Origin: Eledone cirrhosa
Taxonomy: Eukaryota
Direction of reading: 5' to 3'
Assembly: GCA_964016885.1 (NCBI GenBank)
Contig: OZ024762.1
Location: 11,780,001 to 11,844,000 of the forward strand
Length of the DNA: 64,000 nucleotides
In this document: positions 1 through 64,000 of the stretch, piece after piece
Layout of the letters: the number at the start of each line of letters is the position of its first letter
How positions within the stretch are numbered: the stretch's first letter is position 1
Notes under the pieces: model-generated
What the model saw: only the letters and a program-made list of their open reading frames with translations
The model's database searches: none
What the model was told of the DNA's origin: nothing
Made by a program: the position numbers and the translations under genes

Positions 1-119
1 ACATAACTAAATGCCACAATTCATATACCAACGCTCTACCAACTTTGCTGCCAATATACAGTCCTACTACTACTAATAATAATAATTATGATATTTGCCC
101 CATTTGTTTATTTTTTTAG

Positions 120-206
120 GGAACTGCGCTACTATCCTGGAGATGGTGGAATTTCCTGGAATCTGCAGTCAGTTTTACACATTTTAAACATGTCTTGGCA
201 GGAATT
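120..206 (+). CDS. Internal coding exon of an unidentified gene (ELRYYPGDGGISWNLQSVLHILNMSWQE)
   Basis: Acceptor tttttttag|g and donor tt|gtaagt. The frame is open and its phase is compatible with the exon at 745. Confidence 0.65.
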
Positions 207-279
207 GTAAGTTTTTTATTATATTATATATGTTCCACTTAACAGACTGTAAAGAATTTGGAGACAATGCACTCAATAC

Positions 280-650
280 TGGTGTCATAAAATACACCCA
301 GTCCACTCTGTAAAGTGGTTGTGTTGCTGTCACAATAAAATACACTCTGTAAAAGGGTTGTGTGGCTGTCACAATAAAATACACCCAGTACACTCTGTCA
401 AGCTGTAGTTTCATGATAAAATGTACCCAGTATACTTTGGCCTGGTCTCTACAACTGAAGGGCCTTCTTTCGTAGAGTGTACTGGGTGCATTTTCTCATA
501 ACACCAGCGCTACCACTCTACAGAGACTACTGGGTCTATTTTCTCGTGACACCAGCTTTCGTAGAGTGTACTGGGTGCATTTTCTCATAACACCAGCGCT
601 ACCACTCTACAGAGACTACTGGGTCTATTTTCTCATGACACCAGTACTAC
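280..650. repeat. Degenerate tandem copies of a SINE-like segment (cacccagtacactctg), partly inverted
   Basis: Repeated acacccagt...ctctgt units, a duplicated ~89-bp block at about 468-645, and similarity to the 60420-60980 array. Confidence 0.5.
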
Positions 651-744
651 AAATTGACAGCAAAAGCCTTCTAGACCCTATATTATCTCCAATATATTAA
701 TAATCAACTTAGCAGATCATCAATAAAATATTATTTATTTTCAG

Positions 745-874
745 GACTTGTTGGCAATCCTGTTTATCTGAGAATGAATGGCCGATGAACATTCTGGAAT
801 TTTCCATGGATCTCATCTCCTTTATCATCAATAAAAGACAGTTGGAACAGGAACAAATGGAACCAAGAATCCTG
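745..874 (+). CDS. Penultimate coding exon of the same unidentified gene (TCWQSCLSENEWPMNILEFSMDLISFIINKRQLEQEQMEPRIL)
   Basis: Acceptor ttttcag and donor ctg|gtgagt. The frame is open and the phases match both neighbouring exons (2 in, 0 out). Confidence 0.7.
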
Positions 875-1189
875 GTGAGTCATCCATGGTTCACATTCTC
901 TGGGAAAGGTTTCCTATTTTGTTATTTTAATTATATAAAGTGATAGAACAATGCAGGGAAGGTGGGTGTTCTGAAGATGCAGTAGCCAGAGTGAGAACGG
1001 GATAGAAGAAATTCAGTGAGCTACTACTACTGCTAGCTACAAAAGGCTTTTCCCTCACAATAAAGGCAGAGTGTATGATTTATGCATACGAACAGCAATG
1101 TCACATGGTACTGAGTCCTGAGTGTTCTGTGCAGAAGACTTACGAAGATTGGAAAGAAACGAAGCTTGCATTCTTTGATGGATTTGTAA

Positions 1190-1430
1190 TAGTAATATAC
1201 ATGACCGGCAAAGCATAAACACTGAGAAAGAAACTAGGCATAAGAAGAATTAGATGCAATATGCAGGAGAGGAAATTGCATTGGTATGGACATGTGATGC
1301 ATATGAAGGATGACAGCTGTTTAAAAAGGTGCAGAGCGCTCAAAAATGATGGAAGCCTTGGGATAAAGTGATAAAAGCTGAACTTGCACCTCTCAAAGGC
1401 CATGACACAGGACCAATATCTATGGCGTTA
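1190..1430 (+). mobile_element. RTE-clade LINE 3' fragment
   Basis: Translates to LRKKLGIRRIRCNMQERKLHWYGHVMHMKDDSCLK, the RLxWxGHVxRM-type motif of the RTE ORF C-terminus. Confidence 0.6.
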
Positions 1431-2022
1431 TGTAGTAACATATATATATATATATACTATGTTGGATGGTTTTAACTAATGGGTAGATCTAGTCATTCTG
1501 ATTAGCAGACTGTGATGCAATAAGCAAGCTCTATATATCTTCTCAGATGTTGTATCTCAAGTTTGGTGTAAGAACCGAGTTAAACACTTCAATGAAAACG
1601 GATTCCAAATATATCTTTTAATGCTGCAAATTCATAACACAGATCCTCCTATGCCCGATATATGTATAATCAATGGTATTCTAGTCATAGCCAACATGTG
1701 TATATCTAAAACTACATCATTGAATGTCTTTCATTGTTTTAAAATGTGGCTGCTGTTTTTGGCAGTTTTAATGTTGCAAATTAATAATACATATTTCTAT
1801 GGGTGACAGGCCTATGTCATGACACAGTGATGTCTTCAGGTGTAATTCACAAAAAAAAGATTTAAAGGTTAACTAATAAATTACTGGATTACAGCAAAAT
1901 ATAAACAAAGAAGAGGCGGTTAATGTGACCTCAGTGACGAACTCTGTTCTTCTAACACACCCAAACTACATATCCGTAGCATACATATACATATATATAT
2001 ATGTTCTTTTTTTTCCTTGCAG

Positions 2023-2133
2023 AAACTAAAATGTCTCGGAGAAGTGGTGAAGGGATTATGGCAAGAAGAAGAAGATATTCTGATTAAAATGAAAGAGGAA
2101 CTGTTTCTTCTCCAAGTGAAATCTGTAATTTGA
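2023..2133 (+). CDS. Terminal coding exon of the unidentified gene (KLKCLGEVVKGLWQEEEDILIKMKEELFLLQVKSVI*)
   Basis: Strong polypyrimidine tract ttttttttccttgcag, a phase-0 open frame, and TGA at 2131-2133. Confidence 0.7.
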   Translation, partial: KLKCLGEVVKGLWQEEEDILIKMKEELFLLQVKSVI

Positions 2134-2239
2134 TGTATTCTTTGGGAAAGAAGGAATGGGTTTTGATGTTCCAACACTTTCAGGGCTGGCCGCTGTTAAA
2201 CAACCTGGTGGCCAGCAAAGACCATTAACTGATCCTGTA

Positions 2240-3130
2240 TGTTCACAGTCAGATCTCGAGACAAAGGCTCCTAATTGACACAGGAGCAGAAGACAGCATC
2301 TGCAAAGGACCTCCGTTATGTGAGGTCAACCTTTGGTAGTCACCAATGGTTCCTCAGTTAAGGTGTACAGAAGCCACATTATCTCTCTTGACATAGGCTC
2401 ACAGAAATATACATGGGCATTCACTGTTGCTAATGTCCATCAGTCTATCATTGGAGTAGACTTCCTTCAGGCCCACTCACTGCTGTTCAATCTTCAGGGG
2501 AGATGACACCTTAACACCAACATGAATGCCTCGGATTCTCTGGCAGCATCTGAACATGTGGCACCTTTCTCAAACCTCTTTTTGAACTGCTCGAATTTCA
2601 CATCAACATTCTCCAAACCCACAACTCACTATAGAGTAAAACATCATGTTCCAACCACCAGGGCCTATGAGAGTGGGGTCCAGCCGGTACTCTGTTCTGG
2701 AGCCGAAGGGCTAAGAAAGCCCCACATGAACCATGCGACATCCATCCCTACTCGATTTTGTGAAAAATCTTTGCCTGCTCCGGGCCACAAAGGGATTTAG
2801 TACTGCCTTGGAGGCCCTCTTTAGAGGTTGGCGACTTTGTGGGATTATCACTATCTCAACAGAAGCACTACATTCAACTCTAACCCATTCCACATATACA
2901 GGACTTCTCAGCTCAATTTTCTCAAAAGTTGACCTCATCCGAAGGTACCATCAGATACCCGTGCAAGATGACAATAATCCTAAAACCAATGTTATCACTC
3001 CTTTCAGCTTAAAAACCACAACACAATCCTTTCAACATAGAATTACAGGTGCTGGGGCTACACCCCTACCAGAAAAAGTGAAATCTATTTTGTCCTTTCA
3101 AACGCCCCACCACAAGCAGGGCTCTGCACC
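2240..3130 (+). mobile_element. Decayed Ty3/gypsy LTR retrotransposon pol fragment (protease and RT), truncated at the palindrome boundary
   Basis: Protease motif LLIDTGAEDS, then IIGVDFL, GWRLCG, IFSKVDLIRRYHQIPV, KTNVITPF and PLPEKVKSI, all with frameshifts. Confidence 0.8.
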
Positions 3131-3164
3131 AATATGTAGGTATATTCCCCATCTTCTATTCGTG

Positions 3165-3221
3165 TATATGCTGTTATATATATACAAAATACTAGCAGTT
3201 CCTTAATGGCTATATACCCTG

Positions 3222-3260
<39 letters not shown>

Positions 3261-3790
3261 ATACTAGCAGTTCCTCAATGGCTATATACCCTGTTATATA
3301 TGTACAAAATACTAGCAGTTCCTCAATGGCTATATACCCTGTTATATATGTATAAAATACTAACAGTTCCTCAATGGCTATATACCCTGTTATATATGTA
3401 CAAAATACTAGCAGTTCCTTAATGGCTATATACCCTGTTATCTATATATATATATATATACAATATACTAGCAGTTCCTCAATGGCTATATACCCTGTTA
3501 TATATGTACAATATACTAGCAGTTAGTCAATGGCTATATACCCTGTAATATATGTACAAAATACTAGCAGTTCCTCAATGGCTATATACCCTGTTATATA
3601 TATACAATATACTAGTAGTTCCTCAATGGCTATATACCCTGTTATATATATACAATATACTAGTAGTTCCTCAATGGCTATATACCCTGTTATATATATA
3701 CAAAATACTAGTAGTTCCTCAATGGCTATATACTCTGTTATATATATGTACAAAATACTAGCAGTTCCTCAATGGCTATATATCCCGTTA
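3165..3790 (+). repeat. 48-bp minisatellite at the outer end of the left arm
   Basis: Unit atactagcagttcctcaatggctatataccctgttatatatgtacaaa, about 12 copies. Confidence 0.9.
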
Positions 3791-3801
3791 TATTTATATA
3801 T

Positions 3802-3867
3802 AGAAACGGAAAGAAAGCGAGATAACACTCGGAATATGTCGTGTTATCTCGCTTTCTTTCCGTTTCT
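3802..3867. other. Perfect 27-bp-stem hairpin (collapsed MITE-like), with copies at about 12908-12972, 27219-27283 and 36035-36100
   Basis: agaaacggaaagaaagcgagataacac, a 12-nt loop, then gtgttatctcgctttctttccgtttct. Confidence 0.85.
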
Positions 3868-4927
3868 TTTTTTTTTAAAAAGAAGGAAAATGTTTAGCTA
3901 TAAGTATGCCTATTTGACTCTGTAGAATTGCGGCTTGTGCGTGGCGCTGCACGTAGCGTTTCTGGCTTCGCTGTCGTACTTCGGTATGGCATGACCACTC
4001 GATCGTGTCTGAAGTTCGAATCGTTGCGGGGGTCGGCCGGGACCACAGCAGGCTGGCTTTATGCTGGCCTGCTCTCCCCCTCGCATGAGTTTTTGCCAAA
4101 CAATTTGACGAGAGTTATCTCCCCTTAATTTGAATTATTTGCCCTTTGTTTACATTGAACTACTTCCGGTTTGTGGAACTCTTCTTACTTTGTTGTCATT
4201 TCTTTTCAGTGTATTGAAGCTGTAACATCATTCTACTTACTCTGGGACTATTAACGATACCGGTTTGGATTTTACGTTCGTGTAAAGAGGTTTGTAAAGT
4301 TTTATTCACACTCACGAATATTATTGAGACACAAAAATACATTTCACTATCTTGGAAATATACATACATTTAATTCTTCAATATAAATACATTCTTGTAG
4401 TGTTTTAGTTGCCATGTCTTTTAAATTTATTCTAAACACTCTTCACAGAACTAAACCTCCTTCCGAGAAACAAAACAAATAATATATACACGCAGCTACC
4501 TCTTCTAACTAAACATACATGTTACTTTCCTCTCTATACCTTATACCATCGTAATTTCTACGTCGAGTTACCTCGGCATCACCACCTTTACTCCAACTCA
4601 GCATTCTCTCTTGCACACATCATATCAACTATATATTTATATTATAATCGTATCTCTATTACACCTTCTCTGTATATACTTACTTAGAAGAAAGGTATAT
4701 CTCCTCATTATACACAGTATCCGGAGCTATATAAGAAACTGTAGTATATAGAATACAGACCCTCTCTCTATATATAAACACACTTACTTCGAAGTATCGT
4801 ATATATGCAGCATCTACATACACACAAGGCAAAGTTAAAACCCTCTTCTCTACTACTTTTCCCGAGGATACTTACATAAAACTCTGGATATTTTATCAAG
4901 GCATCTATTTTTTGTATGTAGAAGACA

Positions 4928-6775
4928 TTATAATAATAATGAAATTATTGTGTAAAGTGTTCAGGTGCACTACAACTCGTCAATATAGTACATAGAATAA
5001 TACACAAATGTCAGGGAAGTACATGTGTGTATGTGTTGGCGGATCTCGGGAAGCATGGAGGCCTTAAAGGATGCAGTGTCTCGACAGCTAACAACTGATG
5101 CAGGTAGTTTTTTCCCTGCTTCAGCAACTCTGAGCGTGAAAAAATGTTTCCGAAAGTCATTGGAACTGTGCTGTTTTCTTACTTTGTGGGCATGTCCACG
5201 TGTGTTAGACACATGGAAATCAAAAAGGTACTCAGGGTTGTTGTTGGCAACATGGTTAACAATTTTGTGGGTGTTTACCAAGTCAGTTGCCAGGCGTCGG
5301 AGCTTCAATGAATCCAAGCCCAGGGAAGCAAGGCGCTCAGAGTATGGCAGATGCCTTATGGAGGGTATTCGCTTGGTTGCACGTCTCTGAACAGTTTCCA
5401 GGCGGTCAATGTCCTGAGCAAGATAGGGGTTCCAGACTGGTGATGCAAATTCTAAGTGTGGTCGCACCATAGCTGTATACAGCCTTAAATAGATATCTGG
5501 AGAGCGGCTGACAAAGGTCTTGCTGAGTGATGCTAAGACACCCTCGGCCCTCTTGACAATTTTAGAGACGTGCCTCGTCCAACGCAAATCGCTGCTGACC
5601 GTAATGCCCAGGTCACGTTCACAGGAAGACTTCTTGATTTTAGTGCTGTGGGGGGAGTATGTGGACGCTGGGTTTTTACTCCCAAAATGCATGGTGGTGC
5701 ACTTGTCCACAGCTAGCTTGAGTTGCCAGTCTGAGATCCATTGTTGTATTGTGTCCAGGTCAGACTGCAAGCAAGATCTATAGTGTTCAGGATCTGTCCT
5801 TTTTATCTCAAGGTACAGCTTGATGTCGTCTGCGTACTTTAGTACTGTGGCATTCCTTAAGTTGGCATCTATGTCATTAATATATGCCACAAACAAAAGG
5901 GGGCCAACAACAGATCCCTGTGGTACACCAGATGACATCTCATATGGTGATGAATGCTGTCCCAGAACCGTGACTACCTCTCTTCGACTGAGAATGAAGG
6001 ACTTCAACCAGTTAAAAAGATCATCCTTCACACCCATTGCAAAGAGTTTTGCCATAAGCCTTTTGTGTGGCACAGAATTGAAGGCCTTCGCAAAGTCAAG
6101 GTAAACAACATCCACTCATGAGCCGCCATCAGTGATCTGGGTGATGTCCTCAAGAAACTCTATAAGTTGATCACAGCAGCTGGAGTTGGGGATAAATCCA
6201 AATTGCGAGGGCCGGATAAGGGATGTGTTCAAGTTTCCGTGACTAATGAAGTCCGGGTTGATACTTTTGACGTAGGAGTCAAAAAGATGAATCTTATTGC
6301 ATAGACTATGTGCATTCAAGGACAACAATTTGTACCTTGATTCCAGTCTATGATTATGTGCAGGGCATGGCAGGTTGTTCTGATTTAGTTTCCCAGAGTT
6401 TTTTCAGTTTCTTTATTGTCAGTTGTTGTGGGTACAGTGTTTTTCAGACCAGCTGGTGTCTCTTTTCCATGATTCGCCAGCCTTAACAAACTTCCATATC
6501 TGCCCAACATCTCGTAGGCTGAAGCTTTCATGTTCTGCCGAGCTGCGGTTTAGGGAAGCTGCAGCACGCAACTTTGGGCGGACATCAGGTGGAAGACCAG
6601 GGCGTGTTCGGAAAACAATCCGACTTTCACGCCTAGCTTTATCAGAGGCTACAAGGTATGAACGTGCCTCAGTTGAGTTTGAAAACGACAGTCTAATTAA
6701 CCTGGGTTTCGGGCCTGGTCGGCCAAGGCGTAGAGCACCCTTTGCGGGAGCACAGCACTATCCTTCTCAATCGAG
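4928..6775 (-). mobile_element. CR1/L2-group LINE, 5'-truncated and internally deleted (left-arm copy)
   Basis: ORF1 C-terminus (RLGRPGPKPRLIRLSF), APE start (LSLNAHSLCNK), RT motifs (YLDFAKAF, SGVPQGS, YADD) and a 3' UTR with an (ATT)n tail. Confidence 0.9.
4970..6328 (-). pseudogene. LINE ORF2 reverse transcriptase remnant
   Basis: ORF 4970-6115 has CR1-type RT and C-terminal motifs (RPHLEFASPVWNPY, LETVQRRATK). There is an upstream in-frame stop and most of the endonuclease is deleted. Confidence 0.85.
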
Positions 6776-8122
6776 GAAAAAAAAACCCCATACATACAGT
6801 TTTTTATAGAATACACTGCCTTGTTATATAAATATTGTACACACGTGTGTATATAATACACTTCTATATATATAGAAACTTACTACTAGATATTGTGTGT
6901 ACACAGCAAAGAATCTACTTTTTGTATGTAGAGACTCCTCTGTAACATCTAGAAGGCTTATATTTACTATCCTTCTCTATAATAAAAAAAAACCCATATA
7001 TACAGTAATACCTTATCTAGAGGCATATAAGAAACTGTATTTCACATCCCTAAACCCACCCTCCTAAGAAACTAAACTGTTCATGATAAAGAGGTTTAAT
7101 TTCTGCCTCTAGAAAAGTATTGGTGTTAGAGCTGTGTAATCTGGATTGTTTTTATTAATACCCTCTGCTTCTTTCCAGGTATGTTGAAGATCTCCGCCAG
7201 CTCAACTGATTGTGTAAATACACACAGTCGTCTCAAGAAATAAAATAACTCCAACAACAAAATGTAGTTTATTTATTGATCTTTATTTCACATTTTCATT
7301 TCTTATATATATACACAGGTAGTATCTTACATGTAGATCGTTTAACTTTCATTCATATTAAATATATAGGAATTAACAGCTGTGTATATATAACTAGTGG
7401 ATTGTTAAACACATGCCTAGAGATAAAAAGGTATTAACATGCGAGAGAATTCAATTATTATGTAATTAGTGAGAAACATCCTTCTTGAAAGAAGTGTATA
7501 TATAGAATAGATTAATTAATGTGTATGTACACTATAGAATCCCAGTAAGAAACATCCTTCTTACTGAAAGAAGTAAGTGTGGTGCTATAGAAAAGTTTCT
7601 TTGAGAATGGAAACTGTATATATATAATACAGTAATCCTAGCAAGTTTATTCCTTTCTGTGTATATAGGTATTCTATATCTCCTGTAAGAGGTTATAATA
7701 TCTATATATACAGGGCTATGTGGATATTCTATATCTCTCTCATATTTACCAGTAAGTATATAGGTATTAATAAAGAAGTTTCATATTATAAACATTTAAG
7801 ATGTGTATATATACAGTATTCTAGTAAGTTTATTTCCTTCTGTATATAGAATAAATTTGTATTCTATATCTCTCCCAGTATGTATATAGGAATAGAAGTA
7901 TGAATTCAGTTTGAAACATCTTTCATGAGAGTAATGTATATAATGCAGTATTATAGTGAGGCCATTTCTTTCTGTCTGTATACATATGCCTAGAGATAGA
8001 AGGGTGTTAATATGTATAGATTCTATAGAAGTAAGTGTATATACACACATGGTTTTAAGGTAATAGTATCCTATAGAATACACATACTAATCTCTATCTA
8101 GAGAAAAAAGTTCAACTCCTTA

Positions 8123-10957
8123 GCTATATATATATATATGTATATATACATACATATTTGTATACATACGTATGTATGTATATACTTATGTATACATACA
8201 TACGTATGTATGTATACATACGTATGTATGCATACATACATATGTATACATACGTATGTATACATACCTACGTATATATACATACCTACGTATATATACA
8301 TACGTATGTATATACATTCGTGTGTATATAAACATACGTATGTATGTATACATACGCATGTATGTATACATACACATGTATATATATACATAAGTATGTA
8401 TATATACATACGCATGTATACATATACATACATACGTATGTATGTATAGATACATACATACGTACGTATGTATGCATACCTATGTATGTATACATACATA
8501 CGTATGTATATACATACGTATGTATATAAACATACGTATGTATACATACGCATGTATGTATACATACGCATGTATATATATACATACGTATGTATATATA
8601 CATACGCATGTATACATATACATACATACGTATGTATGTATAGATACATACATACGTACGTATGTATGCATACCTATGTATGTATACATACGCATGTATA
8701 TATACATACGTATGCATATACATACGTATGTATCTATATATACGTATGTATATATATATACATACGTGTGTATGCATATACATAGGTATGCATACATACG
8801 TACGTATGCATGCATACATACGTATGTATATATACATACGTACGTATGTATGTATACATACGCATGTATATATACATACGTATGTATCTATATATACGTA
8901 TGTATGTATAAATACATACGTGTATATACATACATACATACGCATGTATATATATATATACATACGTATGTATGTATACATACGCTTGTATATATATACA
9001 TACGTATGTATGCATATACATACGCATGTATATATACATACGCATGTATATATATACATATGTATGTATACATACGCATGTATATATATACATACCTGTG
9101 TATGCGTATGTATGTATACATACGCATGTATATATATACATACGTATGTATAGATACATACATACGCATGTATATATACATACATATGTATAGATACATA
9201 CATACGTATGTATACATACGCATGTATAGATACATACGTACGTATGCATACCTATGTATGTATACATACGCATGTATATATATGTACATACGTATGTATG
9301 CATATACATACGTATGTATATATATACATATGTATGTATACATACGCATGTATATATATACATACGTGTGTATGCGTATGTATGTATACATATGCATGTA
9401 TATATATACATACGTGTGTATGTATACATACGTATGTATATATACATACGCATGTATATATACATACGCATGTATATATATACATACGCATGTATATATA
9501 TACATACGTATGTATATATATACATACGCATGTATATATATACATACGAATGTATGCATATACATACGTACGTATACATACGCATGTATATATATACATA
9601 CGTGTGTATGCATATACATACGTATGTATGTATGTATACATACGCATGTATATATATATACATACGTATGTATGCATATACATACGTATGTATATATACA
9701 TACGCATGTATATATATATACATACGTATGTATGCATATACATACGTATGTATATATACATACATACGCATGTATATATATACATACGAATGTATGCATA
9801 TATGTATGTATACATACGTATGCATACATACATACGTATGTATAAATACATACGCATGTATATATATACATACGCATGTATAGATACATACATACGCATG
9901 TATATATATACATACGTGTGTATGCATATACGTATGTATGTATACATACGCATGTATATATATATACATACGTATGCATGTATACATACGCATGTATATA
10001 TATACATACAAACGTATGCATACATACATACGTATGTATGTATACATACGCAAGCATATATATACATACGTATGTATATATACGTACGTATACATACATA
10101 CGTATGTATAAATACATACGCATGTATACATACGTACGTATGTATACATACGTATGTATGCATATACGTACGTATGTATGCATATACATACGTATGTATA
10201 TATATACATACGTATGTATATATACATACGTATGCATGTATACATACGCATGTATATATATACATACAAATGTATGCATATACATATGTATGTATACATA
10301 CATACGTATGTATGTATACATACGCATGTATATATATATACATACGTATGTATGCATATACATACGTATGTATATATATATACATACATACGCATGTATA
10401 TATATACATACGAATGTATGCATATATGTATGTATACATACGTATGCATACATACATACGTATGTATAAATGCATACGCATGTATATATATATATATACA
10501 TACGCATGTATAGATACATACATACGCATGTATATATACATACGTATGTATAGATACATACGCATGTATATATATACATACGTGTGTATGCATATACGTA
10601 TGTATGTATACATACGCATGTATATATATATACATACGTATGCATGTATACATACGCATGTATATATATACATACAAACGTATGCATACATACGTATGTA
10701 TGTATACATACGTATGTATATATACGTACGTATACATACATACGTATGTATAAATACATACGCATGTATATATATACATACGTATGTATACATATACATG
10801 CTTATGTATATATACATACGTATGTATATATATACATACGTATGTATGTATATAAACATACGTATGTATATATACATACGTATGTATGTATACATACATA
10901 CGTATGTATATATACATATGTATGTATATATACATACGTATGTATATATACATACAT
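8123..10957. repeat. Complex alternating purine/pyrimidine microsatellite (TA/TACA/TACG/CATG units), about 2.8 kb
   Basis: Read directly from the sequence. It is the source of the YIHTYVCM-type spurious ORFs. Confidence 0.97.
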
Positions 10958-12370
10958 CTTTAATTCCTTAGCTATATTTATATAATACAGTAGTCTAGAG
11001 ATGTATGTAGGTTGTTGTCTTTATATCTGTGTAGTGTAACTTCTAAATCTATAATGAAGATATGCTTTATATACACAAAGGTGTTTATATGGTGAGTATG
11101 CCTGTCTAGAGAACAGGGTAACTGCGTACATATGGTTCTACATACTGTACTCTATTGAACACAACTCCAATATATAATGGAGGTACTTCTTCCAATATAG
11201 AGAAGAAGGTATATTATAGACATGAAGTAAGCTTTGTGTGTCATATTGATTACAGTTTTTCTATATATGTGTGTATGTAAAGAACACTAAATTTCTTTGT
11301 ATTTATACAGTTAGCTCTCTTGCTTCTTAGGAAGCATGTACACGTTCTACTATGAGATGCTTATACACAACTAGAAGAACAATAGTAGTAGTTTCCTAAG
11401 AGACGTATGTGTAGTATCTAGTGAGAATGTATTGATATGTATGTACAGATCAAAACCTCTTATCTTATATATGTCGGATGTTCACTTCCAGGTTTCTACA
11501 TACACATGTATAATATAAAGAGAGACACACAATGTGGGTTTAGATATATTCTATAGAATACAGTTTCTTATATACAGACATGTCTACATTGATGTTATTT
11601 ACCTGTATATAGAGATGGTTTGTTTCTAATAGGTGTGTATCTAGGAAATAATTTATATAATATGAATCTAGTATACAGTGACAGAAGGTTTTTGTCTTCC
11701 TACAGTGTAAGAGGTGTCTAGTGTGTGTATATATACAGGGAGTAAATAATAAGGCAACAAAGGAAAATACTGGTTTATTCTTTTATTTCACAATTTATTT
11801 ACCTTTCTTCTTGAGATAGGGTTGTAGTAGTCTCCAGGTCTGGTCCTTAGGAATATAAAATAGGTTAGTTGTGTATATATAAAGGTTTAGTTTTGTATCT
11901 AGTGAAGAACGTTTATATATGGATGATGTAGCTATCAAGCAGGTGCGGATGCTAGAAGTAGTAGTAAGGAGTCTTACGGCAGAGTAATAGAGCTACCATG
12001 CTTCGTTAGATATAAAATATAACTGTATGGTTTAGCTTCTATATTCATATGTCTAGAGAAGGTTTAGTTTCATGTCTATTATTCCAGTATGAACAAGTTT
12101 GTATATTGCGCCTCATAAGTATCTGTGATGATAGAAGGGAGACCGTTTATATATGAATATAGCTTCATGTGTACGTATGTCCCCAGGATTCTTCCTATAC
12201 ATGGTTTACGGCTAATACATAAAAAGTGTCTTCTTGTATATAGAATATCTGTGTGTGTATTCAGGTATAAGATAAAATGTGTATCGAGAGGAAGTATGTA
12301 TATAGTATCGAGAGAAGATTTAGTTGTAACACGTTAGATCATGGTTAGTTTTGTTTCATAATAGAGGAGG

Positions 12371-13490
12371 GTAACATGTATGTTTAGTTAGAAGAGGTAG
12401 CTGCGTGTATATATTTAGTTTTGTTTCTTTAAAAGACATGGCAACTTACTTTTGTCTCTCAATAATGTGTGTGTATATACGGCAAATAAAACTTTACATA
12501 CCTCTTTACACGAACGTAAAATCCAAGTAAATAGAATGATGTTACCGCTTCAATACACTGAAGAGAAATGACAACAAAGTAAGAAGAGTTCCACAAACCG
12601 GAAGTAGTTCAATGTAAACAAAGGGCAAATAATTCAAATTGAGGGGAGATAACTCTCGTCAAATTGTTTGGCAAAAACTCATGCGAGGGGGAGAGCATGA
12701 GTTTTTCGGTATGGCATGACCACTCGATCGTGTCTGAAGTTCCCGCAACGATTCGAACTTCAGACACGATCGAGTGGTCATGCCATACCGAAGTACGACA
12801 ACGAAGCCAGAAACGCTACGTGCAGCGCCACGCACAAGCCGCAATTCTACAGAGTCAAATAGTCATACTTATAGCTAAACATTTTCCTTCTTTTTTAAAA
12901 AAAAAAAGAAACGGAAAGAAAGCAAGATAACACGACATATTCCGAGTGTTATCTCGTTTTCTTTCCGTTTCTCTTTCTATATAAATATAACGGGATATAT
13001 AGCCATTAAGGAACTGCTAGTGTTTTGTACATATATAACGGGATATACACGAATAGAAGCCAGGGAATATGTAGTAAGGGGTTGACTTATATAGGGAGTC
13101 AATAGTTTGACCATTTTTGCCCACTTCTCAGACATAAGATAAGGAGGAGGGTCACCTTATATTCGAGTATTTTGTACATCTATTCGTGTTAGACTAGACC
13201 GGCATCATCATGGGTAGAGCCGACCGGGTGCTACTGCGTTGAACGAGACTAAGGCTGTGATGGTCCTCAGGGCACTGCTGTCAATCGTCTTTGTGAGGGG
13301 CCACGTTTCTGCTCCATAGAGGAGAAGACTGATGCATCTTTTCAGAACAATTAATATGTAGGTAACATAGCCTTAGAGAGATCTGTATTTGTAATAGTTA
13401 GTATCGATTTGGGTAATCTTAAGACCATGATTCCAATCATCAATATATGTATTGATTAAACCTAAATATAGTATATAAAGAAGTGGATTT
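12371..13490 (-). repeat. Inverted copy of the arm-terminal module (GC-rich core, hairpin, one 48-bp unit, pogo/Tigger-like MITE end); mirrored at about 26700-27820
   Basis: 12371-13060 is the reverse complement of parts of 3155-4525. 13060-13490 matches 36660-37140 in direct orientation. Confidence 0.85.
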
Positions 13491-14199
13491 TAAAATATGC
13501 AATGATAGTGTCGAGAGAAGGCTTAGTTAGTTACTTCTAACAATGTACCACTATGAATAAGACAGAAGGCGGTGTATGTAGATAGAATGTTTAGTTTTCC
13601 TGAGTATGAAGGGGTTTTAGTTATTATTCTTAGTAAAAAGATGGTTATATTATACATATACGTCTCTAACATTCCTCCTGTATATGAAGGGTAGTGAAAT
13701 ATATTCTTGTGTCTCAGGAATAGCTACGTGTTTATCGATGAATTTAAGGGACAACTAAAACATTACATACCTCTTTAGAAGAATGAAGGTGTATATATAA
13801 ATGTAGCTTTATATGTGTATATTGATCTAGATAGGAAACTTTTCTTCCAGTGTATGGATTATAGAGGTGAATGCAATCACTAAAGAATGTTAATATATAT
13901 CTAAGACTGTATTTTCGAGTGTTTAGCAATGAATTAAAATATACATGGCAAATAAAGCGTTCGTATAGGTAAATTAGAGGGTATTTTACCTCAGCTAAAG
14001 AACATTTATATATATATAAATCTAGTTTTGTGTGTATTTAGGTTTAAATAAAACAATATGTACGTCTCTAGAATCTTTCTGTATATAGAATAATTGTTTC
14101 TACTTTTGGCACAAGGCCAGCAATTATCCAGTGCATTACTGGTACTTTATTTTATCGACCCCATAAGGATGAAAGGCATATAGAATAATGTATGTCTGT

Positions 14200-15290
14200 G
14201 AGTGTATATACGGCAAATAAAACATTACATACCTCTCACCATTAGTATAATATCCAGACTGATTCTATCAAATTACACGAGTAAATCCAAACGATGTTAA
14301 CAGTTTAATTCAATAAAGAAGAATGACAACAAACGAGAATAGTTCCAATCAGGGGCAAGTAATTCAAACGATAACTCTCGGCGAATTTTTTAGTAAAAAA
14401 TCAATGCGAGGCGGGGATGCAGGCCAGCATAACGCCGGGCTGCTGCCGCCGCAACGATTCGATCTTCAGACACATAGAATGGTCATGCCATACCGAAGTA
14501 CGACAGCGAAGTCCGAAACGTTACGTGCAGCGCCATGCACAGAGCGCAACTCTACCGAGTAAATTAGTCATACTTATAGTTAGAATTTTATTTATTAAAA
14601 AAATATATATATAGAGAAACGGAATGAAGACGAGATAACTGAGGGCGTGGAGAAATATCTCTTTCTGAATATATTTCGTATGGTGAGAGTTGAGATCTCT
14701 ACCGAATAATTATCAATATTATACTTCGTCTCCGAAATATTTTCAGAAAGAAATTACTTTTTCACGACCGTGTTACCTTACTTTCATCCCGTTTCTATAT
14801 GTAACAAGTTTAAACTACTAGTATTTAATACATATATATATATACAGAACAATAAGTATATTTACTTCAAGATAGTAATGTTTATGTTAATACAGAAAAT
14901 AAAAAATGCAAACCATCGATCTTAGTAATTAGTATCAATCACTAATTATCTATTTTGGTAATAAGCATCTTAAGACCATGATTTCCTTCATCGATATGTG
15001 ATTAGACCAAAATTTAGTATAATATATAAAGACTGTTCTCAGCTTATGACCAGTTTGCTTGGTGTTAAGTGTCTGAGAGTACAAGACTCTCCCTGGATAG
15101 TACGCTGGTCTACCACAGGACTAACTCCTCGGCTGTGAGTACTGGAGCAATGTGATGAATGCAGAACTTCCAAACTGTGAGAGTTACATGCATGCATGGA
15201 CCTGCAACTCCTAAGGGAGTCATACAGGCCACACATTGACATACAGTATTTCTAGGGCACTTTTTAAAACCTGTCAGACCCATCTCCTCT
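14200..15290 (-). repeat. Older, more diverged copy of the same module; mirrored at about 24900-25990
   Basis: Shares ggtcatgccataccgaagtacgacagcgaag with the other copies, and 15030-15280 matches 37150-37385. Confidence 0.75.
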
Positions 15291-17020
15291 CCAGGTCTGA
15301 ATACAGCAGATTTCTTCCAGAGAAACAGAAGAATCAACCTCAATACTAGACTGGTACTTTGTTTTATCAACCTCAAATGGATGAAAGGCAAAGTTGACCT
15401 CAGCAGGATTTTAATTCAGAGAACTGAAGGCATTTTCTGTTACATTCATATATACATACTTACTTTGTCTAATAAACAAAACATCTTCTCTCTACACACA
15501 CACAACATATAAAGCTACATTTATATATACCTCTTCTAAGAAATTAAACCTACTCTAGACTTACACATAGATACAGTTATATATAAATACTTACCTTGTC
15601 AAATAAACACAACTAAATCTCTCTAGTCAGACACACAAAGCTACATTTATATAAACATTCTTCTCTACAAAAGAGGATCAGCTGAAAAGCTCATAGGCTG
15701 GCTTTGAAGAAGTGATGCTAGAACTGCGAGATATTGTGGTTAGGTTCATTATCATAGGACTTGGTGGAGCAATCAAAATTCACTGCCAACTCATGTACAA
15801 CTTTATGATGTTCTTGATTCATCGGTGAAAAAGAATGACTCTGATAGTTCTGTTTCATGTGAGGAAGACAAAAGGAAACCTTCAGAGTGTGCATTGAGCA
15901 ATATGGGATATTTCTAGAATGTAACTAATGCCAACTTGAATCATCCTTGGACATCATCATACATAGTATATATATATAGTGTGTTTAGTACAGTGTAGTT
16001 GTAGCTAACTAGGTATTTGGTTTTATGAAATGAAAGGGACAAAAAAACAAACTATATATATACACTGATACTTCAATGTGTTATAAGTAATCCAATACCA
16101 CTGTTGGATACATAGAGTGCTTAATCCTGCTTACACCAAAGTTTATGGATTAAGGTGGTGCAAACACAACACTTAAATAAAGGAAACAATATATGGCCAT
16201 AGTACAGAAAATTCTTATAATATATATATATATATATATATATACATCTCGGGCTGGATTCTGTTGAGGGTCTTTGCCACACGTGACATCAATGAGATTC
16301 CCCTCAAACTCCTTCTCTTCCTTCCTGTAATCTCGTTGATCATCATCCAGCTCTCTTTACACTTACATATATATATATATATACACTGACCTCCTACAAG
16401 GTTACATCTCAAAGGAGGTTTACACCAGTTCTTTTATCCAGAAACTTTTTCAGGAACTGTGGACAAGGAGTTTCTTATGGTTGTAGGTTTTTTGAAAGGG
16501 GAAAAATAACAGAAGGTGATTGTCGTGTGAAGGAGGAAGATTGGTAGAGCAATGGACTCCACAGACACTGGTAAGGGTAACTTAGAACAGGATGGAAAGG
16601 TATTCATGGTGAGTGAAAAACCTAACCATTGTTTCAGCTACAGCGGCAGAGGAATCAAGTTATGGTGGGTTTGAAGAAAACAGAGTTGGATGTCTTCAAT
16701 GTAGTGACTATATAGACCAGAGGCTTTCAACATAACTGATGAGTGTTTCAGTGGAGACCAGCAACCTCTGAGGAGCAGGGACTACAGTAGTAGAGATAGA
16801 ATAGGCAGAGGGAACGGCATATTTAGGGGCTGGGGAGAAGCAGAGACCACTGTAGTAGAGGTAGAGAGGGAACAGCATATTTAGGGTTGGGGAGGAGCAG
16901 AGACCATTGTAGTAGAGGTAGAGAGGGAACATCATATTTATGGGCTGGGGAGGAGCAGAGACCATTGTAGTAGAGGTATAATGTGCAGAAGGAGGAGAGG
17001 CAATAATTGTGGACCAGAGC

Positions 17021-17310
17021 ATGTTGAATTGTTGATAAAGCTGGAGTGTCATCCCTTAATGTAGCAACCTTGTCAACATGAATGTCCTTGGGGGATAAAC
17101 CCCTTTTCCACAGGTACTTGATAATACCACGATGCCAAATGTCCATTTTCAAGAGGTCATTACTAATTACATTTGAAGTCCTCTTTCAACAGTCAGATGT
17201 CAGTTTACTTGGAAAGAAACAATGCAGTTATTAATAAGAAGAGTTGAAATTAATTCATGCAAGATTTCCCAGCTCTAGCATCAGTCCTTCATAGTCAGCC
17301 AACCTTCGTA
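17021..17310 (-). mobile_element. Mariner (Tc1/mariner) 5' end with transposase N-terminal HTH fragment
   Basis: MDIWHRGIIKYLWKRGLSPKDIHVDKVATLRDDTPALSTIQ resembles the mariner N-terminal helix-turn-helix. The terminus is TA-flanked (tacgaaggttggctga). Confidence 0.75.
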
Positions 17311-18669
17311 CTTCTGCTGGGTCAAGCCCGACGGGGGCTGACGTCTTAAACAAGCCCCAACAAATAAGAAAGATTTAGAAGAGAATATACTAATTACTAG
17401 ATATTCACACAAAAGTGACATTAGAATTATTGCTGGAAATAGCAGCCAAATATTTATCGTTCGCCACGTTTTAAAATAATGAAGGACACATTAGAAGATG
17501 TAGTTTTAGATGGTCATATATACACATATTGTTCAACGCTGGAATCTCATTGATTCTATATACATAAGTCGGTTCTCAGAGGACCTAGTCAGGTTGTGGG
17601 AACCGTTTGTCCCCCGTGTAAAAATTTGGCGTATATATATATAATTTCGAGTATATATATATATATATATACTTATATATGTCTGTATGCATTTTGTTGG
17701 GATTTAAATGGTGAAAATTTCATAAGGTAGCTGTTGTTTACTTTCATCGACAAGTCAGACCTGAGCGATCAAGACATATATTTACAAATACATAATCAAA
17801 AGTAAAAACATTGTTAATATCTTCCTACCGAGATAAAATATAAAATATTGTATTTACATGTGTCACAGCTAATTCACCTCCGTAATTCTTAGGAAACCTG
17901 GCTTCTATTTCTAGCAAGTGGAGCGTAGACGTAGAGACGTGTTGCTGTTGTTTACTTTTATTCACAGGTCTTGAACGAGCAAGACAAGATGACCCGACAT
18001 GTGTGTAATCGATGGTATACCTGCCGTGACCATCCTGTGTTTATATGATTATCAAGGTACCCACATCTACACCGTTGAATGCACCTTTCATTGTTTTAAA
18101 AGGGGTTGTAGAAGACAACATCTGAGGGTGAGAGGCCGGAGATCGTTAGTGAGTGGCTTTAAATTAATTAGCCATGATTCTATGAAATAAAGAAGCGAAA
18201 TCACTTTGAAGAAAAATAGGAGAACAATAGTAATTATTATGAGGCCGGTGTAGCGATTACATATTGCCCTTTGTTTACATTAACCCCTCCCGACATCATG
18301 GTAATTAGATATTCAGATTACAGGGAGGTGTGGGATGGAATTAATTCTTTTATTTATTTACTTATATCAAACAACAAACACGGTGGCAAGGAGTAAATTA
18401 AAAAAACTCGCCTTTCTTTTAAAATAAAATTCAAGCCTAACCTCTCCCATGATGCAACGGGGCAGGTAAATGATTTGGCGATTTAGCGACATCAGTTCCT
18501 TAAATTTCACCAGGACGAAATCTCAAGAACGATAACTCTGTCTTTACTTAATCGCAAAAATGGGTGCAAAAATTATTTCGAATCAACACTTGCTATGGAC
18601 GAAAACGACAATATTAAAAGTATTTTGTGGATTTTTAATAGGTGAACACATCATTATATATATATACAT

Positions 18670-18707
<38 letters not shown>

Positions 18708-18819
18708 ATATCCATATATATACATGTATATATATATATATACACATATACTCTTTTACCTGTTTCAGCCATCCGGCTGAGGCCATGCTGGGACACCGCC
18801 CTTGTTGCTACACATTTTA

Positions 18820-18980
18820 TCTCCAGCCTGTATAGGTTGGCCACTGGTGTAAGAGTGAGTTTGTTGCTGCTGCCCTTAGGTTTCCCTTGTGTCTTGCTGT
18901 GGGCTCATCCGTGATCCTGGATAACAAGGTGTCGAGATGTTTCTTGAAGACATCCACCTCCACGTCATGCAAATCTCTCA
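18820..18980 (-). mobile_element. CR1-like LINE 3' end fragment (mirror at 21210-21370, +)
   Basis: RDLHDVEVDVFKKHLDTLLSRITDEPT...RAAATNSLLHQ resembles CR1-group ORF2 C-termini. Confidence 0.55.
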
Positions 18981-19058
18981 TGTATATATATATACATGTA
19001 TATATATATATACATGTATATATATATATACATGTATATATAACTGTATATATATATA

Positions 19059-19987
19059 TAGCATCACTCCTCCATAGGATGACCAAGATACTCTCATGGA
19101 ATGTCCAAATGAGGTTTATTTTTCAACATGCAAGATTGCACAGCTCTAGCATCACTCCTTCATAGGCTGACCAAGATACTCTCATGGAATGACCAAATGA
19201 GGTTTATTTTTCAACATGCAAGATTGCACAGCTCTAGCATCACTCCTTGATAGGCTGACCAAGATACTCTCATGGAATGACCAAATGAGGTATATTTTTC
19301 AACATGCAAGATTGCACAGCCCTAGCATCACTCCTTCATAGGCTGACCAAGATACTCTCATGGAATGACCAAATGAGGTTTATTTTTCAACATGCAAGAT
19401 TGCACAGCTCTAGCATCACTCCTTCATAGGCTGACCAAGATACTCTCATGGAATGACCAAATGAGGTATATTTTTCAACATGCAAGATTGCACAGCTCTA
19501 GCATCACTCCTTCATAGGCTGACCAAGATACTCTCATGGAATGACCAAATGAGGTTTATTTTTCAACATGCAAGATTTCACAACTCTAGCATCACTCCTT
19601 CATAGGCTGACCAAGATACTCTCATGGAATGACCAAATGAGGTTTATTTTTCAACATGCAAGATTGCACAGCTCTAGCATCACTCCTTCATAGGCTGACC
19701 AAGATACTCTCATGGAATGACCAAATGAGGTTTATTTTTCAACATGCAAGATTTCACAGCCCTAGCATCACTCCTTCATAGGCTGACCAAGATACTCTCA
19801 TGGAATGACCAAATGAGGTTTATTTTTCAACATGCAAGATTTCACAGCTCTAGCATCACTCCTTCATAGGCTGACCAAGATACTCTCATGGAATGACCAA
19901 ATGAGGTTTATTTTTCAACATGCAAGATTGCAAGCATCACTCTTTCATAGTGAGCCTATGAACTTTTAAGCCTACCTTATATGCAAA
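19059..19987 (+). repeat. 88-bp tandem array derived from mariner termini (about 10 copies plus terminus)
   Basis: Units start at 19059, 19147, ... 19851. Part of the unit matches the mariner end at 17257-17300. Confidence 0.9.
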
Positions 19988-20460
19988 AATTACTAAGAAA
20001 TTAGAAATAATTTTTGCGATTAAGTAAATACAGGGTTATCGTTCTTGAGATTTCGGGTCAGAGAAATTTCAGGAACTGATGTCGCTAAATCGCCAAATCA
20101 TTTACCTGCCCCGTTGCCTCATGGGAGAGTAATGGCTGCCTTTTATTTTTTAAACGATGGCAGAATCTTTAGTTTCTTTCGCAGCATCTTGTTTCTTGTT
20201 TCATATAAGTAAATAATTACAACATTTTGGCGAGAAAGATATTAAAACGACTGACATGGTTTTCGAAAAATAAAAGGCAGCCATTACCCTCCCATGATGC
20301 AAAGGGGCAGGTAAATGATTTGGCGATTTAGCGACATCAGTTCCTGAAATTTCACCAGGAGGAAATCTCAAGAACGATAACTCCGTCTTTACTTAATCGC
20401 AAAAATGGGTGCAAAAATTATTTCTAATTTCTTAGTAATTATTTGTATATACTTACATTG
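19988..20460. mobile_element. Foldback/MITE-like element forming the palindrome centre (imperfect ~165-bp TIRs, ~115-bp loop)
   Basis: 19988-20150 is an imperfect reverse complement of about 20267-20440. Related half-copies lie at about 18350-18580 and 21610-21840. Confidence 0.75.
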
Positions 20461-21132
20461 TTTGCATATAAGGTAGGCTTAAAAGTTCATAGGCTCACTA
20501 TGAAAGAGTGATGCTAGGGCTGTACAATCTTGCATGTTGAAAAATAAACCTCATTTGGTCATTCCATGAGAGTATCTTGGTCAGCCTATGAAGGAGTGAT
20601 GCTAGGGCTGTGAAATCTTGCATGTTGAAAAATAAACCTCATTTGGTCATTCCATGAGAGTATCTTGGTCAGTCTATGAAGGAGTGATGCTAGGGCTGTG
20701 CAATCTTGCATGTTGAAAAATAAACCTCATTTGGTCATTCCATGAGAGTATCTTGGTCAGCCTATGAAGGAGTGATGCTAGGGCTGTGAAATCTTGCATG
20801 TTGAAAAATAAACCTCATTTGGTCATTCCATGAGAGTATCTTGGTCAGCCTATGAAGGAGTGATGCTAGAGCTGTGCAATCTTGCATGTTGAAAAATAAA
20901 CCTCATTTGGTCATTCCATGAGAGTATCTTGGTCAGCCTATGAAGGAGTGATGCTAGAGCTGTGAAATCTTGCATGTTGAAAAATAAACCTCATTTGGTC
21001 ATTCCATGAGAGTATCTTGGTCAGCCTATGAAGGAGTGATGCTAGAGCTGTGCAATCTTGCATGTTGAAAAATAAACCTCATTTGGACATTCCATGAGAG
21101 TATCTTGGTCATCCTATGGAGGAGTGATGCTA
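20461..21132 (-). repeat. 88-bp tandem array, inverted (7 copies plus terminus)
   Basis: Reverse-complement units with gatgcta ending at 20516, 20604, ... 21132. Confidence 0.9.
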
Positions 21133-21483
21133 TATATATATATACAGTTATATATACATGTATATATATATATACATGTATATATATATATACATGTATA
21201 TATATATACATGAGAGATTTGCATGACGTGGAGGTGGATGTCTTCAAGAAACATCTCGACACCTTGTTATCCAGGATCACGGATGAGCCCACAGCAAGAC
21301 ACAAGGGAAACCTAAGGGCAGCAGCAACAAACTCACTCTTACACCAGTGGCCAACCTATACAGGCTGGAGATAAAATGTGTAGCAACAAGGGCGGTGTCC
21401 CAGCATGGCCTCAGCCGGATGGCTGAAACAGGTAAAAGAGTATATGTGTATATATATATATATACATGTATATATATGGATAT

Positions 21484-21521
<38 letters not shown>

Positions 21522-22880
21522 ATGTATATATATATAATGATGTGTTCACCTATTAAAAATCCACAAAATACTTTTAATATTGTCGTTTTCGTCCATAGCA
21601 AGTGTTGATTCGAAATAATTTTTGCACCCATTTTTGCGATTAAGTAAAGACAGAGTTATCGTTCTTGAGATTTCGTCCTGGTGAAATTTAAGGAACTGAT
21701 GTCGCTAAATCGCCAAATCATTTACCTGCCCCGTTGCATCATGGGAGAGGTTAGGCTTGAATTTTATTTTAAAAGAAAGGCGAGTTTTTTTAATTTACTC
21801 CTTGCCACCGTGTTTGTTGTTTGATATAAGTAAATAAATAAAAGAATTAATTCCATCCCACACCTCCCTGTAATCTGAATATCTAATTACCATGATGTCG
21901 GGAGGGGTTAATGTAAACAAAGGGCAATATGTAATCGCTACACCGGCCTCATAATAATTACTATTGTTCTCCTATTTTTCTTCAAAGTGATTTCGCTTCT
22001 TTATTTCATAGAATCATGGCTAATTAATTTAAAGCCACTCACTAACGATCTCCGGCCTCTCACCCTCAGATGTTGTCTTCTACAACCCCTTTTAAAACAA
22101 TGAAAGGTGCATTCAACGGTGTAGATGTGGGTACCTTGATAATCATATAAACACAGGATGGTCACGGCAGGTATACCATCGATTACACACATGTCGGGTC
22201 ATCTTGTCTTGCTCGTTCAAGACCTGTGAATAAAAGTAAACAACAGCAACACGTCTCTACGTCTACGCTCCACTTGCTAGAAATAGAAGCCAGGTTTCCT
22301 AAGAATTACGGAGGTGAATTAGCTGTGACACATGTAAATACAATATTTTATATTTTATCTCGGTAGGAAGATATTAACAATGTTTTTACTTTTGATTATG
22401 TATTTGTAAATATATGTCTTGATCGCTCAGGTCTGACTTGTCGATGAAAGTAAACAACAGCTACCTTATGAAATTTTCACCATTTAAATCCCAACAAAAT
22501 GCATACAGACATATATAAGTATATATATATATATATATACTCGAAATTATATATATATACGCCAAATTTTTACACGGGGGACAAACGGTTCCCACAACCT
22601 GACTAGGTCCTCTGAGAACCGACTTATGTATATAGAATCAATGAGATTCCAGCGTTGAACAATATGTGTATATATGACCATCTAAAACTACATCTTCTAA
22701 TGTGTCCTTCATTATTTTAAAACGTGGCGAACGATAAATATTTGGCTGCTATTTCCAGCAATAATTCTAATGTCACTTTTGTGTGAATATCTAGTAATTA
22801 GTATATTCTCTTCTAAATCTTTCTTATTTGTTGGGGCTTGTTTAAGACGTCAGCCCCCGTCGGGCTTGACCCAGCAGAAG

Positions 22881-23170
22881 TACGAAGGTTGGCTGACTAT
22901 GAAGGACTGATGCTAGAGCTGGGAAATCTTGCATGAATTAATTTCAACTCTTCTTATTAATAACTGCATTGTTTCTTTCCAAGTAAACTGACATCTGACT
23001 GTTGAAAGAGGACTTCAAATGTAATTAGTAATGACCTCTTGAAAATGGACATTTGGCATCGTGGTATTATCAAGTACCTGTGGAAAAGGGGTTTATCCCC
23101 CAAGGACATTCATGTTGACAAGGTTGCTACATTAAGGGATGACACTCCAGCTTTATCAACAATTCAACAT
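22881..23170 (+). mobile_element. Mariner 5' end with transposase N-terminal fragment (mirror copy)
   Basis: N-terminus of ORF 23039-23368; mirror of 17021-17310. Confidence 0.75.
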
Positions 23171-26100
23171 GCTCTGGTCCACAATTATTGCCTCTCCTCC
23201 TTCTGCACATTATACCTCTACTACAATGGTCTCTGCTCCTCCCCAGCCCATAAATATGATGTTCCCTCTCTACCTCTACTACAATGGTCTCTGCTCCTCC
23301 CCAACCCTAAACATGCTGTTCCCTCTCTACCTCTACTACAGTGGTCTCTGCTTCTCCCCAGCCCCTAAATATGCCGTTCCCTCTGCCTATTCTATCTCTA
23401 CTACTGTAGTCCCTGCTCCTCAGAGGTTGCTGGTCTCCACTGAAACACTCATCAGTTATGTTGAAAGCCTCTGGTCTATATAGTCACTACATTGAAGACA
23501 TCCAACTCTGTTTTCTTCAAACCCACCATAACTTGATTCCTCTGCCGCTGTAGCTGAAACAATGGTTAGGTTTTTCACTCACCATGAATACCTTTCCATC
23601 CTGTTCTAAGTTACCCTTACCAGTGTCTGTGGAGTCCATTGCTCTACCAATCTTCCTCCTTCACACGACAATCACCTTCTGTTATTTTTCCCCTTTCAAA
23701 AAACCTACAACCATAAGAAACTCCTTGTCCACAGTTCCTGAAAAAGTTTCTGGATAAAAGAACTGGTGTAAACCTCCTTTGAGATGTAACCTTGTAGGAG
23801 GTCAGTGTATATATATATATATATGTAAGTGTAAAGAGAGCTGGATGATGATCAACGAGATTACAGGAAGGAAGAGAAGGAGTTTGAGGGGAATCTCATT
23901 GATGTCACGTGTGGCAAAGACCCTCAACAGAATCCAGCCCGAGATGTATATATATATATATATATATATATTATAAGAATTTTCTGTACTATGGCCATAT
24001 ATTGTTTCCTTTATTTAAGTGTTGTGTTTGCACCACCTTAATCCATAAACTTTGGTGTAAGCAGGATTAAGCACTCTATGTATCCAACAGTGGTATTGGA
24101 TTACTTATAACACATTGAAGTATCAGTGTATATATATAGTTTGTTTTTTTGTCCCTTTCATTTCATAAAACCAAATACCTAGTTAGCTACAACTACACTG
24201 TACTAAACACACTATATATATATACTATGTATGATGATGTCCAAGGATGATTCAAGTTGGCATTAGTTACATTCTAGAAATATCCCATATTGCTCAATGC
24301 ACACTCTGAAGGTTTCCTTTTGTCTTCCTCACATGAAACAGAACTATCAGAGTCATTCTTTTTCACCGATGAATCAAGAACATCATAAAGTTGTACATGA
24401 GTTGGCAGTGAATTTTGATTGCTCCACCAAGTCCTATGATAATGAACCTAACCACAATATCTCGCAGTTCTAGCATCACTTCTTCAAAGCCAGCCTATGA
24501 GCTTTTCAGCTGATCCTCTTTTGTAGAGAAGAATGTTTATATAAATGTAGCTTTGTGTGTCTGACTAGAGAGATTTAGTTGTGTTTATTTGACAAGGTAA
24601 GTATTTATATATAACTGTATCTATGTGTAAGTCTAGAGTAGGTTTAATTTCTTAGAAGAGGTATATATAAATGTAGCTTTATATGTTGTGTGTGTGTAGA
24701 GAGAAGATGTTTTGTTTATTAGACAAAGTAAGTATGTATATATGAATGTAACAGAAAATGCCTTCAGTTCTCTGAATTAAAATCCTGCTGAGGTCAACTT
24801 TGCCTTTCATCCATTTGAGGTTGATAAAACAAAGTACCAGTCTAGTATTGAGGTTGATTCTTCTGTTTCTCTGGAAGAAATCTGCTGTATTCAGACCTGG
24901 AGAGGAGATGGGTCTGACAGGTTTTAAAAAGTGCCCTAGAAATACTGTATGTCAATGTGTGGCCTGTATGACTCCCTTAGGAGTTGCAGGTCCATGCATG
25001 CATGTAACTCTCACAGTTTGGAAGTTCTGCATTCATCACATTGCTCCAGTACTCACAGCCGAGGAGTTAGTCCTGTGGTAGACCAGCGTACTATCCAGGG
25101 AGAGTCTTGTACTCTCAGACACTTAACACCAAGCAAACTGGTCATAAGCTGAGAACAGTCTTTATATATTATACTAAATTTTGGTCTAATCACATATCGA
25201 TGAAGGAAATCATGGTCTTAAGATGCTTATTACCAAAATAGATAATTAGTGATTGATACTAATTACTAAGATCGATGGTTTGCATTTTTTATTTTCTGTA
25301 TTAACATAAACATTACTATCTTGAAGTAAATATACTTATTGTTCTGTATATATATATATGTATTAAATACTAGTAGTTTAAACTTGTTACATATAGAAAC
25401 GGGATGAAAGTAAGGTAACACGGTCGTGAAAAAGTAATTTCTTTCTGAAAATATTTCGGAGACGAAGTATAATATTGATAATTATTCGGTAGAGATCTCA
25501 ACTCTCACCATACGAAATATATTCAGAAAGAGATATTTCTCCACGCCCTCAGTTATCTCGTCTTCATTCCGTTTCTCTATATATATATTTTTTTAATAAA
25601 TAAAATTCTAACTATAAGTATGACTAATTTACTCGGTAGAGTTGCGCTCTGTGCATGGCGCTGCACGTAACGTTTCGGACTTCGCTGTCGTACTTCGGTA
25701 TGGCATGACCATTCTATGTGTCTGAAGATCGAATCGTTGCGGCGGCAGCAGCCCGGCGTTATGCTGGCCTGCATCCCCGCCTCGCATTGATTTTTTACTA
25801 AAAAATTCGCCGAGAGTTATCGTTTGAATTACTTGCCCCTGATTGGAACTATTCTCGTTTGTTGTCATTCTTCTTTATTGAATTAAACTGTTAACATCGT
25901 TTGGATTTACTCGTGTAATTTGATAGAATCAGTCTGGATATTATACTAATGGTGAGAGGTATGTAATGTTTTATTTGCCGTATATACACTCACAGACATA
26001 CATTATTCTATATGCCTTTCATCCTTATGGGGTCGATAAAATAAAGTACCAGTAATGCACTGGATAATTGCTGGCCTTGTGCCAAAAGTAGAAACAATTA

Positions 26101-29100
26101 TTCTATATACAGAAAGATTCTAGAGACGTACATATTGTTTTATTTAAACCTAAATACACACAAAACTAGATTTATATATATATAAATGTTCTTTAGCTGA
26201 GGTAAAATACCCTCTAATTTACCTATACGAACGCTTTATTTGCCATGTATATTTTAATTCATTGCTAAACACTCGAAAATACAGTCTTAGATATATATTA
26301 ACATTCTTTAGTGATTGCATTCACCTCTATAATCCATACACTGGAAGAAAAGTTTCCTATCTAGATCAATATACACATATAAAGCTACATTTATATATAC
26401 ACCTTCATTCTTCTAAAGAGGTATGTAATGTTTTAGTTGTCCCTTAAATTCATCGATAAACACGTAGCTATTCCTGAGACACAAGAATATATTTCACTAC
26501 CCTTCATATACAGGAGGAATGTTAGAGACGTATATGTATAATATAACCATCTTTTTACTAAGAATAATAACTAAAACCCCTTCATACTCAGGAAAACTAA
26601 ACATTCTATCTACATACACCGCCTTCTGTCTTATTCATAGTGGTACATTGTTAGAAGTAACTAACTAAGCCTTCTCTCGACACTATCATTGCATATTTTA
26701 AAATCCACTTCTTTATATACTATATTTAGGTTTAATCAATACATATATTGATGATTGGAATCATGGTCTTAAGATTACCCAAATCGATACTAACTATTAC
26801 AAATACAGATCTCTCTAAGGCTATGTTACCTACATATTAATTGTTCTGAAAAGATGCATCAGTCTTCTCCTCTATGGAGCAGAAACGTGGCCCCTCACAA
26901 AGACGATTGACAGCAGTGCCCTGAGGACCATCACAGCCTTAGTCTCGTTCAACGCAGTAGCACCCGGTCGGCTCTACCCATGATGATGCCGGTCTAGTCT
27001 AACACGAATAGATGTACAAAATACTCGAATATAAGGTGACCCTCCTCCTTATCTTATGTCTGAGAAGTGGGCAAAAATGGTCAAACTATTGACTCCCTAT
27101 ATAAGTCAACCCCTTACTACATATTCCCTGGCTTCTATTCGTGTATATCCCGTTATATATGTACAAAACACTAGCAGTTCCTTAATGGCTATATATCCCG
27201 TTATATTTATATAGAAAGAGAAACGGAAAGAAAACGAGATAACACTCGGAATATGTCGTGTTATCTTGCTTTCTTTCCGTTTCTTTTTTTTTTTAAAAAA
27301 GAAGGAAAATGTTTAGCTATAAGTATGACTATTTGACTCTGTAGAATTGCGGCTTGTGCGTGGCGCTGCACGTAGCGTTTCTGGCTTCGTTGTCGTACTT
27401 CGGTATGGCATGACCACTCGATCGTGTCTGAAGTTCGAATCGTTGCGGGAACTTCAGACACGATCGAGTGGTCATGCCATACCGAAAAACTCATGCTCTC
27501 CCCCTCGCATGAGTTTTTGCCAAACAATTTGACGAGAGTTATCTCCCCTCAATTTGAATTATTTGCCCTTTGTTTACATTGAACTACTTCCGGTTTGTGG
27601 AACTCTTCTTACTTTGTTGTCATTTCTCTTCAGTGTATTGAAGCGGTAACATCATTCTATTTACTTGGATTTTACGTTCGTGTAAAGAGGTATGTAAAGT
27701 TTTATTTGCCGTATATACACACACATTATTGAGAGACAAAAGTAAGTTGCCATGTCTTTTAAAGAAACAAAACTAAATATATACACGCAGCTACCTCTTC
27801 TAACTAAACATACATGTTACCCTCCTCTATTATGAAACAAAACTAACCATGATCTAACGTGTTACAACTAAATCTTCTCTCGATACTATATACATACTTC
27901 CTCTCGATACACATTTTATCTTATACCTGAATACACACACAGATATTCTATATACAAGAAGACACTTTTTATGTATTAGCCGTAAACCATGTATAGGAAG
28001 AATCCTGGGGACATACGTACACATGAAGCTATATTCATATATAAACGGTCTCCCTTCTATCATCACAGATACTTATGAGGCGCAATATACAAACTTGTTC
28101 ATACTGGAATAATAGACATGAAACTAAACCTTCTCTAGACATATGAATATAGAAGCTAAACCATACAGTTATATTTTATATCTAACGAAGCATGGTAGCT
28201 CTATTACTCTGCCGTAAGACTCCTTACTACTACTTCTAGCATCCGCACCTGCTTGATAGCTACATCATCCATATATAAACGTTCTTCACTAGATACAAAA
28301 CTAAACCTTTATATATACACAACTAACCTATTTTATATTCCTAAGGACCAGACCTGGAGACTACTACAACCCTATCTCAAGAAGAAAGGTAAATAAATTG
28401 TGAAATAAAAGAATAAACCAGTATTTTCCTTTGTTGCCTTATTATTTACTCCCTGTATATATACACACACTAGACACCTCTTACACTGTAGGAAGACAAA
28501 AACCTTCTGTCACTGTATACTAGATTCATATTATATAAATTATTTCCTAGATACACACCTATTAGAAACAAACCATCTCTATATACAGGTAAATAACATC
28601 AATGTAGACATGTCTGTATATAAGAAACTGTATTCTATAGAATATATCTAAACCCACATTGTGTGTCTCTCTTTATATTATACATGTGTATGTAGAAACC
28701 TGGAAGTGAACATCCGACATATATAAGATAAGAGGTTTTGATCTGTACATACATATCAATACATTCTCACTAGATACTACACATACGTCTCTTAGGAAAC
28801 TACTACTATTGTTCTTCTAGTTGTGTATAAGCATCTCATAGTAGAACGTGTACATGCTTCCTAAGAAGCAAGAGAGCTAACTGTATAAATACAAAGAAAT
28901 TTAGTGTTCTTTACATACACACATATATAGAAAAACTGTAATCAATATGACACACAAAGCTTACTTCATGTCTATAATATACCTTCTTCTCTATATTGGA
29001 AGAAGTACCTCCATTATATATTGGAGTTGTGTTCAATAGAGTACAGTATGTAGAACCATATGTACGCAGTTACCCTGTTCTCTAGACAGGCATACTCACC

Positions 29101-29233
29101 ATATAAACACCTTTGTGTATATAAAGCATATCTTCATTATAGATTTAGAAGTTACACTACACAGATATAAAGACAACAACCTACATACATCTCTAGACTA
29201 CTGTATTATATAAATATAGCTAAGGAATTAAAG

Positions 29234-31775
29234 ATGTATGTATATATACATACGTATGTATATATACATACATACGTATGTATATATACATACGTATGTA
29301 TATATATACATACGTATGTATATATACATAAGCATGTATATGTATACATACGTATGTATATATATACATGCGTATGTATTTATACATACGTATGTATGTA
29401 TACGTACGTATATATACATACGTATGTATACATACATATGTATGTATGCATACGTTTGTATGTATATATATATACATGCGTATGCATACGTATGTATATA
29501 TATATACATGCGTATGTATACATACATACGTATATATACATACTTGCGTATGTATACATACATACGTATATGCATACACACGTATGTATATATATACATG
29601 CGTATGTATCTATACATGCGTATGTATATATATATATATACATGCGTATGTATTTATACATACGTCTGTATATATATATGCATACATTCGTATGTATATG
29701 CATACATACGTATGTATATATACATGCGTATGTATACATACATACGTATATATACATACATATGTATATGCATACATTTGTATGTATATATATACATGCG
29801 TATGTATACATGCATACGTATGTATATATACATACGTATGTATATATATACATACGTATGTATATGCATACATACGTACGTATATGCATACATACGTATG
29901 TATACATGCGTATGTATGTATGTATGCATACGTTTGTATGTATATATATACATGCGTATGTATACATACATACTTACGTATGTATGTATCTATACGTATG
30001 TATGTATCTATACATGCGTATGTATACATACATACGTATATGCATACACACGTATGTATATATATACATGCGTATGTATATATACATGCGTATGTATGTA
30101 TTTATACATGCGTATGTATATATATATACATGCGTATGTATTTATACATACGTATGTATGTATGCATACGTATGTATACATACATATATGCATACATTCG
30201 TATGTATATATATACATGCGTATGTATGTATATATATATACATGCGTATGTATACATACATACGTATGTATGTATATGCATACATTTGTATGTATATATA
30301 TACATGCGTATGTATACATGCATACGTATGTATATGCATACATACGTACGTATATGCATACATACGTATGTATATATATATACATGCGTATGTATGTATA
30401 CATGCGTATGTATGTATCTATACATGCGTATGTATACATACGTATGTATATGCATACACACGTATGTATGTATATATACATGCGTATGTATATATACATG
30501 CGTATGTATATATATACATGCATATGTATACATACATACGTATGTATACATACATACGTATATATACATGCATATGTATATGCATACATACGTATGTATA
30601 TATATACAAGCGTAAGTATATATATATACATACGTATGTATATGCATACATACGTATGTACATATATATACATGCGTATGTATACATACATAGGTATGCA
30701 TACATACGTACGTATGTATGTATACATACATGCGTATGTATGTATCTATACATGCGTATGTATACATACATACGTATGTATGTATCTATACATACGTATG
30801 TATATATATACATGCGTATGTATACATACATACGCATACACACGTATGTATATATATACATGCGTATGTATATATACATGCGTATGTATATGCATACATA
30901 CGTATGTATATATATATATACATACGTACGTACGTATGTATGCATACCTATGTATATGCATACACACGTATGTATATATATACATGCGTATGTATACATA
31001 CATACGTATGTATGTATCTATACATACATACGTATGTAAATATACGTATGTATATATATACATGCGTATGTATGTATATACACGTATGTATTTATACATA
31101 CGTATGTATATGCATACGTATGTATATATACATGCGTATGTATACATACATAGGTATGCATACATACGTACGTATGTATGTATTTATACATACATACGTA
31201 TGTATGTAAATATACGTATGTATATGTATACATGCGTATGTATACATACATGCGTATGTATACATACATGCGTATGTATACATACATGCGTATGTATACA
31301 TACATACGTATGTTTATATACATACGTATGTATACATACATAGGTATGCATACATACGTATGTATATATACATACATATATATACATACGTATGTATATG
31401 CATACGTATGTATATATACGTATGTATATATATATATATATATACGTATGTGTATATATACATACGTAGGTATGTATACATACCTACGTATGTATATATA
31501 TACATACGTATTTATACATACGTATGTATGCATACACACGAATGTATATACATACGTATGTATATATACGTAGGTATGTATATATACGTAGGTATGTATA
31601 TATACATAGGTATGTATACATACGTATGTATGTATACATATGTATGTATGCATACATACGTATGTATACATACATACGTATGTATGTATACATAAGTATA
31701 TACATACATACGTATGTATACAAATATGTATGTATATATATATATACGTATGTATATATACATACATATATATAG
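29234..31775. repeat. Mirror copy of the complex RY microsatellite, about 2.5 kb
   Basis: Same units and same flanks in reverse complement, about 290 bp shorter than the left copy. Confidence 0.97.
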
Positions 31776-33127
31776 CTAAGGAGTTGAACTTTTTTCTCTA
31801 GATAGAGATTAGTATGTGTATTCTATAGGATACTATTACCTTAAAACCACGTGTGTATATACACTTACTTCTATAGAATCTATACATATTAACACCCTTC
31901 TATCTCTAGGCATATGTATACAGACAGAAAGAAATGGCCTCACTATAATACTGCATTATATACACTACTTTCATGAAAGATGTTTCAAACTGAATTCATA
32001 CTTCTATTCCTATATACATACTGGGAGAGATATAGAATACAAATTTATTCTATATACAGAAGGAAATAAACTTACTAGAATACTGTATATATACACATCT
32101 TAAATGTTTATAATATGAAACTTCTTTATTAATACCTATATACTTACTGGTAAATATGAGAGAGATATAGAATATCCACATAGCCCTGTATATATAGATA
32201 TTATAACCTCTTACAGGAGATATAGAATACCTATATACACAGAAAGAAATAAACTTGCTAGGATTACTGTATTATATATATACAGTTTCCATTCTCAAAG
32301 AAACTTTTCTATAGCACCACACTTACTTCTTTCAGTAAGAAGGATGTTTCTTACTGGGATTCTATAGTGTACATACACATTAATTAATCTATTCTATATA
32401 TACACTTCTTTCAAGAAGGATGTTTCTCACTAATTACATAATAATTGAATTCTCTCGCATGTTAATACCTTTTTATCTCTAGGCATGTGTTTAACAATCC
32501 ACTAGTTATATATACACAGCTGTTAATTCCTATATATTTAATATGAATGAAAGTTAAACGATCTACATGTAAGATACTACCTGTGTATATATATAAGAAA
32601 TGAAAATGTGAAATAAAGATCAATAAATAAACTACATTTTGTTGTTGGAGTTATTTTATTTCTTGAGACGACTGTGTGTATTTACACAATCAGTTGAGCT
32701 GGCGGAGATCTTCAACATACCTGGAAAGAAGCAGAGGGTATTAATAAAAACAATCCAGATTACACAGCTCTAACACCAATACTTTTCTAGAGGCAGAAAT
32801 TAAACCTCTTTATCATGAACAGTTTAGTTTCTTAGGAGAGTGGGTTTAGGGATGTGAAATACAGTTTCTTATATGCCTCTAGATAAGGTATTACTGTATA
32901 TATGGGTTTTTTTTTATTATAGAGAAGGATAGTAAATATAAGCCTTCTAGATGTTACAGAGGAGTCTCTACATACAAAAAGTAGATTCTTTGCTGTGTAC
33001 ACACAATATCTAGTAGTAAGTTTCTATATATATATAGAAGTGTATTATATACACACATGTGTACAATATTTATATAACAAGGCAGTGTATTCTATAAAAA
33101 ACTGTATGTATGGGGAGTTTTTTTCCT

Positions 33128-34975
33128 CTATTGAGAAGGATAGTGCTGTGCTCCCGCAAAGGGTGCTCTACGCCTTGGCCGACCAGGCCCGAAACCCAGG
33201 TTAATTAGACTGTCGTTTTCAAACTCAACTGAGGCACGTTCATACCTTGTAGCCTCTGATAAAGCTAGGCGTGAAAGTCGGATTGTTTTCCGAACACGCC
33301 CTGGTCTTCCACCTGATGTCCGCCCAAAGTTGCGTGCTGCAGCTTCCCTAAACCGCAGCTCGGCAGAACATGAAAGCTTCAGCCTACGAGATGTTGGGCA
33401 GATATGGAAGTTTGTTAAGGCTGGCGAATCATGGAAAAGAGACACCAGCTGGTTTGAAAAACACTGTACCCACAACAACTGACAATAAAGAAACTGGAAA
33501 AACTCTGGGAAACTAAATCAGAACAACCTGCCATGCCCTGCACATAATCATAGACTGGAATCAAGGTACAAATTGTTGTCCTTGAATGCACATAGTCTAT
33601 GCAATAAGATTCATCTTTTTGACTCCTACGTCAAAAGTATCAACCCGGACTTCATTACAGTCACGGAAACTTGAGCACATCCCTTATCCGGCCCTCGCAA
33701 TTTGGATTTATCCCCAACTCCAGCTGCTGTGATCAACTTATAGAGTTTCTTGAGGACATCACCCGGATCACTGATGGCGGCTCATGAGTGGATGTTGTTT
33801 ACCTTGACTTTGCGAAGGCCTTCAATTCTGTGCCACACAAAAGGCTTATGGCAAAACTCTTTGCAATGGGTGTGAAGGATGATCTTTTTAACTGGTTGAA
33901 GTCCTTCATTCTCAGTCGAAGAGAGGTAGTCACGGTTCTGGGACAGCATTCATCACCATATGAGATGTCATCTGGTGTACCACAGGGATCTGTTGTTGGC
34001 CCCCTTTTGTTTGTGGCATATATTAATGACATAGATGCCAACTTAAGGAATGCCACAGTACTAAAGTACGCAGACGACATCAAGCTGTACCTTGAGATAA
34101 AAAGGACAGATCCTGAACACTATAGATCTTGCTTGCAGTCTGACCTGGACACAATACAACAATGGATCTCAGACTGGCAACTCAAGCTAGCTGTGGACAA
34201 GTGCACCACCATGCATTTTGGGAGTAAAAACCCAGCGTCCACATACTCCCTCCACAGCACTAATATCAAGAAGTCTTCCTGTGAACGTGACCTGGGCATT
34301 ACGGTCAGCAGCGATTTGCGTTGGACGAGGCACGTCTCTAAAATTGTCAAGAGGGCCGAGGGTGTCTTAGCATCACTCAGCAAGACCTTTGTCAGCCGCT
34401 CTCCAGATATCTATTTAAGGCTGTATACAGCTATGGTGCGACCACACTTAGAATTTGCATCACCAGTCTGGAACCCCTATCTTGCTCAGGACATTGACCG
34501 CCTGGAAACTGTTCAGAGACGTGCAACCAAGCGAATACCCTCCATAAGGCATCTGCCATACTCTGAGCGCCTTGCTTCCCTGGGCTTGGATTCATTGAAG
34601 CTCCGACGCCTGGCAACTGACTTGGTAAACACCCACAAAATTGTTAACCATGTTGCCAACAACAACCCTGAGTACCTTTTTGATTTCCATGTGTCTAACA
34701 CACGTGGACATGCCCACAAAGTAAGAAAACAGCACAGTTCCAATGACTTTCGGAAACATTTTTTCACGCTCAGAGTTGCTGAAGCAGGGAAAAAACTACC
34801 TGCATCAGTTGTTAGCTGTCGAGACACTGCATCCTTTAAGGCCTCCATGCTTCCAGAGATCCGCTAACACATACACACATGTACTTCCCTGACATTTGTG
34901 TATTATTCTATGTACTATATTGACGAGTTGTAGTGCACCTGAGCACTTTACACAATAATTTCATTATTATTATAA
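33128..34975 (+). mobile_element. CR1/L2-group LINE, 5'-truncated and internally deleted (right-arm copy)
   Basis: Mirror of 4928-6775. RT ORF at 33788-34867, ending in an attattattat tail. Confidence 0.9.
33788..34867 (+). pseudogene. LINE ORF2 reverse transcriptase remnant
   Basis: 359-aa ORF with YLDFAKAF, SGVPQGS and KYADD motifs. Confidence 0.85.
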
Positions 34976-36111
34976 TGTCTTCTACATACAAAAAATAGAT
35001 GCCTTGATAAAATATCCAGAGTTTTATGTAAGTATCCTCGGGAAAAGTAGTAGAGAAGAGGGTTTTAACTTTGCCTTGTGTGTATGTAGATGCTGCATAT
35101 ATACGATACTTCGAAGTAAGTGTGTTTATATATAGAGAGAGGGTCTGTATTCTATATACTACAGTTTCTTATATAGCTCCGGATACTGTGTATAATGAGG
35201 AGATATACCTTTCTTCTAAGTAAGTATATACAGAGAAGGTGTAATAGAGATACGATTATAATATAAATATATAGTTGATATGATGTGTGCAAGAGAGAAT
35301 GGTGAGTTGGAGTAAAGGTGGTGATGCCGAGGTAACTCGACGTAGAAATTACGATGGTATAAGGTATAGAGAGGAAAGTAACATGTATGTTTAGTTAGAA
35401 GAGGTAGCTGCGTGTATATATTATTTGTTTTGTTTCTCGGAAGGAGGTTTAGTTCTGTGAAGAGTGTTTAGAATAAATTTAAAAGACATAGCAACTAAAA
35501 CACTACAAGAATGTATTTATATTGAAGAATTAAATGTATGTATATTTCCAAGATAGTGAAATGTATTTTTGTGTCTCAATAATATTCGTGAGTGTGAATA
35601 AAACTTTACAAACCTCTTTACACGAACGTAAAATCCAAACCGGTATCGTTAATAGTCCCAGAGTAAGTAGAATGATGTTACCGCTTCAATACACTGAAAA
35701 GAAATGACAACAAAGTAAGAAGAGTTCCACAAACCGGAAGTAGTTCAATGTAAACAAAGGGCAAATAATTCAAATTAAGGGGAGACAACTCTCGTCAAAT
35801 TGTTTGGCAAAAACTCATGCGAGGGGGAGAGCAGGCCAGCATAAAGCCAGCCTGCTGTGGTCCCGGCCGACCCCCGCAACGATTCGAACTTCAGACACGA
35901 TCGAGTGGTCATGCCATACCGAAGTACGACAGCGAAGCCAGAAACGCTACGTGCAGCGCCACGCACAAGCCGCAATTCTACAGAGTCAAATAGGCATACT
36001 TATAGCTAAACATTTTCCTTCTTTTTAAAAAAAAAGAAACGGAAAGAAAGCGAGATAACACGACATATTCCGAGTGTTATCTCGCTTTCTTTCCGTTTCT
36101 CTATATATATA

Positions 36112-36640
36112 TAACGGGATATATAACCATTGAGGAACTGCTAGTATTTTGTACATATATATAACAGGGTATATAGCCATTGAGGAACTACTAGTATTTT
36201 GTATATATATAACAGAGTATATAGCCATTGAGGAACTACTAGTATTTTGTATATATATAACAGGGTATATAGCCATTGAGGAACTACTAGTATTTTGTAT
36301 ATATATAACAGAGTATATAGCCATTGAGGAACTACTAGTATTTTGTATATATATAACAGGGTATATAGCTATTAAGGAACTACTAGTATTTTGTATATAT
36401 ATAACAGGGTATATAGCCATTGAGGAACTACTAGTATTTTGTATATATATAACAGGGTATATAGCCATTGACTAACTGCTAGTATATTGTACATATATTA
36501 CAGGGTATGTAGACATTGAGGAACTGTTAGTATTTCATACATATATAGCCATTGAGGAACTACTAGTATTTTGTACATATATAACAGGATATATAGTCGT
36601 TAAGGGACTACTAGTATATTGTACATATATAACAGGATAT
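36112..36640 (-). repeat. 48-bp minisatellite at the outer end of the right arm
   Basis: Reverse complement of the 3165-3790 unit, with a different copy number and different variants. Confidence 0.9.
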
Positions 36641-38249
36641 ACACGAATAGAAGATGGGGATTGTGTAACCCCCCAAAATCGATAGTAGAAGGGGGTTGAC
36701 TTATATACGGAGTCAATAGCTTGACGATTTTCACCAACTTCAAATTCTTCGTAAATAAGGTTTCTCAGACACAAGATCGGGATGATGGTTACCTTATATT
36801 TGAGTATTTTGTACATTTATTCTTTTTCTTGCTCGACGAGGCCAGCATCGTCATGAGACGACCAGGTGTGGCTGATGCGTGCACTTGTGGACCCATCTGA
36901 TGTTCTTGATGGTCCTCAGGGCTCTGCTGTCGATCGTCTTTGTGAGGGGCCACGTTTCTGCTACATGGAGAGGACCAATGCATCTATTCAGAACAATTAA
37001 TATGTAGATAAATATACTTACTTCAATATGGTAACATAACCTTAGGCAGATCTGTATATGGAAAACAATTTTGGTAATCTTAAGACCATGATTCCAATCA
37101 TCGATATATGTATTGATTAAACCTAAATTTAGTATATAAATAAGTTAAAGTCTGTTCTAAGTTTCTCACCAGTTTCCTTGGAGTTAAGTGTCAGAGTAGA
37201 AGACTCCCTGGTTAGGACACTGGTCTATCGTAGGATTAACTCCTCAGCTGAGTGTACTGGAGCTATGTGAAATATTTTCCAAGCTGTGAGAGTTACATGT
37301 ATGTATGGACCCATAACTCCTCAGGAAGTCATCGAGGCAATGCATTGACCTAGTGTTTCTAGGGCTCTTTTGAAAACCTGGCAGAGATACAGTCCTGCCA
37401 CCACAACAAAAACCACATAGGCCACCCTATAAGGTGGTTGTGCTGATAACAATAAAAGGCTATAAGGTGAAACCCAGTGGCACAGCAAAACATCTTAGGG
37501 TGAATTGAACTCTGTAACCTTAATATTTCACCAACTGTGGAGGAGGGTGGTTTTGGTGTGTCAGGTAGGCTTGCTTACCAAGAGTGGCAGATGGTCAATC
37601 AACTGGTAGAGAAGGACTAAAGTTCACAGGGGAATGAACAGCAGCAATGAAAACATCATATCTGTTCCCCTGTCTTTAGCCTGGATTGATTCAAAAATGT
37701 AACCTTGCATAAGATGATGTCTGGTGTTGTAGCATGATCAAACCATCATGTAACTATGAGTACCATTGAAATATATATTACAGATTTATGAATAAAGGAT
37801 TTTTAAACATCTTCACTGAACTTCATAATTATCCTTATTGTATATATATACTCCATCATGAAGCAATAAATGATATTTGCAAGAAAACACATGATGTTGA
37901 GCACTTTAATCTAATTACATCATTATTCACTAATTGGTGTGTTGTATATGCAACCCTCATTAGTCAACATGTTTACCATAAGTATATATGTATATATAGG
38001 CTCCCAATGGCTTATATGCACCACCCCTTTTCCTCTAATCTGCTCTCCCTACCACCCTCTCTTATCCACACACAGATACAACATTGATGCACCACACTTA
38101 GATACATTAAACATACAACAAAACTTGAACACACATTTCTCACTTAACGTTGTATAGTGTAGTTGCTACGACATCATTTTACATACTCTTTTCCCTACTT
38201 GCAAGGATGGGACTTTTAAGTTGCTCGTAAAAGTGGTCCTTCTCTTCTT

Positions 38250-38575
38250 TACCTAGGCCCACTTAGGAAAACATAGGTAGAGATAATTGTCAGCAGCCTA
38301 TTGCCTACAACTAATCTTATCTCAATTATTCTATTACTTACTCTAACTACCTCTATTGTCTTGTTGATCCACTTCTCGGACAGTAAAATGCCTACCCATC
38401 ATTGTTTCCTACACAGAAAAGCTTATAGCTAAGCTGCTTGTCTGTGATTAGTCTTGCTGAGGCACCTCTCCATCTCATCTCTTGCACACATCCACATGTC
38501 TTCTCGCTAACATTTCTATTATCTCACCAGATCTATCTCTCAGAGTGCCAACATTAAGTGTAGAAGCCCTGAAAT
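38250..38575 (-). mobile_element. RTE-clade LINE apurinic endonuclease fragment
   Basis: FRASTLNVGTL...EMLARRHVDVC..QEMRWRG...GILLSEKW...VVRVSNRIIEIRL, with frameshifts. Confidence 0.7.
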
Positions 38576-38774
38576 GTGCTATCTTGCTTTGATTTTTTTT
38601 CTTTTCGTCTGCAAGATAAAATTGTTATTATTATTGTTGTGCGATTACTTGGTGAAGGTCAGGGGGTTCTCGCACATGGCCGCACTAGCCACCCCACTAC
38701 CATGCGCAGCCATAACATGGTTAGTATTATTACTGTTTACGCAGTTAGTGTTATATCTGTTTTTGCCCACTTCT

Positions 38775-39040
38775 ACCTGAGAGGGTCATGGGAGTCAGAG
38801 TCCTCAAACATTCCCTCCAACAGCTCCTGTCAGAAACAACCATCTCCAGCTGGATCCCCAAGCAAGACCAGCCAAGCTCATGGATGTTAGCCAACCATCT
38901 TGCTCAGGGTCTACCCTGGGTCTCCTACCTGTTGGTATCGCCCATAAAATCTGTCCAGTGATTCTTTCCTGAAACATTCTAACCACATGCCTATATTATC
39001 GGAGCTGTGATCTGTCAATTCAGAGAAGTATAGGCTTTAC
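38775..39040 (-). mobile_element. RTE/Expander-like LINE 3' fragment
   Basis: HVVRMFQERITGQILWAIPTGRRPR; homologous to 54940-55165. Confidence 0.65.
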
Positions 39041-39687
39041 CTATATATATATATAGGTAGCTGGATTTCGAATTAGGTTAGCTACACAACGCATCTACAT
39101 TTTTCTACACAAACACATATGTATATATACATTTACATATATAATAGCTGTGTGTGTGTGTATATATATATATATATCTCATCATCATCATTTTACGTCC
39201 ACTTTTCCCTGCTTGCAAGAGTAGGACGGGTCCTATTCAGCACAGCATCTCTCCATTCATCATCTCCTCCGTGAGCTTCAGTGATCTGAGATCAGTTCTC
39301 ACCACCCCCGTCCATGTTTCTCACGGTCTTCCTCACTCCCTAAATATTTACCCATTGCCCTGCTAAATTTCCACATATTCCTATAACTTCATACCTATCT
39401 CCCTCACCAGAGCAGAGAGGGCTCTACATTTAGGTCTGTGACCAACAACCTGTCTAATGAAGGTGCCACGAAAATACACTCGTTATACTCCATAAGGGTG
39501 GTTGGCGACAGGAAGGGTACCCTACTGTAGAAACTATACCTAAAAGGGTTGAAAGGACCCTTTAGTTGTATCAAAGACACAACCTCTCTAGTGTTGATGA
39601 TCTACACGATAAACGCACCCACTACATGCTGTCAAGTGGTCGTTGATAAGGGATCCAGCCGTAGAAGGATTACTAAACCAAGGTTTG

Positions 39688-40118
39688 GGCCATATCCAAT
39701 TTTAGCGGCCTAAATGCCGCTTACTTCAATGTATGAGGCTATTCCAACAAATTTACATTCCCCTTTTTTTAGCCGTTAAAAGAAATATAGATTTATTTAT
39801 TGTTTTTTTTTTTGCGATTTATTTGCCACTGGGGCATAGATTTCTTTATTTGCCACGTTTTTGTTTGTTTGTTTGTTTTTTTGCGATTTATTAGCCTTTT
39901 GGGGTCACACACACACCCGTAGAAAGTATGCGACCTTTCTGTCAGGGAGCACAGAGAGAGGGGGGTGCTCCCTTCTTCTCTTACTTGTACAAACCATTTG
40001 TTGGCTGGCGACATATCCCCAGTTTCCTCGTTCTGGGAATGTAAATTTGTTGGAATAGCCTCATACATTTAAGTAAGCAGCAACTACAGCAAGTAAGCGG
40101 CTAAAATTGGATATCGCC
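39688..40118. mobile_element. Non-autonomous DNA transposon (MITE) with ~75-85 bp TIRs and an 8-bp TSD
   Basis: TIRs ggc(c/g)atatccaattttagc...aatgtatgaggctattccaacaaatttacattccc. Direct repeat aaggtttg at 39680-39687 and 40119-40126. Confidence 0.8.
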
Positions 40119-40273
40119 AAGGTTTGGGAGGACCCTTTATTTGTGTCAAGGACGTGACAGCCTCCCTAGTTCTGGTAATCTACACAATAAAAGCACCCAG
40201 TACACGCTGTACAATGTTATGAAGGGCATCAAGCTACCGAAAGCTTGCTAAACAAGGGGTTGGGAGGATCCCA

Positions 40274-40321
<48 letters not shown>

Positions 40322-40515
40322 TATATATACACGCTGTCTTCTGTCAGTATGTGTTGCCTACTTCTGTATAATATATGCAGGAGACAGACAGAGAGAAGAC
40401 GACATATTTGTGGCTCAAATGCTGGACAACGTTTGAGTGACTTTAAACATATTAGCCACAGTTCTATGAAATAAATAAGAGAAATTAAAGCCATACACGA
40501 CAAATAAAAGCTTAC

Positions 40516-40539
40516 CTGTTCAACAGTTACAAGAGACAT
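40516..40539 (-). CDS. Possible first coding micro-exon (MSLVTVEQ) of an unidentified gene
   Basis: ATG in acaATG context, strong donor cag|gtaagc, and CpG-richer non-repetitive sequence upstream (40540-40900). Confidence 0.25.
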
Positions 40540-41809
40540 TGTTTTGAAATAGCGGTGTAAAATTAATTATGACACCGGTGTAACTATTTCATAATACCCA
40601 TACTTTATCATACTCCGCTTGCCTTTTTAAATATGTATATATAAAATGTACAACATAAATGGCAATAAGAAAAGTAAAAAGAATGAGAAGTTAAAGAAAA
40701 AATAAATTAAGCAACGAAAGTAAGGGAAGGAGGTACAAACTTTACTCCCGAGTTTCAGCTGTGCCAAGTGAAGACTTTTACACGGAAAATAGCCAGTGAC
40801 GCCCGTTGCAATAGCCACCCTACCTCACAGAAGAACCCCGCTCCCCATTCAAGCAAGCATTTCAGCCCTAACATCTACGATGATGCAACAGGTTGACGCT
40901 TTACCGTCTATATATATATATCTGTAATACACACACGTATATATTGTGTGTGTATGTGTATATATACACGTACATAGTATATGTGTATATAAACACATCG
41001 TTGACGTTCTTCCAAATTTTCTGTGTATCCCTTTTGTGTCATTTGAGGGATATTTAGCTGCTATTTTTAGCCTGTTCTACGGCAGAAGAGGCTACAAGAT
41101 ATTACATTGTGTGAATTAAGAGTGTTTCTGGCTGTTATTTATAGCATGAAGTAGATTTTTCTGTTGGGCGGTTGTTGAAATGTACTGGCTGTCAGAATGA
41201 CCAGTTAATCTAGTGGCTATCTAGTTGAACACTCGAACGATGTTGTCCAAGAGAAAGGCAATGGCTGGTACAGCTTGGCACTAGTGACATCGCATCTTAT
41301 ATTTTTCAACGGAATGAAATAGAGCAATGTGAAATAACATGTCGTTTCAGAACACAACACACTGCACAAATCGAACCCACAAACTTCATGGTTTTAAGTC
41401 CAATGCTGTAACCCCTATGCATATTATATATATATATATATTATAATTGTTTCTACTTTTGGCACAAGGCCAGCATTACTGGTACTTTATTTTATCGACC
41501 CCGTAACAGATTAAAGTTTAAGCAAAGAATCGCTGCTTTCACCTTTAAAGGGATATTCTGAAACTAAAAAGAAATCAATCTGTAGACGTAGAAATAAACA
41601 TTTGCTTTATATATAATCCTTATCGAGCCCTCTATATATATATGTGTGTATATATATATATACACACACACAGTCCCCCCCCCAAAAAAAAAATTGATTA
41701 CACATTTCAACAGCATTCTCATCAAAGTATGTCTACATTTATTTGGGACACCCTGTATATAAATGCCCCCCGCACGCACACAGAATGTATACATTTATTT
41801 GGGACACCC

Positions 41810-42125
41810 TGCCAACAAGAAGTGGAGCACTCAATACCCATGGTATGTGTTACCTGCCAACAAGCAGTGAAGCACTCAATACCTATGGTATGTGTTACCT
41901 GCTAACAAGCAGTTTAGCACTCAATACCCATGGTATGTGTTACCTGCTAACAAGCAGTGAAGCACTCAAGACCCATGGTATGTGTTACCTGCTAACAAGC
42001 AGTGAAGCACTCAAGACCCATGGTATGTGTTACCTGCTAACAAGCAGTGAAGCACTCAAGACCCATGGTATGTGTTACGTGCCAACAAGCAGTGGAGCAC
42101 TCAATACCCATGGTATGTGTTACCA
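41810..42125. repeat. 45-bp minisatellite, 7 copies
   Basis: Unit tgccaacaagcagtgaagcactcaatacccatggtatgtgttacc. Confidence 0.9.
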
Positions 42126-43329
42126 ATGAGAGCACATAAAGCCCATGGACAATCCCTTGTCACACTCACCACCTTAAAATACATAGAAACAGTGACCAGT
42201 GTTACCTGTTGGAAACCTGTCGCCAAGAGGTTTTGAAACTTTTACAAAAAGTTACAAAACAAAATGGAGGGAAAAAAAAAACAGACAAAAAAACATTAAA
42301 TAAAGAAAAACTAAGATGGGTTCTTTTTTGTTGTTTTTTTTTTATAGTTATTGTTGATTATTATTTTTTCTTTGTTTGTTTTTTGTTTTTTTCCAAACTG
42401 AAAAAGTCTTTCCAGAATATTCTCTTTATACATTTTATAATGAATGTATAATGTGTCATCTGTTTGATAGTCATTGGATTTATTCCATGATTAAACAGGG
42501 CTTAATTACAGGTAAACAGAAGAAAAGAACCAAGATCTGACCCCTGGTAAGGGGAGGGGTCTCTGTGCTTTCCAAAGATTGGGGGGGGGGGCTTAAAAAA
42601 AACTCTAAGAGAGAGGGGGGTAAGGAAAAACAACATACCCACCCCTGGGGGCATTAAAAAATAGTTTGTTTTCATTCCTTTTATATTTTTCATGATTTAT
42701 CTTTTTTGTTTTCGTTTTACTTGGGACGGTTTGTGAAGAATTAGACCAGCCATTGAGAAGAAAAAAAAACAACAATGATAATGGTGGTGCCCCAGCATGG
42801 CCACATATCATGGTCTGAAAGGTGTAAAATAATAATAATAATAATAAATGAAAATGATAGATAACACTGAAATAAAAATACATTAATGCAAAACTTCTTT
42901 CTTGACCCTTTAGACCAGCTATATCCGGCCAGGATTCTTTCACCTCTTTCTGTTCAAACCGGCTTTAACTGACCACTCATACTGATGTTAAGGTATTGTT
43001 TTCAAAATCTCATAGATTCAACATTATGAGATAATTATGTGAGGTAAAGCCTTTACCACGAAAATACATTAGTGTCTATAGAGTAATGTAAATGGTAAAG
43101 GGTTAAACCTTTCATTACCATATTTCTAATGAAAGACACTACCAATGATTTTGAAATTAATCAAAAATAGAAAAGCTGTTTAATCCTTTCATGACTGTAT
43201 TTCTAATGAAATATGAAGAATTTAAGGAGGGGTGGGGGGAGTACTAAAATTATTAATTATTCTATTACTAAGATAGTAACTTAATCTACCTTGAAATAAG
43301 TATGAGCAGCTGATAATGGCCAGCACATC

Positions 43330-43930
43330 AGGCCGGTCTTTATCCCAGTTTCTGTGGGGATAAGCAACTGATAATGCAAGACTCTCCCCTGGACAGGACG
43401 GCAGTCCATGGCAGGGTTAAACTCCCAGATATTACTGGTACTTATTTTCAGGTGAGTATTCTGGAGCAATATGAAATGAAGTGTTTTGCTCAAGAACACA
43501 ACACAGCCTAGGAATCGATCCCATGACGTTATGATTGTAATTCAAACACCCTTACCACTAGGCCATGCACCTCCACAATGTATCATCATCATCATTCATC
43601 ATTTCATTTTACGTCCGCTTTTTCCCTGCTTGCAAGGGTGGGACGGGAACGGATTCTGGCTTGATTTCTACAGCTGGATGCCCTTCCTAACACCAACCTC
43701 ATTTACAGTGAGTGCTGGGTGTTTTTTTCCCATGACACTTCCACGACCACTTTGCAGTGGAATGATAGGGACCCCAGTCTCTATCATCTCATTTCTACAG
43801 CTGAGTAAACTGGAGCAATGTGAAATAAAGTGTCTTGCTCAAGGAAACAACACATCACCCGGTCTGAGAATTGAACTCACAACCTTTTGATTGCAAGGCT
43901 AAAGCTCTAACCACTAAGCCATGTGCCTCC
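43330..43930 (-). mobile_element. Cluster of degenerate tRNA-derived SINE copies
   Basis: Repeated ctggagcaatgtgaaataaagtgtcttgctcaaggaaacaac segments. The - strand shows A/B-box-like tggcttagtgg and gagttcaattc. Confidence 0.55.
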
Positions 43931-44026
43931 ATGTGTATACATATATAAATACACACACACATATATATATGTATAGATTCACACACGTGTGTGTGTATGT
44001 ATATATATAGATAGATACACACACAG

Positions 44027-44063
<37 letters not shown>

Positions 44064-46489
44064 TATATACACACACACATATATATATATAGGTAACACG
44101 GTAAAAACCTCCCAGTTCCACACTGTAAACGTGGTTGGTGTTAGGAAGGGTATCCAGATGTAGAAAACCTGCCAGATAGTCCTATATGAGCGAGATATGG
44201 TCACCCGACCAATCTTGCCTCAAATGGGACAATTCCCATCTAACCCATGCTAGCGTGGAAGATAGACGTTAAACGTTGATGATGATGATATATATATATA
44301 TATCATCATCATCAACGTTGCAAGCAGGGAAAAGCGGACGTAAAATGATATGATATATATATATATATACAGATATATAACGTCATGAATATAGCAAACA
44401 CATTAAACCTGGGGCTTAATGAATGCTAAAGGGTTAAAGTTGTAAGATAGATAGGCTACATTTGTAAAGCTAAGGTAGTTCAGGTAAATATTGGTGGTGG
44501 TGATAGTGATGGTTGTGGTGGTAGTAATGGTGGTGGTGTGTGATAGTGATGGTGTTGGCGTGTTGATAGCAGTGGTTATGGTGTGTGGTAGTGATGGTGG
44601 TGTTGGTAGTGATGGTGGTGGTGTTGGTAGTGGTGGTGTTGGTGATGAAGTAAAATGGGAATAAATACATCACTGGTTATAGTGAGAGAAAAATGAATTG
44701 AAAACACAGACACACACATAGAGATAGAGAGGCAAACACTCACACACAGAGATAAGCAGACACACACACATTTGAACATTCAAAATAAATAAACATTTTT
44801 CTTTTTTATGGTTGAGATAATTAATGATGATGTTAATGGTGATGATGATAAAGAAGAGAAGGAAAACAGTTAAATAATATTAAAAAGGAAAAGAAAGCCC
44901 CCGCCTCCCACACATCATTAAAAACAACAACAAACACATCTGCCATGGCTGGATTGGCCGGGAACAGAACAGAATTACTTCATTAAAACATCTTTTTTGC
45001 TTTTTTTACCAAAAAAAAAAAAAAAGAAAAAAAAATGAAAGAACAATATAGTAAAAGCAACAAAAACAAAAATGAGAAACTGGTAGTTGCCCCAGCATGG
45101 CCACAGTCTATCGGCTGAAAATAGAAAGAGAGAGAACACAAAAAATATGTGAAAATATTTAAATTAAAATTAGTAGTTGCTGTAGCATGACCACAGTCCA
45201 TGGGCTGAAACTGGTAAAAGACAGAGTGAGAGAGAGAGCGTGAGAGGGAGATTGACAGGGAGAGAGAGAGTGTGAGAGATAGACAGAGAGTGAGAGATAG
45301 GGAGAGAGAGTGTGTGAGAGAGAAAGAGACAGTGAGAGACACAAAGACAAAGAGAGAGAGAGAAAACCCCCCCACCTCAAAAAAATAAGTGAAAATATTT
45401 AAATTAAAATTATTGGCCAGTTTTAATGTTCAATTTTTTAAATTTTTTATTTTATTCCATTTTAAAATTTTTTGTTCTTTTTTCAAATTTTTTTTTTTTC
45501 AGAAATTTTGCCCAATTTTCTTTCTTCATATTTTTAGCTGATTTTTTTTTTTTAAATTTCTGCCAGCATTTTTTTTTTCCTTTTTGTAAAATCTTTTTTT
45601 GGGGAGTGGAGGGGGGGAGGCAGAAATTTAATTTAGGGCGTTCCTTATATTTATTTTGAGGGCCCTATTTATTATCCATAGTAATTGTGTGATTTTTTTT
45701 CACTGTTGTTTTAAAGAAGACAGTAGTAGCTTCAGTTTATTATCATTATTGTTATTGTTATTCATCGGTATTCTATGACATATAGAAGGGACAAACAGAC
45801 AGACAGACACACACAAACACATATATAGACTCACATGGACACACACACACCAACACATACACACATGGACATGCCAGTACCTTCACCCCTCCCCCACAGA
45901 TATAGAAAGACACCAACACAGCAAGTCACACACACACACCAGTACCCTCACCCCCGCACACATATATGGACACACACACCAGTACCATCTCCCCCTGCAC
46001 ACATATATGGACACACACCAGTACCATCTCCCCCTGCACACATATATGGACACACACACACACACACCAGTACCCTCTCCCCCACACACATGGACACACC
46101 AGTAACTCCCCCCCCCCATCCACATATATGGACACACAGATACCAACACATTAATCTACACACAAACTCACATGGGCACACCAGTACGTAGCCCCCCCCC
46201 CCCCCCACACACACACACAGAACTCAGAGATTTATTCACTTTACATGGAGAAGAGTGTTAACTAGGGTGGGGAGGAGGTGATATAGACAGGGTGGGGGCA
46301 GAGAGGAGAGAGAAGACAGATTGTTGCACTAATTCATTCTCTCTCTCTTTCTCATAAAAGAGAGAGAAAGGTTGGTTAACAATGTCATCAGGGATGATAT
46401 TAACAATGTCCCAAACCAACTGAAGTGGAAAAAATAGCTGTTCCGAACAGGAATTCAAAACCAAGCCATGGGACTCACCTTACACCACA

Positions 46490-46975
46490 CCCTCCCACTA
46501 CATGGATATTTCACCTCCATACCACACCACACCATAACTATATGAATATTTTACCTCCACACTACACCTCCCACCCACCACCACATGGATATTTCACCTC
46601 TACACAACCTTCAACACCACACATGTATTTCACCACCACACCCCTACATGGATATTTCACCTCTACACAACCTTCAACTCCACACCACACCCCTACTACA
46701 TGGATATTTCACCTCTACACAACCTTCAACTCCACACCACATGTATTTCACCACCACACCCCTACATGGATATTTCACCTCTACACAACCTTCAACACCA
46801 CACCACATGTATTTCACCACCACACCCCTACATGGATATTTCACCTCTACACAACCTTCAACACCACACCACATGTATTTCATCTTCCACACACCCCCAC
46901 TACATAGATATTTCACCTCTACACAACCTTCAACACCACACCACATGTATTTCATCTTCCACACACCACAACACG
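46490..46975. repeat. Degenerate ~65-bp minisatellite
   Basis: Repeated catggatatttcacctctacacaaccttcaacaccacaccacatgtatttca. Confidence 0.85.
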
Positions 46976-48059
46976 TCACATTTAAAGGTGACAACTTGCA
47001 GAAGATAGTGTCTTAAATTTCTCAGATTTTCGAAAGAGTTAATCTCTACAACATACACAACCACATACATACATAACCACACACTCACATACATATACAT
47101 CCATAACCACACTCACATACAAAGGTGACAATATCTAACAGTAGTAGTAGCTGTTGCAGTTGTTGTTACAATAGTAGTAGTAGTAGTAGTAGTAGTTTCA
47201 ATATTCTGATGTTGGTTAACAAATTCACAAGACTGAGGTTGAGGGTTTTTTCGTTTGTTTTAGTCTTTTGGTTGTGTTTTTTTGTTTTCCATCACTGCAA
47301 ACTTTCATTTGTCTGTTAAACCTCTTTCTCTCTCTCTCTATATATATATACATATATATATATATATGTCTCTCTTCCTCTCTGTATATACATATCTGCC
47401 TGTCTCTCCTCCCCCATCTCTCTATCATCATCATCATCATCATCATCACTGTTTAACGTCCATTTTTCCACGCTGGCATGGGTTAGACGAGTTATCCCGT
47501 TGAACAATGCTAGGTCAGGTGACCATGTCATGCTCATATATATACACATATATATATATATGTCTTTCTCTTTCCCTCTCTCTATATATATCTGCCTTTG
47601 ACTTCCTCTCTCTCTCTCTATATATATATACCTGTCTCTCCTCTCTCTCTATATATATATACCTCAGTCTCTCCTCTCTCTCTATATATATATATACCTC
47701 AGTCTCTCCTCTCTCTCTCTCTATATATATATATATACCTCAGTCTTTCCTCTCTCTATATATATACCTGTCTCTCCTCTCTCTCTATATATATACCTCA
47801 GTCTCTCCTCTCTCTCTATATATATACCTCAGTCTCTCCTCTCTCTATATATATATACCTGTCTCTCCTCTCTCTCCTGTATGACAGAGGAATTTTGCTG
47901 TCCGTTCTGTTTCCTTTTTGTTTTTTTATTTCCATTATAGGGAATCAATTTTTTCCAATTTTACCATTTCTGTCAACTCTCTCTCTCTCTGTCTCTCTTG
48001 CGACAGGAATTTCTTGTTTTACTTGGGGGAGGGGGGGGGTATCATTTCTTTTCCAATCC

Positions 48060-49140
48060 TTCAGTTTCTGTTAACATTTTCCCTCCATTTCGCTCTCTCC
48101 AATGTGTCTGTGACAGAGAAAAATCTTGTCTTTTGTCCATCATAGAACCAAACTGTCCATTCTCATCTCTTCTCCATCTCCTCTCTCCATCCTGTATGTC
48201 TGTGACTGAAAAAATATTGTTGATGTCATTGTTGATGTCTTTTACTGAATACAAAACCAAATCTTTCCATCTCTCTCTATCTCCCAGATGTCTGTGACAG
48301 AAAAAGTCTTCTTGTCTTTCATATTGCCCATCACAAAAACCAAACTGTCCATTCTCCTCTCGTCTCTCTCTCTTGTATGTCTGTGACAGAAAATTGTTGC
48401 TGTTGTTCTTGTTGTCTGTTATTGAGCACAAAATTAACCTTTCCGTCTCTTTCTCGAATGTGTCTGTAACAGAAAAATGTTGCTGTTGTCATTGTTGTTT
48501 TGTCTGTTTTGCCCATCACAAAATCAAACTGTCCATTCTCTTCTCCATCACTCTCTCTCCAATGTGTCTGTGACACAGAAAAATCTTGTCTTTGTATTGT
48601 TCAGCACAGAACCAAACTTTCTCCCTTCTCTCTTCCCTCTCTCTCTCCTGGATGTCAGAGAAAAATGTTGCTATTGTTGTTGTTGTCTTTTGTCCATCAC
48701 AGAACCAAACTTTCCCTTCTCTCTCTCTCCTGGATGTCAGAGATGTTGTTGTTGTTGTCTTTTGTCCATCACAGAACCAAACTTTCCCTTCTCTCTCTCT
48801 CTCTCCTGGATGTCAGAGATGATGTTGTTGTTGTTGTCTTTTGTCCATCACAGAACCAAACTTTCCCTTCTCTCTCCTGGATGTCAGAGATGTTGTTGTT
48901 GTTGTTGTTGTTGTTGTCTTTTGTCCATCACAGAACCAAACTTTCCCTTCTCTCTCTCTCCTGGATGTCAGAGATGTTGTTGTTGTTGTTGTCTTTTGTT
49001 CATCACAGAACCAATCTTTCCGTTCCATTTTCTATCCTTCTCTCTCTCTCTCTCTCTCCTGGATGTCTGTGACAGGCAGAGAAGTATGTTGCTGTTATTA
49101 TTGTTGACGTCTTATTTCTCCATCACAGAACCAACCTTGC
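48060..49140. repeat. Degenerate ~70-80-bp minisatellite with embedded (TGT)n and (CT)n
   Basis: Repeated gtcttttgtccatcacagaaccaaactttcccttctctctc. Confidence 0.8.
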
Positions 49141-49198
49141 CATGTTCCTCTCTATCTTTTTACCTCTCCTATATGTAACTATCTATCTCTCTCTCCTG

Positions 49199-49232
<34 letters not shown>

Positions 49233-49359
49233 TATACATATATTATATATACATATTATATATACATATATTATATATACATATATTATATATATATATT
49301 ATATATATATATATATATATGTATGTGTATATTTGTATGTATGCAATGTGACAGACAGA

Positions 49360-49405
<46 letters not shown>

Positions 49406-49677
49406 CTCTGTTTTATTATTTCATTCTCTCAATAAAAAACAGAAATGTCATCATTTCATGGGGGGGAGGGACCGGAGTAAGGGAGAACCCCCTTCCCCTG
49501 GTAAGAAAGAAAGAAAGAAAGAAAAACAGAAGAAGAAAAAAAAAATGTTTAAATAAAAATTAAAACAAGATATTAAAATGTCAGCATGCAACTTAAAACT
49601 GCCATTTATGGAGGTTGGGTGGAGTGGGGGGGGGGGGGGGGTTTGTTTATGTCAACATAGTTGACATATTATTAACA

Positions 49678-49870
49678 ATAATTGTTTCTACTTTTTGGCA
49701 CAAGGCCAGCAATTACACCAGCGCATTACTGGTACTTTGTTTTATCGACCCCCGTAAGGATGAAAGGCAAAGTTAACCTCGGTGGGATTTGAACTCAGTC
49801 TGTAAAGGGACGCAACTCTATGCTACAAAGCATGGCGTCCGACCATCTACCGATTCTGTAAATCCACTTC
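49678..49870 (-). mobile_element. tRNA-derived SINE
   Basis: Same family as 60991-61181, with B box gagttcaaatc on the - strand. Confidence 0.8.
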
Positions 49871-50659
49871 CGTTATTATTATTAATAATAATAATAATAA
49901 TTATTATTATTATTAATGAGTTTTTTTTCTTTAATTTCTTTCTTATTTTTGTTTTGTGTTATTTCATTTTCAGTTTTTTTTTTCCATATTTTTTTTTTTT
50001 TTGGAAAATTTTTTGTTTTTATTTTTATCAGCAGAATTTAGCTGTCTTGTTTCCATATCTGGTGTCCCAGCAGCCACAGGAGCCAGCTACTGCGCTTGTT
50101 ACTGCATCTGCATATGCAGTATTGCAGCATCATGATGAAAAACCAAAAAAAAAAAAATGGCAGTGCCCCAGCATGGCCACAGTCCATAAGCCGGAACGTG
50201 GTAAGTGCTCCAGCATGGTCACAGACCATAAGCTGGAACAGATAAGCAAGTGCTCCAGCATGGCCACAGTCCATAAGCTGGAACATGGTAAGTGCCCCAG
50301 CATAGTCACAGACCATAAGCTGGAACAGATAAGCAAGTGCTCCAGCATGGTCACAGACCATAAGCTCCAGCATGGCCACAGGCCAACAGGCTTCAAACAG
50401 GTAAAAGAAGTTGATAAAAAAAAAATAAAATAAAATAATAATAATAAGCCAGCCAGCCAGAGAGAGAGACAAGCTAAATTAACGAATTAATTAATTATAA
50501 GAAGTGTACTGATGCCATGGAGACAGGATGAGATGGCACCGTCTGGCCCTGAGATCATGGAACCTGCCCCAAAATATAATGGTTTCTTTTGTTGTTGTTG
50601 TGGTTGTTGTTGTTATTGTTGTTGCTGCTGCTGCTGCTGTTGTTAGTGTTGTTGTTGTT

Positions 50660-50837
50660 TTAGCACGTAGAAATGGTAACGTTGATCCCCAAGTTGCCAT
50701 GGTCGGCAAATAACTGAGCTATGTTGGTATCAAATACCAGGCAATCACTACTTAGAATAGCAGATTGGACGCCGTCGTGGATACTGCGTGGTGTGGCCTC
50801 CCAAGTAAGTCGTCTCCGATGACCACTTAGTTCTAAT
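50660..50837 (-). CDS. SIAH1: Siah coding exon 6 (C-terminus)
   Basis: [58 protein letters not shown], followed by TAA. Confidence 0.96.
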
Positions 50838-52127
50838 CTGAAATTAGGAGAAAAAATAAAACATTAGTCAACAAAGCTTAACCATCATAATATAATTGTT
50901 TCCACTTTTGGCACAAGGCCATCAATTATCCAGTACATTACTGGTACTTTATTTTATTGACCCCGTAATAATTGTTTCTACTTTTGGCACAAGGCCAGCA
51001 ATTACCCAGTACATTACTGGTACTTTATTTTATTGACCCCGTAATAATTGTTTCTACTTTTGGCACAAGGCCAGCAATTACCCAGTACATTACTGGTACT
51101 TTATTTTATTGACCCCGTAATAATTGTTTCTACTTTTGGCACAAGGCCAGCAATTACCCAGTACATTACTGGTACTTTATTTTATTGACCCCGTAATAAT
51201 TGTTTCTACTTTTGGCACAAGGCCAGCAATTACCCAGTACATTACTGGTACTTTATTTTATCGACCCCATAATAATTGTTTCTACTTTTGGCACAAGGCC
51301 AGCAAATACCTAGTGTATTACTGGTACTTTATTTTATCGACCCCGTAAGGATGAAAGGCAAAGTTAACCCTGGCGGGCGGGATTTGAAATCAGACTGTAA
51401 AGGACCATAACTCTATTACTTTGAATAAATAATTGTTTCTACTTTTGACACAAGGCCAGCAATTACCCAGTGCATTACTGGTACTTTATTTTATTGACCC
51501 CGTAAGGATGAAAAGCAAAGTTAACCTCAGCGGGATTTGAACTCAGAATGGCAAGGGCCGTAACTCTGTGCGTCAAAGCATGGCGTCCGACCCTCTACCG
51601 ATACTGCCAATCCAAATGAATGAATATTACATAACTTATGTACTAAATTTCGTAGCTATGGTGACTAAATCGTTAATGACATACACCCTAGTTCAATTAA
51701 TTAATAGACTTAACATATGGTTTAACCTCTTTCTGTAACTATATTTCTTATGGAATACACTTAAAGGTAATTTCTTCAATGCTCTCAACTATCTCTAATG
51801 AACGACTGTTATTACAGTTATTTTCTGCATTTGGGACGCTCATATTTTTAAATATATATTATAAGGGCGCAGTTTGTCTGTTCGTCTGTCACACTCACTT
51901 TATATATAAAGAGGGGGGGGGGGGAATAACCAAGCAAGAGATGTGTGTATATATATATACATAGAGAGAGAGAGAGAGAAGGAAATGGTGTGTTTTCGAG
52001 ATGACAGAAAGTTATGACGTCTCCCTCATCTCTTTATATATAGAGAGAGAGAGAGAAAAGGAACATAATTTGTTTAGAGAGAGTGTATGTGTGTGACAGA
52101 AAGAGGGAGAAGACATCACCCTCATCT

Positions 52128-52170
<43 letters not shown>

Positions 52171-53652
52171 TCATATTTTCAAATTCTTATATATAAAATC
52201 ATCCCCCCCCCGCATCAGTCAAACTTGAGTTGTCTCCCTTATAAATATATAAACATACAAACCAACATATTATCTTGGTTATCTATGTTATCCACAAAGA
52301 AGTTTGTAATAAAATAATTATTAAACTAAAATACAATTAGCTGTCATTTCAGACAACAAGGGGCCAGCTGGTAATAATAATTGTTTCTGCTTTTGGCACA
52401 AGGCCAGCAATTACCCCCAGTGTATTACTAGTACTTTATTTTATCGACCCTGTAAGGATAGAAGAGCAATGTTACCTGTAAGCAAAGTTTTCCGCTTGCT
52501 TCCTTGTACCAATCAACTGGACAATGGCATAGAACATCTGCAAACCATCTATCTTCTCCTGTTTCTCTAGCACCAGCATGAAATTGTGGCCAAAACATGA
52601 CTGCATCATAACCCAGTCGACTGCTCCAGGTAGATTAATATCAGTGGCCAAAAACACAATATCTTCACCTGACAACAACAAAAGAAAAGAGAAAAAGAAA
52701 AAGGAAACATATTTTTAAAATTCTTCATCTATCAGTGAGGTTGTTGTTCTACATCAATAAGATAGCTAGTGCCAGTAAATAATAACCCTTTAACCCTTTA
52801 GCATTTAAACCAGCCACCTCTTTCTGTTTAAACTGGCTGTAACTGGACACTCATAATGTTAAGCTATTGTTCTCAAAATAAATACCATCAAAATCTCGAA
52901 GATTCAATGTTATGTGAGATAATTATGTGAGGTAAAGCCTTTACTGTGAAAATACAATAGTATATATAGAGTAATGTAAATGTTATGTGAGGTAAAGCCT
53001 TTACTGTGAAAATACAATAGTATATATAGAGTAATGTAAATGTTATGTGAGATATTATGTGAGGTAAAGCCTTTACTGTGAAAATACAATAGTATATAAA
53101 GAGTAATGTAAATGTTATGTGAGTTATGACCTGTTGGAAAAGAGTTCATAACTTTGAAGTTATGAACTGTTGGAAACTAGTAACCCCATCTAGCTTTGAA
53201 GTTATGAATGTTGCAACGGAGTTCAAACATGTTAGGATGAGTTATCTCGCCTGTGGCACTGAAGAGGTTAAGAGAAATAAATTGGATTGTAAAGAAAAGA
53301 AACAAAGACTGGTTTTTACCTTGCAGTGTGGTTATGCTTTTGTGAGATTGAACCAAGTGTGACATAACTTGCTCTAGAGAGCCTTGCCACTTACAGGATG
53401 CACCAGGACAGGGGCAACAGTAGGGCCTGTCAAACAGACGACAACATTAGCAACAATAAACATATATCATACATCACAGCAGTAATTAATGGACATATGT
53501 GTATGTATGTTTGTATACATACACACACAAATATATATATTTAGGGATTGTGTGTGTGTATATATATATATAATAAAGAGACAAACATAGACATATATAT
53601 ATATATATATGCGTTCAAATCACAAGGGACGTTAAACCGCCAGCGTGCAGTA

Positions 53653-53738
<86 letters not shown>

Positions 53739-56700
53739 ACAAGGTAAACAGAAATAACAAAAACAAACAGTACAGTATTAGTTTAACGCTTGAAATAGCA
53801 GGAAGGGGGTTTTAACGTTTCAGATGGTAGTCCTTCATCAGAAGAAAGAATGAGAAATTAGAAAAATTGAGGGGGACAGGCCGGGCGGAATTGGAAAAAT
53901 GTTTTTTTATAGAAAAAAATTAGAAAACTCATCGCTAGAACAGCCATTAAAACAGCTAAATGTTGTCAACGACAGCGATGGGCAAAAGTGCTTAAATCGT
54001 GCGAAACCATTTTGCTGGTTTGGGAGCTGATGATGGTGAAGTTGTGCGTGTAAACTTGTCTTGTACATCACCTTTCTTTATTTCCTTCTTCCAGTCACTT
54101 CTGTACACCAACACACTTCTCCTTGTCCTTCCTCTCTCTCAATCTTTTCTATATTTCATCTACCTGTCACTCACCTTGTAGATTGTCTCTGTGTTGACCA
54201 CTGGTCACTGGTCACTGGTCTCTGTCTTTTGTGTGTGTGTGTGTGTACATATATATACAGGCACATTGTATATAAGTACGTATGTATGTGAGAGAGAGAG
54301 AGACAGGGATATGAGAGAGAGAGAGAGATGAGAAAGAGAGAGAAAGAGAGCTGAGAGAGAAAGATATAGAGAGAGATAAGAGACTGAGAAATGAGAAAGA
54401 TAGAGATGAGAGAGAACAAGAAATAGAGAGAGAAAATGAGAGAGAAAGAGAGAGATAGAGAGAGAGAGATGAGAGAGAAGAATAAAAAGACCAAAAGGTA
54501 AGTCTTATATTACCTGCATTCACAGGTTTCTTCATGTTCAGACTTCTCAGTGTGTAATAAAGTCACTAAACAACCATTAGTAGAATATTTACAAGGGAAC
54601 AGCACTGTCATCGCGACCTTCTCCATCGCTAAATTGCGGATATTTCCTGCAACAACAACAACAACAACAACAAACGTTAACTTTCCATCATATTTTCATT
54701 GTAATCAGTAATCAGAGGAAGGGAGGTAGGTGTAAAAGCCAAACTTTTACACCTCCCTCCAATTATCTTCAATTCGGTATTCGTGCCAACCCTTACCTAT
54801 GGTCATGAATCTTGGGTAATGAGTGAAAGAATACGATCACAAATACAAGCGGCCAAAATGGGGTTCCTCTGAAGGGTCTTTGGAGTAACAATACTCAAAG
54901 TGCATAGCTCAGAGATCAGAGAGTCACTCCAGGTAGAGCTGCTACTTCTCTGAATTGAGAGATCACAGCTCTGATACTATGGACATGTGGTTAGAATGTC
55001 TCAGGAAAGAATCTCTGGACAGATTTTAGGGGCAAAACCAAACAACAGGAGACCCAGGGGTAGACCCCGAGCAAGATGGTTGGCTAACATCCATGAGCTC
55101 AGTTGGTCTTGCTTGGGGGGATCCAGCCAGAGAGACAGTTTCTTCTGACAGGACCTGCTGAAGGGAGTGTTGACAGAGAGACAGAGAGAAAGAGATAGAC
55201 AGAGTGTGAGAGAGATAGAGAGAGAGAGATATACTCACCTAATGGTCCTCTACATGTTGGGCACATTGACAGTTTCTGCCTACATGAATGGCACACAATG
55301 TGCCCACTCTGACATTGCATGATGGGAGGGAGTGCATAGTCAAAACAGACTGGACATTCAAACAAGGTGGCCAGATCATTGTTACTGGTTGTTGAAGCTG
55401 AAATAGAGAGACAGATAGAATGACACACTGACTGACCTGCAGCCCTGTCGCTAGGGATAGAGGGGAGGGGGGGGGTCACAGATTGGCCCTTCTCATACAC
55501 CAACATCCCTACTTTTCAGTTGTGCACCTTCAGTGTTTTACTGGTACTTTATTTTATTGACCTGACCCCGTAAGGATGAAAAGCAAAGCTAACCTCGGCA
55601 GGATCTGACCTCAGATCATAAAGGGGAGTAACCCAATGCTATACAGCATGTTATCCAACGCTCTACCAATACCAGTCCAGGCCTGTAGTTAGTCCAGGCT
55701 TGTAGTTAGTACAGGTCTGTAGTTAGTCTAGGCTTGTAGTTAGTCTAGGCTTGTAGTTAGTCTAGGCTTGTAGTTAGTCTAGGCTTGTAGTTAGTCTAGG
55801 CTTGTAGTTAGTCCAGGCTTGTAGTTAGTCCAGGCTTGTAGTTAGTCCAGGCTTGTAGTTAGTCCAGGCTTGTAGTTAGTCCAGGCTTGTAGTTAGTCTA
55901 GGCTTGTAGTTAGTCTAGGCTTGTAGTTAGTCTAGGCTTGTAGTTAGTCTAGGCTTGTAGTTAGTCTAGGTCTGTAGTTAGTCTAGGCCTGTAGTTAGTC
56001 CAGGTCTGTAGTTAGTCCAGGTCTGTAGTTAGTCCAGGTCTGTAGTTAGTCCAGGTCTGTAGTTAGTCCAGGTCTGTAGTTAGTCCAGGTCTGTAGTTAG
56101 TCCAGGTCTGTAGTTAGTCCAGGTCTGTAGTTAGTCCAGGTCTGTAGTTAGTCCAGGTCTGTAGTTAGACCAGGTCTGTAGTTAGTCTAGGTCTGTAGTT
56201 AGTCCAGGTCTGTAGTTAGTCCAGGTCTGTAGTTAGTCTAGGCTTGTAGTTAGTCTAGGCTTGTAGTTAGTCCAGGTCTGTAGTTAGTCCAGGTCTGTAG
56301 TTAGTCCAGGTCTGTAGGACGGCTTTTGGTGCTGGGTAGGAACATTCATGGTTAGATTTGATGAAAGTTCAACATACATGTATGTATGTATGTATGTATG
56401 TATGTATGTATGTATGTATGTATGTATGTATGTATGTATGTATGTATGTATGTATGTATGTATGTATGTATGTATGTATGTATGTATGTATGTATGTATG
56501 TATGTATGTATGTATGTATGTATGTATGTATGTATGTATGTATGTATGTATGTATGTATGTATGTATGTATGTATGTATGTATGTATGTATGTATGTATG
56601 TATGTATGTATGTATGTATGTATGTATGTATGTATGTATGTATGTATGTATGTATGTATGTATGTATGTATGTATGTATGTATGTATGTATGTATGTATG

Positions 56701-57143
56701 TATGTATGTATGTATGTATGTATGTATGTATGTATGTATGTATGTATGTATGTATGTATGTATGTATGTATGTATGTATGTATGTATGTATGTATGTATG
56801 TATGTATGTATGTATGTATGTATGTATGTATGTATGTATGTATGTATGTATGTATGTATGTATGTATGTATGTATGTATGTATGTATGTATGTATGTATG
56901 TATGTATGTATGTATGTCAGTAACAGTGTGTTGTATGTTAAGAAAAAAACCCAGTCCCCTTCCTTCCCCCGTGCCAACCCATAAAAAAGACTTAAAAAGA
57001 TAAAGAAAAACTTACATTTTAAACCCCTGCAGTCCCTGTCAGATTTGTGAGTTGGGATATTCATCATTAGTGTGGACTCTTGGACAGGAACTGTGGTACA
57101 AAATATAGGGTACATTGTCAATCAATAAGACATGGCTGCTTAA

Positions 57144-57193
<50 letters not shown>

Positions 57194-57219
57194 TCGTTTA
57201 ACATCAATCTTCCACGCTA

Positions 57220-57268
<49 letters not shown>

Positions 57269-60253
57269 TCATTGTTTAACGTCTATCTTCCACACTAGGC
57301 ATATACATATACACACACCAACTTTACTATGTTCACATCAAGGCTATAGAACCTCAGCACTATGACAACTTATACATATATCACACACAGGTAAAAATAT
57401 AGGAGAAAGAAGTTGAAAAGACTCCAATTGCAACTTCTTTTCCATATATATATATAGAGAGATATTTATTTCTGAAGACAGCATATATATGTGTAGGTAT
57501 GTATATTCCCTCTGATAGTTTGTAAAATTTTTACATAGATCTATATGATATACATACCAACACACACATATATATCCTAGAAACGATTGTAAAATGATGC
57601 ATTTTTTAATATAAGGAACTTTGTTTTTATTCATTATTTTTATTAATTTATATATATATATGTATATATATATATAAAAAGATGAAATCGAAAATGCAAC
57701 TGGAGTCTTATTTTTAAAAAGATATATATATTTATTTGGTTCCTTTACCGGTTTCGCAGTTCTTCTGCTTTTCAAAAGTAGAGTTGAGATGGAGGGTCTG
57801 TGGTTTTTCTCACATCTCATATATATACATGTATATATATATATATAGATATGATATATGTATAGATATGTATATATATATATATAATTGGATATTTAGT
57901 AAAATCGAATCTCTGGCGATTTGCAAGCAAATTCGGCCTACTTATGAGGTGATGAGTTAGCAAAGCACTCGATAAGTTAGGTCCTTAGAGTAATAACATA
58001 CGTTTAAATAGCTTGACAAATCATATAATATATATACATACATACGTACATACGTACGTATATATAATAACATACGTTTAAATAGCTTGACAAATCTAAC
58101 ATTGTGGTAGGCAAAATCTAACCCACAATAACATACCGAAGTAACGATAGAACTAACAGATATATATATATATAGACTAGAAGTCCAAAATGTTAAGACC
58201 TTCTTCCTGCTATTATTTCTGTTTACCTTTTACACATGTGTATATATATGTGAATGAAATGTAAAATGATATTTAATGGTTTCTATTTCAATTATGTCCT
58301 GTGTCACAAAAAAAGTTGAATGAGTCATGAAAAACTACAGTATTGTCGTGAACAGTTTAGAAGCTCTGTTGTAGTGGTGAACTTTTATAGTCTAGATCAG
58401 TGCTCCACTACCTTTTATAATATATATATATATATACTAGCAGTAAAGCCCGGCGTTGCTCGGGGTCGCTCAGTAGCTGTGTTAAAGTTACAATGTTAAG
58501 TTTCTTTCTTGGCTTAAAAACTGTAGTGTCTACTGTGCAGACTTGCATGTGGTGTTATTGATTAATATTCCCTCAACCAACAATATGCCTTATGAAGTTA
58601 AGAAAACATAACGATAACCCGAATGTTATAACAAAAGAGGATGCTGGGGATAGAAACTGCACTGGTTATTTATTAACAAAGATCGAAAATGTAAACACTG
58701 CAACGCAGAGAAAAACATTAGCGTAACCAAATTATCAGTTATGTCTGTCTGCACGCCTATATCAGCTCTCTGCACGACTGTCTGTCTGCACGCCTATATC
58801 ACCTCTCTGCACGACTGTCTGTCTGCACGCCTATATCACCTCTCTGCACGACTGTCTGTCTGCACACGTATATCACTTAGTGTTCGAACTGATGAATTTT
58901 GCAGGTCAATGTTCGTGTGTTAATGTCATTTTAAACGCTGAGAAAGCCAGCGTAATTTTTTACGTAAGACGCTCAATGTAAACAGAACAAAGGGAAATAA
59001 CTGATAACTTACGCTCAAAAATCGATACATTATATTCGATTTCGCCACATAGGGTGGGTCAATTTGAAATATTTTTTTCCGATGTCTTCGCTAGGGCTCA
59101 ATGTACAAGTATAGCAATTTCGGTGCAATTCCGTCAGAGATTCTAAGAGGAGATGTGTGCCAAAAATCGATAGACAGACAGACAACCACAGTTTTATATA
59201 TATAGATTATATTATCACTGGTCGGTGGTGCCAAAAAGGTATTGGAGCACTGATCTAGACTATAAAAGTTCACCACTACAACTGAGCTTCTAAACTGTTC
59301 ACGACAATACTGTAGTTTTTCATGACTCATTCAACTTTTTTTGTGACACAGGACATAATTGAAATAGAAACCATTAAATATCATTTTACATTTCACATTG
59401 GAGAGTTGTCACATCTCATTCATATATATATCCTGTATACTCTCACACACATACATATGTGTGTGTATATATATATATATATATATACATACATATATAC
59501 ATACATACATACGTACGTACGTATGTATGTATATATGTCAGGTCACCAGTTGGTGCTACTGGTAACATGTATCCCAGTACAACCTGTCCCATGGTCGGGT
59601 CGTTGGCGACTAAACTGGCAACCCCACCAAGTTTTCTTGGTGAGGAGGGTGACTTTGGACATCCTGCAGGACTAAAAACAAAACCTGTCAAAGAGCAAAG
59701 GACCTCTTAAGAGTCAATGGCCATCCAAAATCACTGGGAGAGATGACCCCTTAGCCTTTGTCAAGGCAGAATTCTAGGAGAAGGAAAACTCTGATATAAC
59801 ACCTGCAACCCTGATGGTATCCAATGATGTTGACTTGTTCTTTTTGGTAAATATCATCTTAGTTAAGAGAGTGGGACTGGCTTTGTGCAGTGCCTTTGCT
59901 CACTATAAAAGCTTCACGGCACAGGCATTGCTTTATATCTGGAGATCTCTCTGCACTTATCGTCACATGGTACCATGGGCCTGGCATTATGTGTCAATAA
60001 TTGTCACAAGTGCAGTGTTTGTACCAGAGTTTTCAAGTCGCTGGCTGGACTAAAAAGTCACACTCGTTCAGCGCATCAGTAGGGGTTCTCCTACATGGAT
60101 ATGAAGTAGTGGCCGTACTCGAAAACGAATTGGCAGCCACCATGTATATATATATATATATATACACAGATAGATATATAATAAAACATAAGTTCACCCA
60201 CCTTGTTGGCTGTGTCCTCGGGTTTTTCCCGAATTAGAGGGCTGTCGACTCAT
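50660..60253 (-). CDS. SIAH1: E3 ubiquitin-protein ligase Siah/seven in absentia, six coding exons, 273 aa: join(60253-60202,55397-55239,54646-54514,53426-53320,52668-52476,50837-50660)
   Basis: The spliced product MSRQ...[31 protein letters not shown]...[10 protein letters not shown]...[17 protein letters not shown]...[27 protein letters not shown]...[14 protein letters not shown]...[12 protein letters not shown] closely follows the SIAH1/sina RING, zinc fingers and substrate-binding domain. All introns are GT-AG with consistent phases, and the CDS is 822 nt. Confidence 0.97.
50890..51615 (-). repeat. 76-bp tandem array of a SINE 3' segment (6 copies) running into a SINE body, followed by a second SINE
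   Basis: Unit taataattgtttctacttttggcacaaggccagcaattacccagtacattactggtactttattttattgaccccg. Confidence 0.85.
52476..52668 (-). CDS. SIAH1: Siah coding exon 5 (substrate-binding domain)
   Basis: [38 protein letters not shown]...RKQAENFAY. Confidence 0.96.
53320..53426 (-). CDS. SIAH1: Siah coding exon 4 (zinc finger 2)
   Basis: [35 protein letters not shown], with splice sites tgacag and gtaaaa. Confidence 0.95.
54514..54646 (-). CDS. SIAH1: Siah coding exon 3 (zinc finger 1)
   Basis: [43 protein letters not shown], with splice sites ttgcag and gtaata. Confidence 0.95.
54740..55170 (+). mobile_element. RTE/Expander-like LINE 3' fragment in a Siah intron
   Basis: [35 protein letters not shown]...[12 protein letters not shown]. 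Confidence 0.75.
55239..55397 (-). CDS. SIAH1: Siah coding exon 2 (RING finger)
   Basis: CPVC...[11 protein letters not shown]...CPTC, with splice sites tttcag and gtgagt. Confidence 0.96.
   Translation of the reverse strand, partial: LQQPVTMIWPPCLNVQSVLTMHSLPSCNVRVGTLCAIHVGRNCQCAQHVEDH
55674..56315. repeat. 17-bp minisatellite, about 38 copies
   Basis: Unit agtc(c/t)agg(ct/tc)tgtagtt. Confidence 0.95.
56378..56917. repeat. Perfect (ATGT)n microsatellite, about 135 copies
   Basis: Read directly from the sequence. Confidence 0.98.
58255..59395. repeat. Inverted repeat pair of about 155-160 bp (58255-58416 / 59234-59395) enclosing the Helitron
   Basis: tgaaatgtaaaatgat...gatcagtgctcca is a near-perfect reverse complement of tggagcactgatc...atcattttacatttca. 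Confidence 0.9.
58437..59206 (-). mobile_element. Non-autonomous Helitron
   Basis: On the - strand it reads A|TCtatatatataaaac ... cccgagcaacgccggg hairpin ... CTAG|T. It has (GTCT)n near the 5' end and an internal ~37-bp tandem repeat at 58742-58880. Confidence 0.85.
60202..60253 (-). CDS. SIAH1: Siah coding exon 1 ([17 protein letters not shown])
   Basis: MSRQ start as in SIAH1. Donor ag|gtgggt. The exon acceptor tttcag precedes 60275. Confidence 0.85.
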
Positions 60254-60419
60254 GCTGCTAACATACAGCAATTACCTGAAATCAAAGAACATGGCTTTAG
60301 ATGAGTTTTAAACCTACCATTGGGTTACACATTTCATATTACTGGCAAGTGTACCTACCACCTTCTTCTACCTTCCCCAGCCATGTTGTAACACCCCAAC
60401 CTTCTCCAACACCCCACCA

Positions 60420-60980
60420 ATGTCCTAAAAGGACCCAGTCCACACTGTAAAGTGGTCGTGTAGGTGACATGACAAAAAGCACCCAGCCCACACTGTAAAG
60501 TGGTCATGTAGGTGACATGACAAAAAGGACCCAGTCCACACTGTAAAGTGGTCATGTAGGTGACATGACAGAAAGGACCCAGTCCACACTGTAAAGTGGT
60601 CATGTAGGTTCACAACAAAAAGCACCCAGTCCACACTGTAAAGTGGTCATGTAGATGTCACAACAAAAAAGCACCCAGTATTCACTGTAAAGTGGTCATG
60701 TAGGTGTCACAACAAAAAGCACCCAGTACTCACTGTAAAGTGGTCATGTAGGTGTCACAACAAAAAAGCACCCAGCCCACACTGTAAAGTGGTCATGTAG
60801 GTGTCACAACAAAAAGCACCCAGTACTCACTGTAAAGTGGTCATGTAGGTGTCACAACAAAAAGCACCCAGTACTCACTGTAAAGTGGTCATGTAGGTGT
60901 CACAACAAAAAGCACCCAATCCACACTGTAAAGTGGTCATGTAGGTGTCACAACAAAAAAGCACCCAGTCCACACTGTAA
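60420..60980. repeat. ~48-bp minisatellite, about 11 copies
   Basis: Unit aaaaagcacccagtccacactgtaaagtggtcatgtaggtgtcacaac. Confidence 0.9.
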
Positions 60981-60990
60981 TAATGATAAT

Positions 60991-61181
60991 TGTTTCTACT
61001 TTAGGCACAAGGCCAGCAATTACCCAGTGCATTACTGGTACTTTATTTTATCGACCCCATAAGGATGAAAGGCAAAGTCAACCTCGGCGTGATTTGAACT
61101 CAGATCGTAACGGGACGTAACTATGCTACAAAGCATGGCGTCGGACCCTCTACCGATACTGCCAATCCACCGCCCTTTAAT
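60991..61181 (-). mobile_element. Full-length tRNA-derived SINE with a 19-bp target-site duplication
   Basis: A box tggcagtatcgg and B box gagttcaaatc on the - strand. Direct repeat acactgtaataatgataat at 60972-60990 and 61182-61200. Confidence 0.85.
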
Positions 61182-61567
61182 ACACTGTAATAATGATAAT
61201 GGTGATGACGATGTGCTCTAACTGTTCACCCACATCCCCCACCCCCTGGGCTGGCACTTGAGACAAAGTTAACAATAGTGGAATTTGAACCCAGAGCACA
61301 GAGAACCTGAACCACCACCAAGGTGGCATTTAACCTTTAACACACTAGACATTTTCATGAATTACTTCCCTTGACACTGTGTCATGTATTAAGGGTAGAT
61401 TACTCTTTCGGTGACACAATGAACCCATAGCGTCCTGAAGGCTAACCCAACCGTCTATTGAGGGTAGATTACAACTGTGTAAATCCTAATCCACTTTACT
61501 GAGACGGACAACAACACCTGTAAAACATACCTGAGAATAACGAACTGACAACACCTGTATAACATAC

Positions 61568-61713
61568 CTGAGAATATTGCACAAGATGAACTCTACTTCT
61601 CAGCTGCTGGCACCATTCATGATAAGGTCCTCATTGTTGACTGGCTGTAGTCATAGAAACACAACATTGTCCCCCCGCTAGCTGCTCTCGGGATTGTGTC
61701 AAGACGTCAATTT
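61568..61713 (-). other. Probable non-coding 5' UTR exon of Siah containing short uORFs
   Basis: Unique sequence bounded by acceptor ttttctttcag and donor cag|gtatgt, upstream of the ATG exon. Confidence 0.5.
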
Positions 61714-61791
61714 CTGAAAGAAAAATATTATCAATTATTTTAGTATTTAATAAGTTATTTTTGAAAAATATATTACATAGTGTGGTAGATA

Positions 61792-62476
61792 CCATAGACT
61801 AGATCAAGGCAGTGCCCCAGTATGGCCTCAGTTTGATGACTGAAGCTAGTAAAAGAATATGGTAGACTACATCAAGGTAGTGCCCCAGCATGACTGCAGT
61901 CTCATAACTGAAGCTAGTAAAAGAATATGGTAGACTACATCAAGGTAGTGCCCCAGCAATGCCGCAGTCTCATGACTGAAGTTAGTAAAAGAATATGGTA
62001 GACTATATCAAGGTAGTGCCCCAGCAATGCCACAGTCTCATGACTGAAGCTAGTAAAAGAATATGGTAGACTACATCAAGGTGGTGCCCCAGCAATGCCA
62101 CAGTCTCATGACTGAAGTTAGTAAAAGAATATGGTAGACTATATCAAGGTAGTGCCCCAGCAATGCCACAGTCTCATGACTGAAGCTAGTAAAAGAATAT
62201 GGTAGACTAGATCAAGGCAGTGCCCCAGCAATGCCACAGTCTCATGACTGAAGCTAGTAAAAGAATATGGTAGACTACATCAAGGTAGTGCCCCAGCATG
62301 GCTGCAGTCTCATGACTGAAGCTAGTAAAAGAATATGGTAGACTACATCAAGGTGGTGCCCCAGCAATGCCGCAGTCTCATAACTGAAGCTAGTAAAAGA
62401 ATATGGTAGACTACATCAAGGTGGTGCCCCAGCAATGCCGCAGTCTGATGACTGAAGCTAGTAAAAGAATATGGTA
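61792..62476. repeat. 68-bp minisatellite, about 10 copies
   Basis: Unit tggtagactacatcaaggtagtgccccagcaatgccacagtctcatgactgaagctagtaaaagaata. Confidence 0.9.
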
Positions 62477-62667
62477 TGGTTACTATAGCTGGACGCCATT
62501 TCTAACACCAATAACCTTACAGTGATATATACACACACAGTCTACTTTCTAAGCTGGCATGGACTGGACAAATCAACAGTCAGAGATCAGACTGGTCAAA
62601 GAAACACATCTTTCCATTTTAGGCAAGGTTTCTATAGCTAGATGCCCTTCTAACGGTGGAAAATAAA

Positions 62668-63150
62668 TTTTTAAAATAATTCCTTTAAAAAATCCATTTA
62701 CAGAATTTTTTAAAAAATTGAATTAAATTAAATGAAAAACCAATGTTGTCTCTGATCGAAACGAAGCGAGAGTGTTTTTGAATATAAAAATGAGAAAACT
62801 CTTTGCTAGAACAGCCGTTAAAACAGCTAAATGCTGTCAAAGACAGCGATGGGCAAAAATGCCTCAGGGGACAGAGACCAGCGGTCAGTGGTCAACAGAG
62901 TGGGTGACAGGTAGATGAAATATAGAAATGACTGAAAAGGAAGGACAAGGAGAAGTGTGTTGGTGCACAGAAGTGACTGGAAGAAGGAAATAAAGAAAGG
63001 CGATGTACAAGACAAGTTTACACACATCTTCACCCTCATCAGCCCTCAAACCAGTAAAATGGTTTCGCACGATTTAATTAAAATTATTTTAAATAATTCC
63101 TTCAAAGAATCCATTTACAGAAATTTTTTTTTAAATTGAATTAAATTAAA
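62668..63150. mobile_element. Rearranged interspersed repeat related to 53920-54225 (one part direct, one part inverted), flanked by a ~65-bp direct repeat
   Basis: 62794-62862 matches 53922-53990 directly and 62870-63077 matches 53992-54225 inverted. Direct repeats lie at 62668-62732 and 63087-63150. Confidence 0.6.
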
Positions 63151-64000
63151 TTAAAATTATATAAAAAAAAGACAATATGTTGGTGGGGAGGAATAGGTGC
63201 GTGTGTGGAGGTGTGTATTTAAATGCTGATTACTTAATAAATTACAAGAGAAGTGACATCAGCAAAATATATTTGTATGGTGGGTTACCACATACACAGG
63301 TGACACAACGATGGGGGGGGGTATTTACCTGAATCATCGCACCCACCACTGACCCCCACCCCAGTCACACCCATCACTGACTCCACTCTGCTCCACACCC
63401 ATATTCATCAGCATCACCACAGAACATCTCCTCCCCTCCCCTCCCCCACACACACCACACCACATCACCCCCTCCTAGATACCACACCAGCTCCACCCCA
63501 CCCCACGCTACCCCAGAGGTAAAAGATAGGACAATGATGAATGAATAAGATTTCCGAAGGAGAGGGGGGCATGGTAGGATAGGACAGGGTAGGACAGATG
63601 GAGAAGAGAATAGAGGGGGAGAAAGCAGAGAGAGGGAGAAAGCAGAGAGAGGGTGAGAGGAAGAGAGAGAGAGAGAAAGCAGAGAGGGGGTGAGAGGAAG
63701 AGAGAGAAAGCAGAGAGGAGGTGAGAGGAAGAGAGAGAGAGAAAGCAGAGAAGAGGTGAGAGGAAGAGAGAGAGAAATCAGAGAGAGAGTGAGAGGATGA
63801 GAACAGAGAGAGGGAGAGTGAGAGAGGGTTTGAGGGAGAGAAGAGAAAGAGAGAGAGGGTGAGAGGAAGAGAATAGAGAGGGTGTGATGAGAGAGAGAGA
63901 GAGAGAGAGAGGAGAGAGGGCAATACACACCCAACCCTGATTGTCTTACATTGATGTTATGTTAGGGGTGGGGGGTAGGGGGGAGACAACTCATTTCTCA

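What the first reader, a model, noticed from the sequence alone, without database searches (positions are those of the whole stretch)
3146..36660. ~33.5-kb giant palindrome with 16-17 kb arms and only a ~115-bp unique loop
Seen in the sequence: more than half the window is one inverted duplication, 3146-19987 vs 20461-36660. The 473-bp spacer is itself an imperfect inverted repeat, so only about 20150-20266 is unpaired. The arms carry no recognisable host gene. They differ in tandem-array copy number (88-bp: about 10 vs 7; RY microsatellite: about 2.8 vs 2.5 kb) and in discrete SNPs, which argues against a trivial read fold-back. Established knowledge: long near-perfect palindromes with tiny spacers are normally unstable. 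Inference: this is a palindromic amplification product, a giant foldback-type mobile element, or a hairpin-RNA locus.
Basis: partly seen in the sequence, partly recalled or inferred. Interest (0 to 1): 0.85.

Follow-up and report, generated by a model that had tools for sequence, protein, structure and literature searches.

The report
Giant palindrome centred on hairpin repeat
A 33.5-kb stretch of an animal genome reads as two mirror-image 16-17-kb arms that meet at a small multi-copy hairpin repeat; it likely arose when a broken strand folded back at that hairpin, and its arms were likely kept alike since by copying from each other, but no read has yet confirmed that this exact structure exists outside the assembly.

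Summary
The palindrome is in the sequence as described: arms 3146-19987 and 20461-36660, spacer 473 bp. Three corrections follow.

(1) Arm identity is stepped, not uniform: about 12% different in the outer 81 bp, 0.5% over the next 4.3 kb, 1 substitution in an 8,309-bp inner tract that ends inside tandem arrays, then 4-32% at the tip.

(2) The 'unique loop' is not unique. Public reads show it as a multi-copy hairpin (MITE-like) repeat.

(3) The arms carry an R3H exon-like fragment, besides LINE and mariner remnants.

There is no target-site duplication. The right arm runs on into its ancestral neighbour sequence, while the left arm is cut into a decayed retroelement, so this is a duplication rather than an inserted foldback transposon.

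Best reading (0.62): fold-back inverted duplication seeded by the hairpin repeat, later homogenised by arm-to-arm gene conversion, as in mammalian X/Y palindromes. Misassembly of two haplotypes (0.2) is not excluded: the one read lay neither showed this exact copy nor formally bridged the centre. The scan noted a similar animal inverted duplication on other DNA (e1-7394466).

The parts
3146..19987 (.). Left arm (16,842 bp); likely the derived copy
20461..36660 (.). Right arm (16,200 bp); likely the ancestral side, since it runs on into the homologous continuation of unit X
19988..20460 (.). Tip: imperfect inverted repeat, member of a multi-copy hairpin (MITE-like) family; symmetry centre about 20222. 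The left half lacks a 20-bp and a 12-bp segment present in the right half; each gap is bounded by short direct repeats.
2901..3145 (+). Decayed, frameshifted LTR-retroelement-like RT fragment in which the left arm ends; a 4-bp overlap (3142-3145) could belong to either side
   Evidence: Weak: RVT_1 E=0.12; Ty3 RT chains 4ol8/7q5b E=0.23/0.96; frames and junction; no second match in the window
3142..3222 (.). Outer edge of left arm: 10 differences in 81 bp from the right edge 36584-36664 (7 private to the right copy against the older inner copy)
3223..3801 (.). 48-bp minisatellite (about 11 units; mirror 36104-36641), unit patterns differ between arms
3802..8124 (.). Outer unique arm (mirror 31775-36103): 22 substitutions and 3 indels, evenly spread (KS p=0.80); begins with a 66-bp hairpin at 3802-3867
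4973..6115 (-). Young non-LTR (LINE) reverse transcriptase frame, 381 aa; the mirror copy (33788-34933, +) has two residue changes and an earlier stop
   Evidence: RVT_1 E=5.4e-27
8125..10957 (.). RY (TATA/TGTA/TACA/TACG) array, 2,833 bp; mirror 29236-31774, 2,539 bp; many indels, longest exact arm-to-arm match 157 bp; flanked by a direct repeat of about 13 bp
10917..19225 (.). Near-identical tract, 8,309 bp (mirror 20966-29274): 1 substitution (16879/23312, inside a 58-bp array), no indel, 16 of 16 listed simple runs equal; both ends lie inside tandem arrays
12363..13484 (+). Older copy of local CpG-rich unit X; its mirror 26707-27827 and 35371-37145 form an older nested inverted pair (85 mismatches in 1,059 aligned columns, 8%)
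14197..15278 (+). Still older copy of unit X (70-80% identity)
15721..15924 (-). R3H-domain exon-like fragment (pyrimidine tract and CAG before 15849; runs into a mariner-end-like stretch and a stop); mirror 24267-24470(+). Likeness to NFX1 is recalled, not tested.
   Evidence: Pfam PF01424 E=4.7e-9; Atlas R3H clusters 0.81-0.85, lead only
17021..17312 (-). Decayed mariner-like 5' fragment; its end resembles the 88-bp unit and the 55 bp next to the tip
   Evidence: HTH_48 E=0.028, below cutoff
18343..18570 (+). Third, separate copy of the tip repeat inside the arm (mirror 21621-21848)
19059..19932 (.). 88-bp minisatellite, 9.9 units; mirror 20498-21132, 7.2 units; only the outermost unit shares its variant pattern
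36661..37385 (+). Right flank: continuation of unit X beyond the arm, so the right arm end is not a new junction

Best explanation
The window holds a 33.5-kb inverted duplication whose axis lies in a multi-copy hairpin repeat; it likely formed by fold-back DNA synthesis primed at that hairpin, and its arms have likely been homogenised since by arm-to-arm gene conversion. Steps: (1, shown) the tip is an imperfect inverted repeat present in many copies in related public data. (2, inferred) A break or stalled fork to its left exposed a single strand that folded back on the repeat and copied about 16.8 kb of the right-hand sequence. (3, inferred) The new end was joined, over about 4 bp of overlap, into a decayed retroelement, with loss or displacement of what lay between; there is no target-site duplication. 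(4, shown) Arm divergence is stepped: about 12% at the outer 81 bp, 0.5% over 4.3 kb, 0.012% over 8.3 kb, 4% and then 32% at the tip. (5, inferred) The duplication is as old as its edges; long conversion tracts, the latest about 8.3 kb and ending in length-mismatched tandem arrays, reset the middle. (6, inferred) The mismatches and indels at the tip limit cruciform extrusion and let it persist. No function is implied: the arms hold only repeats and a broken R3H exon-like fragment.
For: Asymmetric ends: right end continuous with homologous sequence, left end cut into a retroelement fragment. Axis inside a pre-existing repeat family, as in human fold-back duplications whose junctions lie in inverted Alu/L1 pairs of 82-95% identity (PMC3907307, passages); diverged inverted repeats fold back in single-stranded DNA in yeast (PMC10164571, abstract). 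The 20-bp gap at 19987/19988 is bounded by a 4-bp repeat. Stepped divergence, Fisher p=8.5e-10; edge 10 of 81. The 8,309-bp tract ends inside arrays at both ends, within the range of palindrome conversion tracts, mean 2,068 bp and maximum over 9 kb (PMC3723533, abstract). Natural palindromes of this geometry exist: human X arms 8-140 kb, identity up to 99.99%, spacers from 77 bp (PMC8327919, passages). The right tip-to-arm junction is real genomic sequence: one X2 contig covers 20421-20490 with 1 other letter. An older nested inverted pair shows that the locus did this before.
Against: No read or contig spans an arm, an outer junction or the two arms; none of the 24 pieces listed (935 more not shown) has 31 letters on both sides of 20222. 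The left tip junction 19988-20009 has depth 0 in 4 of 4 runs, and at several tip sites all laid depth in X2/X3 carries another letter than the window. This copy is therefore not shown in those runs; contigs drop rare variants, so this is not proof of absence. No arm-versus-flank depth was measured. Near-identical unique sequence with differing tandem arrays is also what two alleles look like. Array turnover can inflate the edge divergence (50 of the 81 edge bases are array; 3 of the 31 others differ). The retroelement call at the left junction is weak. No intact gene was found in the arms, whereas conserved primate palindromes carry genes.
Confidence: 0.62

Rival explanations
1. Misassembly: the two arms are the two haplotypes of one locus, joined head to head at the hairpin repeat and its 88-bp arrays; the two outer flanks would then be alternative neighbours at a heterozygous rearrangement breakpoint.
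For: 0.5% outer divergence with differing VNTR lengths resembles allelic difference. No spanning read evidence and zero depth at 19988-20009 in 4 of 4 runs. Palindromes of an early Adineta vaga assembly vanished in a long-read assembly and were ascribed to erroneous scaffolding of phased haplotypes (PMC8494291, passages). Fold-back reads make up about 0.55-0.6% of ONT gDNA reads (PMC12338684, passages).
Against: It needs two rare things together: unrelated flanks and a misjoin across a repeat of only about 2 kb. A single folded read would give mirror-identical arrays and tip halves; these differ. The right tip junction is genomic. No gap in the window. Divergence falls from 12% to 0.5% within about 0.7 kb of the outer junction, steeper than I would expect at an old inversion breakpoint (own knowledge). 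Fold-back reads were virtually absent from HiFi data.
Confidence: 0.2
2. The tip plus arm is one copy of a larger multi-copy, foldback-like mobile or amplifying unit, whose left end here has been cut off by a later deletion.
For: The junction of the tip with the decayed mariner-like end is on an X2 contig of depth 118.8, about 13-21 times the lowest-depth contigs listed (the tool warns that depth is no copy number). The small run X5 holds 0.32 of the inner-arm words. The arms are modular, with internal tandem arrays and repeated units.
Against: No target-site duplication and no matched termini. The right end is not a terminus. No transposase or other intact mobility frame among 110 frames scanned, apart from the LINE RT. 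Depth on the arms themselves was not measured.
Confidence: 0.1
3. Real, but built in two separate duplication events rather than kept by conversion: an older inverted copy of the outer arm, then a very recent fold-back that added the inner 8.3 kb.
For: Sharp step in divergence at the RY array. [quoted passage not shown]
Against: The 88-bp arrays lie between the tip and the identical tract, yet differ in most units. A recent copy made outward from the tip should mirror them. At sequence level this grades into the long conversion tract of the best explanation.
Confidence: 0.05
4. A functional long hairpin-RNA (endo-siRNA or editing substrate) locus transcribed through the tip.
For: Any read-through transcript would fold strongly. 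X5, of unrecorded kind, holds part of the inner arm.
Against: X5 has zero depth over 19988-20317. No Rfam family at gathering score; weak hits are microsatellite or hairpin matches. No RNA run on record among the holders.
Confidence: 0.03

Closest known systems
Large palindromes of mammalian X and Y chromosomes (PMC8327919 passages; PMC3723533 abstract; PMC8600007 passages)
   Same: Arms over 8 kb and over 99% alike, very short spacer possible (77 bp upward), unstable centre, multi-kilobase conversion tracts.
   Different: Invertebrate-type genome, chromosome unknown; no intact gene in the arms; identity falls in discrete steps bounded by tandem arrays; conversion here is inferred from one sequence, not from a phylogeny.
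Fold-back inverted duplications with a single-copy spacer (Hermetz et al. 2014, PMC3907307, abstract and passages; yeast fold-back inversions, PMC7467729, passages)
   Same: Inverted copy beside the original, short spacer, inverted homology in a dispersed repeat at the turn, outer end joined to unrelated sequence.
   Different: Those are new, often megabase, disease-linked events with spacers of 766-70,466 bp and terminal deletions. This one is 16-17 kb, interstitial, has a 473-bp spacer made wholly of the repeat, and looks old.
Foldback-type DNA transposons (Drosophila FB, Galileo; features recalled; one passage in PMC6431247)
   Same: Long inverted arms with internal tandem arrays around a short centre.
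   Different: No target-site duplication, no matched termini, arms many times longer and made of ordinary genomic repeats.
Artefactual palindromes (haplotype mis-scaffolding in Adineta vaga, PMC8494291 passages; fold-back reads, PMC12338684 passages)
   Same: Mirror arms with allele-like differences, unconfirmed by reads.
   Different: Unrelated outer flanks, no gap, asymmetric tip that is real genomic sequence, arrays that differ between arms.

Membership tests
Fold-back inverted duplication | Inverted copy adjacent to the original with a short non-duplicated spacer | tested here: met
   Arms 16,842/16,200 bp, spacer 473 bp
Fold-back inverted duplication | Pre-existing inverted homology at the turn | tested here: met
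   Tip is a multi-copy inverted repeat
Fold-back inverted duplication | One ancestral end and one new junction to unrelated sequence | tested here: met
   Right end continuous with unit X homology; left end inside an RT-like fragment
Fold-back inverted duplication | Doubled copy number over the arms and reads across the junctions | tested here: inconclusive
   Only the tip was laid; no formal bridge, this exact copy not shown
Fold-back inverted duplication | Unduplicated ancestral allele known | not testable with these tools
   No genome held; no eukaryote assemblies to search
Conversion-maintained large palindrome (mammalian X/Y type) | Arms over 8 kb at over 99% identity | tested here: met
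   0.5% and 0.012% in unique sequence
Conversion-maintained large palindrome (mammalian X/Y type) | Arm-to-arm divergence lower than the age of the duplication (needs orthologues or a phylogeny) | tested here: inconclusive
   Only internal evidence: edges more diverged than the middle
Conversion-maintained large palindrome (mammalian X/Y type) | Intact protein-coding gene in arms or spacer | tested here: not met
   110 frames of 55 aa or more scanned; only a broken R3H fragment and a LINE RT hit above cutoff in the arm. Short exons and 4 dropped frames were not covered.
Conversion-maintained large palindrome (mammalian X/Y type) | Location on a sex chromosome | not testable with these tools
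   No chromosome context
Foldback transposon | Target-site duplication at the outer ends | tested here: not met
   Only 4-5-bp chance matches at offset positions
Foldback transposon | Both arm ends are element termini inserted into one interrupted target | tested here: not met
   Right end runs on in unit X; left-flank fragment has no second match in the window
Foldback transposon | Dispersed copies of the whole element | tested here: inconclusive
MITE (for the tip alone) | Short, non-coding, inverted-repeat structure, many copies | tested here: met
MITE (for the tip alone) | Defined termini, target-site duplication and autonomous partner | tested here: inconclusive
   Family members leave the reference at several places (20417-20450); superfamily not assigned
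Hairpin-RNA locus | Transcript through the turn and small RNAs from the arms | not testable with these tools
Single-read fold-back artefact | Arms mirror one molecule exactly | tested here: not met
   Arrays, tip halves and outer arms differ

The most novel reading that the evidence does not exclude
A hairpin MITE-like family in this lineage repeatedly seeds giant, gene-less palindromes that persist by long arm-to-arm conversion tracts, with tandem arrays acting as tract boundaries. The multi-copy tip-plus-mariner junction would then mark a dozen or more sister palindromes: a self-propagating class of giant inverted repeats in an invertebrate germ line, kept without any gene to select on.
Probability: 0.12. 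Interest if true: 0.75.

Novelty: new member of a known kind. Interest (0 to 1): 0.4.

Why it matters
If real, it is a natural, apparently old 33-kb palindrome with almost no spacer and no intact gene, outside mammals. Primate palindromes are argued to survive through selection on their genes (PMC8327919), so a gene-less one tests whether conversion and tip asymmetry alone are enough. Its stepped divergence, with one 8.3-kb tract ending in tandem arrays, gives a direct handle on conversion tract length and on what stops a tract. If it is a misjoin, it is a clear example of haplotype switching at a hairpin repeat and the assembly needs correcting next to a Siah gene.

Tried and rejected
No whole genome is held, so copy number and orthologues could not be searched, and the scan holds no notes on this genome. 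Look-alike searches of earlier findings with the tip and with unit X found 0 windows.

Exact-pattern scans found nothing: tip core in metagenome contigs, unit X core in metagenome and viral contigs. A viral hairpin-telomere or concatemer-junction reading was dropped: no viral Pfam family among 110 frames, and host-type repeats throughout.

Rfam gave no family at gathering score; E-value hits were microsatellite or hairpin matches far below cutoff. ARAGORN found no tRNA, so a tRNA-like origin of unit X is unsupported.

A RIP-like mutation signature in the AT-rich arm segments was considered. TpA is raised only to about 1.2-1.35 there and the outer-arm substitutions show no such bias; rejected. 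Homology among these AT-rich segments is weak (best z = 9.2 against 12 crude shuffles, a control pair reached z = 5); not relied on.

X6 is a reduced-representation library whose molecules end at 20215-20218, so it cannot bridge the centre.

Literature: 'octopus genome' + palindrome + inverted repeat gave 0 papers; a five-term search on stabilised long palindromes gave 0; none of the 15 listed of 297 papers held 'cephalopod'. This is not proof that nothing is in print. No supplements were read.


Full report
OBSERVATION. Self-BLAST shows the inverted duplication. Exact pairing starts at 3146/36660; the arms are 16,842 and 16,200 bp around a 473-bp spacer. The centre folds at -212 kcal/mol, z = -31.6. 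The genome is an intron-rich, microsatellite-rich animal genome with a Sina/Siah RING exon at about 55240-55360. That its SINE-like repeats look octopus-like is recalled and was not tested. No whole genome is held.

DIVERGENCE LADDER. From outside in: (a) the outer 81 bp differ at 10 sites, 7 of them private to the right copy when the older inner copy is used as outgroup; 3 of the 31 non-array bases differ. (b) The 48-bp arrays differ in unit pattern. (c) 3802-8124 has 22 substitutions in 4,323 columns and 3 indels, evenly spread (KS p = 0.80). (d) The RY arrays differ by many indels; the longest exact match is 157 bp. (e) 10917-19225 matches 20966-29274 over 8,309 bp with one substitution and no indel; 16 of 16 simple runs listed there are equal, against 8 of 11 in the outer arm. 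About 42 substitutions would be expected at the outer rate (Fisher p = 8.5e-10). (f) The 88-bp arrays share only the outermost unit's variant pattern. (g) 19933-19987 is identical over 55 bp; 19988-20150 has 7 mismatches in 159 columns plus gaps of 20, 12 and 4 bp; 20151-20222 has 13 mismatches in 41 columns. A single folded molecule cannot give this pattern.

THE TIP IS A REPEAT. The two halves align with each other and with a third copy at 18343-18570 up to about 20222, so there is no unique loop. A search with 10990-18980 listed 8 public runs; I laid 4 of them (X2, X3, X5, X6) on 19900-20550. In X2 and X3, 29 of 30 bins have depth. Single contigs over the loop have depth 315.5 (20122-20184) and 101.1 (20214-20294), against 5.5-9.1 for the lowest-depth contigs listed; the tool warns that depth is no copy number. 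One X2 contig of depth 118.8 covers 20421-20490 with one other letter, so the right tip-to-arm junction is genomic and apparently multi-copy. Against the reading: 19988-20009 has zero depth in 4 of 4 runs; at about ten tip sites all or nearly all contig depth carries another letter than the window; and none of the 24 listed pieces (935 more not shown) has 31 letters on both sides of 20222 (best: 20206-20268). The lay therefore shows the family, not this copy. Contigs drop rare variants, so absence is not shown either.

THE ENDS. The right arm runs on without a break into 36661-37385, which is homologous to what follows two older copies of the same CpG-rich unit X inside the arm. The left arm stops inside a frameshifted RT-like fragment (weak hits: RVT_1 E = 0.12; Ty3 RT E = 0.23), with 4 bp (3142-3145) that fit either side. 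That fragment has no second match in the window, and no target-site duplication was found. So the right side is likely ancestral and the left a copy joined to unrelated DNA. Unit X also forms an older nested inverted pair, 26707-27827 vs 37145-35371, 8% diverged, so the locus has made inverted copies before.

ARM CONTENT. Of 110 frames scanned against Pfam (of 114 prepared; four were dropped), three passed a curated cutoff: the LINE RT (4973-6115), an R3H domain (15721-15924, E = 4.7e-9) and the Siah RING in the right flank. The R3H stretch follows a pyrimidine tract and CAG and runs into a mariner-end-like sequence and a stop: a broken exon-like fragment, NFX1-like by recall only. A mariner-like fragment lies at 17021-17312 (HTH_48 E = 0.028, below cutoff), and its end resembles the 88-bp unit. 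No Rfam family at gathering score and no tRNA.

MECHANISM. Best reading (0.62): fold-back synthesis primed at the hairpin repeat, rescue of the new end by a short-overlap join, then arm-to-arm conversion. In human fold-back duplications 3 of 21 sequenced junctions lie in inverted Alu or L1 pairs of 82-95% identity, with spacers of 766-70,466 bp (PMC3907307; abstract and passages). Diverged inverted repeats fold back in single-stranded DNA up to 25% heterology (PMC10164571; abstract). Yeast fold-back inversions are stabilised by secondary rearrangements (PMC7467729; passages). Conversion tracts in human Y palindrome P6 average 2,068 bp and exceed 9 kb (PMC3723533; abstract; PMC8600007 passages). 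The geometry, ladder, repeat nature of the tip and end asymmetry are shown; break, fold-back, conversion and stabilisation by tip mismatches are inferred.

RIVALS. Haplotype misjoin (0.2): known from Adineta vaga (PMC8494291; passages). It needs a heterozygous breakpoint at the outer end and a false join over about 2 kb. Fold-back reads are 0.55-0.6% in ONT gDNA and virtually absent from HiFi (PMC12338684; passages). Multi-copy foldback-like unit with a truncated left end (0.1): rests on the deep contig across the tip junction. Two-step duplication without conversion (0.05): opposed by the unlike 88-bp arrays. Hairpin-RNA locus (0.03): X5 has no depth over 19988-20317, but its kind is not on record.

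NOVELTY. 'Long palindromes with tiny spacers are unstable' is true in general, but natural ones exist: human X palindromes have arms of 8-140 kb, identity up to 99.99% and spacers from 77 bp (PMC8327919; passages). This is a new member of a known kind. What is less usual is the lack of an intact gene, the axis in a dispersed hairpin repeat and the stepped ladder bounded by arrays. My searches found no cephalopod report, which is weak evidence, and the taxon itself is untested. The scan noted a comparable animal inverted duplication with a 6.5-kb spacer on other DNA. Interest 0.4.

Noticed in passing
window 58255-58416 and 59234-59395: A second inverted pair, 162 bp at 98.8% identity, about 0.8 kb apart; looks like a young element with terminal inverted repeats.
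   Followed up: partly
window 12705-12792: A local 38-bp inverted duplication inside the older unit X copy replaces the sequence seen in the other copies; looks like a template-switch event.
   Followed up: partly
window 3802-3867, 12907-12974, 27217-27284, 36035-36100: A 66-bp near-perfect hairpin sits next to the 48-bp unit in the unit X copies; unit X is CpG-rich (observed/expected 1.4-1.7) in an otherwise CpG-poor window. Identity unknown.
   Followed up: partly
window 8117-8129 and 10964-10976: The RY array is flanked by a direct repeat of about 13 bp, as if inserted or expanded with a target duplication.
   Followed up: no
window 121-207, 746-873, 2022-2132 (+): Three apparent last exons of a host gene with open frames and splice-like sites; no Pfam hit in the frames scanned.
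   Followed up: partly
window 55240-55360 (-): Sina/Siah RING exon (Pfam PF21362 E=9.3e-16), about 19 kb from the right arm end.
   Followed up: no
run X5: A small run (88 million letters, longest contig 24 kb, kind not on record) holds 0.32 of the inner-arm words but nothing over the tip loop; if it is RNA, part of the inner arm is transcribed.
   Followed up: no
window 56378-56917: Perfect (ATGT)135 array, which suggests a long-read assembly.
   Followed up: no

Follow-up and report, generated by a model that had tools for sequence, protein, structure and literature searches.

Palindromes of the primate X and Y chromosomes (human P6 and P1–P26 of the X among them) consist of arms longer than 8 kb and more than 99% identical around a short spacer, the thresholds being those given in PMC8327919. 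Such palindromes are described in PMC8327919, PMC3723533, and PMC8600007, and the conversion tracts inferred for human P6 reach 9,023 bp (PMC3723533). According to the latter source, such tracts are usually inferred from sparse markers and their outer limits are unknown. The palindromes W.P1 and W.P2 of the willow Salix purpurea are described with arms of ~20 kb, identity zones of >99% and 96–99%, and conversion of part of the arm; a candidate sex-determination gene lies within the converted stretch, and comparison with a second species demonstrated the conversion (PMC7023750). Human fold-back inverted duplications (Hermetz et al. 2014, PMC3907307) feature a single-copy spacer, short inverted homology, and small slips beside the junction. 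The DUP-TRP/INV-DUP and ODIRA systems, as described in PMC10766186 and PMC6480824, are inverted gains whose palindromic junction is interrupted and whose structure can stem in part from the homologue.

The locus described here lies in a window of 64,000 nucleotides—the whole stretch of DNA analysed—of Eledone cirrhosa. Like the primate palindromes, it has more than 8 kb of arm at above 99% identity (8,309 bp at 99.99% and 4,324 bp at 99.5%) and a single-copy spacer, the ~115-bp loop at 20151–20265; its identical tract of several kilobases is of a size inferred for P6. However, it is smaller (17-kb arms), no intact gene was found in it, its identity falls into zones that end sharply at tandem arrays, and we infer conversion from a single sequence rather than from haplotypes or species. 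Arms of roughly this length with zones of differing identity are shared with the willow palindromes; in contrast to these, the identical tract contains just an orphan exon fragment. A 141-bp repeat (128/141 identical) provides short inverted homology around the spacer as in the human fold-backs of PMC3907307, from which the locus differs by being interstitial, just 17 kb, and not uniformly identical: The uniform arm identity expected from one chromatid holds for the 8.3-kb tract, whereas the outer arms and arrays differ. The inverted gain and the interrupted palindromic junction are also those of DUP-TRP/INV-DUP and ODIRA, but there is just one such junction, with two copies and no triplicated segment, in the window. 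The process is already known and the taxon is new; no comparable case of palindrome conversion in an octopus or other cephalopod was found in a literature search conducted without most subscription journals. An avian IG preprint (10.64898/2026.09.05.749481), which concerns somatic conversion donors, is set aside here.

Layout and sequence content of the palindrome

The inverted duplication spans 33 kb with arms of ~17 kb, as judged by self-BLAST and alignments. The left arm occupies 3146–20150 (forward strand) and the right arm 20266–36661 (reverse strand). The flanks are unrelated to each other, and the centre is asymmetric. The left arm terminates at ~3145 in the middle of a repeat, here repeat E, abutting retroelement pol-like sequence. 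On the right, repeat E runs on past 36661 (12985–13484 against 36579–37145, 71.5%), with a second pairing beyond the arm end (14952–15278 against 37068–37385, 78%). Because of this extension, and because the right centre lacks the deletions of the left side, the right arm is read as the parental copy, the left arm probably being the fold-back copy. Outermost on the left arm sits a 48-bp tandem array (3165–3798; right copy 36104–36641), and the two arrays differ strongly in unit order and variants. Masked self-BLAST finds two copies of the arm in the 64 kb, of which 3.1 kb are visible left flank. A triplication of the DUP-TRP/INV-DUP or ODIRA type is not supported, since neither a third copy nor a second junction occurs in the 64 kb with its 3.1 kb of left flank. 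A foldback transposon with giant TIRs was rejected: On the right, the arm stops within a repeat that carries on into the flank, and the search for transposases gave just a sub-threshold DDE_Tnp_1 (E 0.01, 16 bits against a cut-off of 23). No direct repeat across the two palindrome ends was seen by eye.

No intact protein-coding gene was found in the arms or spacer, only decayed retroelement pieces and a lone R3H piece. The decayed non-LTR retrotransposon RT fragment at 4970–6310 (reverse strand; mirror 33788–34867, forward; Pfam RVT_1, E 5e-27) has its highest-identity named match in an Octopus sinensis protein (74%). The orphan fragment resembling an R3H exon of NFX1/shuttle-craft lies within the identical tract at 15730–15858 (reverse strand; mirror 24333–24461, forward; Pfam R3H, E 4.7e-9) and is 72–74% identical over 43 aa to Octopus proteins; the rest of the 1,200-aa NFX1-like protein has no match elsewhere in the window. 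The closest named proteins to sequences of the window are from Octopus (70–74%). A scan of 71 stop-to-stop frames, drawn from the left flank, the left arm, and the centre, gave the R3H fragment as the single one above a Pfam cut-off; exons shorter than 55 aa might escape such a scan. For a candidate exon at 746–874 in the left flank, relatives were searched and none found. Rfam at gathering thresholds gave no match and the tRNA search none; with the orphan R3H piece as the only gene piece, a functional RNA or gene selected for arm identity was rejected. No function is implied by the palindrome or the tract.

Identity zones along the arms

The sequence-only reading had described two tiers, an essentially identical inner arm and a diverged outer arm. 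The step between them is confirmed; the outer divergence amounts to just 0.5%, and a third zone inside 19226 had been overlooked. Hence, the arms have three zones: The outer arms differ, an 8.3-kb tract is identical, and the centre with its 88-bp arrays differs again. The identical tract comprises 10917–19225 (forward strand) and 20966–29274 (reverse strand) and keeps a mirror sum of 40191 with one mismatch in 8,309 bp and zero indels (99.99%). Over 10958–19060, for which this sum had been claimed, there is one mismatch in 8,103 positions and no indel. The claimed lack of net indels across simple tracts holds as well, with 18 of 18 runs in the tract equal in length on both arms. The lone mismatch (16879/23312) is A versus G, a transition in non-homopolymer context, and G at 23312 is derived as judged against the two other 58-bp units.

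The outer unique arms, at 3802–8125 (forward strand) and 31775–36101 (reverse strand), differ by 22 substitutions in 4,324 bp (0.51%, 95% CI 0.32–0.77%)—15 transitions and 7 transversions—and by three indels of 1, 2, and 2 nt. Their mirror sums of 39903, 39901, and 39899 and the 2-nt indel at 6243/33658 were reproduced. The events are evenly placed (KS p=0.81, 24 event positions; longest identical run 592 bp), so identity changes in one step rather than gradually. Had the inner tract diverged at the outer rate, 42 differences would be expected in it, against the one observed (Poisson 1.9e-17; Fisher p=8.5e-10 for inner against outer rate), and a difference-free run of 5,962 bp arose in 2 of 200,000 simulations with uniform divergence. 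Uniform or graded divergence along the arms is thereby rejected. Seven outer sites were polarised, four of them clearly: The derived state is on the left at 4221 and 5652 and on the right at 4117 and 5038. Two more are weakly left-derived, and one is ambiguous. Polarising was prevented at 4413, 4601, and 4960 by deletion or strong divergence of the inner paralogue. Given the transition excess and the derived states on both arms, the outer differences look like genuine mutations; sequencing errors are excluded by the same mutation spectrum and derived states.

Pooling of the inner-arm reads during assembly or polishing, or a collapsed segment traversed twice, could also leave a near-identical tract between arrays and flank-anchored outer arms that were kept apart. 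Such an artefact equally predicts tract boundaries at arrays, which are places where alignments fail. Some octopus assemblies are reported to rest on noisy long reads with short-read polishing (10.1101/2023.05.16.540928, PMC9795677), and fold-back reads are reported at ~0.55–0.6% of nanopore genomic reads in PMC12870357, a source that describes HiFi data, however, as virtually free of them. The inner copies, moreover, are not fully identical but differ by a derived transition outside homopolymers, and base accuracy seems high where short-read polishing is weak, namely, in the microsatellite phase and the 88-bp unit lengths. A collapse at 0.5% would be expected to affect the outer arms too. Nor are the arms identical up to the turn: The centre-proximal 0.9 kb differs, and homology extends 7.8 kb more at lower identity. 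The asymmetric centre and unrelated flanks match neither a fold-back read nor a duplicated haplotig. An artefact is unlikely.

Tandem arrays, centre, and history of the locus

The identical tract ends 41 bp inside the giant microsatellite on its outer side and 167 bp inside the 88-bp array on its inner side, the latter at position 79 of unit 2 of the left array. Each end can be placed to within ~200 bp and falls at a tandem array, for which a rough post-hoc estimate gives random ends a chance of 0.4–2.4%. The identical tract spans array edge to array edge, not centre outward.

The left microsatellite (8125–10957; 2,833 bp), the outer bound of the tract, is a compound of TA, CA, TG, and CG units with a purine–pyrimidine alternation of 97%. 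The right one (29234–31774; 2,541 bp) is collinear with it, and no phase flip occurs in the 2,685 dinucleotides of both microsatellites. ORFs within the microsatellite are low-complexity reading frames. The copies are 53–77 indels apart under three scoring schemes, and their longest exact match is 157 bp in arm orientation against 47 bp in the opposite orientation. The microsatellite holds 72 overlapping hairpin centres of at least 12 bp; the inner tract has 28 and the outer arm 0. Toward the inner edge, differences get sparser (Spearman rho −0.68 to −0.86, p 0.012–0.094 by scoring), and the copies are still unlike within ~100 bp of that edge.

The 88-bp arrays comprise 10 units on the left (19059–19932, forward strand) and 7 on the right (20516–21132, reverse strand), with four left-only and three right-only unit types. 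Of 16 units preceding another unit start, 15 measure exactly 88 bp, the remaining one being shortened by a 7-bp deletion. Past the tract, the longest exact match between the arrays is 258 bp and out of register. A simple in-register deletion deriving one array from the other was rejected, as only left units 1 and 7–8 are collinear with right units 1 and 3–4; both may nonetheless descend from an array of 16 units that underwent a separate deletion on each arm. The arrays carry five private substitutions; the outer rate predicts 3.4 (P=0.25), the inner rate 0.08 (P=2.5e-8). This match to the outer rate fits one older palindrome from 3146 to the centre. Private variants of tandem arrays are a weak clock, since old variants can be kept in one copy and lost in the other, and such differential retention is visible in the 48-bp arrays.

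The centre features an older 141-bp inverted repeat, the candidate seed of the fold-back, with its left half at 20010–20150 (forward strand) and its right half at 20266–20406 (reverse strand). In reverse complement, the halves are identical at 128 of 141 positions (91%), and a third copy of this family lies at 18420–18561. Beside the centre, the left side bears deletions of 7, 20, and 12 bp where the right is intact. The inverted repeat, the 115-bp loop between its halves, and the three small adjoining left-only deletions form a signature for which PMC3907307 describes a fold-back model.

The sequence 19933–20516 can fold to a long stem with a predicted energy of −235 kcal/mol, and recurrent hairpin or cruciform repair from the centre outward, blocked by the microsatellite, would account for both the recency and the confinement of the identity. 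The sequence-only reading had offered cruciform repair as one possibility. It would homogenise the centre-proximal arrays first, yet these have 10 versus 7 units and private variants, the three deletions stand unrepaired, and the central repeat is at 91%. Spreading of identity from the centre outward is ruled out by the differing arrays and centre, and recurrent repair of this kind is very improbable.

The best explanation, held at a little under an even chance, is an older fold-back palindrome followed by one recent, long arm-to-arm conversion halted by the arrays. The palindrome with its 17-kb arms would have formed by fold-back at the 141-bp central repeat, and the arms would then have drifted apart to 0.5%. 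A break inside or beside the self-complementary microsatellite may have been followed by invasion of the opposite arm and long synthesis or gap repair over the unique interval between microsatellite and 88-bp array. Copying would have ended where the out-of-register arrays permit re-annealing or block heteroduplex extension, so that a single recent event recopied the whole 8.3 kb of one arm onto the other, in either direction. Yeast mitotic tracts are reported to average ~12 kb, the long ones being ascribed to gap repair (PMC2646836), and large indels to disrupt conversion between paralogues (PMC3924837), which backs heterology barriers only generally. The earlier idea of homogenisation stopping at the microsatellite survives in this form, with the addition that it also stops inward, within the second unit of the 88-bp array. 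A single conversion must be very recent, at ~2% of the outer age with an upper bound of ~13–20%. The outer arm bears no trace of other conversions, its longest identical run being 592 bp, and the thinning of differences in the microsatellite could place a switch point within that array; both count against the conversion reading, which would moreover be drawn from one haplotype that by itself cannot show conversion.

As the main alternative, held more tentatively, the fold-back may instead be young, its age being that of the identical tract, with one side having acquired its microsatellite and outer arm from another allele. A pre-existing inverted repeat of 0.7–0.9 kb (the 88-bp arrays plus centre) would have primed the fold-back. 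Synthesis stalled at the microsatellite would then have switched to the homologue as template, or an ordinary crossover would have occurred there later; the 0.5% would then be polymorphism and not age, and arm-to-arm conversion would be unnecessary. The 0.51% (CI 0.32–0.77%) falls inside the octopus heterozygosity of 0.08–1.22% reported in the sources: 1.22% for O. vulgaris (10.1101/2023.05.16.540928); 0.96%, 1.10%, and 0.08% for A. fangsiao, O. sinensis, and O. bimaculoides (PMC9795677); and 0.34% for O. sinensis (PMC12564688). Recency is accounted for without coincidence, derived states on both arms are equally expected from two alleles, the trend within the microsatellite is compatible, and interhomologue switches in inverted rearrangements are described in PMC6480824 and PMC10766186. 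On the other hand, three steps are needed (seed repeat, fold-back, and allelic exchange) or else two allelic exchanges both in arrays, and a toy model puts the first crossover in the microsatellite at a probability of 0.03–0.08 for r/mu of 0.5 to 5. The differences within ~100 bp of the inner microsatellite edge shrink the target of a random crossover, though not that of stall-and-switch. The two-step palindrome history proposed earlier is supported in some form; outer divergence as allelic diversity had not been considered. With an allelic origin, the locus would be a clean illustration that divergence between arms is no guide to the age of a young duplication.

The same three zones would also arise without conversion if an old palindrome had been inverted by an arm-to-arm crossover at the microsatellite, and a second, allelic crossover between flipped and unflipped forms at the start of the 88-bp array had left both arms with the same paralogous copy. 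On the primate X, arm-to-arm inversions of palindromes are reported to be common (PMC8327919); for the Y palindrome P6, however, PMC3723533 gives 56 conversions versus three inversions, and two reciprocal events are required here, each at an array edge. This course of events is quite improbable.

With both tract ends mapped at arrays, the locus is a cheap place to test whether arrays start or stop conversion tracts, and it would be an example outside sex-chromosome gene families. The reach is modest, as this is one locus with no evident function. A broader proposition, which we regard as doubtful, is that tandem arrays are hard recombination boundaries, with the self-complementary microsatellite both triggering and capping repair and the gene-free interval between arrays being repeatedly recopied as a unit without gene selection. 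Microsatellite-rich octopus genomes would then be divided into array-bounded conversion domains.

The microsatellite is flanked by a 13-bp direct repeat (8117–8129 and 10965–10977, forward strand), which is mirrored on the right arm. It has four matches in the window, a number reached in 0 of 100 shuffles, and is a candidate target-site duplication.

Arm identity and the centre of the palindrome

Self-comparison of the window reveals an inverted duplication with arms of ~17 kb (3146–20150 and 20266–36661) around a loop of ~115 bp. An octopus is the likely source: dispersed SINE-like repeats gave a first hint, and the RT and R3H fragments of the arms have Octopus protein relatives. The sequence-only reading had proposed two tiers of arm identity, with inner arms matching at a constant sum of paired positions (40191) and a step at the giant microsatellite. 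The near-perfect inner arms are borne out: the interval named there carries one mismatch in 8,103 positions, and the identical tract spans exactly 10917–19225 (8,309 bp). The outer unique arms (3802–8125 and 31775–36101) differ by 22 substitutions in 4,324 bp and three small indels, which spread evenly along the arm together with the substitutions (KS p=0.81). At the outer rate, 42 differences are expected in the inner tract versus 1 observed (Fisher p=8.5e-10)—a contrast far beyond chance. In a post hoc comparison, simple runs are equal in length between the arms in 18/18 cases in the tract versus 3/6 in the outer arm (p=0.01). The spectrum of the outer differences, 15 transitions and 7 transversions, looks biological. 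Seven of these sites could be polarized against paralogues or homologous proteins: the derived state is clearly left at two, clearly right at two, weakly left at two, and ambiguous at one.

The step between the tiers is confirmed, but arm identity stops short of the centre, a point absent from the earlier reading. The 88-bp arrays (19059–19932 and 20516–21132) have 10 and 7 units, respectively. Unit 1 is the same in both arms, three diagnostic variants included; the arrays first differ at position 79 of unit 2, past which the unit types are private (four left-only, three right-only). The five private substitutions agree with the outer rate, which predicts 3.4, and disagree with the inner rate, which predicts 0.08, although array variants are a weak clock, as the strongly reshuffled 48-bp arrays at the outer arm ends (3165–3798 and 36104–36641) show. 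Inward of the 88-bp arrays, the arms agree for 55 bases; next come three deletions confined to the left arm (7, 20, and 12 bp) and the central inverted repeat (20010–20150 and 20266–20406; 141 bp, 91% identical), a dispersed-family member with a third copy at 18420–18561. Since the arms diverge again from the 88-bp array inward, the identical tract coincides exactly with the unique stretch bounded by two tandem arrays.

The 88-bp unit and its 55-bp end piece (19059–19987 and 20461–21132) look as if the two ends of a small inverted-repeat transposon, possibly a mariner, had been fused. Tandem arrays made of dispersed-repeat pieces occur at 50892–51348, 60427–60980, 61795–62476, and 41808–42124 (76-, 48-, 68-, and 45-bp units), which suggests that repeat ends in this genome are often amplified locally in tandem. 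Another inverted repeat, a small one (58255–58416 and 59234–59395; 162 bp, 98.8%), possibly a young MITE, encloses ~820 bp holding a 37-bp tandem array.

The giant microsatellite and the origin of the palindrome

The microsatellite copies (8125–10957 and 29234–31774) measure 2,833 and 2,541 bp, are separated by 53–77 indels depending on scoring, and are collinear homologues: the longest exact match is 157 bp in arm orientation versus 47 bp in the other. A length difference of 58 bp and one rare variant separate them even in the last ~100 bp before the inner edge, which places the identity step at that edge, in keeping with its proposed position. Counting against this, differences grow sparser inward (rho −0.68 to −0.86, p 0.012–0.094). 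The microsatellite is hairpin-rich and shows 97% purine–pyrimidine alternation. A 13-bp direct repeat resembling a target-site duplication brackets it on both arms (8117–8129 and 10965–10977; mirrors 31770–31782 and 29214–29226), which makes it likely that it was inserted first and the palindrome formed later. A retroposon-type tail or a templated insertion may have been its starting point. The (ATGT)135 run at 56378–56917 is free of interruptions and adjoins a 17-bp × 38 array.

The right arm looks parental, since on its outer side it ends within a dispersed repeat that runs on into the flank, and the left arm is cut at ~3145. There it abuts decayed LTR-retroelement pol-like fragments, protease then RT in order (2229–3145), whose assignment to pol is weak: E is 0.016 for the protease, 0.14 for the RT, and 0.68 against one RT chain of solved structure. 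In its short central inverted repeat, its single-copy loop, and the slips next to its junction, the palindrome matches the fold-back model outlined in PMC3907307 (short inverted homology, single-copy spacer, junction slips), and it probably formed likewise. A local repeat family (E) has three copies per arm in both orientations, 76–87% identical overall (3741–4533, 12363–13484, 14353–15278, and 36579–37385). The first two form an older inverted pair enclosing the outer-arm RT fragment and the microsatellite, hinting at earlier inverted duplications at the locus. At 12705–12792 (mirror 27399–27486), an inversion-duplication with ~35-bp arms, a template-switch scar, replaces part of one copy.

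Explanations of the identity step

Homogenization between arms, one of the origins offered previously, is the leading reading at somewhat under even probability: in an old palindrome, aged by its outer and array differences, one recent long conversion would have recopied the interval, as read from one haplotype. A break at the fragile microsatellite would lead to invasion of the opposite arm, followed by extended synthesis or by gap repair, ending naturally where out-of-register arrays allow re-annealing. Random tract ends would fall at both array edges with a rough probability of 0.4–2.4%. The tract size has precedent in human P6 conversion tracts, inferred to reach 9,023 bp (PMC3723533), and yeast mitotic event tracts of ~12 kb (PMC2646836), as given in these accounts. 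The weak point is timing: the event has to be very recent, while the outer arm holds no other tract. Recurrent repair from the centre outward, the version that fares worse, is highly improbable given that the arms stop being identical short of the centre.

The strongest rival, appreciably less probable than a single conversion, is a young fold-back seeded at an older 0.7–0.9-kb central repeat, with a template switch or a crossover bringing in one side's microsatellite and outer arm from another allele. At 0.51%, the outer divergence falls within the octopus heterozygosity of 0.08–1.22% quoted in 10.1101/2023.05.16.540928, PMC9795677, and PMC12564688, the last two disagreeing on O. sinensis (1.10% and 0.34%, respectively), and inter-homologue switches are described for human inverted gains (PMC10766186; PMC6480824); a plain crossover within the microsatellite, however, has a probability of only 0.03–0.08 in a toy model. 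Inversion plus allelic crossover is very unlikely, marginally ahead of centre-outward repair. An assembly artefact likewise predicts tract ends at the arrays but is improbable, as the inner copies differ by one derived transition, no phase flip occurs across 2,685 microsatellite dinucleotides, and centre and flanks are asymmetric.

Comparable systems and gene content

The proposed conversion would work like that described for primate X/Y palindromes (PMC8327919, PMC8600007, PMC3723533) and willow W palindromes (PMC7023750), as far as these accounts go. The locus has the structure of the gene-converting class, as assigned from one haplotype's sequence, and lacks its gene content in the frames scanned. 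The literature searched contained no comparable cephalopod case. The locus is genuine and its limits are sharp; it is best seen as a known process turning up in a new organism group.

Neither Rfam families nor tRNAs were found, and nothing suggests selection for arm identity. In a Pfam scan of 71 frames, only a 43-aa NFX1-like R3H piece exceeded the cut-off. This orphan exon-like fragment (15730–15858; mirror 24333–24461) is 70–74% identical to Octopus NFX1/shuttle-craft proteins (2/2 candidates); the window holds no other NFX1/shuttle craft exons, and the fragment may be a captured or decayed gene piece. Three stretches of the left flank (120–206, 745–874, and 2023–2133) resemble exons and have plausible splice sites; no relatives of 745–874 were found. 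The outer-arm RT fragment is interrupted by stops, its highest-identity named relative among the best 120 of 1,192 matches being an Octopus sinensis protein (74%).
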